Shown here one piece after another: positions 1 through 61,511 of a stretch of DNA of 61,511 nucleotides. Position numbers and translations under genes: made by a program. Positions within the stretch are counted from its first letter, which is position 1, and the number at the start of each line of letters is the position of its first letter. Source of the stretch: Nemertoderma westbladi (Eukaryota > Animalia > Xenacoelomorpha); contig JAUCBJ010006112.1 in the NCBI GenBank assembly GCA_032718475.1, positions 1 through 61,511 of the forward strand, read 5' to 3'. The notes beneath the pieces were generated by a model. It searched no databases. It was not told the origin of the DNA and saw nothing but the letters and a program-made list of their open reading frames with translations.

Positions 1-1340
1 GGGGTGGCTGTGTGGTGTACGTACGTACATGTATAAGTAGTGTGGGGGGCTGTGTCGTGAACGTCCGTACACATGTATCAGTAGTGTGGGGGGCTGTGTG
101 GTGAACGTACGTACATGTATCAGTAGTGTGAGGGGGCTGTGTGGTGAACGTCCGTACATGTATCAGTAGTGTGGGGGGCTGTGTGGTGAACGTACGTACA
201 TGTATCAGTGTTGGGGGGGGGGCTGTGTGGTGTACGTACGTTACATGTATCAGTAGTGTGGGGGGCTGTGTGGTGAACGTACGTACATGTATCAGTAGTG
301 TGGGGGGCTGTGTGGTGTACGTACGTACATGTATCAGTAGTGTGGGGTGGCTGTGTGGTGTACGTACGTACATGTATAAGTAGTGTGGGGGGCTGTGTCG
401 TGAACGTCCGTACACATGTATCAGTAGTGTGGGGGGCTGTGTGGTGAACGTACGTACATGTATCAGTAGTGTGGGGGGCTGTGTGGTGTACGTACGTTAC
501 ATGTATCAGTAGTGTGGGGGGCTGTGTGGTGAACGTACGTACATGTATCAGTAGTGTGGGGGGCTGTGTGGTGTACGTACGTACATGTATCAGTAGTGTG
601 GGGTGGCTGTGTGGTGTACGTACGTACATGTATAAGTAGTGTGGGGGGCTGTGTGGTGAACGTCCGTACACATGTATCAGTAGTGTGGGGGGCTGTGTGG
701 TGAACGTACGTACATGTATCAGTAGTGTGGGGGCTGTGTGGTGAACGTACGTACATGTATCAGTAGTGTGGGGGGCTGTGTGGTGAACGTCCGTACACAT
801 GTATCAGTAGTGTGGGGGGCTGTGTGGTGAACGTACGTACATGTATCAGTAGTGTGGGGGGCTGTGTGGTGAACGTCCGTACACATGTATCAGTAGTGTG
901 GGGGGCTGTGTGGTGAACGTCCGTACATGTATCAGTAGTGTGGGGGGCTGTGTGGTGAACGTACGTACATGTATCAGTAGTGTGGGGGGCTGTGTGGTGA
1001 ACGTCCGTACATGTATCAGTAGTGGGGGGGGGGGGGGGGGGGGGCTGTGTGGTGTACGTACGTTACATGTATCAGTAGTGTGGGGGGCTGTGTGGTGAAC
1101 CTCCGTACATGTATCAGTAGTGTGGGAGGCTGTGTGGTGAACGTCCGTACACATGTATCAGTAGTGTGGGGGGCTGTGTGGTGAACGTACGTACATGTAT
1201 CAGTAGTGTGGGGGGCTGTGTGGTGAACCTCCGTACATGTATCAGTAGTGTGGGGGGCTGTGTGTGTGTGGTTTACGTACGTAGAACATGTATCAGTAGT
1301 GTGGGGGGGCTGTGTGGTGTACGTACGTACCGTACAATCA
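1..1340 (-). repeat. 42(-44)-bp minisatellite, ~31 copies, truncated by the window edge; derived from the 3' end of exon 1493-1346
   Basis: Plus-strand unit gtatcagtagtgtggggggctgtgtggtgaacgtacgtacat. The minus strand reads ACACAGCCCCCCACACTACTGATACAT-GTACGT, versus the exon end ATACAGCCGCCCACATTACTGATGCACAG|GTAGGT. Confidence 0.92.
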
Positions 1341-1345
1341 CCTAC

Positions 1346-1493
1346 CTGTGCATCAGTAATGTGGGCGGCTGTATATTGGACGACCCCGATACATCTATTG
1401 TTTTCGCCCTTTCGAGATTAGCGCGAGGTTTGTCCATCGGTTTATGGTGTCTCTTTAAATCAACACCTTCTTCTCGACTTCTGCCTCCATTAC
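1346..1493 (-). CDS. Internal coding exon (148 nt), probably the WDR7 exon that follows 33480-33336
   Basis: gttttag|GTAATG...CACAG|gtaggt. Only the phase-1 frame is open (GNGGRSREEGVDLKRHHKPMDKPRANLERAKTIDVSGSSNIQPPTLLMH), matching the phase-1 end of the WDR7 exon at 33336. The peptide would fall in a poorly conserved WDR7 region, so homology is not recognisable. Confidence 0.6.
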
Positions 1494-1899
1494 CTAAAAC
1501 CAATTACAGGGAATCTGATATGCCGTAGAGATTGATTAACTCTAGGATTGCCCGGTACGGAGACGTCAGGAAACGCCCTAGGCTTACTCGCCTAGGTGTA
1601 TATGATACACAAATGAGTTTTAAACATTTACCATCTAATGGTAAACCAATCAACCACCATCTACCTACAACACTACAGGCTATATCACTTCTCGGACTGT
1701 ATTAGATTCCCAGGAAGGTGATTTAGAAACTGCGGGAAACAGAGTTGCGATCGGGCACTAATTGAATCGCTGAAAAGGGAACATAGATAATTGACTTCAA
1801 AATAAAAAATGCCTGGAGAATGAAATGGTAATAAGTTTGTATGGGACCTACTATAGGAGCTGATAATGCCATTGTAGTAAATTACTTTGTTCAGAAGCA

Positions 1900-1965
1900 C
1901 AGCGCTGGTTCAACCCTAAGAGACATCACGTCCTTCAACAATTTTTTCACTTCTGAACAAACTAG
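1900..1965 (+). mobile_element. Short tRNA-derived SINE-like repeat fragment (related copies at ~36540-36645 minus and ~38655-38720 plus)
   Basis: The segment gctggttcaaccc...acgt.cttc...ttctgaacaaa is shared by three places; GGTTCAACCC is B-box-like. Confidence 0.45.
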
Positions 1966-2741
1966 TTAATAACAGAGTAGGCCGGTGTCGTCATTTATAA
2001 ATGTAAAAGTATTTTAAATAGATCTGTTTCACACCTTTATGCTTATTAGTATTGCCAATATTTGAAACATCCAGGAGCTATAAATAGAGTTGATGTATCA
2101 ACTCGATATATTGATACCGAATAAATGAATTGACATGCACAATAAGGTTCCATATAGATCCAACACCAGCGACCCGATTACGAAATTTTATTTGAAAACT
2201 AATGAGGCTTATTGTAAGAATTATTCAAAGAAGTAAACAAGGTTGTGGATATTTAACTAAACTTTAATTATTAACATTATAAATTCCAAACTAAAACAAT
2301 ATAAACTGTCCCTGTAAGTGATCAAATAAACGAACAACAATCGGTTTGAACCAAGATAAGAATTACAAACAATGTAAAATACAACTGTGCTTCTCGTAGT
2401 TGTGCTAACCTTCGCCGTATTGCTAATTAATTTATGTGGTTCATATGATCTCAATAAACTAAATAAGTCACATGTATTTAGCAATGTTAGTTACGCCCCT
2501 TGTCCTTCTGAGTGTAGGTGGAAGTTAGAATTTTGTACTGAACTAATTGATTGTCGTTTACGTATAAGCAATGTTGATAATATTTCACAAGATGAAATTT
2601 CAGAACTATTAAATTACATATCTGTTAACTGATTAATTAATGCATGCACCATTTGTCGCCGTTTGATAGTTTATATGGTCTGTATCACCGTTCAATATAT
2701 TATAATATGTCTATTATTAACTAATTAATTACTTATATTAA

Positions 2742-4150
2742 CCCTATTACCACTGGGGTGTTTTGACCATTAGCACCACTGGGGGGGGGGGGGGGGCCGA
2801 TTCGGCCCACCCACTATATTTTTGTAGTCGTCCAATGAAATCCTACAAAATTTGGGCTGTTGGTGAAACAACTATAGATGAACACTACCAAACCTTAAAA
2901 AGTTAAAATTTCATAAGCAGGGACTCATAATTTTGATGAAAAATAAAAGTAGTCCCAGGACAAAGTTACAAAATTTTTCGTTTTCTAAAAACTTATAGTG
3001 TGGCAGTGTTGGCTAGATTTAGTAGGTTTTTCAAGACGCTGAATCGAATGTGATTATATTCCACTTCCAAAAATTGAAGTGGATGCTATTTTTCGTGCAC
3101 CTAAGAAGTGGGCGTGGCACTTCAAATTTTGAAAAATTAGATATTCAGAAAATGCCCCTAATTTTTTTATTTCAACGCATCTTTATGGGTTTTCTGGGCC
3201 GCTGAATCGATTGAAAGTAATATAGAAGCCTGAAGACTGAGTGGTTCGCCATTTTTGGTGCACCAAAAATAGGGCGTGGCACTTCAAATTTTGAAAAATA
3301 TGAGATTCGGAAAATACACTAAAGTTTTGATTTGCAAAGCATTTTTATAGGTTTTCTGGAGCGCTGAATCGATTGAAAGTAATATAGAAGCCTGAAGACT
3401 TAGAAGTTAGCCATTGCCTTTAGTGTTTTTTCCGAATAAAGTAATTTTGAAAATTTGAAGTGCCACGCCCTAATTTTGGTGCACCGAAAATTACGTACAC
3501 AAAGGATTTGAGGCTTCTATATTACTTTCAATCGATTCAGCGCTCCAGAAAACCTATAAAATTAATTTAAATTCAAAACTTTAGTGAATTTTCCGAATCT
3601 CGTATTTTTCAAAATTTGAAGTGCCACGCCCTAATTTTGGTGCACCAAAAATGGCGAACCACTAAGTCTTCAGGCTTCTATATTACTTTCAATCGATTCA
3701 GCGCTCCAGAAAACCTATAAAAATGCTTCGAAATCAGAACTTTAGTAAATTTTCCGAATAAAATAATTTTGAAATTTTAAAGTGCCACGCCCTAAATTTG
3801 GTGCTCCAAAAATGACGTACCACTACACTTACATGCTTGTATAGAGCATTAGAGTGATCCAAACCAATAAAAATAAATAAAAATAGCCCAAACATAAATA
3901 ATTACTAAATCACGAATGATTTTGTAAAATTCGAAAATTTCAAAAATTTTGGTGCTGGAGACCAAATTTTGAGGTGGCACCCACATCGAAAAGTAGAAAT
4001 CCAATTGCAACGGCGTTTTTTGCAAAAGATGCAGCATTAAATTTGGCTAATTCTCACAAAAAATTGGGCCGGTACGTAATGTGGTTGCATAGTTACAGCA
4101 ACTAAAATCTAGGAAGGGGCCGATTCGGGCCCCCCCCAGTGGTAATAGGG
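2742..4150. mobile_element. piggyBac-type non-autonomous element (MITE) with internal inverted subrepeats
   Basis: TTAA|CCCTATTACCACTGGGG ... CCCCAGTGGTAATAGGG|TTAA: terminal inverted repeats starting CCC with TTAA on both sides. Internal ~160-180 bp blocks (gggcgtggcacttcaaattttgaaaa) recur in both orientations. Confidence 0.88.
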
Positions 4151-4997
4151 TTAACATTTTAACGTAGTGCTGTACTGTCAGTATCTTTTCTGTCATGTAT
4201 GAATAATAATAATATTTATCCATATTAATTGATCTAAAATGGAATGCACACTGCAAACACACAGAAACCAAAAAGAATGTCACTAGCAAATGTAAAATAG
4301 AAGTGATGAGGGAAAGAAAGTGTAGTAAATCGATGCTCAAAAAATTAATCTTCATTGATCAAAATATGAAAATTATATTATTAAATAGATTATACAGGTA
4401 CCCCGAGGGCCCCACACAAATTGCTCCTGGTTCCACCGAAGTTTCCCCAGGGCGGGTTATTGGGAATAGTTTTCAATTAGCAATAATCGCGCCTCGGTTA
4501 AACCTCATCGGCTACGATACTGCCTCTGCGCAAAGATACATTTGATGAAACGACAAAACTTCTTATCTAACCAATTTACTTACTATAGTGGTATTTAGTG
4601 ATGTCTCCTAATATATAAAAAATATAATTATCTCTAACTCTAAATAAATTATAAAAACATGGTTATAATTATTATTATATTTTTCGTCTTTGATAAAATA
4701 AAATAACATAACAAAGAAAAAATATTAAATAATAAAATAACGACTTCTAATTTGAAATAAAATACCAATCGTCGAACTTTTCATATTGATGATATCAGCT
4801 GATAATTCCACACAAATGCCACCAGCTTGTTAGCCAGTTACGGCTACCGATGTAACGGTAACGTACTGCTGTACTGCTATACTGCTGTACTGTACTTCTG
4901 TACTTAGTGTACTACGCCTACCTGACTACCTTTCCTGCTACCCATACCGGTGATAGGTTGGCCTTATTTTTGTGGTGCCTAATTGCCTCCCTCCTGG

Positions 4998-5849
4998 ATG
5001 ACACATACGAGCGGGACATCCAAAGGTTCGGACACGGAGAGCGTCCAGGAATTCCAATCGGAGAACAATAACGGACAGTCGCGAACAATCCGAATTAAAC
5101 TTCCTCCTCCACTAATCCACATCCTACAAACCGACAGTCACGAGATACAAACCCTCGGACATCTTATCAAATTACCGGCCTCCATAACCATCGCCAAAAT
5201 CCTTGAGGATTACGTCCAATACTTCGCCAAAGTCATAATTCCTTCGTGGAAGAACCGTTCCGTATCTAAGACGGTTCTGGAACACGATATCCCTTTGCCT
5301 CCGGAGCGGAAATTGAGTCTGTGTAAGGATGTAGTGGAAGGAATTCGGATATACTTCGATTTCGCTTTGCCACTTATACTTTTATACAACTCGGAACTCG
5401 ATCAGTACAAACGGTTGTCCCAAAACACGACAAGTTCCTCCGAAACTCCCGACGATTCTCGTCGGAAACTCCGCCGGCGCAGCGCGAGACTCACCGTGGG
5501 AATCGAAGCGCCGCCCGCCAAGTCTCCGCGAGTTGCGGAAGAGTCCGTCGCCCAGCCACCACCGGACCTATCCCCGCACCCAGAGCTCTTTGGTTGGTCA
5601 CTGTACCCCGATAGTTTCCAGGGTCCCACCCCGCCCTGCACCCTCTACGGGGCCACACATCTGCTCCGACTGTTCGTTAAGCTACCCGGTTTACTTTGCC
5701 GATCCCAGCTCTCGGACAGTCGTTCACGGATCGTCTGTCGCCACATCGACCAGTTCCTCAAGTATTTAGTCGCCAATGCGGATCAGTTATTCCCGGACGA
5801 TAATTATATGAAATCGAATAAACGGCCCAACGTTACTTTCTGCCAATGA
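4998..5849 (+). CDS. MSL3: MSL3-like MRG-domain protein, intronless, no chromo-barrel domain visible
   Basis: Motifs IKLPASITIAKILEDYV, LCKDVVEGIRIYFDFALPLILLY, FGWSLYPDS...PPCTLYGATHLLRLFVKLP and IDQFLKYL...LFP match the MSL3-type MRG domain. First ATG is at 4998 (the track ORF opens at TTG 4983). Confidence 0.85.
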   Translation: MTHTSGTSKGSDTESVQEFQSENNNGQSRTIRIKLPPPLIHILQTDSHEIQTLGHLIKLPASITIAKILEDYVQYFAKVIIPSWKNRSVSKTVLEHDIPLPPERKLSLCKDVVEGIRIYFDFALPLILLYNSELDQYKRLSQNTTSSSETPDDSRRKLRRRSARLTVGIEAPPAKSPRVAEESVAQPPPDLSPHPELFGWSLYPDSFQGPTPPCTLYGATHLLRLFVKLPGLLCRSQLSDSRSRIVCRHIDQFLKYLVANADQLFPDDNYMKSNKRPNVTFCQ

Positions 5850-6088
5850 TAGTAGTTTGTTATAGTCCAAGTGGCTACGCTAAAAATTGCTGACGCGAAG
5901 TGTACAGATTAACTATCGGGTGTAAATATTTAAAAACACATTAAAAACTTATTCAAGCGAAATTTTAATTGGTTTATTACATCGGTAATTTTTATTTTGC
6001 CACTTTGCCTAGTGTCTCGACTTTATTATATCATCAGATACTGTACTTTACTTTAAACAACTTCTAACAATAATTCCTTTCCTCCGAT

Positions 6089-6748
6089 ATGCCTAAGATA
6101 ATATCCTCCAGCGTTGTTGTTCAGGACAGTAAGGAACGAGAGGAAGGTAAAATAGAATCCCCATTACACGTCTATTACTGTCTGTGCGGACAGATGTCGC
6201 TGATAATAGACCTTCCGATCGATCAGCTGCCGGCGAGAATACGTGACGGCGCCCGAGTAATAGACGCGGCCAAACGGGCCAATAAAGTCACCTGCGACAA
6301 GGGGGAGACAGTGTTCCTAACGAGGTCGCACGAGGGCGTGGAACGACAGTTCCGCAAGGTGTGTACAAAGTGCGGACTCGCTTTGTTCTACCAGCACGTG
6401 GAACGGAATCCATCCGCGACGTTTATCATCCCGGGGTCTTTATACCGCGCTGGGGAAGGCCCCTTAGCCTCAGTTGGTTTCTACGGCCCGTCCGATGACA
6501 CCTCCAAACGAACCCACATCACTAAGCGAATCAAAGACATGGGTAAGTTTAGTTCGGTGACAGTGAGTACAATGGACGAGGAAGAGATTGAGTTGGAGGC
6601 TAGAGAAGTCGCCGATTCGTTCGCGGAGAACGCGAGAGTCATACAGAAGCAACTCGCTCGGAAAGGGATGCTGAAACGTGAACACGATGATTACGAACTA
6701 ACTGATGTTGCTAAGAAAGTGAAAGGAACTCTCATTGACAAGGAATAA
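6089..6748 (+). CDS. STEEP1: STING ER exit protein / CXorf56 (UPF0428) homolog, intronless
   Basis: MPKIISSSVV, PLHVYYCLCGQMSLIID, EGVERQFRKVCTKCGLALFYQ, KDMGKFSSVTVSTMDEEEIELEAREVADSFAENARVI and KKVKGTLID follow the family along its full length. Confidence 0.93.
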   Translation: MPKIISSSVVVQDSKEREEGKIESPLHVYYCLCGQMSLIIDLPIDQLPARIRDGARVIDAAKRANKVTCDKGETVFLTRSHEGVERQFRKVCTKCGLALFYQHVERNPSATFIIPGSLYRAGEGPLASVGFYGPSDDTSKRTHITKRIKDMGKFSSVTVSTMDEEEIELEAREVADSFAENARVIQKQLARKGMLKREHDDYELTDVAKKVKGTLIDKE

Positions 6749-7226
6749 CCAACTCATTTTATTTATTTAACGTGTAAAACTGAAACATAATATATTCATT
6801 ACTTTAGTATTCTCTCAGTAAAGCCAAGGCAATATATCAATTATGATAATTAAGTATTTTTCCAAAGTAACATTTCAGCCTGTCGTGTCATTACAATAAA
6901 TATGTTATAGCAAACGAAGGAGATGCTGAGATTCCTAAGAGAGTTCTCACATGTTGTGAGATCTGGGCCATTTCGGTCATATTCAACGTCTAACCCATTA
7001 ATTAATGTGGTGCGGGGGTCGTTTCTATGTCTTATCAAGTTCATTCAATTCAATTACAAAAAATTCATCAGAGACCCCCCCAGGGAAAAATGAAAAAAAT
7101 CTTACTTGGTGTTACAGATTCTTTAAATGTACGCAGTAGATTTAAATTATTATTTATTAACATCGTTCTACACAATTATTATACTCTTGGCCAAACATAG
7201 CGTAACTGCTGCGTAAGTGCCAAAAC

Positions 7227-7401
7227 GGGGTGTAAAAGCTACACCGACTACCGACAACCAACGCCGTCAACCATTATTAAAGCTAATTAATGTTATTTAT
7301 TAATTGAGGGAAAGGAACAGGTTACAGTGGACGACGAGTACGAGAGTCCGAACTCAGGTTACATTTTCATATTTTCTGTTGTCGGCGTAGCGTTCACACC
7401 C
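7227..7401. mobile_element. Small MITE with 8-bp target-site duplication
   Basis: GCCAAAAC flanks both sides (7219-7226, 7402-7409). Imperfect TIRs gggtgtaaaagctacaccgac / gtcggcgtagcgttcacaccc. Confidence 0.7.
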
Positions 7402-7476
7402 GCCAAAACTGATTTCGAACAAATTGATGATCAATAGCTCTGATACTTGCGTTACCGAGACTGATTGAGGGAATTA

Positions 7477-8193
7477 AGTCAAACAAACTCCCTGCAGTCC
7501 TGACATTTGTGGACTTCAAGAAGCATTCGACTCAATCCATAGAGGTAAAATGCTGGAAATCCTAAGAGCTTATGGAATACCAGAAGTAATTGTTGCTGGC
7601 ATTGGATTGTTATATTGTGACACAGAAGCACAGGTACTCTCACCAGATGGTGAAACTGAGTTTTTCTCAATCCTGGCTGGCGTACTGCAAGGTGACACAT
7701 TAGCACCATTACTATTTGTAATTGTGCTGGATTACGCATTGAGGACGGCCACAAAGGGTGAAGATCTGGGATTCACACTTCAAGAACGCAGAAGTAGTAG
7801 ATATCCGGCAACTACAGTCACAGACACCGACTTTGCGGGTGACATCGCCCTGCTCTCTAATACGCTAGCAGATGCACAGCTTCTACTGAATAAAGTGGAG
7901 AGGGCTGCTAAGGGGGTTGTATTGCATATGAATGCTACCAAGACCTAATTTAATTAGGTCTTGCCAAATTAGGTCTAATTTATGGAAACTTGACAACAAT
8001 TGACAATGTTCAACTAAGGAAGGTTGACGACTTCCAGTACCTTGGATCGTGGATAGAGTAGCAAAAAAAGTCAGAAGCTAGGAGAGTAGAGGCATGGGTA
8101 GCGAAATTGCGACAACTATGGAGAATCGGGAAGCCTGGAAGGATCTCATTTCCGCTGTCTGAGTTCACTCGACCTAGTAGTAGTAGTAGTAGT
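7477..8193 (+). mobile_element. 5'-truncated, degraded RTE-clade LINE with (TAG)n tail
   Basis: RT motifs FVDFKKAFDS, GVLQGDTLAPLLFVIVLDYALR, DTDFAGDIALL (FADD mutated) and VDDFQYLGSW. Ends in tagtagtagtagtagtag. Confidence 0.9.
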
Positions 8194-9241
8194 ACGCAAT
8201 GCTACATTACCTCAGATTTAAAAAGAGACATAAGTCGTTGCGACCATTTGAAGAAAAGTTATTAAATTTTTTATAACATTTACATAATGTTGTGGATCAC
8301 CAATTACTACATATTTCACTTTGCAGATGATTAAACGCGCTATTTCCAGGTACAGAAGGCGAAATCTATATTAAACGCTAACGAATGAGCTGATAGCGGT
8401 TCCTTATAAACTAAGAGAGAGATAAATTAACCAGGGGGAGGGGGGGGGGGGGGGGGTGCTTATACCGGCGGTCTAACCACTTGGCAATCTGAACCCATTA
8501 TCGGTGCACGGTGTGCCCTGCACCGCATCCTGGTGTTGTAGGTATAGGCAGGCATACTATGCCTATGATATGCAACATAATTAATCTCAGACTTATTCAG
8601 CAGCGCGGTCTCTCTCGGCCATGGAAAACGAAGAATACAATAATATGATTACACTGGCACGGCAATCAATCAACAGGGAACTGAAAAAGTAAAAATAAAT
8701 ACCAAATTAAAGTCAGTCAATTTTAATAGTATGACATAATATAGGTGGGAAATTTGATTTTGTAGAAGCAGTTTGTTGTGGAACGCCGCATAGGCATGGC
8801 ATGTAATAATTCTGTAATTGAGACTGTGGATTACACTACACTGTATAGGTAGAACGTTTATTTTTAGGGTACATAATGTAAGCAGTGACCAGTGCAGTGT
8901 GTAAGCTTAGCTCTTTTTTCAAGTGCAAAATTATCTATCGCAATACCAACTCACCAAGTCAGATTATCTTCTTAAGAAGTGCTATAGTGTAGTGACTTAA
9001 TTTCGTTAATTTTTTGCCGCCCGCTATCACTGCTATCAGGCTATAAATAGCCACTACCATACCAACTACTAAATAAATAGTAAATATATTAAATTGAGTC
9101 ATGTTCATCAACTAACTGTATAACTGCTTTGGTTTTCAATAATAATTATGAATATAATATCTCCTTCCCAATCAGCCAAAAATGCTAAATACAAGTTAAG
9201 TTACCGGTAGTTTTTACATTACCGGTAGGTTTTTACTATAA

Positions 9242-9811
9242 ATGAATGACAGCAATAAGAACAAATCCCAAACAATACAATTGTGTTTCTGCGCTTTCGG
9301 ATTAGTTTTTGGAGGATTCTATGCGTTGGCTTGGCCTTTCGTTGCCCCAGGTTTTAAACGTATTGCCCTCCCTTACGTTCCAGCCACTGATAGACAAGTT
9401 AGCAGCGTTATTAAGGTTCTTAATAAACACGGCCGATCGGGGAACCTTGTTGACCTGGGTAGCGGAGATGGAAGGATAGTTATTGCCGCGGCTCGGAATA
9501 ACTTCCACGCAATCGGACTCGAATTAAACCCTTGGCTCGTACTTTACTCGAGATTTCAGTCGAAGAGACTCCGCCTTAGCGGTTCAGCGCGTTTTCGGCG
9601 AGAAAATATTTGGAAGTCGGATTTGCGTGAGTTCGATAATGTGGTTGTATTCGGCGTCGAGCCTATGATGAACCCGTTGCAAACAAAGTTAATGAGCGAA
9701 TTAAAGAAAGGAAGTTTCGTTGTTTCTTGCCGATTTCCGATGAGGAATTGGAAATGTTATGATCGCTTTGGTTCTACAGGGTTTGACGGAGTCTGGGTTT
9801 ATAAGGTTTAA
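9242..9811 (+). CDS. ATPSCKMT: FAM173-family mitochondrial lysine methyltransferase (ATPSCKMT/ANTKMT-like), intronless
   Basis: N-terminal TM segment, then [54 protein letters not shown] and VSCRFP. The paralog (FAM173A vs FAM173B) cannot be resolved by eye. Confidence 0.85.
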
Positions 9812-9888
9812 CTAATCTATTTGTATTCTCTCGTTCCTCTGTATAGTATATAGTAATCACCTTTACTGGCTCTACAATTTAGTAATTA

Positions 9889-10845
9889 ATGGCCAGATTT
9901 TTACAGCACCCAGTGTTCTGGGGTTGTTCCGCTTTGGGACTCGGGTTGACCACCTTAACATCTATAACTCGCGGCCCGAACAATAAATCCGGAGCGGCCG
10001 ACTACCTCGGCAAGACTATCGTTATAACCGGGGCGACGTCGGGTGTAGGTTCCGCCACGGCCTTGGAATCTGCGAAACGCGGAGCCAAGGTTGTCCTCGT
10101 CGCGCGGGAACCAAAACGGTGTCGGCAGATCGCCAAACGTATAACCGAGGCAACACAGAACCCGGAGGTATCCTGCGTCGACTGCGATCTAACATCCTTC
10201 GCTTCGATACGGGAATGCGCCGCTCAGTTGAACAAACTACCTCGTCTGGACGTTCTGGTGAACAACGCCGGGGTTATGTTGCAACCTGACAGTCGGACGG
10301 AAGACGGACACGAAATCCACATACAAACGAACTACCTCGGTCGTGTTCTGTTAACGCATCTTCTGCTCCCGAGCCTTAAACGCTCGCAACCATCCCGTGT
10401 AGTGAACCTCGCGTGCAGCTCATACAAACGCGGGGAGATCGACTTGTCCGATATGCTTTCCTGCGAGACGAGCGTCTGGCAACCCAACCCGGACGTATCA
10501 ACCTCCGCTAGTAACCTCGCGTCCATCCTCTGGACGCGACTTCTAGCCGAGTCTTTGACTGACTCCGGTGTAACTGTTAATGCAGTTGATCCCGGGTTAG
10601 TTTCTAACTACGCCGCGAAGGAAAGGAGGCAGTCCTGGATCGCGTTGCCGATACGAATGGTACTGGGGAGGCCCCCGAAGAAAGCCGCCCAAACTGTGCT
10701 GTACGCCTCGGTGAACCCGGAAGTGACGTCAGTTACAGGGAAACTGCTCTATAATTGCGGGCAAAAGGAGTTGACGCCAAGAGCGATGGATGAGGTGGTT
10801 GCTAAGCGATTGTGGAACCGCACAATGGATGTACTTAGACTCTAA
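9889..10845 (+). CDS. Retinol dehydrogenase-like SDR (RDH11-14 type), intronless, catalytic YxxxK absent
   Basis: TGATSGVG Rossmann motif, CDLTSFASIR, LDVLVNNAGVM, QTNYLGRVLLTHLLL and GVTVNAVDPGLV. The active-site helix reads TSASNLASILWT instead of YxxSKLANILFT. Confidence 0.88.
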   Translation: MARFLQHPVFWGCSALGLGLTTLTSITRGPNNKSGAADYLGKTIVITGATSGVGSATALESAKRGAKVVLVAREPKRCRQIAKRITEATQNPEVSCVDCDLTSFASIRECAAQLNKLPRLDVLVNNAGVMLQPDSRTEDGHEIHIQTNYLGRVLLTHLLLPSLKRSQPSRVVNLACSSYKRGEIDLSDMLSCETSVWQPNPDVSTSASNLASILWTRLLAESLTDSGVTVNAVDPGLVSNYAAKERRQSWIALPIRMVLGRPPKKAAQTVLYASVNPEVTSVTGKLLYNCGQKELTPRAMDEVVAKRLWNRTMDVLRL

Positions 10846-10984
10846 TTAATTACTGCGGTTGCCGGTTGGTTTTACCTAGATTACAATTTTTCTAATACAA
10901 TGATAATTCGTTAAGCCATAAAATAGAAAGGTTTTTTATTGTTGTCCCCTCGAAATTTCTACAAAATCACAGTTCCTGTAATTG

Positions 10985-11203
10985 GGGTAGGTGTAAAACG
11001 CGGATCCGGATCCGGATTCCAAAATTATCAATTTAGGGAAAGGAGCAGGTTACAGTGGCACAATATTTTAACCAAAACAATAAACTAAAGTCTATAGAAC
11101 AGGTTATAGTTTTATTTTTGAGAGTTATAAAAATGTAAAAAAAATCGTCTTCCGTAGGGACAATGTTAAATGTAGGATCCGGATCCGCGTTTTACTCTGA
11201 CCC
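10985..11203. mobile_element. MITE with 9-bp TSD (Mutator-like)
   Basis: CTGTAATTG occurs directly repeated at 10976-10984 and 11204-11212. TIRs gggtaggtgtaaaacgcggatccggatcc / ggatccggatccgcgttttactctgaccc. Confidence 0.8.
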
Positions 11204-11562
11204 CTGTAATTGGCCGTTCAAGGGCTTAATTAAACCACTCGAATTTGAATCATAGAATATGGTTTGTATAGAAATAGACATGACATGATGAGGGTGCCCT
11301 ACATTATTACTATAGACAAAAAATATTGTACCTAGTGTGTATTGTATCGAGATGGTAAATAATATCGAAGCAGGAATTAGGGCCAGTTTCATTACTACTC
11401 ATCTATAATTATTATTTAAGTTAAAAAATATCAATGGCACCAAAATTTACATTATTTCTTAAAACTAACAAAATAAAGTATAAAAGTATATCGAATGAAT
11501 CGACTGAGCTGGGTTTCAGGAACTTTCCAGCTGTTCATGGGTTTCAGAAACTTTCCAGCTGT

Positions 11563-11913
11563 TCACTTTTTCTTCTTTTTCTTCCCGCCGCTACCTTTAC
11601 CACTCTTTTTCCCCTTCTTGCCTTTCTTTAACGACCTCCGCACTTTGTAAGCTCGCCAGAACGCCTGTACTACCGTTGAGGCTCGCACCATTATTCTCAT
11701 ACGTTTCTCCGCCTGTCTTCGTCTCTCTTGCTCCGCCTCTTTCTCGGCAATGATCTTATCGTATTCTTCTTTAAGAGTATTAAAGCGTCCTTCTAACTCT
11801 TGCAGTTGTTCCTGCTCCATGTTGTAGGCTTCCTGTATCTCTTCGAAGTCGTCTTGCTTGTCTCCCATTTCGTTGTCATACTTCTGTATCCAGCCCTCAA
11901 CTTCTGTCTCGAT
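11563..11913 (-). CDS. IQCD: DRC10/IQCD exon 2 (IQ motif, Lys-rich tail, stop)
   Basis: tttgtag|ATC: IETEVEGWIQKYDNEMGDKQ...RASTVVQAFWRAYKVRRSLKKGKK*. Phase 0, matching exon 1. Confidence 0.9.
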   Translation of the reverse strand: METEVEGWIQKYDNEMGDKQDDFEEIQEAYNMEQEQLQELEGRFNTLKEEYDKIIAEKEAEQERRRQAEKRMRIMVRASTVVQAFWRAYKVRRSLKKGKKGKKSGKGSGGKKKKKK

Positions 11914-12311
11914 CTACAAAACATTAATTAAACATTCACTTTGAAACAACCGGAACCCAAACAACAGATACATTAACCCACAAAATTATCCTACCACGTA
12001 TAATAATATCATAATTTTTTATAAATTATGCTTTATAATAGTAATACCAGAATCTTTTTTCAATTGTAAATCGGCGAAAAATACCCCAAAATTAGAAGAA
12101 AAGGGAGTACCTTTTTCACTAGGATAAAAGTAACCCAAGTGATTTACTTTTTTCCCGGGAAAAAAATTAATATAAGGTGTGTTTTGCTTGATTTGTTATT
12201 TTTATTTGTACCCTTGAATTGGAATTAGCCAGCATTCTGACAATCTCACACGTTATGAATAATATACCAGCCCTACCCATCAAACACCCAACAATACGCT
12301 GTTTATCTTAC

Positions 12312-13505
12312 CTTAAACTTTTTCTTCCTGAGCTGCTGTTCTGTGTCTCTGTGCTCACTCGTGAGTTTCGCCAACTCCTCAGACTTTGCGTTCAGATCGG
12401 CAATGAGTTTCTCCTTTTTAGTATCGGCGTTCTTAATATCCGCGGCTTCCTGTTTCTCTGCGTCAGTTCGCATCCGACAGACAACTTCCTCGGAGAAATT
12501 CTCTATCTGGTACAGATCGGTTTTCAGTTTTCGAATCACCTCGTTCTTTACGGATATGTCGCGATCGCGGTCTTCTTCCGCCGCTTTCAGTTCCGCCAGG
12601 AGTTTTTCCGTGGTGATCTCGTTCCGTCGTGTCCGTTGTCTGACCTCCTCCATGTGGGTGTCTCGGAGTTTCAGTTCGAGTGGCGTAGTCAGTAGTTGGG
12701 AGAGTCCGAATTCGCGAAGCCGATGCAACCCGGCAACCAGGGCCGTCGCGGTCGGGTTGCGAGCTTCCATCTCATCGCGGATGTGGCGAACCGCCGCTGG
12801 GTTCGTCGACAGACTACGCAGTAAGACCCGACACGACTGTCCCAACAGGTAGGCAACGTGGTCTCGTTCCGCGAGCAACGTTGAATCGACTAACTCCGGA
12901 GTCGGGGGTACCTCCTCGATAAACTCCTCTTCCTCATCGCCCAATCCCGATTCCTCTTCGGTATCCCGTTGCGACGTGAGTTGTCCGGACGAAGTGAGTT
13001 GCCGTGGCGATGGCTGTTCTCCTGACGACAGCGACTGGACGGGAGACCCTGTGTTGGATCGCTGTTCTATCTGCGTAGCTATGTGCTCCATGGCGCGCTC
13101 GCGTTCACGCTCCCTCATCACAGCCTCGGCCTCCTGCCTCATTCTCTCCAACTTCGCCGCTTTCTCGTCCGTGACCGAACTCAGAATATCGTTGAAGGCA
13201 TCCTCCAATTGGAAGTGTTCCTCTAATATGGTAACGGATTCCTGCCCCAGTACGATACTGAATCTCTGTAAATTCTCGCGGATATGCGGTAGCAGCGTGA
13301 GCACCTCGACACGCCGCTGGTTGTCGTCAATTACTGCGAGGATTCGTTGGGATTCCACCGTCGTGAGTTTCTTACGGGACGGCTCGAGGATATCCAATGC
13401 CGACAGGTTCTTCCTGACTTTATCCACCTCCACCAGCTCAATAGTTTCGACTCCAAAATCACCGTCGCGAACATCCAGATCTGGGGGCTCTGACATCGCC
13501 TCCAT
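12312..13505 (-). CDS. IQCD: DRC10/IQCD (dynein regulatory complex subunit 10) exon 1
   Basis: LEPSRKKLTTVESQRILAVID, LQRFSIVLG, CRVLLRSLSTNP, LLTTPLE, coiled coil, then EQQLRKKKFK|gtaaga. ATG at 13505 is assumed. Confidence 0.88.
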
Positions 13506-13943
13506 GGCTGGAGTGCGATGCGGATTCACTTTCAAAGCGCGAAAATGACTGCTGTTAACTAAATTAGAGATATTCGTTGATTTTAAAGTTTTAGATTGGA
13601 AGGGAATGTGCTACTGTAAAACAGTTGATTTATTAAGATTTATTTTTCTAGTCTTGCAGGTTTGTTTATCTATCGGTAAGAATAAGGTACTTAATCCAAC
13701 ATTCAGATATGTGGTACAAGAGAGTTTTAATAGTTGCCTAGGAACGAATATTATACATTCAACGCCATCAAGCGAAATTTCGCAAAATTAAGAAAGCCAT
13801 TATTAAATGCATGGCGAGCCGCAAAGCGAACACAATGATTTACATCATTGTGCGCAGAACTATGTTCTCGAATGAATAATAATAATAATTGCCCTTCTTG
13901 CCTTCTAGAATAATATCCGGTTAATGATTAATTACTTTAACAT

Positions 13944-14880
13944 TGTGGGGCGAGCCACGAAGTTGGCGGAGCCTTAGCGAATTGACACTGTTAGGGGGTG
14001 GGTCAATTTATGCAAATAGTTGTCGTCGTCGTTGTCGTCGTCGTCGTCGTCGTCGTTACGATTTTGACATGCTAATAACTTTGTCGGATTTAAAGCTGCC
14101 AAGTTGAAAATTTGTAGGTATCAATATGAGCAAAAGTTGAGATTTTTGAGAGACTTTCAGACACCATCAGTGCAATGGTCTCCCGCTAGAGGGCCACATG
14201 TCTAAACATTAAATGCCCTCCCATTTCTTTGCTTTTAATCCGTTTAAGCTGAAACTTGGCAGATATGTATTAGACCATTAGCTGTGACTTTCAAAGGAGG
14301 CGAATCCATCTGCAGTTCTCCAGTCTGCCGCTAGAGGGCCAAAGGTCTGAAAGTGAAATCGTTGTCGTCGTTACGATTTTGACATGCTAATAACTTTGTC
14401 GGATTTAAAGCTGCCAAGTTGAAAATTTGTAGGTATCAATATGAGCTAAAGTTGAGACGTTTGAGAGACTTTCAGACACCATCAGAGCAATAGTCTCCTG
14501 CTAGAGGGCCACATGTCTAAACGTTAAATGTCCTCCCATTTCTTTGCTTTTAATCCATTTATGCTGAAGTTTGGCAGATATGTACTAGACCATTAGCTGT
14601 GACTTTGAAAGAAGGAATTGAATTGAATTGAATTGAAGGCTAATCCGTATGCAGTTCTTCAGTCTGCCGCTAGAGGGCGAAATGTTTGAAAGTGAAATCT
14701 TTCTCCCATCTCGTTATTTATGATCCGTTCAAGCTGAAACGTAGCAGATATGTAGTAGAAGTCGGCCTGAGTCTTTGGTGGGCAGTAAACGGTCTGGAGT
14801 CCTCCAGTCTGCCGCTAGAGGGCGAAATGTATAACTAAGTATAATTAAGTCACGTGCTGCGCGAAGGCCCCACTTCGTGT
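13944..14880 (+). mobile_element. Non-autonomous Helentron/DINE-like element with (GTC)n microsatellite and ~320-bp internal tandem duplication
   Basis: Starts tgtggggcgagccacgaag and ends cgtgctgcgcgaaggccccacttcgtgt (subterminal inverted gtgggg/ccccac). The same ends occur at 41798-42350 and 42478-43705. The superfamily assignment is inferred from structure. Confidence 0.65.
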
Positions 14881-15299
14881 AATATATGTAGAATATAATG
14901 TTTAACAATATTTATAAAAATTCATTTCCATCATTACCAGTATGTAATTAATTTGCAGTTACTACAACACCTGCACCGTGAACAATATTACTCTCAGCAT
15001 TCTATGGTTATCAGGATATCTATCATTTGCCCATTTTACGCATATTTATCTTTAAATAACCAATTGTATTCCAGCATGACGGGTGATGGCAACTCGCAAA
15101 AGTGACTTTAACCGACACAAATAAACTTTGGCCGATTTGGTTTCCAGGCATACAAATTTGGTAACATTTAAATAATCTGGCAACTTTCGGAAATTTAACC
15201 ACTTTTGTTAATGACAAACTTCTAGTTCTGGGTTTGTTGCACTGATCTTATTATGATTTATATTATTCGAACCGCAAAGATGCAGTGCGGCAATACAGT

Positions 15300-17995
15300 C
15301 ATCCACCCACCCATCCACCGACCCAATATCCACCCATCCACCGACCCAATACCCACCCACCCAATACCCACCCATCCACCGACCCAATAACCACCCACCC
15401 ACCGACCCAATACTCACCCACCCACCGACCCAATAACCACCCACACACCGACCCAATAACCACCCACCCACCGACCCAATAACCACCCACCCACCGACCC
15501 AATACTCACCCACCCACCGACCCAATAACCACCCACCCACCGACCCAATACTCACCCACCCACCGACCCAATAACCACCCACCCACCGACCCAATAACCA
15601 CCCGTCCACCGACCCAATAACCACCCACCCACCGAACCAATAACCACCCACCCACCGACCCAATACTCACCCACCCACCGACCCAATAACCACCCATCCA
15701 CCGACCCAATAACCACCCACCCACCGACCCAATAACCACCCATCCACCGACCCAATAACCACCCACCCACCGACCCAATAACCACCCACCCACCGACCCA
15801 ATAACCACCCATCCACCGACCCAATACCCACCCATCCACCGACCCAATAACCACCCATACACCGACCCAATAACCACCCACCCACCGACCCAATACTCAC
15901 CCACCCACCCACCCATCCACCGACCCAATAACCACCCACCGACCCAATAACCACCCACCCACCGACCCATCCACCGAACCAATAACCACCCACCCACCGA
16001 CCCAATATTCACCCATCCACCGACCCAATAACCACCCACCCACCGACCCAATAACCACCCACCCACCGACCCAATAACCGCCCATCCACCGACCCAATAA
16101 CCACCCATCCACCGACCCAATAACCACCCACCCACCGACCCAATAACCGCCCATCCACCGACCCAATAACCACCCATCCACCGACCCAATAACCACGCAT
16201 CCACCGACCCAATAACCACCCACCCACCGACCCAATAACCACCCATCCACCGACCCAATAACCACCCATCCACCGACCCAATAACCACCCACCCACCGAC
16301 CCAATAACCGCCCATCCACCGACCCAATAACCACCCATACACCTACCCAATAACCACCCATCCACCGACCCAATAACCACCCATCCACCGACCCAATAAC
16401 CACCCACCCACCGACCCAATAACCACCCACCCACCGACCCAATACTCACCCACCCACCGACCCACCCACCGACCCAATAACCGCCCATCCACCGACCCAA
16501 TAACCACCCATCCACCGACCCAATAACCACCCATCCACCGACCCAATAACCACCCACCCACCGACCCCAATAACCACCCACACACCGACCCAATAACCAC
16601 CCACCCACCGACCCAATAACCACCCACCCACCCACCCACCGACCCATCCACCGAACCAATAACCACCCACCCACCGACCCAATACTCACCCACCCACCGA
16701 CCCAATACTCACCCACCCACCGACCCAATAACCACCCACCCACCGACCCAATAACCACCCACCCACCGACCCCAATAACCAACCACCCACCGACCCAATA
16801 ACCACCCACCCACCGACCCAATACTCACCCACCCACCGACCCAATAACCACCCACCGACCCAATACTCACCCACCCACCGACCCAATAACCACCCACCCA
16901 CCGACCCAATAACCACCCATCCACCGACCCAATAACCACCCACCCACCGAACCAATAACCACCCACCCACCGACCCAATACTCACCCACCCACCGACCCA
17001 ATAACCACCCATCCACCGACCCAATAACCACCCACCCACCGACCCAATAACCACCCATCCACCGACCCAATAACCACCCACCCACCGACCCAATAACCAC
17101 CCACCCACCGACCCAATAACCACCCATCCACCGACCCAATACCCACCCATCCACCGACCCAATAACCACCCATACACCGACCCAATAACCACCCACCCAC
17201 CGACCCAATACTCACCCACCCACCCACCCACCCATCCACCGACCCAATAACCACCCACCGACCCAATAACCACCCACCCACCGACCCATCCACCGAACCA
17301 ATAACCACCCACCCACCGACCCAATACTCACCCATCCACCGACCCAATAACCACCCACCCACCGACCCAATAACCACCCACCCACCGACCCAATAACCGC
17401 CCATCCACCGACCCAATAACCACCCATCCACCGACCCAATAACCACCCACCCACCGACCCAATAACCGCCCATCCACCGACCCAATAACCACCCATCCAC
17501 CGACCCAATAACCACGCATCCACCGACCCAATAACCACCCACCCACCGACCCAATAACCACCCATCCACCGACCCAATAACCACCCATCCACCGACCCAA
17601 TAACCACCCACCCACCGACCCAATAACCGCCCATCCACCGACCCAATAACCACCCATACACCTACCCAATAACCACCCATCCACCGACCCAATAACCACC
17701 CATCCACCGACCCAATAACCACCCACCCACCGACCCACCCACCGACCCAATAACCGCCCATCCACCGACCCAATAACCACCCATCCACCGACCCAATAAC
17801 CACCCATCCACCGACCCAATAACCACCCATCCACCGACCCAATAACCACCCACCCACCGACCCAATAACCGCCCATCCACCGACCCAATAACCACCCATA
17901 CACCTACCCAATAACCACCCACCCACCGACCCAATAACCACCCACCCACCGACCCAATAACCGCCAATACACCGACCCAATAACCACCCATCCAT
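15300..17995. repeat. 23-bp C-rich minisatellite, ~115 copies, with a ~1.3-kb higher-order duplication
   Basis: Unit ccaccgacccaataaccaccca(c/t). Variant patterns recur at a 1315-1319 bp offset. Confidence 0.97.
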
Positions 17996-20067
17996 CCCTC
18001 AGATGTGTTCCTTGCGATGGTGCATGCAATTCCAATTACAGATCTTTGGGAACATAATTAAGATAGCTAATGAGGCCCGTGTGGAGCGCATTCACGTGTA
18101 TCTGGTTACTCACTAACAACACATACTTAACGACACAATGCAGGATTCTTATTATCATTACATACTGTCGAGTAGAGTGTATTGGTTGACAGATACTACT
18201 TCGTGACACAATGATTTCGCACCGGGTTATAAACCGCTACATCTAAGGAACTTTCGTAGTTATTATGATAAATCCAGATATTATATATGGCTAAATCAGT
18301 AAAATAAACGACACCCCCCCCCCCCCCCCCCCCCCCGCCCTGCATCCCCATCCTCCCCGCCATTGTCATGCCAACACCAATAAACGAACGGATGCAATGA
18401 TACCAGGAAGGAAACCATAGTATTTAGGATGGAGGCTTTTATATAGCTAGTTAAAAATTGCGAGGTTTCATCTTATATTTTAAATTAAAATTCACAATAT
18501 AAAATATTTTAACAAAACTAGCAAAATTCGGCTACATTTCAAGTGTTTTCCTGCAATTTTTTTTAGAAATTAGTAATATTTTTGTTTCCGAAGTATTAGT
18601 ATAATGTACATAATTCTGATGTGAAATGTTGAAATTAAATGAAATATTTGGTGAATATATATTCGATTGATATTGACATTATAGTTAAAGGGAAAGTACA
18701 ACTGATTATTAAATTGTATAAAGAGTACAGTAGAACTTCGGCCCGAACGAGCGAAGCGAGTGAGTAAAATATTGAAATGAGAAGCCGAAGTAAGATATAT
18801 ATAATTTTTTACAATGTAATATGTTGTTTTATCGATCAAATTATTATGTAACGCTCGAAAAAGAATTAGTCCCGATAAAGACAGAGTTTTGATTTCAATT
18901 AGCTGATGATTATTCTCGCGTCGTTTCATAAATTTGCCATAAACCACACCGCCGTACTTTTAGGAGTGTAACCATTATGGGTTGGGTAGCAGCCGTGTAG
19001 CACATGCGTTGTTGAGCAATGCAAGACATTTTGTTTATTAAAGCGTAACAAACAGCTGGAATCCTTGTTATTAACAGGCTGCTGCTTGTTTTGCAATTAT
19101 TGCCTAATACCATCACCATAGCAATATATTAATTATATTTATATCAAGGCACATAATAATTTGGATAAAGGGCTTATAATCCTTACATTGAACGTGCTAT
19201 AGTGTGAGGTTAGAGAAAGGCAGTATATACGGCGGATTTATTATTGGCAAGCTGGGAATTCTAATTAAGCCAAAGTTTAACGGCTTTGCGATAACGAGTT
19301 GCATTTTATTAGCTCTGCTTTATAATGGTACATTCAAGATGGATGTGTTATTGTGTAATAAGGCGAAGGCCCAACGAATTGATTGTACACACCCATTGTT
19401 TTTACAAAGAAAAAATATAATAATGGTAAATGTTGACAAGACAAATAAGAATTAGTTTACAATGAATACGACGTATAGTTTATAGGGACTAAAGACGGCC
19501 AAAAATTGAGTACCATTGAGGTATAAAACAGAGAGAGGTATTGGTGCGATATGCAACAAAGGTTACGAATAATATTCTAAATCATTTATAACTCTTGTAG
19601 ATTAAAACAGTGAAATACAATTTAAGCTGTTTTATATTTTGGAAGAAAATCAACTTCTCCGTATTTTAATTTAGTTTAGTGTACCATGAATCGCCTTTGT
19701 TAAATAAATCGTTATACATAAAATAATAAAGCATGTGTGCAGTGTGCATAAACACAGTGTGTTCTCCACCGTAAAGAAAATGGTTAATGTTTATAGAGTT
19801 TATAAAAGTGTCCAAAACTAAAATCTGTCACATTTCTTATCATACTATAATGATTGACCACTGCTATTGTTACCGTCCAAATGTCAAAAGTTTAATTGAA
19901 ATGTTGTCAATTCGGAATTCTTTTAGCTATAATCCTGTCTGGCTTGCTATCAGATTAAATTTGATTTGAGCTGGCTATTCACACAGTTTACACTCAGTAT
20001 ACTATAGTTTCCTATATATTATAGCCCCTCCTGTTCATTTCCACATAATATAATATATTATTATGTT

Positions 20068-20126
20068 CTGACACTGACACTGACACTGACACTGACACTG
20101 ACACTGACACTGACACTGACACTGAC
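20068..20126. repeat. (CTGACA)n microsatellite, ~10 copies
   Basis: Direct reading of the sequence. Confidence 0.97.
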
Positions 20127-21045
20127 GGTCGCCTTGTATTTCATAAATGTTATTTCGCAGATGTGAATGAAATTGTCCTTTAGCCACGATGTATAATTTT
20201 ACATTAAGCAGTTATATTATTTTAACAAACAAACACAAGTATAAAATAATGTGAATCATTTTACAATAATATATGTAGACGCGGACGGTACTTACGAGAA
20301 TGATAATAAACCGGTTATTTATTGGCATAAACTACCCAGACCGGAAACCCAATGCGGCGTAAAATACATTTTGTAAGAGATAAAAGCGATACTACGGAAA
20401 AGCGTTGAACTATAAAATTTAAAATTGTACTGTAAGTTTATGTATCAGTATATGGACTTAGGGTTGAGCAAGTTTAATGACAGTCCGACTTATAATAAAT
20501 AACTAGTAAATCTTTGATGTTAAACGAAACGCGGCCGAGTAAATTTTCCATCGCTATTTAATGGCACAGTTAAAACATACCATTAGGAACCAATGGTAAC
20601 ATATCCATCCGACAGTCAGTACAACTATCATTAGACACTCCAGCCATTTCAAATTTATATTATTTATATTATATTTCAAATCAGATTTGCTATTAATTAC
20701 ATTAGGAAAATTATGTAAATTCCAAAACTAAATTTGAGATGTTAGCAGTATTTCATTGTTACTCATACAGTAGCTATCGCCAACGACCAAGCAAATTAAT
20801 ATTTATTTAACTATATCTAGATAAATTATAAATATAAATATAATTCATAATGGATTAAGATAATACCGTGTAATTATCTAATATGATTAATTACTACATT
20901 GAATATAATTTTACTTTTATCTGATTCAAACGTTAAATTTTGACTTACCGAATTGGGTTTCAATTACCTCAGTTTCACTTCAAATAAAAGTGACTAATTT
21001 CAGATAAAACTGATTGATGAATGAACTCTTATAAATAAACACACA

Positions 21046-23391
21046 ATGTCAAACTCAGTTGATAAGAAAGCGGTTGGTCGATTCCTTGAAAATAACCCGG
21101 ACTTTGCGGCACAGTGGTTCAAGGAGAAGGCCACGCCTACTATGGTTGATCAATGGATGAAGGCGCGAAATAGGATGATAACTTCCAACACAACCAGGGC
21201 AATATCGTCCTCATCTAGACATCGACTGGGACCTGGAGAGTCGTCGTACTTCGACCAACTTATGGATAAACATAGAAAACGGGGACGACGTCGAATGAGT
21301 AAGTCCAAACTCAAAGCTATGGGGGAGAAAGAAATGTTTATGGAGCTAATTCGAGACATATCCAATGAGTTGGATCTGAATGCGCTCTGTCACAAGATCT
21401 TGGTTAATGTTGGGGTGCTAACAAATGCCAGTCGTTGCAGTTTATTTCTTACGCGCGGATTGGCTGATAACAAGACCTTGGTGGCCCAACTTTTTGATGT
21501 GACACCAGAGTCCACAGTTGAGGATTCGATTATTTCACAGGAACGAGAAATTGTGATTCCCTTCGGAAAGGGAATTGTTGGAACAGTTGCCAAAGACAAA
21601 GAAGTAATCAACATTCGTGATGCATACAAAGATGATCGCTTTAACCCAGAGGTTGATAGAAAAACTGGGTTCAGAACGCACAGTATTCTTTGCATGCCCA
21701 TCCTGGACAGAGAAGAAGAGGTTATTGGTGTAGCCCAAATAATTAACAAAAATAGCGGCAATCACGTCTTCTCCGAACAGGATGAGAATGTTTTCAAAAA
21801 CTACCTCACCTTTTGTGGAATTGGAATAAAAAATGCGCAGATGTTCGAGCTTTCTGTTGCAGAGTATACAAGGAATAGAATTCTTCTTCAGTTGGCCCGA
21901 ACAATTTTCGAAGAGCAAAGTTCTCTTGACAAAGTAATATTTAAGATTATGATGGAAGCTCTAAATTTATTAAAAAGCCAGAGATGTTTGGTCTATTTAA
22001 CAGAGGATTTATCGGACAAGGAGTTTGAAGTTGTTCACAGGGAGACAAAAACAGAGATTGTTATTAACAAACGAACTCTTCTCAAGCGTACCCCCACAAC
22101 TCGATCACCAGAAAAAATACCAAGTGAAACTCGATTTGCCAAAATGTTTGAACTTGCAGATGGGGCTCACGAGCATATTGTCACAACCGGAGCTAAAATT
22201 GAAATAGACGAATTCTATAAAATCGCCAAACTTGCAATAGATAATAAAGAAACATCGTTGATGAAAGAATGTAATCTATTGAATGCCGATAGCAAATCAG
22301 GTTTGAAAACTAACAGTCTATTAGCATTGCCAATATACAATGGAGAGAATCGAATTATTGGCGCAGCTATAGTACTTAACAAAATCAACGGTAGCGAGTT
22401 TACAGATAGTGACAAGCATGTATTTGAAGCTTTCACAACATTCTGCGGTTTGGGTATCCACAACACACAGATGTATGAAAGTGCTTGCATTCTTATGGCG
22501 AAGCAGGGAGTGGCATTGGAGGTCTTATCCTACCACGCCACTGCTCAACCCGAAGAAATCGACAGAATAAACAACCTTGAAGAACAATCAGAAAAAACAT
22601 TCAATTTAATCAATTTTGAATTTTGTGATTCCCCTCTCAGCGACGATGAAACAGTCCTTGCGACTATTCGCATGTTCAACAAATTGGGAATTACAGAGAG
22701 ATGGAATGTTAATAAGAATGTGCTCTGTCGATGGGTATTATCTGTTAGAAAGAATTATCGACCAGTAACTTACCACAATTGGCGACACGCAGTAAATGTT
22801 GCACAAACCATGTATACCATGTTCACGGGAGGCGGCATGGGCAAACATTTTAACGAGCTTGACACATTTGCGCTGATGGTGGCATGCCTGTGCCATGATT
22901 TAGACCACAGAGGCACGAACAATGCATTCCAATCCAAAATAGAATCACCTCTAGCAATGCTGTATACCACTTCAACATTAGAGCATCACCACTTCGACCA
23001 TTGCATAATGATATTAAACACCGAAGGGAATAATGTATTTGGGTCATTATCCACAGATGAATACCGTAAAGCTATCGGGATCATTGAACATGCTATATTG
23101 TCCACAGATTTGGCTTTGTACTTCAAGAAACGCAATGGCTTTCTTGATTTAGTTAACAAACACGAATCGCATTGGACAGACACCAAGGAGAAGAAGGCGC
23201 TTCTCGAGGGTATGATGATGACGGCTTGTGACGTCAGCGCCATCACTAAGCCCTGGGAAGTGCAACAGTCTACGGCCTACCTGGTCGCTAGTGAATTTTG
23301 GGAGCAGGGAGACATGGAGAAGAACGATCTCCACCAGGAACCCATAGCGATGATGGACAGAGAGAAGGGGAATGAACTTCCTAAAATGCAG
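21046..23391 (+). CDS. cGMP phosphodiesterase (GAF-GAF-PDEase; PDE5/6/11 group) exon 1
   Basis: Two GAF domains (IPFGKGIVGTVA, DAYKDDRFN..VDRKTGFRTHSILCMPI) and catalytic motifs YHNWRHA, LCHDLDHRGTNN, LEHHHFDHC, ILSTDL and TACDVSAITKPWEVQ. Ends ELPKMQ|gtaaac. Confidence 0.95.
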
Positions 23392-25129
23392 GTAAACAAG
23401 TAAATCTTCAAAATGTAGCACATTGTATACACCATTACCTGGAATATAGTGTCCTTGTAGAACAAGATTAGAAGAATAGGTTGTAGATTTGTAGAACGAT
23501 TGGGGGGGGGGGGGGGGGGGGGTCCACGTACTTGAATAACGACACTAAATTCCAGGACATGGTGTGTATGTGAGGAAATACAAGTCAGATAGAGGGGAGG
23601 GGGGGGGGGGGGGGACTTTCGATTAATCAAAACTTATCCCTCACCATGGGAAAATCGACGCATATAACAGCTGATCACTCCTAAAAATAAAACTGTAACT
23701 TGTTTTGACTTTCACCTTAGTTTTGTTTTGGTTAGATCCGTTGTAAGTTGTAATTCGCCGATGGGATGAAATCCCCCCCCCCCCCCCCCCCCGTCACCTG
23801 CGAGTGCCCAATCAGAAAAAGTACCTCTCAGGAAGTCATACCGGATATGAAAACAGATATGAATCAACATCCACCAACCTATATTATTCAGCTGGAGTGA
23901 TTCAGATTACGAGAACTAGCCTTTTCGCTCACTACAGTACAAACTGCTCGAATATCCCATGGCATGTAATAGTTGGAAGAGGCGGAGGCGTGGGGTATTT
24001 AGGTCGGAGAGGGGGGGGGGGGGGGGGGGTGTATCTCCCTCCTCGGGAGTCTCAGGCTACTTGTCAGTAAACTGTCGGTGCAGCCCTTGTTGTTATTGGG
24101 GATTGTGCTAAGGAGCACAAGAAATTATAATTAAATAATAATAACAATTTTAATAATGATACAATTTTAATGGGGTGGGGTGGGGTGGGGTGCTCACCTA
24201 AATTATCTCCTATGACAAATATGAGGATATGCCACTGGGAAATTTATGGTGGATTTACAACATATACACTTGGGCAAATATTAATTTTTGTCATAAAACT
24301 TGCCCACCGACTGTCATCAACGAAAAGATTAGAAGTAAAAATCAGCTGTAAAAGGATCCGGATACCCTCAGTACCTAAATCAATTAAAGAGGTTTAAGAG
24401 GTGGTGAACCAGGTATGGCTTATCTCACTGAAGTCCTCAGGGGATTAATATACTGCGGGAGGGCAGGAAAAATACCAACACTAAGTTAGTGAGGCCCAAA
24501 GTAAAATCGAGATAATTCGCTCACCACCAAGTGTCCACTCAGTAAAAATACCAAATCCAACGTGTAAAGATATCATGGTAAGGTTACCAAAGCAATTCAT
24601 CTAATTAAATAGGTGAGGGTGGTGATGACGCACCCTCAATCTAGTTGGATGATAAAGTCCCTCCTTAGCGTAAATTTCGATTGTACTGTGAATGGGCGCG
24701 GGAGTTGGGAACTACCGTGAGGTGTGTGACTTTGAACAAATACTTGACTACGGAAGCATGAGGTATGTGACATTCATAACAGTTACATCATCGCCGTGTA
24801 GTTAATTTTTTAGTTTCTCGTTTCTGAATAACTGTACCAATGGCGTGTAAAAATATCTTATGATTATATAACTGGATATTTCGCACTCCTCTTTTCGCTC
24901 GGGAAGTAATGCGCGATATAATTATATAAATCAGGAGTGCTTTACACCCAGTCGAGTAAGTTGATTTGTATGCTTAACCAAATGCAATAGAGTGAAAGAA
25001 CATCCATACCATTTAGATTTGCGAAAATCAATATTTTTCCCAAATCCCAAAGGCTCCTGCACATGTTTGATTAATGAAGTGTAGAACATGGCGTGCTATT
25101 GTATGTTTTTCGGTTTATTATTTCCGTAG

Positions 25130-25282
25130 GTGGGTTTCATCGATGCTATTTGTATTCCGGTGTATAAAGCTCTAGCAGAAGCTTTCCCAGGGTTAGAGCC
25201 TCTTTACACAGGAGTCTGCTACAATAAGGAACAATGGCAAGGACTCGCAGACAAAACTACTAAAGAGGAGCCAGTGAAGTAA
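25130..25282 (+). CDS. Phosphodiesterase exon 2 (terminal)
   Basis: tttccgtag|VGFIDAICIPVYKALAEAFPGLEPLYTGVCYNKEQWQGLADKTTKEEPVK*. Completes the conserved Q-VGFID motif in phase 0. Confidence 0.93.
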   Translation: MGFIDAICIPVYKALAEAFPGLEPLYTGVCYNKEQWQGLADKTTKEEPVK

Positions 25283-27886
25283 CTATATATCTGACGGGCT
25301 GTGGACCACTGACAGTACTGCTGGACTCCAACCTCACCAATTTAGTCTGTGTGATTATATATTATACACATCGCACAAACCCTTTGTATTTATTGGGAAT
25401 GCAAATATTATAAATCTTGTGCAAAATTTCTATGTTTCTTACTTAGGTTAGAATTACGACAGGATGTTAATTGAAACTAAATTTACATGTCAGAGTTAAT
25501 TAAGTGTTACATATTTCATTCCACTTTCTTCACTTATAAATTAAATTAAATTAAATCTTAGTCATTATTTCCAGCTTAAACGAAACATAAATTAATTGAC
25601 CTCCAAACAATTTCGCTTTGGCACATATTCGCACTACCCGGACAACCCTAACAGGCTGTTTGACTATAAATATCCAATCTTCTAAATATACGTCATTTAA
25701 ATGTGAAATATACAATTATTTAACAGGTAATTGTTTAAATATATAATACATATTATAATATATTATTAACATATATATATATTATGATGTACAAAAACTA
25801 TCGCATAGGCCTAATAACCTAATGCAGATCAGGTACTGTACATCCAGTACCCAAGTGTCAACTGTAACTATATCCGAAAAGTGTTGGTGATATGTTTAAA
25901 AAAAACTACACTATTTATTTTTACCATAACTACATTTTAGCAATAATTTAGTAACAGGTTTCTTATTGGGGGAAAACTAGGGATGGAAATTTTCCGAAAT
26001 GTTTCTTCAAGGAATTTTCCGAAATGTCCTGAAAAGTAAATTTTTCTTATATTTTTTAGCAATAACTGGAGCTACCACGATGAAAAGGAATCACTTGTTT
26101 TTCAGTCCAATAGGTTCTTGTGTTTTGATCACTGGCAAATAGATTTACATGTCAGCTTCCATTCTTCAAAAAATTGAAGTCAAACAAAAAATAGCAAATA
26201 ACTGAAATTTCCGGAAATACGGAAAACAGCAAACTTGGAGCAGGAAGTTTATGTTTATATCTCTATAAATTAGCACTAACACTATTTATCTCGAAACTAA
26301 ATTAAACATTTTGATATTTAAAGATACAACTTTCTACAAAAGGATTTTCATATATTTGGCCAACTTTGAATTTTATGGCAGAAAGAGCACCTAAAACACT
26401 AAAATAACACTTTCTGCAACTTAGGCTAGGAATCAAAAACACCTCTTGTGTGACTTTTAGAGTAACTAAATAAGACTGGAAAATATCGAAAATTGAGACA
26501 TTTGAATATTTAATCCGACACATTTCTAAAATATACCTACGTTTATGAGATTATTGCTGTAGAGCTGTAGATAGAAAATTAGTAAAAAATTTATATTTTA
26601 GAAAAAACCAGTTTTTGTCCCTCTATCAATAATTGTTGATGAAGTTTTCCCCTGAAGCCTATAATTTTTGACGCAAATATAACGTTTTGCAAATTATGGC
26701 ATTCATATTAATTTTTTGTTATAGATAATATCATTTCAATACAATCACTGGCCTGTGAGAACCAAAACATTGTGTAAATTGTTATTGTACCTTTACAGAT
26801 TATTTCACAGAAGATAAAGATACACTTTATTTTACACTGTGATTATAATTAATGAAGAACTTAGGTGGAAGAACATAGCAGTACAATAGATCGTCGGTAG
26901 ATAATTCGGTAAATTACCATCGAATTTCTGGGTTGTCAATCTATTTTAAAAATAGGCTCGGCTACATATCAACATGGCGGGGATGTTTGACGTACCGATG
27001 AATGACATTGATTCATTACTGGGATCGAATTGATGAGATGTCAGAAATAGGGCATAATTTTACGACTTCAAGGAAAAACCTTGAACTGGAGGACAAACAC
27101 TGGACACCATTCCATTAATTTTACCATATAACATAACGCGAAAAAGAATGCGGACCGTAATTATTACAATGGTAAGAACAGTAGCGAGCGCTTCCTACAA
27201 AAGCACACAACACCAGGGAGAGAGAGGAGTTGACGCAGTCACTCGATACGATGGAAAACTCAATTATAGCTTGAGGATCAGAAATGGCTTATTACCACTA
27301 CCAGAGAGGTAATGTAAGTCCGCCCGAGCCAAATGCGTCAGTTAATGCGAATTGGCCGACCTTCAACTGCAAAAGCCGCGGGGAAAACTACCTACGATTC
27401 GTTGAATCAAGAGTAGGCAAGCCAGCGATGCGTGTATTATACAACTCACTGGAGTTGCGTTTAGCATTGGTTTCAAACCCATCCATCGAGTAGAGAAGGC
27501 ACCTGTAGGATGGATTACTGTCTCCATATACTCAGGAAAGCCCACCTGATTGATTATTATTATCATTATTACAATTACCGGATATAAAAATAAATAAGAT
27601 TATATATGTAGGGAGACGTGGTGGGGGACAAAAGGGAACGAGAGCGGCTTTCTAATTACAATTAATACAGTTCTTCGTATTATAGAGAGCGATCGCAGAG
27701 TTTCAGATGCGTTGAAACCATATGAGGTACAATTCATTAAATGCCATTCAATATACCATTCGTTTAAGTGGAAATTACCACTTTACTGTGTGTTTACCGT
27801 GTACTGTGAGGTTAGTTAGACGAAAGAACGTAGTGAGTGAGTGCGCATAAAGATACGAGAATCAGCACATTGTAAAAGTAACCAGC

Positions 27887-28343
27887 AACAGATTTGTATG
27901 ACGTTAAAGTACTGATCAACAGATTTGTATGACGTTAAAGTACTGAGCAACAGATTTGTATGACGTTAAAGTACTGATCAACAGATTTGTATGACGTTAA
28001 AGTACTGATCAACAGATTTGTATGACGTTAAAGTACTGAGCAACAGATTTGTATGACGTTAAAGTACTGATCAACAGATTTGTATGACGTTAAAGTACTG
28101 AGCAACAGATTTGTATGACGTTAAAGTACTGATCAACAGATTTGTATGACGTTAAAGTACTGAGCAACAGATTTGTATGACGTTAAAGTACTGAGCAACA
28201 GATTTGTATGACGTTAAAGTACTGAGCAACAGATTTGTATGACGTTAAAGTACTGATCAACAGATTTGTATGACGTTAAAGTACTGATCAACAGATTTGT
28301 ATGACGTTAAAGTACTGAGCAACAGATTTGTATGACGTTAAAG
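27887..28343. repeat. 31-bp minisatellite, ~15 copies
   Basis: Unit aacagatttgtatgacgttaaagtactga(t/g)c. Confidence 0.97.
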
Positions 28344-28470
28344 TTCGGAGAAACAGATTTGAGGTTATCTTGCACAGTTGCAGTAACATTACAAAAGGAT
28401 AATTTTTCTCAAATTTAAGTAAGATAAATGCAGCACTATATATAATAAGGAGAAAGAAATCGTTTTGTGT

Positions 28471-29373
28471 CTTTTGATCATTGATTTCTATTAATCATCT
28501 TTTGATCATTGATTTCTATTAATCATCTTTTGATCATTGATTTCTATTAATCATCTTTTGATCATTGATTTCTATTAATCATCTTTTGATCATTGATTTC
28601 TATTAATCATCTTTTGATCATTGATTTCTATTAATCATCTTTTGATCATTGATTTCTATTAATCATCTTTTGATCATTGATTTCTATTAATCATCTTTTG
28701 ATCATTGATTTCTATTAATCATCTTTTGATCATTGATTTCTGTTAATCATCTTTTGATCATTGATTTCTATTAATCATCTTTTGATCATTGATTTCTATT
28801 AATCATCTTTTGATCATTGATTTCTATTAATCATCTTTTGATCATTGATTTCTATTAATCATCTTTTGATCATTGATTTCTATTAATCATATTTTGATCA
28901 TTGATTTCTATTAATCATATTTTGATCATTGATTTCTATTAATCATCTTTTGATCATTGATTTCTATTAATCATCTTTTGATCATTGATTTCTATTAATC
29001 ATCTTTTGATCATTGATTTCTATTAATCATCTTTTGATCATTGATTTCTATTAATCATCTTTTGATCATTGATTTCTATTAATCATCTTTTGATCATTGA
29101 TTTCTATTAATCATCTTTTGATCATTGATTTCTATTAATCATCTTTTGATCATTGATTTCTATTAATCATCTTTTGATCATTGATTTCTATTAATCATCT
29201 TTTGATCATTGATTTCTATTAATCATCTTTTGATCATTGATTTCTATTAATCATCTTTTGATCATTGATTTCTATTAATCATATTTTGATCATTGATTTC
29301 TATTAATCATCTTTTGATCATTGATTTCTATTAATCATCTTTTGATCATTGATTTCTATTAATCATCTTTTGA
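28471..29373. repeat. 28-bp AT-rich minisatellite, ~32 copies, enclosed by ~45-bp inverted repeats
   Basis: Unit cttttgatcattgatttctattaatcat. The flanks 28416-28460 and 29394-29438 are imperfect reverse complements. Confidence 0.97.
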
Positions 29374-32300
29374 TAATTGTGTTTTATTTATGTATTTCTA
29401 GATCCTTATCGTATATAGAGCTGCATTTATCCTACTTATTGTGACGATTATGGCGTACTTAAATGGAACATTTAGTCTATAAAACTCTACATTTTCTCTT
29501 CCTAATAAGTGGACTGCTGTTTCCCTAAACTTCAACCCCTTCTAGTATGAATAGTAACCGGGTTTGTTTGTTTGTTTCAACAACCGTGGAGCAATTTTAT
29601 GTTTGTGGTTCAGATTCATTGCAAAATCATTCAACATAGACTTCTCTACTGCGCTATTGAATTTCTAGCGGCAATGTGATGTTACAATGTGCCACATAGC
29701 ATCACGCTTGTAATACTAACGCCGTAAAATAAGATATTTAATTGATCTGGCGACTAGCGAATGGGAAAAATAAGTAAAATCTTTCTAGCACGGAAAGACC
29801 GTGTTCTTTATTTAACAAATAAGTAAAGAGCAGATTGTAAATGCCAACAAAAATTATGAAAAATAATATAGTTTTTCTCATATTGAACCCCATGTAGCCT
29901 ACAATGTCTTCTTGAATCTATCATGTGTCAAGGTACCTGAGAGGAAAAACCCTATCAGCGCGGAACTACTTCAGTAGATATCCTGTACTAGTGTATATGT
30001 AACTGGTACAAAACATCATAACTCCATAAACGATTAGGGAACGGGTAATAAACCTCGTTTACGATATTAGTATTTTGTGCTGTAACTGCGTGTGGTCGTA
30101 AAATGGTTAACGCCCATTACTACATGGAACAGTTGGAAGTTGTAAAAAATGAAAATATTTCAAGAACATTGTTCGTAAAAAGCGCCGACTCAAGGACGAC
30201 CTTTATTTTATGAGCTGTGGGAAATATAAGTAAGTATATTTAACTTCACATAAAAAAATAACCATATTAAAAACAAATATATATCACGTTTTAGCAAATA
30301 ATTTTACCAAAATTAAATCAAATCAAAAACAAAATCACTTCCCCCTACTTCATTTAGCACTCTCTCACCCCCCCCCCCCCCCCCCCCCCAAGCTAAATCA
30401 CACACCCGTACCGAGAGGAACGAGTTAATGGAGAAACCTTCCATACCCGCAAAAAATAAGCCGCTAAAATAAATTGGATTTGGAATTATTTCCGCGGTTG
30501 GGGTAACGGGGGGATAAAACGTATCCATTAATACCTCTAATACCATCTATGTCACGTAAGCGCTGCTGGTTGCCGCGATCGATAAATCAACGGACAATTA
30601 TTCCGATTAATGTGACACGCCGCATTAATCTTGTCGAAAAAAGGAAACGTTACCGCCAATAATTTCCACATCAATCAAACACGAATCGCGGCACCTCACG
30701 GCGGTAAAATCGGAATTAGAACACAATTGGTATGTTTATCCAGTCACACTTCGCACGTTTTCCTGGACTACCGTTGGTTTGGGCAGCAATGAAATTGTAA
30801 TGGAGACAGGAAGCCAATTCCACAGTGTCAATTTATTCTAACCAAAACAATAAACGAAATGCAACATAACACCCCCTCCCCCATCTGTTGTAATGTAAAC
30901 TATACTATCGAATACAACCTGACATTATAAAATAGGTTTTACCAGATGTCTGTTGATTTAACAGACATGAACTTATATTTATTCAATTTCAGATAAAAAA
31001 CAGTCATTCACCATAAAGTCGAACAGCGCAATAAAAAACCGTTGAACACAGTAAATATATCGGGTTGTAGTTTCTAAGTCAACATTTGTCACGATTGAGT
31101 TTTAGTTCTCTTTAATATTGGATCACAGGGCTCATCCATGTATGTACCATTACAATCCCAGAGTTACTTATGCAGGACGCATGAGATCATACGAGCGGTT
31201 TATATATCGTGCATTCGATCGTTTGGTTTCAAAAATATACACAAGAAGATTTAATTGCCAAACTATGACGATGACACACAGCTGGGTATCGGCGCGAGCA
31301 AATAATGAATATAATTAGACCGTCAGAGAAGACGAATCATGATTACCCATAAGTTCCTTAAATTCATGAATACCTAAATAACTAAACTTTTATCAGAGAA
31401 CGATAGCATTCGAGAATGGGGCATTGTATGCGGGAGGAATTAGTATGCAAGGAGCAACAGCGTTCGTCAGGCGATCCATAATTACCCACCGGAAGGAAAC
31501 AGAAGATAGAAAAATAAGATATTCATTTGGAATATAATTCAAGAGGCCTCGATTAATGCAGCTGCTATACCTATAAAACCTTTAAACTAATTTACAGTGA
31601 AGGCATAAAAAAGGAACTGACGTAATTTCATTTGGGACGATTCAGGGAGAAAGAATATTTCAGTTCATTTCAGTATTCATTTTAATAATAATATTATAAG
31701 AAAGAGAGAGAAGTATATTTCTTACTGAAGAGTGGGGCTAGCGTGCCATTGCGTCATAGTCTCATGCAATTAATATTAAAATGATAGATAGGGGGCGCGG
31801 GGAGGGGGGGGGGGGGGGGGGGGCTTCGTTTTGAATTTATTTTGCAGATATTATTTTGCAGTTATTATTTTTTCAAGCATTAATAATCGGAATGTGCGAT
31901 AATGGAATGGCGAGTGAAAAGGATATGCCTCTTCGCAAATGTAATCAACAATACAATATTACGAGGCTAAGAAATTAACAATTCAAATCAAAACTCAAAT
32001 TACAATAGAAAATCTTCCGATATATTTAGGCTGAATTACTAAATAACATATCACTCTCATCTGCATAAAATTATCCGGGGATTTATATCTTCAAAGAAAA
32101 ACAAGTAAACACAGGGGGGACATGGAGAAATGGAGGTAAATTACTAATTACTTAGGAAATTCAATGCCTATATCGCATTGCACTATATACATTCACTTCA
32201 ACAATAGTAGCGAAGTAAAGCTACACGAGCTACATGTCATATTCTACAACCAATTAATATAGATATACATGGAGAACTACAGTTACTAGTTACTGCCCTT

Positions 32301-33255
32301 TGCCCAGCTCCTAGTTCAATGAAGTTGTTCCACTGCCACTCTATGCCCTGCCCTGACTGACCTAGTTTATTAACGGATCAAAGCGATTCGTTTCATAATT
32401 AATTACTTGGTAATTATAGATGGTAAATGGGATGGCCAAAGAATATTAACTACTTTAGGTAAGTAGGCATAATGGAAACCTAAGGACCATAGCATCTAGA
32501 ATGGAAACCGTGACAGTAACAAACCGTGACCGTTTCAACGCTGAACCAATTTCCAACAGGTACCGAACATCGAGAACGTAAAAGTCAATAGTAGAGTTAT
32601 CTTCTGAGACCCTAAGAGGACATGAAATCCTCGGTTTTTATATTTATTAGTGTTGTACATGTCCGCTAACTCAATATTATTGAGATAGAGGACATGTCCG
32701 CTAACTCAATATTATTGAGAAAGACTAAAAAAAGGATTTCATGTCATCTTAGGGGCTCCATAGTTATTTGTTACTATCAAATGTTTCTTTACTTTGCCAG
32801 TAGAAGCCTGGTTGTCATAAAGCTAGGGGGCGCATCAGTTACGATATTGAAACTGTCTCTGACACATACCTTTTATTTAACTCCGCTACAATCATTATTG
32901 TCTCGTATTACGACAGAAATGACTGAATTTATCAAGTACTGTATGTTTAGGCAATTTCTAAACTGGTGGCAAAAACACATAATTTTGTGGAATTTCATAA
33001 GAGTATCCCTATTAAAGAGTATCTATCATCACTTAGGTTTTTAATGATAGTCTTTTAATGAATTGGGCCAGTCAGAGAATGCCAAATAAACAAAACTCCA
33101 ACTATACCAACCAATCTACACAAATCTCAACCGAAACTAAAGTTAATTTATTACGACTACACTGCACTGAGTCCAGAAACGACTATGACAATAAAATTCA
33201 AGGTTGAAAGAAATGAAACAGTTGGGTAATGGTAATGCTCCCCTCTCCCTCTTTA

Positions 33256-33519
<264 letters not shown>

Positions 33520-33825
33520 TCAGCCCGTAATGTTATCATACTAAGAGTTAATAATAAAGAAATTCAATGTAATATAACTTCAGCCTTTGTCTCCCCTTTG
33601 TTAATCGTGTAAACGTGCATGATTGCTCAAGTGCTACCTTGAATTGCCTTATTAATATAATATTTTATAATTCAAGCCAATGACAGAATCAACGATATGA
33701 CATAAGTAAGTTGAAAAGTACATAGCGTATCTCATGTATAATATCCATACCAAATTATGTACAAAGAGGTAAACATCATAATATCAAGCATGAAAACAAT
33801 CGACCGAAACCGGAGGCGAGCCGAA

Positions 33826-34552
33826 GGTAGGGGTGGGCGCTAATCCTATCTGCTACCCGAGGGTAGGGGTGGGCGCTACTCCTATCTGCTACCCGAGGGT
33901 AGGGGTGGGCGCTACTCCTATCTGCTACCCGAGGGTAGGGGAGGGCGCTACTCCTATCTGCTAACCGAGGGTAGGGGTGAGCGCTACTTCTATCTGCTAC
34001 CCGAGGGTAGGGGTGGGCCCTACTCCATCTGCTACCCGAGGGTAGGGGTGGGCGCTAATCCTATCTGCTACCCGAGGGTAGGGGTGGGCGCTACTCCTAT
34101 CTGCTACCCGAGGGTTGGGGTGGGCGCTACTCCTATCTGCTACCCGAGGGTAGGGGTGGGCGCTACTCCTATCTGCTACCCGAGGGTAGGGGTGGGCGCT
34201 ACTCCTATCTGCTACCCGCGGGGTGGGCGCTACTCCTATCTGCTACCCGAGGGTTTGGGTGGGCGCTACTCCTATCTGCTACCCGAGGGTAGGGGTGGGC
34301 GCTAATCCTATCTGCTACCCGAGGGTAGGGGTGGGCGCTACTCCTATCTGCTACCGGAGGGTTGGGGTGGGCGCTACTCCTATCTGCTACCCGAGGGTAG
34401 TGGTGGGCGCTACTCCTATCTGCTACCCGAGGGTTGGGGTGGGCGCTACTCCTATCTGCTACCCGAGGGTAGGGGTGGGCGCTAATCCTATCTGCTACCC
34501 GAGGGTAGGGGTGGGCGCTAATCCTATCTGCTACCCGAGGGTAGGGGTGGGC
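33826..34552. repeat. 36-bp minisatellite, ~20 copies, probably internal to a non-autonomous transposon
   Basis: Unit gggtaggggtgggcgctactcctatctgctacccga. It begins right after ggcgagccgaag, which resembles the terminal motif of the DINE-like family. Confidence 0.93.
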
Positions 34553-35026
34553 GATTCTTAGAAAACATAGAAGAGCTGAAAATTATATTCCCAGATTTCA
34601 TAACTTTTCATAACCTTTATCGGCAAATGTTTTGGTAATATTTATATTTTCACCAGTTTAATACTTTTCGGTGGGTGACCCTATTATTCCAAGGCGTGAA
34701 AAAAGTGAAGATTTCTACAATTGGATACTTTATCTCAATTCACTGTCCTATAAGGTTTTTTGGGGTGCTGATTGCATTGCACCTTATTACATGTTTATCT
34801 ATACATATATATCTGTGTTGGGATAATTTTTGGCTCCAAACATGTTGTACGAAAAGTGCAAGTAGCCGAAAAATTTAAATTTATTTACAATAAATGATTG
34901 CAATTTTTACCTAAATTTAGTTTATATTGGGTTTTCTGCCGGCACTGAATATGATAAAACATGTCATGGGGTCACTCATGCAAAGGGTTACTTTTCGGCC
35001 CCACTTAATAGCGGAAAAAGTATTAT

Positions 35027-35805
35027 GGGGAGTCCTCCAATGAGACACACTTGCACCATTCTTGTTCATAAATGTGGTTGACTATGTTCTACGCATGTCC
35101 TTAGATCATCATAATGATGATGGGGTTATGGTTCTACCTACTGGCTCCAGAAGTCGAGGAAATCCTGCCAAGTACCTAACTGATCTTGAGTTTGCTGATG
35201 ACTTAGGAGTACTCTCAGAATCATTAGAGGGAGCCCAACGGCTCCTCAGCTCATTAGAACATGCTGCTTCTAGTGTTGGTCTTTTATTGACTCCAAAAAG
35301 ACCAAACTTTTGACAAGTAACTTTGAAAGTCCTCAGCAAGTCTCTGACCGCATGAGCCTAAGCTCAAAGGATGGTGCTTCAGCATGTGGACGACTTCTGT
35401 TACCTGGGATCATGGATCCGGAAGTCAGGTGAATAGTCTTTCCAGGATTTGAAAGTCACAGAGAATTAATCGGAAACTTAAGGTCCGATTATTTAGAGCA
35501 GCAGTAGTTCCAGTACTCCTCTATGTAAGTCCATACTGGGCTCTAACTGCTGAGGACACCAAATCTCTGGATGGCACATTCACAAGAATGCTACCCCGGG
35601 TTCATTGAGTCAAGTACAATGCACACATCTCCAACCAGACACTATATAACATTGGATAACATTATTAAAGACACGGATGATCTAGCAAATGTCATGGGTG
35701 ATAGGGAGTTGTGGCGGCGCAATTTTGTCGCCAAGCCGGCACAGCATTCTAAAAATGCAGCTGCAATGCAGCATACCGATCCTAGTAGTAGTAGTAGTAG
35801 TAGTA
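35027..35805 (+). mobile_element. Degraded RTE LINE fragment with (TAG)n tail
   Basis: VVDYVLRMSLD...YLTDLEFADDLGVLS with frameshifts. Ends tagtagtagtagtagtagtag. Same family as 40095-41264. Confidence 0.9.
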
Positions 35806-37667
35806 ATAGCAGAAAAAAACAACTTATAATTTTCCCGGTAGGAGACCTTACCAAAATTTAAACCCCTGGAAAATGTAACCATCGAATTAAGACCGGAAAA
35901 CCTAGTAGATGACATTTTTATCGAACAATTTTGATATTTTGTATTTTTCGAAAAATGTGACTAAATTCTTGTCTTTTCGTGCACTAGTGCAACACTGGAA
36001 AAAGTTAGATGAAATAAAGGGCACCAATGAGCTCAGCGTATGCGAAGTATGTACAGGGTTAAGCTCCACAGCACAATTCACCCTTTAAAAATAAAAGTTA
36101 ACAGAAACTACATCGCGCCATATTGAACTGCACTATACATAGCCGCTATCGATTGGACGAGTGATACAGCTATTGTTCCTGCAGCGATCTGACAGCTAAT
36201 CGATTCGGGCTGGCTAACAAGCATTCACTGGGGGAAATATCTACATCGATAATTTGATCTCGATGTTACAAAATGATTATATGGAGGCGTGAAGGAAGCA
36301 AACTGGCACCAAGGCAATTCCAATTGGTGCGAATGACACTCGAGTGTCTTGATGAAAGTTCGACTGTACAATAATAATTCAGTGAAACACACACTGAGAA
36401 TTTGAACGACATGAGCCTCAGGCAAGAGTACCAAATTTCCACCATTAAGCTACTAACAGTAGCCTGCCATAGGTAACTGCAATTATACACAAAGAATTTG
36501 GAGTTGAGCTGTTAATCTAATGCAACTGTAATTAACGATGAAATATAATGGGTTTGTTCAGAAATTGAAAAAATTACGAAGCACGTCACCGGGGGTTGAA
36601 CCAGCGCTACGTACGTTTCGGGCTACCAGACCACATCAGTAGCCCCCGACTTGCCCCTGACCCTTGCTCTCCCATCTAATACACTTCGATTGAACAGGTA
36701 GTCTTAAGTTGCATATATCCTATCTCTAACAGCGGACCTACCGGCCTTGTAATGGATTTCTCGTGCTCCTTGGCACGATAAGCTCCTAAAACGGCTTTTA
36801 ATCTCAAACAGGTTCCAGGTAGTGCTCTACTTTCGCTTAGTGTTTTGGTTTTCCGGCTAACATAATATATTTCCACTAGAACACGGTCTTTCAATGACTT
36901 GTTATTTACGGACATCCACAACTTTCCAATATAGTACAAAAAAACACAGTGATTTTCTGTTCTTCCCAAATAGTACTGTATATTGCTTCCTTCTAACAAA
37001 TAAAATAACTTACTGTAATACTGTAGAAAAACCTCTGGGATGAGGAAAAAGATAGAAACCGGGTGAGGGGTGCTTTGGGTCCGTTAGGATCCAAAGTATA
37101 GCCTCTAATAATCCAAAAAGCAGAGAAAAAATATACCGTATTTTTAGTTTTATTTTTTGTTTTGCTAAAAATACGCCGGAAAAAATATACCGTATTTTTA
37201 GTTTTATTTTTTGTTTTGCTAAAAATACACCGGAAAAAATATACAAATAAAGGGAAAAGAAAATCTGATAATGAATAAAATCTCAGAACTATAAGTCATG
37301 AAAAAAGTCACAGATAAAGTCTATGGATAAACGTCTTAATAAATTGTGAAAGTCGTGAGAAACGTCGTAATAAACTTGGTGCAGCTTCACGCTATTGGAA
37401 CTTGGCGATAGTGCAGAACACCAGATTACCGTCTGAGTCCAAACAGGGGGGGGGGGGGGGGGGGACCGATTGGACTTAAAAGGTTAGCTGCAATTTGCTC
37501 TCAGACTATATAGTTTATTCTGGCGAACCTGGAATAAACATATAGCCTGCGGACAGTGCACCAGCACTACCGTGAGTGACAGAGCCGAGTCAATGGATAC
37601 GCTGCTTATTTTGCCCGACGGGCAAAAGTAAGCACACAAACGTTCCGGGCCAGCCTAGCCAGTAAAC

Positions 37668-37910
37668 TGAAACCAATGGCGGACACGTTTTACGTTCCTG
37701 GCAATCGCACAGCCTTTCGCAGGCCCGACCCAGCAACAAAGACGGCCCCACCTTGGAGCAGAGCTGACTTCTAGGCTAAACAGTTTAGCCAGTAAACGCA
37801 AACCTAGGCTGAATCGTCTTACGTTCCTGGCAATCGCAAAGCCTTTCGCAGGCCCGACCCAGCAACAAAGACGCCCAACTTTGGAGCAGAGCTGACTTCT
37901 AGGCTAAACT
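37668..37910. repeat. ~129-bp tandem duplication in a GC-richer segment
   Basis: ttacgttcctggcaatcgca.agcctttcgcaggcccgacccagcaacaaagacg...ttggagcagagctgacttctaggctaaac occurs twice. Confidence 0.85.
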
Positions 37911-39085
37911 TTTGCTGTACTGAGGAGCAGAGCTCACTTCAGGCAGCTGGGGTTGAAGACTCTTGTTTTTTGTCCCGATGCGGCCCTATTTATAACCCGA
38001 TGTGGGGTCAATATGGAGTTGACCCCTAATTATCACCTGCGCACAGTTGGACTTTCTGAGCAGAGACTTTACGTTCAAACCATGTTAAAATATGATTACT
38101 CATTATAATAGACTAATTAATAATTGGTGCCTGGATGGAGTTTTGAGGTGACTAGTCAATCACTCCCTACTGCTATTGGGTGGTGGCAGTAGGCTGTGCA
38201 CTGGGGGGCCGGTGTAAGGGAAGGCCTGGATAGTGCATTGGATGGAGTGTATTGGTCGGACAAGGCAAGGCTTGACACGCCCGCCACGACTTAGGATGTC
38301 TGGGTTGGGACAATGAGTCATAATATGGGATATTGGATAATATTCTGAGAATAATATTTTGGTAAATATTTCCGGGATGAATATTACGGCGAATATTTCT
38401 GAGATGAATATTACGACTGGATAAGAAAGGGGGAATAATTATGTTGTAATTATTTCGTTTTTAAAAACAGAGTCCAGAGGAAGTGTATTTTGTATGTTTG
38501 CCTACTGGGGCGCGAAAAATCGATTACAGGCCTCAAGTATGTTAGAGTGAAACAGGAGGGAATTATAAATAAATACATATTCAGCTCGAGTATTAATAAT
38601 AGTATGCTGTCATGTGATATTGATATAATGATTATAATGCAACGTGCATATAGAGCTGGTTCAACCCCCAGTGACGTGCTTCCTCATTATTTCCATTTCT
38701 GAACAAAACCATTATATTACGTATTATAAATAAATGTATAAAATAAAATAAAAATAATATCTAGTTGACCTCAGGACTAGCTCCATAAAATACTAAGCGT
38801 AGTAATAATATCCTGAGTATCGTTATGGCCCGGATATGTCGGAGGTTATCTAAGCGGGTTAGGATAATTAGTTTACGTTTAACTTGAAACGCAGACATTT
38901 TTAGAATAATGACGTTCCTACAGTTCATTAATTGCCGAAATATACTGGATACCGGAATTCAACTCATCCGCACAACCAGGACAACAGTCAGAGAGCAACG
39001 ATTCGAAACCGGAAAAGATTGACGGAACTGGAAAAATTTGTTAGCTACAGCGAATTATTTCAGAGCAAATTAAAGAGTAACTAAC

Positions 39086-39265
39086 CACGTCCAGCTCAGG
39101 ATCCAACCCCCACGCATGCAGACAACTGATCAACAATTGGGCGATGTCCATCACCAGGTTGGAATCCATTAGGGTCAGCGTCTTCTGGTGACGGCTGGTC
39201 TCCTCTAGTTGTTCTACTGGGTTGCTATCGTTGTCTTCATCGCTGTCCGACAAATTTTCTAAAAC
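39086..39265 (-). CDS. WDR7: WDR7 exon
   Basis: ttgtttag|VLENLSDSDED...KTLTLMDSNLVMDIAQLLISCLHAWGLDPELDV|gttagt. 180 nt, phase 0/0; the SCLHAWGL motif is diagnostic. Confidence 0.92.
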
Positions 39266-39612
39266 CTAAACAACAAGCGGATAGTTAATTTATTAATTAT
39301 CCAAATATATTAATAATAAATTAATTGTTGTGGAGTGGAGTAACGGTTAATTACATAATGTAATGGAACAGGTACCAAATTCGAGTCCCAATAGGGTCGG
39401 TTGATATTATTCGCTATTATGTTGTCTTAGGCACACATACACACACACACACCCGGCATATTATAACCTGGTGAAGTTTATAACCTAGGTACCGGGTCCG
39501 AGCCTCAAGTTGATTTTTCGCTATGGAGAGCATTATCATACTGTTTCATTACATTGTAAAGTTAATGTATTAATTGTACACGTGACACGGTAAAGTGCGT
39601 CCACTTGCATAT

Positions 39613-39770
39613 TATCTTACCTGTTGTTTTGCCTGCTCGAAATGTTTGTGTAGAAATACGAACTTTCATTCTCTTACCTGTTGTTTTGCCTGCTCGAAAT
39701 GTTTGTGTAGAAATACGAACTTTCATTCTCTTACCTGCTGTTTCACCTGCTCGATATGTTTGTGTACGAA
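39613..39770 (-). repeat. 57-bp triplication of a WDR7 exon end plus donor
   Basis: CAG|GTAAGA donors at 39734, 39677 and 39620, each preceded by a copy of ...CACAAACAT.TCGAGCAGG..AAACA.CAG. Confidence 0.92.
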
Positions 39771-40018
39771 GGCGAACGCCCGCTCCCGTATCTTCGGCGA
39801 TGCCGTAGTAACACGCTTTAGTTGCTCCGTCCGCGAATGCTCTGCGGGGGAACTGGAATCCCGAGACATAGAAGCCCGGAGACGTTCGTCGCTTAGCAAC
39901 TGGACGATGAGGGCCTCGGTGTCGAAGAGAAGAAGATGAATGTCTGAATCCTTGGGGTTGGCGCTGACAGGCTGTATGGAGAGAGCCATGGAGGAAGGTT
40001 GGGGTTGGTGGACGGAAT
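39735..40018 (-). CDS. WDR7: WDR7 exon
   Basis: tatctctag|..SVHQPQPSSMALSIQPVSANPKDSDIHLLLFDTEALIVQLLSDE...HIEQVKQQ|gtaaga. 284 nt, phase 1/0. Confidence 0.92.
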
Positions 40019-40094
40019 CTAGAGATACAAGAATGTATGCAAAGCTATACAATATAATTATATTAAATCAGGAATACCAATAATAGACTGCTAC

Positions 40095-41264
40095 GTGGAA
40101 ATCAGAATGGGTTCCGTAAAGGTCGTGGGACCATGGAGCCCATTTTGGCACTTAGAAGGATAATTGAAGAGTTATCAAAAAAGATAGACAGGCATGTTAT
40201 CTTTGTTGACTTCTTCAAGGCCTTTGATTCAGTCTCTCGCTCACGTATGTTCAGCATACTTTCATTATATGGGATTCCTGATGAAATTATTGCAGCAATC
40301 AGATCAGTATACGATGGTTCGACAACATTTGTGTCTACTGTTGACGGTGACACAGAACCATTTGAAGTGTTATGGGGCGTCCTCCAGGGAGACACACTTG
40401 CACCATTCTTGTTCATAATTGTTGTTGACTATGTTCTACGCATGTCTTTAGATCATCATAATGATGATGGGGTGATGATAACTCCACCTACTGGCTCCAG
40501 AAGTCGAGGAAATCCTGCCAAGTACCTAATTGATCTAGACTTTGCTGATGACTTAGGAGTACTCTCAGAATCACTAGAGGGAGCCCAACGGCTCCTCAGC
40601 TCATTAGAACATTCTGCTTCTAGTGTTGGTCTTTTTATTAACTCCAGAAAGACCAAAATTTTGACAGTTAACTTTGAAAGTCCTCAGCAAGTCTCTGATC
40701 GGATGAGCATAAGCTCAAAAGATGGTATGCTTGAGCATGTGGATGACTTCTGTTACCTGGGATGATAGATCCGGAAGTCAGGTGAGGACCTTCGAATACG
40801 TAAGGGAAAGGCATGGGCAGCCTTGAATAGGCTTTCCAGGATTTGGAATTCACCGAGAATTAATCGGACACTTAAGGTCCGATTATTTAGAGCAGCAGTA
40901 GTTCCAGTACTCCTCTATGGGAGTCCATGCTAGGCTCTAACTGCTGAGGACACCAAATCTCTGGATGGCACATTCACAAGAATGCTACGCCGGGTTCATT
41001 GTGTCAAGTATAATGCACACATCTCCAACCAGACACTATATAACATTGGAGGTGTCTCATTGGTTCCCCCAAGCTTGTCACTAGAACAAAATCGCCTCCG
41101 CTTTGCAAGACATTGCTTTCGCCGTGAGGACCAGCCAGTGCATAATCTTGTACTTTGGCAGCCTCATGGAGTGAATAAGCATGGTGGACAGCCCATGACT
41201 TTCTTGAGACTATTAATTCTACGCATGTCCTTAGATCATCATAATGATGATGGGGCGATGGTTA
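40095..41264 (+). mobile_element. RTE LINE fragment (RT plus downstream), inactivated, followed by the start of a second copy
   Basis: NQNGFRKGR, FVDFFKAFDSV, GVLQGDTLAPFLF, DLDFADDL and VDDFCYLG, with in-frame stops. At ~41217 the sequence restarts at LRMSLDHHNDDG. Confidence 0.93.
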
Positions 41265-41797
41265 GGCCCGGGTCACAAATGAGCTATCAACTTTCAAATA
41301 ACTAAGTCCCGGTTCACACTTAATCGTTCAACTTTCAGCTCATGAAAATTATTGTATATAATGCTTAGACCGCATAATAAAGGGTTGAACAATATTCAGT
41401 AGGCAGTTATAAAAATCTGTATTGTTTCATAGATTATTAGTGTTTTTATATTTTATTTAAAGTAATAATTTTTAATATGGATAACTAAATCAATGACGTA
41501 ATATTAACATATTTATGCCTTACATAGGCCGCGAAATAAACGCCGATATTGGGTTCACAAGATCAATCAAAAAAGGTTGTCGTACGGCGTTATCGGAAAA
41601 CTTCATCAAGATGTGCGGGCAGATGTTATAAAAGAAATAAAGGACATTTTTTAATTATATACGAGATCAATTTTGTCCTTTGATGAATTACTTTCATCTA
41701 TAGAACCCCATATATAGAGAGATAGCAAGTGGAGGAAGTCTATACCGGGATATACAAGACTGCTTCTAACTTTAAAGGTAAAGTATATAACATAAAT

Positions 41798-42350
41798 GTG
41801 GGGCGAGCCACGAAGTGAGCGAAGCCTTAGCATTCCTCGATGAAATTAAACGAAACTTGGTACGTATGTAGTCCGTCAAAAGTTTAGAAAGAATCTGAAG
41901 TTTGGTAAAAAACAAACGAGCGTAACGAGTTTACAGTGGATACGAGTATCCATCTGCCATAAATCAGCAGTTACTCTCACAGTTTCGAGACTTTGCATAG
42001 TTATAAAGGTCGTTATTCTCCGTTTAGGGAAATTATTTTAAGACAAAACAAGACAAGCGCAACGAGGCTAATGAAGGAGAAGAGTATTGTAAAACTAAAA
42101 ATGTCATACTTAACTTAAACAGCCCTAGTTAGAAGGTTTACAAATGACAGTTAAAGTGTGTCAGTGTGTAGTGTAAGGGCAAACTGAAATGGATCTCTGT
42201 TTTTACAACTAGTTTATCACAAACTGATAGCATCGCCTTCACTCATATATATTTTGGGAAATACGCGGTTTTCGTATATCTAATAGAGATTAGTATAATG
42301 TACTTTCTAATATAGGCTCTCGTGCTACGCGAAGCCCCCACGGACGTGTT
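41798..42350 (+). mobile_element. Helentron/DINE-like element nested in the Harbinger element
   Basis: tgtggggcgagccacgaagtgagcgaagccttagc ... tcgtgctacgcgaagcccccacggacgtgt. Confidence 0.65.
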
Positions 42351-42477
42351 ATATACTGTAGCTGCTATAATTAATAAAGGTTACTTCTGATTGGTTGTCA
42401 ATGCTGAAAATGCCAGCTATCAACTTTCAAGTAAGATATAACATCGGACTAGCTCATTTTGAAAGTTGAAAGTAGAC

Positions 42478-43705
42478 TGTGGGGCGAGCCACGAAAGTAA
42501 GCGAGCTTAGCATACAGGTACCACTAACTCAATCGGTGTGTTCTGTCGTTCTGTCGTGTTCAATTTTAAACGTTAATAACTCAGCCAAATCTCGATGAAA
42601 TCTATCCAAACTTGGTACACATGTAGTCTGGCAAAAGTTTAGAAATTTTCCAAGTTGAATTTGCGTGTGGCCTTCGAGAAGCTAAGATAAAAGCAGTTAA
42701 TTAGTTAATTAATTAATTGCGGTAAAAACAGCATTTTCAAGCCTATCTTTTAATGGAAATTAATTATTTTATAGTATAAGATTTAAATAATTATACTTAA
42801 AAATTATACAACTGTATTCCCCATACCCCATTCCATTATAGTTTTTAATTAGTTCAAGAGATGTGCGTTAAGAAATGTGTTTTTAATTGATCTAAACGTA
42901 ATTTAAACTTATTAAAATTCCCCGTCTCCTGCTATAGCTCCCTCCTTCGTTGACATTCCTAGCCTAGCTTGGATGGAAGGGTAACCACTAAAACCCCCAT
43001 AACAAAACTTTTAGCTAGGATGGATGGATTTGTTATATTTTGACAGACAAACCTTCAGAAACACAATCCCAGACAGACACTTTTCACAGACACTTACACA
43101 TAGTAAGGTTAACACGATCGCTCATAACTCTTCAACTACATTTAGCTATTAAGAAACGGTTTGAAGTTTTGAAATCCTCATAAAAATCTGCACCAGGTGG
43201 ATTGAAAAGGAAAATCGATTCTTTTGGAATTAGAATCGATTTTTTTTCTTCCCCCCTTAATTGATCTAAACGTAATTAAGTTAAAATGCATTCCATCACT
43301 ACTTCCAGCACCATCATTCCTTGGCATTCTTGATATTACCAATTAGATGGAAACCAGTCCAATCATCTCACCACTACTTGGTAACGGGTAATTACATCTA
43401 TAGGACATAAAGCGGCACTACTAGTGTAACTAATAAGCCAGCTTACTTTATCCTGCCTTTCATTAATCTTCTGTGCTCCTTTGGGTTGTGGTGGTGCAGA
43501 TTAAGTGGGCGGTTGAAGCGAGGGGGGGGGGGGGGGGGGGGGGAACTTTCCTCTCATCTTTGATTTATTCTTATTGGCGGTTTGGTTAAACTTCTTAATT
43601 ATTTATTTAAATTTCTTAAGTACCGATTTTGGGATAGAATTGCTCAATTTTAATCTGTATCTAATAACTGAGCCTCGTCCTGCGCGAAGGCCCCACGAAC
43701 GTGTT
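42478..43705 (+). mobile_element. Second Helentron/DINE-like element nested in the Harbinger element
   Basis: tgtggggcgagccacgaaagtaagcgagcttagc ... tcgtcctgcgcgaaggccccacgaacgtgt. Confidence 0.65.
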
Positions 43706-43800
43706 TATATGTGAACGTCCCCATAATAGACTACAATATGTTCTATATTTTAATTGAAAGTTGAATGTTGAAAGTTGAAAGCTCATGTGTAACCCGGGCT

Positions 43801-44475
43801 TTACTCCACCTACTGGTTCCATAAGTCGAGGAAATCATGCCAAGTACCTAACTGATCTAGACTTTGCTGATGACTTAGGAGTACTCTCAGAATCACTAGA
43901 GGGAGCCCAACGGCTCCTCGGCTCATTAGAACAGGCTGCTTCTAGTGTTGGTCTTTTTATTAACTCCAAGAAGACCAACATTTTAACAGTTAACTTTGAA
44001 AGTCCTCCGAAAATGTATGATGGTATGCTCAAAGGATGGTATGCTTCACGACTTCTGCTACCTGAGATCATTCGAATACGTAAAGGAAAGGCATGGGCAG
44101 CCTTGAATAGGCTTTCCAGGATATGGAAGTCACCGAGAATTAATCGGACACTTAAGGTCCGATTATTTAGAGCAGCAGTAGTTCCAGTACTCCTCTATGG
44201 GAGTCCATGCTGGGCTCTAACAGCTGAGGACACCAAATCTCTGGATGGCACATTCACAAGAATGCTACGTCGGGTTCTGTATCAGGTACAATGCACACAT
44301 CTCCAACCAGACACTATATAACATTGGAGGTGTCTCATTGGTTCCCCCAAGTTTGACACTAGAACAAAATCGCCTCCGCTTTGCAGGACATTGGTTTCGC
44401 CGTGAGGAACATCCTGTGCATAATCTAGTACTTTAGTAGCACATGGAGAAAATAAGCATGTTGGACAGCCCATGA
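43801..44475 (+). mobile_element. RTE LINE fragment, continuation of the copy split by the Harbinger element
   Basis: YLTDLDFADDLGVLS...RIRKGKAWAALNRLSRIWKS...VVPVLLYGSPCW; near-identical to 40480-41195. Confidence 0.92.
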
Positions 44476-46521
44476 GACGCCTTTTAAACAGGGTTGCCTC
44501 TCTATTTCAGTTTCAATTTTCCCTAACTTTCCCGACATTTCCCTGACTTTATGAAAAAATTACCTGACTGAAGTTTACATTTGACTTCTACCTGTATTTT
44601 TTTCTTCTTGAAGTATATATAGGATATTTGTGGAAATTTGTCGAAATTTGGAATATAGGTTCAGAAGAACCCTGCTTCCAATTCCTCGGAACACAATTTT
44701 GCCTCAAATGCTCTGGAGCCTTTTTAGAACCAAAAGGCCCCAAAAAAAGGGCTTTTTTTGGGCCTTTTTGATATAAAAAGGCTACAGGGCATTTCCAACC
44801 AAATTTGTTCAGAAGAAGTATGGAGAAGGGTATTCTTAACAAGTGTACCAAATTTCAACTCATTTCAGTCAAAATTGGCGGATAAATAGCTTTTTTCATG
44901 AAAAAACGTCATTCTGAAATATGGGTGTTTAAAGCTTGAGGAACAATTCAAACCTCCCCGCTATTTTAGATAATACCATTTTTCTACATTTCTATATTAT
45001 ATTATATTTTCTATATTTTTCTTATTTTTCATGCTTGCTAAACATATAACTATAGTAAAACATTTTTCTAGCAATTTTATTCATATCTGTACCGCGAGAG
45101 CATTTTTTATGAAAAAGGCCCCGTACAATTGTAAAATATAGTGCTTCTCGAAGGCTTTTCAAAAATCAGACTAGCTCTTACGTTTTGGGTAATAACTTGA
45201 GTTTGAGAAAAGATATGAGAAAACTTCTTGCAGATTTGAAATCTCCATTAAATTCGGCACATGATAGAATAAAAAACTTTTTTGTCAATTTCCAAAACAG
45301 GAGGGTGCTACCCCCGTTAATATTTCTGCTATTATTTTAGGTCCATGTATGAATTCGTTGCCAAGTTTACTATAATTCAAGATTTAACGTTCTTCACAGA
45401 TTTGGTTGAAGGGCGGATAACATTTGACCAGGGCTCAACAAAATAAAAACGCAGAGGGTTCAAAATAACGCAGCGTATTTTAAGAGAGAGGGGGGTGGAT
45501 GGGATCGGGCCCCGTATTTTGAAAATGGTAAAATTTTTTATGATCATATCCTGTGCCGAATTTAATGGAGATTTAAAATCTACAAGCATTTTTCAATTGT
45601 TTAAGGCCATTTCATCAGAAAGGCTCCCAAAGTAAAAAAGATATGAATAAAATTGCTAAAAGTTATTGTCGAAACATGAAAGATCCTATTATCTGTATTT
45701 TTCCTTCATCGTTAAACCCATTTTTCTCAGATCTATTTCTATTTCTTAAACAATTCTGACTGAAAACACAAAACGGCGCTTTTTGAGCATTCTTGTGTAT
45801 AAAATGGCCGAAGCTCAATTTCAGCCAACATTGCTTTATGGCACTGGATATATATAATAATGATTTGAACCGATTCATAAAAAAAATTACACTGAATAAA
45901 ACACAGATTGAAAAATTGTGGTGCAGTATAAAATAAGGTGCGGTATTTTGTATAGCCTTTGGGACAAAAAATAATATTTGGAGTCGCTAAAGTAAATTTT
46001 AGTTACTCCTCTTCACTTAAGCACCAATTAAAGCTAGATATTATATTATTCAGCAAATGCATTGGTATAGGTGGAGGGGTGGGGGGTAGTGAGTAGTGGA
46101 TATTGTGCATCGACTCGACACCCTGTAGGGCCTAGTCTATTGAAATGTTAATGTAAATTTAAATCAATCCTGGTTTTCTAATTGATGGGTGGGTGGGGGG
46201 GGGGGGGGGGGGGGGGTGTCCAAATCCAAGGTCGCTTCGCATGTTCCCTTCAGAATGAACAGGTACACATGCAACTTATACAATAATTTATTATACCGCT
46301 ACAGCTATAATTTCAGTTACAACTTACAAGGTTTATAAATTTCATGTCTATTAAATGGAAAATCTTAAAATAACGCAATTTTCATGGTTTTTGCTCAATA
46401 ATAGTTGAATAACGCAAAATTTTGGAAATAGCGCGACGCGTTAAAATAACGCAGTGGTGGGAGCCCTGCATTTAACCCATATATTAAATTTTATGGGAGA
46501 TAATCTAAGTTGTTGACTCAC

Positions 46522-46719
46522 TTTCCTCCCCCTGCTGCCCCTTTAGCTGCTGGATCCTCAGATGGGCGACGTTCTTCAGCGCGGTTAGATTGCGTCGTTT
46601 AAGGACGGCTGTGAGTTGGTTACGTAGACCCATGAGCGTGTCGCTAGGGGTGAGGGCTTCGTCGCAGGCGGCGAGGATATCGTCGGCTTGGGAACCCTGG
46701 ACCACTCGGTCGAGGTGAC
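46522..46719 (-). CDS. WDR7: WDR7 exon
   Basis: ttcctttag|(G)HLDRVVQGSQADDILAACDEA...AVLKRRNLTALKNVAHL...GEE|gtgagt. 198 nt, phase 1/1. Confidence 0.92.
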
Positions 46720-47238
46720 CTAAAGGAAGGAAGGAACATCGGATGAACGGGAACCCTGGACCACTCGGTCGAGGTGACCGAGGAAGGAACATCGGACGAA
46801 CGGGAACCCTGGACCACTCGGTCGAGGGGACCGGGAAGGAACATCGGATGAACGGGAACCCTGGACCACTCGGTCGAGGTGACCTAGGGAAGGAACATCG
46901 GACGAACGGGAACCCTGGACCACTCGGTCGAGGGGACCGGGAAGGAACATCGGATGAACGGGAACCCTGGACCACTCGGTCGAGGTGACCTAGGGAAGGA
47001 ACATCGGACGAACGGGAACCCTGGACCACTCGGTCGAGGGGACCGGGAAGGAACATTGGATGAACGGGAACCCTGGACCACTCGGTCGAGGTGACCTAGG
47101 GAAGGAACATCGGATGAACGGGAACCCTGGACCACTCGGTCGAGGTGACCTAGGGAAGGAACATCGGACGAACGGGAACCCTGGACCACTCGGTCGAGGG
47201 GACCGGGAAGGAACATCTGATGAACGGGAACACTGGAA
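46690..47238 (-). repeat. 53/54-bp array (~9 intronic copies) of acceptor plus exon start
   Basis: Minus unit GATGTTCCTTCCCTAG|GTCACCTCGACCGAGTGGTCCAGGGTTCCCGTTC.TCC; the first 30 nt after AG equal the exon start. Confidence 0.95.
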
Positions 47239-47292
47239 TATTTGCATATTAAATAATATAATTCAAGCAAATTTTCATGAATAGCAGTATCA

Positions 47293-47493
<201 letters not shown>

Positions 47494-47764
47494 CTAAAAC
47501 AAATGGAAGAACAAGAAGAGCATTAAAGATCAGCATTAAATATTAGAACTACCGCGATACAATTAGTTGAATGAAAAATTTTAAGATTTACTTTTAATGA
47601 AAATAATTATTCACAATTAATTCTACCTTTTCGCCAATTGAACGACAATTAAAAACTAAGTAATTTTCTATAAACAACATCCTAATACTTCGCCAACAGA
47701 GTCTACCTCTCCATCTCATATTCATTCTATTTCTACTGACTGAATTATTTTCTATCGCCTATCA

Positions 47765-49535
<1,771 letters not shown>

Positions 49536-49564
49536 TGTCGGAGTTGCACTGATGCTGTTTGTTA

Positions 49565-49822
<258 letters not shown>

Positions 49823-50012
49823 CTAATAACTGCAAAATGCCTGCTGCAAAATAACTGTAAGTCGTAATTGTCTCTCTAACCTGTTTCTTAACTAACCTGC
49901 TTCATTTGTTTTTTTCCACTTTTACTTTATTTCCAATTTCAATGAACGGGTTGACATTCCCTTTATTTTATACTTAATGGCGCTAAATTATTACAGACTC
50001 AACCAATCTTAC

Positions 50013-50165
50013 CAGTTGATCGATGATACCAGCTGGTCTGGGTGCTATCGTCTCCCAGACGTCCAACAAACTCGATATCGTTATGGGATACAGAGGCTGA
50101 ACGGGAGTGTCGATATCGGTGGCAGCTGGCATCTCATCCGGTATTACCCAGATACACAACCGACC
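50013..50165 (-). CDS. WDR7: WDR7 exon
   Basis: ccccgacag|GRLCIWVIPDE...SLLDVWETIAPRPAGIIDQL|gtaaga. 153 nt, phase 0/0; PAGIIDQL motif. Confidence 0.93.
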
Positions 50166-52133
50166 CTGTCGGGGAAAAAACAAAACAGATACACAACCGT
50201 CGGAGTCGGGGAAAAAAAACAGATACACAACCGACGGAGTCTGGGAAAAAACAAAACAGATACACAACCGACCCTGTCGAGGAAAAAACAAAACAGATAC
50301 ACAACAGACTGAGTCGGAGAAAAACAAAACAGATACACAACCGACGGAGTCGGGGAAAAACAAAACAGATACACAACCGACGGAGTCGGGGAAAAACAAA
50401 ACAGATACACAACCGACGGAGTCGGGGAAAAACAAAACAGATACACAACCGACGGAGTCGGGGAAAAACAAAACAGATACACAACCGACCCTGTCGAGGA
50501 AAAAACAAAACAGATACACAACAGACTGAGTCGGAGAAAAACAAAACAGATACACAACCGACGGAGTCGGGGAAAAACATAACAGATAGACAACCGACCC
50601 TGTCGGGGAAAAAACAAAACAGATACACAACAGACTGAGTAGGGGAAAAACAAAATAGATACACAACCGACTGAGTCGGGGAAAAACAAAACAGTTACAC
50701 AACCGACGTAGTCGGGGAAAAACAAAACGGATACACAACAGACTGAGTCGGGGAAAAACAAAACAGATACACAACCGACGGAGTCGGGGAAAAACAAAAC
50801 AGATACACAACAGACTGAGTCGGGGAAAAACAAAACAGATACACAACAGAATGAGTCGGGGAAAAACAAAACAGATACACAACATACGTAGTCGGGGAAA
50901 AAACAAAACAGATACACAACAGACTGAGTCGGGGAAAAACAAAACAGATACACAACCGACCCTGTCGGGAAAAAAACAAAACAGATACACAACAGACGGA
51001 GTCGGGGAAAAACAAAACAGATACACAACAGACGTAGTCGGGGAAAAACAAAACAGATACACAACAGACGGAGTCGGGGAAAAACAAAACAGATACACAA
51101 CAGACTGAGTCGGGAAAAACAAAACAGATACACAACAGACGTAGTCGGGGAAAAAACAAAACAGATACACAACAGTCTGAGTCGGGGAAAAACAAAACAG
51201 ATACACAACAGACTGAGTCGGGAAAAACAAAACAGATACACAACAGACGTAGTCGGGGAAAAAACAAAACAGATACACCACAGTCTGAGTCGGGGAAAAA
51301 CAAAACAGATACACAACAGACTGAGTCGGGGAAAAACAAAACAGATACACAACAGACTGAGTCGGGAAAAACAAAACAGATACACAACAGACGTAGTCGG
51401 GGAAAAAACAAAACAGATACACAACAGTCTGAGTCGGGGAAAAACAAAACAGATACACAACAGACGGAGTCGGGGAAAAACAAAACAGATACACAACAGA
51501 CTGACTCGGGGAAAAACAAAACAGATACACAACAGACTGAGTCGGGAAAAACAAAACAGATACACAACAGACGTAGTCGGGGAAAAAACAAAACAGATAC
51601 ACAACAGTCTGAGTCGGGGAAAAACAAAACAGTTACACAACCGACGTAGTCGGGGAAAAACAAAACAGATACACAACAGACGGAGTCGGGGAAAAACAAA
51701 ACAGATACACAACAGACGGAGTCGGGGAAAAACAAAACAGATACACAACAGACTGACTCGGGGAAAAACAAAACAGATACACAACAGACTGAGTCGGGGA
51801 AAAACAAAACAGATACACAACAGACTGAGTCGGGAAAAACAAAACAGATACACAACAGACGTAGTCGGGGAAAAAACAAAACAGATACACAACAGTCTGA
51901 GTCGGGGAAAAACAAAACAGATACACAACAGACGTAGTCGGGGAAAAAACAAAACAGATACACAACAGACGGAGTCGGGGGAAAAACAAAACAGATACAC
52001 AACAGACGTAGTCGGGGAAAAAACAAAACAGATACACAACAGACTGAGTCGGGGAAAAACAAAACAGATACACAACAGACGGAGTCGGGAAAAACAAAAC
52101 AGATACACAACAGACGTAGTCGGGGAAAAAAAC
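50149..52133 (-). repeat. 36-38-bp array (~53 copies) of acceptor plus exon start
   Basis: Minus unit TTTTGTTTTTCCCCGAC-NNN-GTC(G/T)GTTGTGTATCTG; the real junction is TTTTGTTTTTTCCCCGACAG|GGTCGGTTGTGTATCTG. Confidence 0.95.
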
Positions 52134-52152
52134 ATAATGTGGGGAGGACGGT

Positions 52153-52870
52153 GAATCGACTAACCACAGAGTCGCCCCTTAGTAACAACTTATAGAATCG
52201 ACTAACCACAGAGTCGCCCCTAAGAAACAACTTATAGAATCGACTAACCTCAGAGTCGCCCCTTAGTAACAACTTATAGAATCGACTAACCTCAGAGTCG
52301 CCCCTTAGTAACAACTTATAGAATCGACTAACCTCAGAGTCGCCCCTTAGTAACAACTTATAGAATCGACTAACCTCAGAGTCGCCCCTTAGTAACAACT
52401 TATAGAATCGACTAACCTCAGAGTCGCCCCTTAGTAACAACTTATAGAATCGACTAACCTCAGAGTCGCCCCTTAGTAACAACTTATAGAATCGACTAAC
52501 CTCAGAGTCGCCCCTTAGTAACAACTTATAGAATCGACTAACCTCAGAGCCGCCCCTTAGTAACAACTTATATAATCGACTAACCACAGAGTCGCCCCTT
52601 AGTAACAACTTATAGAATCGACTAACCTCAGAGTCGCCCCTTAGTAACAACTTATAGAATCGACTAACCTCAGAGTCGCCCCTTAGTAACAACTTATAGA
52701 ATCGACTAACCTCAGAGTCGCCCCTTAGTAACAACTTATAGAATCGACTAACCTCAGAGTCGCCCCTTAGTAACAACTTATAGAATCGACTAACCTCAGA
52801 GTCGCCCCTTAGTAACAACTTATAGAATCGACTAACCTCAGAGTCGCCCCTTAGTAACAACTTATAGAAT
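52153..52870 (-). repeat. 42-bp array (~17 copies) of exon end plus donor, in frame
   Basis: Minus unit TTCTATAAGTTGTTACTAAGGGGCGACTCTGAG|GTTAGTCGA encodes FYKLLLRGDSE-VSR with no stop. Confidence 0.96.
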
Positions 52871-53026
52871 GGTTGACGCCTTCCATAGAAAAAAGTTAGA
52901 GCCGGAGGGCAGGGAAGTTCTTCACCGTCAACCACCTCTAGATGGCGTAACACATGTGGCGCCATATAAGAGCTATGGGGCGGCTTAGATACACCTCTGC
53001 GGAAGCTGCCGCTGTCAGGATTACAA
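52837..53026 (-). CDS. WDR7: WDR7 exon (first donor assumed)
   Basis: attatttag|.CNPDSGSFRRGV...ELPCPPALTFFYGRRQPFYKLLLRGDSE|gttagt. 190 nt, phase 2/0; comparable to WDR7 CPPVTRFFYG...KLLIQGDS. Confidence 0.92.
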
Positions 53027-54130
53027 CTAAATAATAAAATATCAGATAATAAACAATAAAGTAATCGCAGCTAAAAATACATTTCTGAGACAGGATGAAT
53101 AGCTGAACATTAATTTATTTTTATTCATTTAGTCAGAACAAATAAAAATCATCGTGGGCCCAGCTTAGCAAGAATGGTAGAAGATGGCGCTCTAACCATT
53201 CCGATAAAGAGATAGACCTGGGAATACGACTTTGGTGCGCTAATAATCCTTCTACTACAGTATTATACTGTAATCGGCCTGCTGCATTGCAGCTGCACAT
53301 TGAGATGCTTTTGCTGACTAACAAATAAATTTGTGCGACCACCCATGGACCACCATACAATATATAATTGGTTGGCTGTGATGCAGCGTGCATTAAGAAT
53401 GCGCTGACACAACTCCTTATCTACCATGACTTTCGCGAGAATATCCACATCTTCAAGAGCAGTATCCTTAATCAAGAAAGTAATGGGCTGTCCACTATAA
53501 TAGTGGCCCTTATTGCACTTTTTCTCCGAATTTCGATTTTTAATAGTGATATTTTGTACTCCATCGCGTGAAAAAAACATTTTGAAAGATAATTTATCTT
53601 TCAACTTTTTAATAATCTATGGTTAACAACCGTCGGTTAACAACCGTCGGTTAACAACCGTCGGTTAACATATCCAACCGTCAGAGTTATCGAAGTCTGA
53701 CGTCTACCGGTCTGTCCATCAAAATGTACGACAGACAGACATACCGATCGAATGACAGACAGACAGACATTATTCCTCCAAACATTAAAGCTGACATTGG
53801 AAATTATATCAGCGACCCCGAAAACCCACGTGATAAAAATTTGCATTGCTCAATGGTAAGCTTCCTTAATGCCAGACATTATTAACCAGTCAACACATGG
53901 GCACATTATGTTGTCAGTGGTAATGATTATGAAGTGATTTTCAATATTGACATAAACCGAAACAAGAGAAACTAAATGCCACTAAATATGTGCAGAAAAT
54001 CATTAAAGGTTTGAATCTAAGCAGTTACGGGGTGATTGTTGTAAGTATGAACTTGTCACAAAGTATTAGTCGTTATAAAAACAGCCCAATCGACAGCCGT
54101 AATAGATTTTCTTCTGATCGGTTTTGGTCA

Positions 54131-54163
54131 GTGTTGCAACGGGATCCCGATCCTGTTGCAACA
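54131..54163. other. Near-perfect hairpin (possible minimal MITE remnant) immediately before the 56-bp array
   Basis: gtgttgcaac-g-ggatc-cc-gatcc-t-gttgcaacac. Confidence 0.7.
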
Positions 54164-54171
54164 CTAGTTTG

Positions 54172-55928
54172 GGCCTACACGTTACATAACAGTTTCATTT
54201 GTAACAGGTACGTAACAACTTATTGTTGGCCTACACGTTACATAACAGTTTCATTTGTAACAGGTAAGTAACAACTTATTGTTGGCCTACACGTTACATA
54301 ACAGTTTCATTTGTAACAGGTACGTAACAACTTATTGTTGGCCTACACGTTACATAACAGTTTCATTTGTAACAGGTAAGTAACAACTTATTGTGGGCCT
54401 ACACGTTACATAACAGTCTCATTTGTAACAGGTAAGTAACAACTTATTGTTGGCCTACACGTTACATAACAGTTTCATTTGTAACAGGTAAGTAACAACT
54501 TATTGTGGGCCTACACGTTACATAACAGTTTCATTTGTAACAGGTAAGTAACAACTTATTGTGGGCCTACACGTTACATAACAGTTTCATTTGTAACAGG
54601 TAAGTAACAACTTATTGTTGGCCTACACGTTACATAACAGTTTCATTTGTAACAGGTACGTAACAACTTATTGTTGGCCTACACGTTACATAACAGTCTC
54701 ATTTGTAACAGGTAAGTAACAACTTATTGTTGGCCTACACGTTACATAACAGTTTCATTTGTAACAGGTAAGTAACAACTTATTGTGGGCCTACACGTTA
54801 CATAACAGTTTCATTTGTAACAGGTAAGTAACAACTTATTGTGGGCCTACACGTTACATAACAGTTTCATTTGTAACAGGTAAGTAACAACTTATTGTTG
54901 GCCTACACGTTACATAACAGTTTCATTTGTAACAGGTACGTAACAACTTATTGTTGGCCTACACGTTACATAACAGTTTCATTTGTAACAGGTACGTAAC
55001 AACTTATTGTTGGCCTACACGTTACATAACAGTTTCATTTGTAACAGGTACGTAACAACTTATTGTTTGCCAACACGTTACATAACAGTTTCATTTGTAA
55101 CAGGTAAGTAACAACTTATTGTTGGCCTACACGTTACATAACAGTTTCATTTGTAACAGGTACGTAACAACTTATTGTTTGCCAACACGTTACATAACAG
55201 TTTCATTTGTAACAGGTAAGTAACAACTTATTGTTGGCCTACACGTTACATAACAGTTTCATTTGTAACAGGTACGTAACAACTTATTGTGGGCCTACAC
55301 GTTACATAACAGTTTCATTTGTAACAGGTAAGTAACAACTTATTGTTGGCCTACACGTTACATAACAGTTTCATTTGTAACAGGTACGTAACAACTTATT
55401 GTTGGCCTACACGTTACATAACAGTTTCATTTGTAACAGGTACGTAACAACTTATTGTTGGCCTACACGTTACATAACAGTTTCATTTGTAACAGGTACG
55501 TAACAACTTATTGTTTGCCAACACGTTACATAACAGTTTCATTTGTAACAGGTAAGTAACAACTTATTGTTGGCCTACACGTTACATAACAGTTTCATTT
55601 GTAACAGGTACGTAACAACTTATTGTTTGCCAACACGTTACATAACAGTTTCATTTGTAACAGGTAAGTAACAACTTATTGTTGGCCTACACGTTACATA
55701 ACAGTTTCATTTGTAACAGGTACGTAACAACTTATTGTGGGCCTACACGTTACATAACAGTTTCATTTGTAACAGGTAAGTAACAACTTATTGTTGGCCT
55801 ACACGTTACATAACAGTTTCATTTGTAACAGGTACGTAACAACTTATTGTGGGCCTACACGTTACATAACAGTTTCATTTGTAACAGGTAAGTAACAACT
55901 TATTGTGGGCCTACACGTTACATAACAG
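54172..55928. repeat. 56-bp minisatellite, ~31 copies
   Basis: Unit gttggcctacacgttacataacagtttcatttgtaacaggta(a/c)gtaacaacttatt. Confidence 0.97.
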
Positions 55929-57165
55929 TGTATGTTGCCCCCCTTGTCAGAATTTCAAATATGTGTTTTTTGATTTAATCTATAGAATAATTTAATGTGG
56001 ATATAAAATCTGAAAACCGCTTAGCGAAACCTCTTTTAGTTCTGAAGTTAACGCTGGTTTTCTGTATAACGGTCTGTCAGTCAAATTGTAAGACATACAG
56101 AGAGACTAGATTGCACCAAAATACTACCCCTTTAAAACGTTAGAGTCAAATATCAGAAGTTTTGACAAACAATTAATTATGTGACCAAAAATGTGGTGTG
56201 GTATGTCAATGATTAACTCTATTCTAGTCGGAATCTAAACTTTTAATAAATTATCTAACCTGGAAGGTAAAGCCTCACACCTTTCTTTCGCCCCGTATAT
56301 TCGTAACAGAGATATCCTAAAGTATCGAGAAAGTTGTATCTTTCTGTTTATTACTAGTAGTCAAGACGTTCTAGAACTAGAAGTAGTTCTCTAGAAGCGT
56401 TCCTTTCTAGTATTTATTAACATTAATAATGTTATTTATATTCCAGAACATTATGTATACTGTATATACTTTGGTATTATTGTCATCAGTATACTATACA
56501 CCATATCCATTGAATATTGTGTCTTATCAAATTAATTTAGTAGAGTGGCTAAGATTAGCGAACAAGATTACCAAAAGCTTTTTGGGGAACCGGTACATTT
56601 GGGGATAAAAATGGTTGATAAAACAAGAAAATCCTATGCCCCCAAAAAATGTGGCCAAATTAACACTTTCTCAATGTTTATTTCCTTAGCAACATGGATT
56701 TTACAAAGCAACAAGGTAACTATCGGTTAGATTTTTCCCAAATTCGGTAAAGACAATCTTTAGTCTAATCGTTATCAATTTATTGAACAATGTACTCCTG
56801 GAGTCATGGTTACCAATATACTTACCAGGGCAACGGAAATTTATCTACTATAATTTCATCAGTTTATTATAATTTGGCTGGTACAATATAGGAAGCTCAT
56901 TAAAATCGTTATTATAAATAAACTATTGTGGATTTTAAACTAAAACAAATAAGTAAGTTACACCAGAAATCATTACAACAATCCCAATTTGCTACTATGT
57001 CAACTTCCTCTAAATTTACAAAATTATACTTATACAGTGCAGTAGAGTTCGGTAGCTCTAGATCACAAATTATTTAATATTGATTATTATGAAATAATGT
57101 TTGTAAATTAATAGCCTCGTGCAGATGCTAAGGGAAAGCGCATCCCTACGTACATTGTTTATCAC

Positions 57166-60100
57166 AGAGATACAAAAGAACTTACTTTGAAGGAACTCTG
57201 TAGAGATACAACGGAACTTACTTTGAAGGAACTCTGTAGAGATACAACGGAACTTACTTTGATGGAACTCTGTAGAGATACAACGGAACTTACTTTGATG
57301 GAACTCTGTAGAGATACAACGGAACTTACTTTGATGGAACTCTGTAGAGATACAACGGAACTTACTTTGACGGAATTCTGTAGAGATACAACGGAACTTA
57401 CTTTGAAGGGACTCTGTAGAGATACAATGAAACTTACTTTGATGGAACTCTGTAGAGATACAACGGAACTTACTTTGAAGGGACTCTGTAGAGATACAAT
57501 GGAACTTACTTTGATGGAACTCTGTAGAGATACAACGGAACTTACTTTGAAGGGACTCTGTAGAGATACAACGGAACTTACTTTGATGGAACTCTGTAGA
57601 GATACAACGGAACTTACTTTGAAGGGACTCTGTAGAGATACAATGGAACTTACTTTGAAGGGACTCTGTAGAGATACAACGGAACTTACTTTGACGGGAC
57701 TCTGTAGAGATACAACGGAACTTACTTTGTAGGAACTCTGTAGAGATACAACGGAACCTACTTTGACGGGACTCTGTAGAGATACAACGGAACTTACTTT
57801 GGCGGGACTCTGTAGAGATACAACGGAACTTACTTTGATGGAACTCTGTAGAGATACAACGGAACTTACTTTGATGGAACTCTGTAGAGATACAACGGAA
57901 CTTACTTTGAAGGAACTCTGTAGAGATACAGCGGAACTTACTTTGGCGGGACTCTATAGAGAGAGATACAACGGAACTTACTTTGAAGGGACTCTGTAGA
58001 GATACAACGGAACTTACTTTGATGGAACTCTGTAGAGATACAACGGAACTTACTTTGATGGAACTCTGTAGAGATACAACGGAACTTACTTTGTAGGAAC
58101 TCTGTAGAGATACAACGGAACTTACTTTGTAGGAACTCTGTAGAGATACAACGGAACTTACTTTGATGGAACTCTGTAGAGATACAACGGAACTTACTTT
58201 GAAGGGACTCTGTAGAGATACAACGGAACTTACTTTGATGGAACTCTGTAGAGATACAACGGAACTTACTTTGAAGGGACTCTGTAGAGATACAATGGAA
58301 CTTACTTTGAAGGGACACTGTAGAGATACAACGGAACTTACTTTGACGGGACTCTGTAGAGATACAACGGAACTTACTTTGTAGGAACTCTGTAGAGATA
58401 CAACGGAACTTACTTTGATGGAACTCTGTAGAGATACAACGGAACTTACTTTGATGGAACTCTGTAGAGATACAACGGAACTTACTTTGAAGGAACTCTG
58501 TAGAGATACAGCGGAACTTACTTTGGCGGGACTCTATAGAGAGAGATACAACGGAACTTACTTTGAAGGGACTCTGTAGAGATACAACGGAACTTACTTT
58601 GATGGAACTCTGTAGAGATACAACGGAACTTACTTTGATGGAACTCTGTAGAGATACAACGGAACTTACTTTGACGGGACTCTGTAGAGATAGAACGGAA
58701 CTTACTTTGATGGAACTCTGTAGAGATACAACGGAATTTACTTTGATGGGACTCTGTAGAGATACAACATGACTTACTTTGAAGGAACTCTGTAGAGATA
58801 CAACGGAACTTACTTTGTAGGAACTCTGTAGAGATACAACGGAACTTACTTTGTAGGAACTCTGTAGAGATACAACGGAACTTACTTTGAAGGGACTCTG
58901 TAGAGAGATACAATGGAACTTACTTTGAAGGGACTCTTTAGAGATACAACGGAACTTACTTTGACGGAACTCTGTAGAGATACAACGGAACTTACTTTGT
59001 AGGAACTCTGTAGAGATACAACGGAACCTACTTTGACGGGACTCTGTAGAGATAGAACGGAACTTACTTCGACGGGACACTGTAGAGATACAACGGAACT
59101 TACTTTGTAGGAACTCTGTAGAGATACAACGGAACTTACTTTGACGGGACTCTGTAGAGATACAACGGAACTTACTTTGATGGAACTCTGTAGAGATACA
59201 ACGGAACTTACTTTGTAGGAACTCTGTAGAGATACAACGGAACTTACTTTGACGGGACATTGTAGAGATACAACGGAACTTACTTTGTAGGAACTCTGTT
59301 GAGATACAACGGAACTTACTTTGGAGGGACTCTGTAGAGATACAACGGAACTTACTTTGTAGGAACTCTTTAGAGATACAACGGAACTTACTTTGATGGA
59401 ACTCTGTAGAGATACAACGGAACTTACTTTGTAGGAACTCTGTAGAGATACAACGGAACCTACTTTGACGGAACTCTGTAGAGATACAACGGAACTTACT
59501 TTGAAGGGACTCTGTAGAGATACAACGGAACTTACTTTGTAGGGACTATGTAGAGATACAACGGAAGTTACTTTGTAGGAACTCTGTAGAGATACAACGG
59601 AACTTACTTTGACGGAACTCTATAGAGAGAGATACAACGGAACTTACTCTGAAGGGACTCTGTAGAGATACAACGGAACTTACTTTGATGGAACTCTGTA
59701 GAGATACAACGGAACTTACTTTGAAGGGACTCTGTAGAGATACAACGGAACTTACTTTGAAGGGACTCTGTAGAGATACAACGGAACTTACTTTGACGGA
59801 ACTCTATAGAGAGAGATACAACGGAACTTACTTTGAAGGGACTCTGTAGAGATACAACGGAACTTACTTTGAAGGGACTCTGTAGAGATACAACGGAACT
59901 TACTTTGACGGAACTCTATAGAGAGAGATACAACGGAACTTACTTTGATGGAACTCTGTAGAGATACAACGGAACTTACTTTGACGGGACTCTGTAGAGA
60001 TACAACGGAACTTACTTCGATGGAACTCTGTAGAGATACAACGGAACTTACTTTGACGGAACTCTATAGAGAGAGATACAACGGAACTTACTTTGAAGGG

Positions 60101-60452
60101 ACTCTGTAGAGATACAACGGAACTTACTTTGAAGGGACTCTGTAGAGATACAACGGAACTTACTTTGACGGAACTCTATAGAGAGAGATACAACGGAACT
60201 TACTTTGAAGGGACTCTGTAGAGATACAACGGAACTTACTTTGTAGGGACTATGTAGAGATACAACGGAACTTACTTTGTAGGAACTCTGTAGAGATACA
60301 ACGGAACTTACTTTGACGGAACTCTATAGAGAGAGATACAACGGAACTTACTTTGAAGGGACTCTGTAGAGATACAACGGAACTTACTTTGAAGGGACTC
60401 TGTAGAGATACAACGGAACTTACTTCGATGGAACTCTGTAGAGATACAACGG
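57166..60452 (-). repeat. 36-bp array (~90 copies), apparently copies of the upstream WDR7 exon end plus donor
   Basis: Minus unit TATCTCTACAGAGT(T/C)CC(T/A/G)TCAAA|GTAAGTTCCGTTG = Y-L-Y-R-V-P-S-AA|. Phase 2 joins the T starting exon 53026 to give YLYRVPSNCNPDSGSFR, comparable to WDR7 YIYKLPASCLPASDSFR. Confidence 0.9.
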
Positions 60453-61511
60453 ATGATGAATTATTTCACTATAAGGTAGCATTTGTAGTTTAACTTTAAC
60501 GTAAAAACTTTTGAAAATCCGACGTATTTTGATTAAATCACAGTAATGTAATATGCCGATTTATATTTGTACACATAAAACCCTTAGGTACTCTCGTGGC
60601 GTAGTGGTCAGATGGTTAAGGCGTTGGTTACATTACGTAGGTTACGAGTTCGAATCCCAGTCGGGAAATTTGTATTTTGGGGCCATTTATTTTCGTTTAG
60701 GTGCTAATTGGTAGGCCAATGAGAAGCGTACAACGTAGCGGATAATGAGCCAGGCCAATCATAGGGCATAAATTACCTTATTGCTCAAATGTGAGGCAGT
60801 GGAAAATTCTGTTAGGATTCCATGTCCCTGATTAGTGTAAGGGCCGGACTGCGTTGAACGATGAGCTGGGCCAATCATAGGGCACGACGTACTTCATTGC
60901 TCAATTGTGAAGCTGTGGAAAATTTTGTTTAGTTTCCATGTGCAATTTCTAGTATAAAAGGCCGGTTTGCCTTTGGTTATCACCTAATCGCTTCACTTCG
61001 TTATGATTTTGTATAACGTTACTCTATCCTTTTATTCTTGTAAAATTAGTTTATTCGGTTTCTTGTTGAAACTTACTTTGATAAATCCTTTGTTAAAACT
61101 GTAAATATACTGCAATTTCCTGACATGTTTTCTTTTGGTCCGACTTCGGGACAGCCGAACACCAGGGAGATGGCAGCCTAGACCGTTAGGCCGTAAGCAA
61201 CGCAGGGAAGGGATGTCCACAACACGCTAGCGCCCACATTGGATCGACCGCGCACCCCCTTTGCCCTTTCGAAATACTCCACTTGCTATGCAGCGCCCGC
61301 TTTGTGAGAAGGTAAGACTTTGTTCGACGCCCTTGCCCGCCGTAAGACCTATAGATCAGGGTAAGCGTAACACCGCACTGGACGCCGCAAATTTAGGATC
61401 AAATAATTATATCCAGACAACCCCACCCCTCTTGTCAGTCCTACGAACCCCTGGGTTAACCTGTACTTCCTACAGGTGCGAACTATTGCCATTCGTCAGT
61501 ACGCGAGTACA
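60453..61511 (+). mobile_element. Insertion terminating the 36-bp array; possibly the 5' LTR plus leader of an LTR retrotransposon
   Basis: Abrupt junction ...acaacgga|TG. Duplicated CCAAT-containing blocks, TATAAAAG at ~60953, ...TGACA at 61125, then T-run plus TGGTCCGAC (PBS-like) at 61136 and a GC-rich leader. No ORF confirms it. Confidence 0.35.
60590..60668 (+). mobile_element. tRNA-derived SINE-like head (not a tRNA gene)
   Basis: A-box TGGCGTAGTGG and B-box GAGTTCGAATCC are present, but no clean anticodon arm or acceptor stem. Confidence 0.6.

Follow-up and report, generated by a model that had tools for sequence, protein, structure and literature searches.

The window, the whole 61,511-nt stretch of DNA analysed here, carries a cluster of tandem arrays within a minus-strand gene that sequence homology identifies as WDR7. 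It is adjoined in the window by PDE and DRC10-like genes, and no tRNA was found in 56000-61511. The 10-exon model of WDR7 keeps a single open reading frame throughout (Table 1). We infer that the exon at 1346-1493 belongs to WDR7 as well; its profile comparison with ten WDR7 proteins gave no match (probability 0.4%), and nothing was found for it in Pfam either.

Table 1 Exons of the WDR7 model, junction arrays and the remnant in the window (X3 is a sequencing run described in the text).
Feature	Position	Strand	Period and copies	Basis or remarks
Array A1, donor-type	about 1..1330	-	42 bp, ~31 copies	end of exon 1346-1493 plus intron; runs off the window
Exon	1346..1493	-		AG/GT ends; in frame with WDR7 model; placed by frame, phase and variable-linker position
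WDR7 exon	33336..33480	-		homology and frame; edges without array; loose end of X3 contig
WDR7 exon	39086..39265	-		homology, X3 contig, frame
Array A2, donor-type	39611..39766	-	57 bp, 2.7 copies	43 nt exon plus 14 nt intron
WDR7 exon, A2 source	39735..40018	-		homology, X3 contig, frame
WDR7 exon, A3 source	46522..46719	-		homology and frame; loose end of X3 contig
Array A3, acceptor-type	46690..47237	-	54 bp, 10.2 copies	54/52-bp units alternate
WDR7 exon	47298..47493	-		homology and frame
WDR7 exon (WD40 repeat), A4 source	47825..48045	-		homology and frame
Array A4, acceptor-type	48028..49535	-	~39 bp, ~37 copies	
Remnant of donor-type duplication	49542..49561	-		18/20 identical to exon 49599-49618; 57-nt offset
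WDR7 exon, remnant source	49570..49738	-		homology and frame
WDR7 exon, A5 source	50013..50165	-		homology and frame
Array A5, acceptor-type	50149..52133	-	36 bp, 55 copies	
Array A6, donor-type	52153..52870	-	42 bp, 17.1 copies	
WDR7 exon, A6 source	52837..53026	-		homology and frame
Array A7, donor-type	57166..60453	-	36 bp, ~90 copies	source exon outside the window

All seven arrays listed in an earlier note on this DNA are present, four of them copying donor borders and three copying acceptor borders, and the remnant that the note had placed at 49541-49560 was confirmed with a slight shift. Exon and intron are joined within the units exactly as in the genome. The exon part measures 17-43 nt, for which the previous range of 15-35 nt was slightly too narrow, and the intronic part is ordinary donor or pyrimidine-tract sequence with no exon copies. 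The claim that every unit spans a junction holds for A2-A6, each of which physically crosses a homology-supported WDR7 splice junction, and by homology for A7, but not for A1, whose unit lacks the authentic GT because a deletion of ~17 nt took the donor with it. The source exon of A7 was not found in 53027-61511, and the array meets no junction inside the window. Its unit encodes YLYRVPS followed by a phase-2 donor, as in three of the five homologous loci inspected, and by this homology A7 consists of copies of an ancient WDR7 donor. A reading of A7 as functional micro-exons of 12 nt arranged in series was considered and rejected, as the end of a conserved exon explains the unit and the copies are merely 24 nt apart.

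The arrays differ in how well the copied splice site has survived. Counting the authentic site, the GT is kept in 3/3 copies of A2 and 17/17 of A6, and A7 contains 85 GTAAGT across ~90 units; the AG is kept in 5/10 copies of A3 and 32/36 scored copies of A4, and the original AG in 5/54 scored copies of A5, where a new AG 2 nt downstream of the original occurs in 21/53 scored copies. The site is gone from most or half of the copies in A1, A3 and A5, showing that copies decay and homogenise in the manner of neutral arrays. The dozens of near-identical sites among which the spliceosome was said to choose are present in A4, A6 and A7, but not in the remaining arrays. Likewise, the statement that WDR7 introns are built from copies of their own splice sites is true of three of the nine complete introns (90-99% array) and partly of a fourth (124 of 469 nt), but not of the other five. 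The intron that holds A5 and A6 (50166-52836) is 99% array. The three array-filled introns contain 19, 34 and 60 nt of non-array length and collapse to 47-84 nt. The earlier list had omitted five more large arrays, at 15305, 27884, 28470, 33821 and 54172, which have no junction link and whose units match nothing elsewhere in the window.

The local excess of arrays at junctions is real. Under a uniform null over non-coding DNA, five of the 12 large arrays cross a junction where 0.3 were expected (P 6e-6), and for this null to lose its force the eligible non-coding DNA would have to be at most 4 kb, compared with 36 kb. The recurrence was thus rightly said to exceed chance under this null, but it is unremarkable once the host introns are given, with 3.7 crossing arrays expected and five observed (P 0.17; P 0.009 with A7 counted). 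Conditioning on the intron only shifts the puzzle, because 0.9% of the seed target accounts for four of the 12 arrays (P 2.5e-6). Junctions with an echo make up 7 of the 24 in the window, compared with 2.7% of 9045 pseudo-junctions, and 7 of its 20 WDR7 junctions, compared with none of 122 distinct WDR7 junctions of other animals, a control from which junctions with <120 nt of intron flank were first excluded and which consists of metagenome contigs, which break at arrays, with many near-duplicates.

We consider it probable that the arrays are mirage minisatellites, that is, DNA-level duplications across exon-intron borders that were amplified and tolerated, and that their local excess came about through retention in tiny introns. 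Genomic DNA of 36-57 bp over a WDR7 exon-intron border is tandemly repeated within the introns, likely starting from an ordinary DNA-level duplication, a route that we deduce from the arrays, and likely growing by slippage or unequal exchange. That the arrays are tolerated would be owed to the exon-proximal splice site, which is likely still in use. As for the excess, three of the introns were likely once only about 50-85 nt long; in introns this small every duplication that survives necessarily runs over a border, and an array held between two exons would be sheltered from large deletions. These ancestral sizes are deduced from the residue outside the arrays, since the array-free introns in the window are all at least 274 nt, and later deletion could have yielded them.

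The excess could instead be mutational, if duplications nucleated preferentially at exons or their edges through recombination, repair or co-transcriptional damage and the exon-internal ones were purged, leaving those across borders; the arrays would still be mirages. The uniform null and the contrast between WDR7 here and in other animals speak for this, as do A1, A2 and A7, which do not lie inside tiny introns. We regard it as possible though unlikely, given the make-up of the 122-junction control, the PDE and DRC10-like junctions (0/4 at the echo threshold), and the RNA strand, which is not consistently G-rich. Furthermore, none of the nine 20-mers across spliced exon-exon junctions was found in the DNA at up to 3 mismatches. 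The last result led us to reject an mRNA-templated origin. R-loops favour the opposite skew to a C-rich RNA strand, and five of the seven arrays are C-rich or neutral-to-C-skewed on that strand; an R-loop origin was rejected for this inconsistent skew, leaving the proposed nucleation by R-loop or RNA-templated routes with no support. The other mechanism put forward, a selective filter in which one intact exon is left, is the likely reason for tolerance but cannot by itself enrich junction arrays over purely intronic ones.

Comparison of intron positions between animals, suggested earlier as a check, bears on whether the arrays created the introns, by tandem-duplication or mirage-route gain. 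The junctions of A3, A4 and A7 lie at positions common to other animals (A3, 25 loci with both ends and 34 with the donor only; A4, 20 acceptors; A7, three of the five loci inspected). With intron positions this old, the three introns were not made by their arrays. Creation may apply to the A5/A6 intron: besides being nearly all array, it is missing from 18 loci that span its position, 13 of them with introns elsewhere, in a sample that does not include close relatives, and a donor lies 5 nt beyond it in two loci. No intron was seen to consist of duplicated uninterrupted exon sequence, and the ordinary donor and pyrimidine-tract sequence in the intronic unit parts also argues against creation, which we hold to be very unlikely. 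Homologous loci could not be usefully aligned at the junctions of A1 and A2.

Evidence on splicing comes from X3, a single run labelled 'DNA?' that we took as RNA on the sole ground that its contig is spliced, and whose contigs lose rare forms. This contig (depth 189) omits exactly 39266-39734, indicating that the original A2 donor is used rather than its copies, which lie 57 and 114 nt beyond it. It ends one base beyond the donor at 33336, with the next exon not reached. No X3 contigs on the A2 copies were found, which is no proof that the copies are never used. The proposed RNA check of copy choice thus returned the original site at A2, the sole array covered of the seven, and we infer that the original site is used at the other six. 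The arrays are likely harmless, since the one RNA-checked junction is spliced at its original signal.

A2 is also the only array checked directly against independent runs, and for the long arrays the copy numbers are as assembled, leaving some room for assembly artefacts. This we regard as most improbable. The A2 repeat recurs in X1 as an 87-nt piece (depth 30 versus 18), and is one 57-nt unit shorter in X2 and X4, which come from the same sample and in which contig simplification is possible, so that A2 varies in length between samples. X1, which may be the source sample, contains 0.61 of the sampled words from 46400-53100, where non-array words make up 47% of the distinct 31-mers, and hence must contain array words. 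In addition, the copies have structured variants such as the alternation of units in A3.

The multiple-of-three periods would not be expected if the arrays were purely neutral: the modal period is divisible by three in 7/7 junction arrays and in 1/5 others (Fisher p 0.01, post hoc), and the offset of the remnant is likewise a multiple of three. Copies might see a degree of use, with selection for frame-preserving units yielding length-variant WDR7 isoforms, consistent with all 16 pseudo-donors of A6 being in frame and stop-free. However, the extension at A2 hits a stop at codon 4, for A1, A7 and the remnant an in-frame stop lies within 3 codons of the donor, the nearest copies of A3, A4 and A5 are at 59, 40 and 37 nt and out of frame, the original A2 site is the one used in RNA, and the human units, at 37 and 100 bp, do not divide by three, making this reading improbable. 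We also entertain the doubtful idea that near-minimal introns of this animal lineage are re-inflated gene by gene by copied splice borders of their own, through an exon-edge, frame-preserving bias, and that at least intron 50166-52836 arose or slid thereby; if this were true, the genome would offer thousands of natural splice-site competition assays, acceptors included. The WDR7 locus is a dense example in which donor and acceptor arrays occur together, suited to asking whether the junction excess is mutational or stems from short introns retaining arrays, and how splicing settles on one acceptor when there are as many as 32 copies. The arrays are also relevant to annotation, because pseudo-sites can mislead gene models.

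The earlier note had taken the phenomenon to be undescribed, which is wrong: lancelets and humans have both been shown to carry elements of this type. In amphioxus, mirage minisatellites have been described in Adh3, the globins BflGb6 and BflGb9, troponin C and PGBD5 (PMC3087553, PMC3902484); their formation is described as unclear, and we found no genome-wide count of them in the literature. The host here is not Branchiostoma, its best WDR7 exon reaching 74% identity. As reported for amphioxus, the tandem unit crosses the exon-intron boundary at 5' and 3' borders alike, AG/GT is kept by many but not all copies, and the WDR7 unit sizes fall within the Adh3 range of 10-72 bp (PMC3087553). Length varies between haplotypes in amphioxus and here between samples at A2, and the amphioxus mirages are reported to splice normally (PMC3087553); here the original site was seen in RNA at A2, the one array covered. 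Somatic instability has been reported for Adh3. Copy numbers differ, with up to ~90 in WDR7 and 3-6 in BflGb6 (PMC3087553), and, unlike the amphioxus cases, seven arrays and a remnant share one gene in which three introns are 90-99% array.

Human junction-spanning VNTRs are described in F7 IVS7 (37 bp), CBS IVS13, 6-16, lamin B2 and PDGF, and like the WDR7 donor arrays they present an authentic donor followed by identical pseudo-donors, with polymorphic copy number (PMC1557585). In F7 splicing takes the site furthest upstream, likewise at A2, and in CBS and 6-16 the two nearest pseudo-sites are reported to be used as well (PMC1557585). The human cases described there have one array per gene on the donor side only (PMC1557585), whereas WDR7 has many arrays on both sides. 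A literature search for VNTR splice donors in connection with UPF3A found nothing. Tandem-duplication intron gain also involves duplicated splice signals at exon-intron boundaries (PMC2812944; PMC3087553 Fig. 7), but the WDR7 arrays copy pre-existing borders, three of them of ancient introns. Finally, in the vertebrate OVERMEGA megasatellites an exon-intron segment was similarly duplicated and then amplified; their units, as described, are at least 90 bp and become coding repeats, whereas the WDR7 units are shorter and remain intronic (bioRxiv 10.1101/2021.07.19.452908).

The window is animal DNA, in which the WD40 exon at 47825-48046 is 68-74% identical to lancelet and lamprey WDR7, and tblastn located nine minus-strand exons of WDR7 from 53026 to 33336. 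Together with exon 1346-1493, and with GT/AG ends throughout, these form a single open frame of 627 codons. The phase of exon 1346-1493 is compatible with the WDR7 model and it sits in a variable linker; a profile search with this exon gave no match to WDR7. We infer that it is a WDR7 exon, which would create a 31.8-kb intron. Six intron-poor genes lie between exons 33336 and 1493 and, if the latter is WDR7, all are nested in this one intron.

Tandem Repeats Finder recovered all seven arrays named in the earlier note (A1-A7) and five more large arrays in the window. The units were said to span exon-intron junctions, and this held for A2-A6 and, by homology, for A7, but A1, whose unit traces back to the end of exon 1346-1493, lacks ~17 nt including the authentic donor. 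The A2 and A6 units comprise the exon end and the first 8-14 intron bases, while in those of A3, A4 and A5 a pyrimidine tract and AG precede 17-30 exon bases. The A7 unit encodes YLYRVPS followed by a phase-2 donor (85 GTAAGT in the array), and its source exon lies beyond the window; homologous proteins have YLYQLPSN at this place, and three of the five genomic loci inspected have a phase-2 donor in the same codon, the alignment stopping short in the other two. The donor-type remnant is also real, matching its source exon (49570-49738) at 18 of 20 positions. All seven junction arrays and one of the five others (periods 23, 31, 28, 36 and 56) have modal periods that are multiples of three (p = 0.01, noticed post hoc); read copy by copy, every array but A6 speaks against a role in preserving the frame.

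Repeat arrays and other features of the window
Feature	Positions	Type	Modal period	Splice dinucleotide retained (copies)	Remarks
A1	1-1330	donor	42		
A2	39611-39766	donor	57	3/3	
A3	46690-47237	acceptor	54	5/10	
A4	48028-49535	acceptor	39	32/36	
A5	50149-52133	acceptor	36	5/54	acceptor in 13-nt inverted repeat (5-bp arms, 3-nt loop); loop varies between copies, deleting or shifting AG
A6	52153-52870	donor	42	17/17	
A7	57166-60453 (minus)	donor	36		chance acceptor-like stretch 12 nt before each donor, giving ~85 in-frame pseudo micro-exons (at least 15 sequence variants)
Remnant	49542-49561	donor			
Next to A7, toward source exon	60454-61511				non-exonic; 81-bp direct repeat; no tRNA gene called; likely an insertion
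Antisense-strand array	54172-55929 (plus, opposite WDR7)		56		textbook donor in every one of 31 copies (CAG followed by GTAAGT or GTACGT); no source exon found within the window; could be an eighth junction array, from an unseen antisense gene
Paired arrays	3078-3843				two, inverted, 161-162 bp units; foldback or MITE-type element-like
LINE-like fragment	7478-7948				broken reverse transcriptase
LINE-like fragments	35018-35656, 40067-41198, 43779-44475				broken reverse transcriptase; mutual identity 85-87%
Intron-poor genes	4983-25283				MRG domain, STEEP1, methyltransferase, short-chain dehydrogenase, DRC10/IQCD-like, GAF-PDE

The earlier note held that recurrence at junctions was unlikely to be chance. 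Under a uniform null, with every array reduced to a single unit and with 24 junctions and 36 kb of non-coding DNA, five of the 12 large arrays span a junction against 0.3 expected (P = 6e-6; 1.6e-4 with the junction count doubled and 1.9e-4 with all 19 arrays). A scan independent of the arrays found exon-border copies near their own junction ('echoes') at 7/24 junctions vs 2.7% of pseudo-junctions, all seven within the WDR7 model. Conditional on the host intron, however, 3.7 spanning arrays are expected and the five seen are unremarkable (P = 0.17), or P = 0.009 with A7 as a sixth. Three introns have only 19, 34 and 60 non-array bases, and tiny introns hold 4/12 arrays in 0.9% of the target; most of the junction excess thus reflects a concentration of arrays in three tiny introns, and this concentration needs a cause of its own. 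Retention in very short introns is probably the cause, and the main rival, exon-biased nucleation of duplications, seems to us rather unlikely.

Among 78 WDR7 loci from a metagenome scan, the A3 junction recurs at the same position and phase as GT..AG in 25 loci, donor only in 34 and acceptor only in two, with 12 intronless, and the A4 acceptor was found in 20, implying that these arrays copied old borders. The position of the A5/A6 intron (50166-52836) is uninterrupted in 18 loci, of which 13 have introns at other positions, and the intron is present in none of 20 covering homologous loci (donor 5 nt further on in two); it may be lineage-specific, although the comparison set lacks close relatives, and is possibly a gain or slide. 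In 17 loci the position of intron 33481-39085 is likewise uninterrupted. No echo as strong as in the window occurred at 122 distinct junctions of the metagenome loci, a control biased low by breaks in short-read contigs at arrays and by near-duplication among many of the loci.

Four sequencing runs (X1-X4) were compared over 38900-40100. X3, treated as RNA because its contig is spliced, gave one contig (2451 nt, depth 189) joined across intron 39266-39734 from the original donor, its loose ends running on into exons starting at 46522 and 33480. X2 and X4, from one sample, have one 57-nt A2 unit fewer, and in X1 the repeat is an 87-nt piece at depth 30 vs 18 on either side. A2 is therefore real and length-variable, with the original splice site used in X3; contigs lose rare forms, and the direct RNA evidence covers A2 alone of the seven arrays.

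Exon-intron joins inside the units are always as in the genome, and spliced exon-exon junctions are copied in DNA in 0/9 cases, which speaks against the RNA-templated duplication proposed earlier. The R-loop route fares no better: among the seven arrays, only one has a G-rich RNA strand and another a slightly G-rich one. Together these observations favor DNA-level duplication: the exon-intron border would be duplicated, leaving one intact exon with its own splice site, and ordinary minisatellite turnover would follow. In human F7, splicing uses whichever of several identical donors lies furthest upstream (PMC1557585), as it does at A2. The WDR7 junction arrays are a dense new example of an already known array type, that of the amphioxus 'mirage' minisatellites and human junction VNTRs.

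Follow-up and report, generated by a model that had tools for sequence, protein, structure and literature searches.

The intron between exons A and B of WDR7 in Nemertoderma westbladi consists almost entirely of two back-to-back minisatellites, each built from one of the intron's own borders. The double array is a pair of "mirage" minisatellites and an extreme example of a known repeat type. In the best-supported reading, which we hold with high confidence, both arrays likely arose through slippage in an intron some 50 nt long and are spliced out whole, as seen in one transcript assembly, and the WDR7 protein is predicted to be unchanged. Positions refer to the window, the full 61,511-nt stretch of DNA that was analyzed (contig JAUCBJ010006112.1), and the features are collected in Table 1.

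Host gene and anatomy of the intron

The original prediction had placed the intron in a WD40 region, and homology searching with tblastn identified the host gene more precisely as WDR7, also called Rabconnectin-3 beta. In a search with exon D, the best two of 12 matches were the urchin and lamprey WDR7 proteins (E values of 1e-29 and 1e-27). Using these two proteins in tblastn, together with a 17-sequence profile, nine WDR7 exons were located between 53026 and 33336, spanning profile positions 285 to 865. All nine have AG/GT borders and consistent phases, and together they form one open, stop-free frame colinear with WDR7 residues ~285 to 865. Exons A and B alone returned 0 Pfam families, and a PDB sequence search returned generic WD40 proteins only, with a WDR7 structure absent. 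Against 121 homologues, a set gathered with an urchin query and almost entirely deuterostome, the exons showed 49 to 57% identity throughout, with hemichordates at the top (54 to 56%). Judged from this uniformly low exon identity, the host animal is not close to any of the 121, lancelets included.

Table 1. Positions of WDR7 exons, the double-array intron, and other splice-site arrays in the window
Feature	Position	Strand	Description	Evidence
WDR7 exon A	52837..53026	-	190 nt, phase 2 to 0	tblastn; covered exactly by X3 contig
Donor mirage array	52153..52870	-	17 units of 42 nt; true donor 52836 plus 16 decoys to 52164	
Spacer, unique	52134..52152	-	19 nt	Read from assembly sequence
Acceptor mirage array	50149..52133	-	55 units of 34-37 nt, true one included	
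Intron as spliced	50166..52836	-	2671 nt, GT..AG, phase 0	X3 contig positions 1547 and 1548 at 50165 and 52837
WDR7 exon B	50013..50165	-	153 nt	tblastn and X3 contig
WDR7 exon C	49738-49570	-		
Second acceptor mirage	48028..49532	-	~37 units of 37-46 nt, AG kept in most; fills nearly all of the 1524-nt exon C-D intron	
WDR7 exon D	48045-47825	-		
Third acceptor mirage	46690..47237	-	10 units (52-59 nt), 5 of them with AG; precedes exon F	
WDR7 exon F	46719-46522	-		
WDR7 exon G	40018-39735	-		
Donor mirage after exon G	39611..39766	-	57 nt, 3 donors; read-through stop at codon 4	
Donor mirage of the exon upstream of exon A	57166..60453	-	36 nt, ~90 units; read-through stops at once	

Together, the two arrays make up 99.3% of the intron. 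Tandem Repeats Finder (TRF) called the donor array over its whole extent with a period of 42 nt, 17.1 copies, and 98% matches, and called the acceptor array from 50149 to 52130 with a period of 36 nt, 54.9 copies, and 90% matches; the respective scores of 1387 and 3143 are far above chance. As originally predicted, about 17 copies of an exon end followed by G(A/T)G|GTTAGT are present: 17 units were counted at an exact 42-nt spacing, with first intron bases at 52836, 52794, and so on to 52164. Each unit comprises the last 33 nt of exon A plus GTTAGTCGA. The triplet preceding the donor is GAG in 14 units and GTG in 3, and the GT of GTTAGT is kept in 17/17. Unit-by-unit reading likewise bore out that the donor unit is in frame and free of stops, with read-through producing a 14-aa repeat, VSRFYKLLLRGDSE, that carries substitutions in four copies. 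Twelve of the 16 decoy units are identical to the true unit, and 6 of the 7 substitutions among the 16 decoys change the amino acid. The frame of exon A continues for hundreds of codons into the intron, and the whole intron holds one stop in that frame.

The stretch of unique sequence between the arrays, described earlier as about 20 bp, is exactly 19 nt long. On its other side, each acceptor unit combines ~20 nt of intron end with the first 17 nt of exon B, at spacings of 36 nt (32 cases), 37 nt (15 cases), 35 nt (6 cases), and 34 nt (1 case). The earlier figure of some 53 acceptor copies was not borne out as worded: there are 55 acceptor-derived units, but an AG in register occurs in only 5 of the 55 (50962, 50600, 50491, 50274, and the true 50166) and 27 have no AG. 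Among the 54 decoys, the in-register CAG/G survives in 4, a new CAG lies 2 nt beyond it in 22, and a single unit (50241) has its CAG a little upstream; the remaining 27 are AG-less. The unit variants are patterned rather than random. The true acceptor AG sits in the 3-nt loop of a predicted 5-bp hairpin (50161-50173), and it is precisely at these three loop bases that most decoys deviate. Collapsing both arrays to one unit each leaves an intron of 48 nt, and on this sequence reconstruction the 19-nt spacer is likely to be the middle of an original intron of ~48 nt.

Splicing across the arrays and reality of the repeats

Four of the eight listed sequencing runs carry WDR7 (X1 to X4); X1 and X4 derive from one sample and X2 from another study. 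Run X3 is catalogued as "DNA?" and was read as RNA from its exon-only, spliced coverage. It is a single transcript-like run kept as contigs, a form from which rare variants drop out. One X3 contig of 2451 nt (depth, 189) matches the window with zero mismatches, contains exons only, and skips the exon B-C intron at GT..AG. Its positions 1395-1549 map to 50013-50167 and 1547-1737 to 52836-53026, so that base 50165 directly adjoins 52837: the first donor is joined to the last acceptor with no extra units. Beyond exon C the contig has 1225 nt, compared to 1224 nt for exons D to I, a fit with no additional units there. The exon-proximal site was also used in X3 at the exon D acceptor and at the donor of the exon upstream of exon A, in line with the strict proximal-site selection offered as one outcome of the original prediction. 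A retrocopy is an unlikely source of the contig, which is mismatch-free; unique intron DNA beside the exons has no coverage in X3.

The other outcome that had been offered was a tunable-length protein produced by a ladder of alternative donors, with a single product from the 52837 donor named as the observation that would speak against it. At contig resolution, that single product is what X3 contains: one junction, and no transcript with more than one donor. No X3 contig covers decoy sequence beside exon A or B, since the depth in the border bins is explained by the one spliced contig (91.1 = 189.2 x 13/27; 60.2 = 189.2 x 7/22). The last four 31-mers of exon A recur 13 to 15 times in the donor array, and an abundant ladder transcript would therefore have made the contig loop and break, as do the contigs of the DNA runs, which end at 52841-52845 and serve as a positive control.

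Regulated use of distal donors in some tissue or developmental stage, with 14-aa repeats tuning WDR7 length or activity, is a very unlikely explanation, even though every one of the 16 decoy donors has a GT and is in frame and stop-free, most with a unit identical to the true one. A frame-keeping, stop-free unit has a chance of ~3 in 10 of arising anyway (1/3 x three new non-stop codons), the corresponding contig is absent from X3, and the substitutions that decoys have acquired are mostly nonsynonymous. The position of the insert in the protein also argues against a ladder. The intron falls between GDSE and GRLCIW, and the GDxxGxxxxW spacing across this junction is kept in 119 of the 121 homologues; of the other two, one is a variant of equal length and one a partial protein. 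Lancelet WDR7 as modelled by AlphaFold (local pLDDT, 74 to 81; whole model, 51) has a 4-residue turn at the junction, flanked by strands 384-389 and 394-400. An insert of 14n residues in this conserved predicted beta-turn would be likely to distort a blade of the propeller.

Unregulated leakage is a separate possibility, also unlikely although somewhat less so than a regulated ladder. The arrays would then carry a cost for expression or modulate it: a few percent of transcripts could use decoy sites, or exon B (in frame) could be skipped in a length-dependent manner, making array length a splicing QTL. The precedent is a 25-bp VNTR in intron 18 of human ABCA7, where the second donor is reportedly used at ~2% and skipping of the following exon changes with array length (De Roeck et al. 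2018, PMC5954066). As there described, each ABCA7 unit has a donor GT and the array begins at the exon end, as in the WDR7 donor array; the ABCA7 units differ in being out of frame and without exon sequence. In the WDR7 intron, the decoy acceptors at 50241 (+75 nt) and 50274 (+108 nt) are in frame and stop-free, the in-register AG has been lost from 50 of the 54 acceptor decoys as if purged, and rare forms would be invisible in contigs. At contig resolution, neither leakage nor length-driven skipping of the ABCA7 kind was seen in X3, and AG loss is not general: a new CAG is present in 23 of the 54 decoys, and splicing at the exon D array, most of whose units have an AG, nevertheless takes place at the last copy. 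The same observations led us to reject an AG purge as a general means of silencing decoys. A leak of a few percent may be compatible with the X3 data, which are one run in contig form. That the arrays are harmless is something we infer only, since the ABCA7 array both leaks and alters exon skipping.

The preferred reading of an intron spliced out whole assigns site choice to position. Relative to the site that adjoins unique exon sequence, every additional copy is found toward the intron. The spliceosome would define each exon across its unique body and take the nearest donor and acceptor, and exon definition with nearest-site choice would leave the decoys silent or leaking at most a few percent, with the arrays drifting nearly neutrally. 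Two structural alternatives were discarded. Pairing of the donor array with the acceptor array as a looping device would have to rely on a longest complementary word of 6 nt, and masking of decoy donors by RNA structure is contradicted by donor 1 and donor 10 folding alike.

The arrays are not an artefact, as DNA runs from two studies contain both units at high depth. In X1, X2, and X4, unique flanking contigs end at the array edges, where repeat loops are found; the acceptor unit is present in short high-depth contigs in all three runs, and the donor unit in a 72-nt loop contig at high depth in X2 and X4. The ratio of loop to flank depth in X2 (411.9/31.4 = 13.1) resembles the 13.3 window copies per loop 31-mer, with the qualification that contig depth is no copy number, that the exon B flank in X2 lies at half that flank depth, and that one of the DNA runs, possibly X2, may itself be the source of the assembly. 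The 19-nt joint between the arrays and the total length come from the assembly alone, and the missing 3' half of WDR7 could mean that the local assembly is faulty. Taken with the patterned unit variants, the read evidence makes mis-assembly of the arrays or of their direct fusion the least credible of the alternatives, to be given hardly any weight.

Other arrays in WDR7, origin of the intron, and the surrounding window

Four further splice-site arrays were found along WDR7. An X3 loose end connected exon C with the unique beginning of exon D, past the second acceptor mirage. In an X3 loose end, the upstream exon finishes with 24 nt that equal the exonic part of the ~90-copy unit, which shows this array, at first sight a microexon array, to be a donor mirage. 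The unique part of that exon had no match in the window. The array is detached from its exon, with at least 1 kb of unrelated sequence between it and the window end (61511), and its start falls within the intronic portion of a unit, as though an insertion had broken into it.

Five of the nine long arrays in the WDR7 span cover one of the 18 splice sites, compared to ~0.4 expected (P = 2e-5), and without the array pair that had first been flagged, the figure is three of seven (P = 0.003). The null model assumed uniform placement on collapsed sequence (p = 0.046 per array) and concerned a single gene, chosen after the fact. The detached donor array is a sixth splice-related array. TRF periods of the six splice-site arrays were all multiples of three, compared to 4 of 11 other arrays (Fisher p = 0.035), where the 11 comparison arrays were hand-picked and one 23-nt two-copy array was left out. 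Such periods speak for a regulated ladder, but they are only a hint, because the commonest spacing in the exon D array is 38 rather than 39 and the other two donor arrays of WDR7 meet a stop within 1 to 4 codons.

Slippage usually leaves short direct repeats at array ends, and four of the six arrays have such repeats, spaced by one unit. They measure 4 nt at the donor array of the double-array intron and 7, 8, and 11 of 12 nt at three others in WDR7. The repeat at the acceptor array of the double-array intron is 2 nt long, and none was seen at the exon G donor array. In the proposed sequence of events, such repeats would have primed a first tandem duplication across each border, followed by growth and homogenization through slippage or unequal exchange. 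The anatomy, with its collapsed length of 48 nt and its short direct repeats at the array ends, fits the suggestion in the original prediction that a very small ancestral intron was inflated from both ends, a history that we infer. Two observations weigh against the preferred reading: the GT is kept by all 17 donors, with GTTAGT being the commonest donor of WDR7 (3/9), and microhomology at the acceptor is weak.

A broader hypothesis can be framed from the same data, in which tandem expansion in this animal targets splice junctions instead of hitting them by chance: a border-tied process would repeatedly inflate tiny introns (~50 to 100 nt) 5- to 50-fold from one or both ends and be a main route by which introns grow. 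While splicing was still leaky at an early stage, unit lengths would have been filtered toward multiples of three, and WDR7 would be left with an in-frame 14-aa ladder at low level. It draws on the five of nine arrays on splice sites, the detached sixth array, and three WDR7 introns that collapse to roughly 48, 60, and 100 nt. We regard this junction-aimed expansion as doubtful.

The window as a whole is very rich in tandem repeats, according to TRF. One 56-nt array of 31 copies (54172-55929) shows on the plus strand, antisense to WDR7, a splice-like motif of CAG and then GTAAGT or GTACGT, and ends beside a short inverted repeat (~54130-54165), with no adjacent exon seen. Additional long minisatellites for which no exon border was seen occupy 2-1330, 15305-17994, 27884-28361, 28470-29379, and 33821-34553 (periods of 42, 23, 31, 28, and 36). 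Segments 53260-53310 and 53408-53457 matched hundreds of very-high-depth contigs in the DNA runs and some in X3, and are the two termini of a dispersed, highly abundant ~200-nt repeat. A reverse transcriptase fragment lies at 7478-7948 (RVT_1, E value of 2e-10), and related LINE-like pieces could be recognized by eye inside WDR7 introns at ~35040-35640, 39990-41230, and 43800-44460.

No WDR7 exon past profile position 865 (of ~1480 residues) was found on either strand of the window, and the X3 contig, judged by its length, stops at the end of exon I. The 33 kb beyond the last WDR7 exon (1-33335) hold other genes. At 4983-13610 and 21025-23403 lies a gene cluster with long uninterrupted reading frames, unlike the intron-rich WDR7, encoding MRG, STEEP1, a short-chain dehydrogenase, a methyltransferase-like ORF (below the Pfam cutoff), a 792-aa ORF with GAF and phosphodiesterase domains, and a 435-aa ORF without a Pfam match that is presumably IQCD-like. 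WDR7 may be split, may contain a very large intron with nested genes, or may be mis-joined in the assembly.

Relation to known border repeats and meaning for splicing

Mirages are tandem copies of exon-intron borders described in lancelet Adh3, globins BflGb6 and BflGb9, troponin C, and PGBD5, with units of 10 to 160 bp that reportedly leave splicing intact (Ebner et al. 2010, PMC3087553; PMC3902484). In both WDR7 arrays, head-to-tail units span an authentic border, fixed here by homology and the X3 contig, the units are of minisatellite size (42 nt and 34 to 37 nt), many but not all copies carry GT or AG (GT in 17/17; AG in register in 5/55 and shifted in 23), and the authentic sites are the ones used, 52837 to 50165, in one run at contig level. 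Contigs collapse the arrays, which would hide the length polymorphism or somatic instability that is a further mirage feature. Compared to the lancelet examples as described there, the WDR7 intron differs in having a donor and an acceptor array within one intron, 19 nt apart and filling 99% of its length, and copy numbers in WDR7 (17, 55, and up to ~90) exceed those of the lancelet globin mirages (6 or fewer). A literature search by title, abstract start, or passages found no double-ended mirage intron; subscription papers lie largely outside such a search, and the original Adh3 paper may hold one.

A human repeat provides a close parallel on the donor side. In the 37-bp VNTR of F7 IVS7, the first unit is reported to span the exon-intron border, and splicing reportedly takes the most upstream donor alone among five to nine identical ones, even in cases where choosing a distal one would bypass a stop (Borensztajn et al. 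2006, PMC1557585). The likeness to the WDR7 donor array lies in the border-spanning first unit and in splicing from the most upstream donor alone; the F7 repeat, as presented there, differs in having a donor side only, fewer copies, and no acceptor array. The Rogers model, as outlined in passages of PMC3087553 and PMC2812944, derives new introns from an AG/GT proto-splice site duplicated in tandem and shares with the WDR7 intron the conversion of exon-end copies into intron sequence. Birth of the WDR7 intron from one exon-derived AG/GT unit was rejected, as the intron contains two different, unrelated units, each with its own intron-derived part, as well as a unique spacer. The WDR7 intron likely came first and was then enlarged, rather than being created by duplication.

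The biology of WDR7 is probably little affected by these arrays, as the protein looks normal. Their interest lies in a natural experiment, with 16 in-frame donor decoys and 27 AG-bearing acceptor decoys in an intron with almost no other sequence. With the donor decoys in frame and so little other intron sequence, site choice must come from position or exon context rather than from nonsense-mediated decay of donor products. Such arrays can also mislead gene prediction, as illustrated by the reading frame that remains open for hundreds of codons beyond exon A. The WDR7 intron is a ready-made minigene for comparing exon definition with scanning, at both ends at once and in an invertebrate, and, because arrays are in excess on splice sites, the still unexplained origin of mirages can be put to a genome-wide test.
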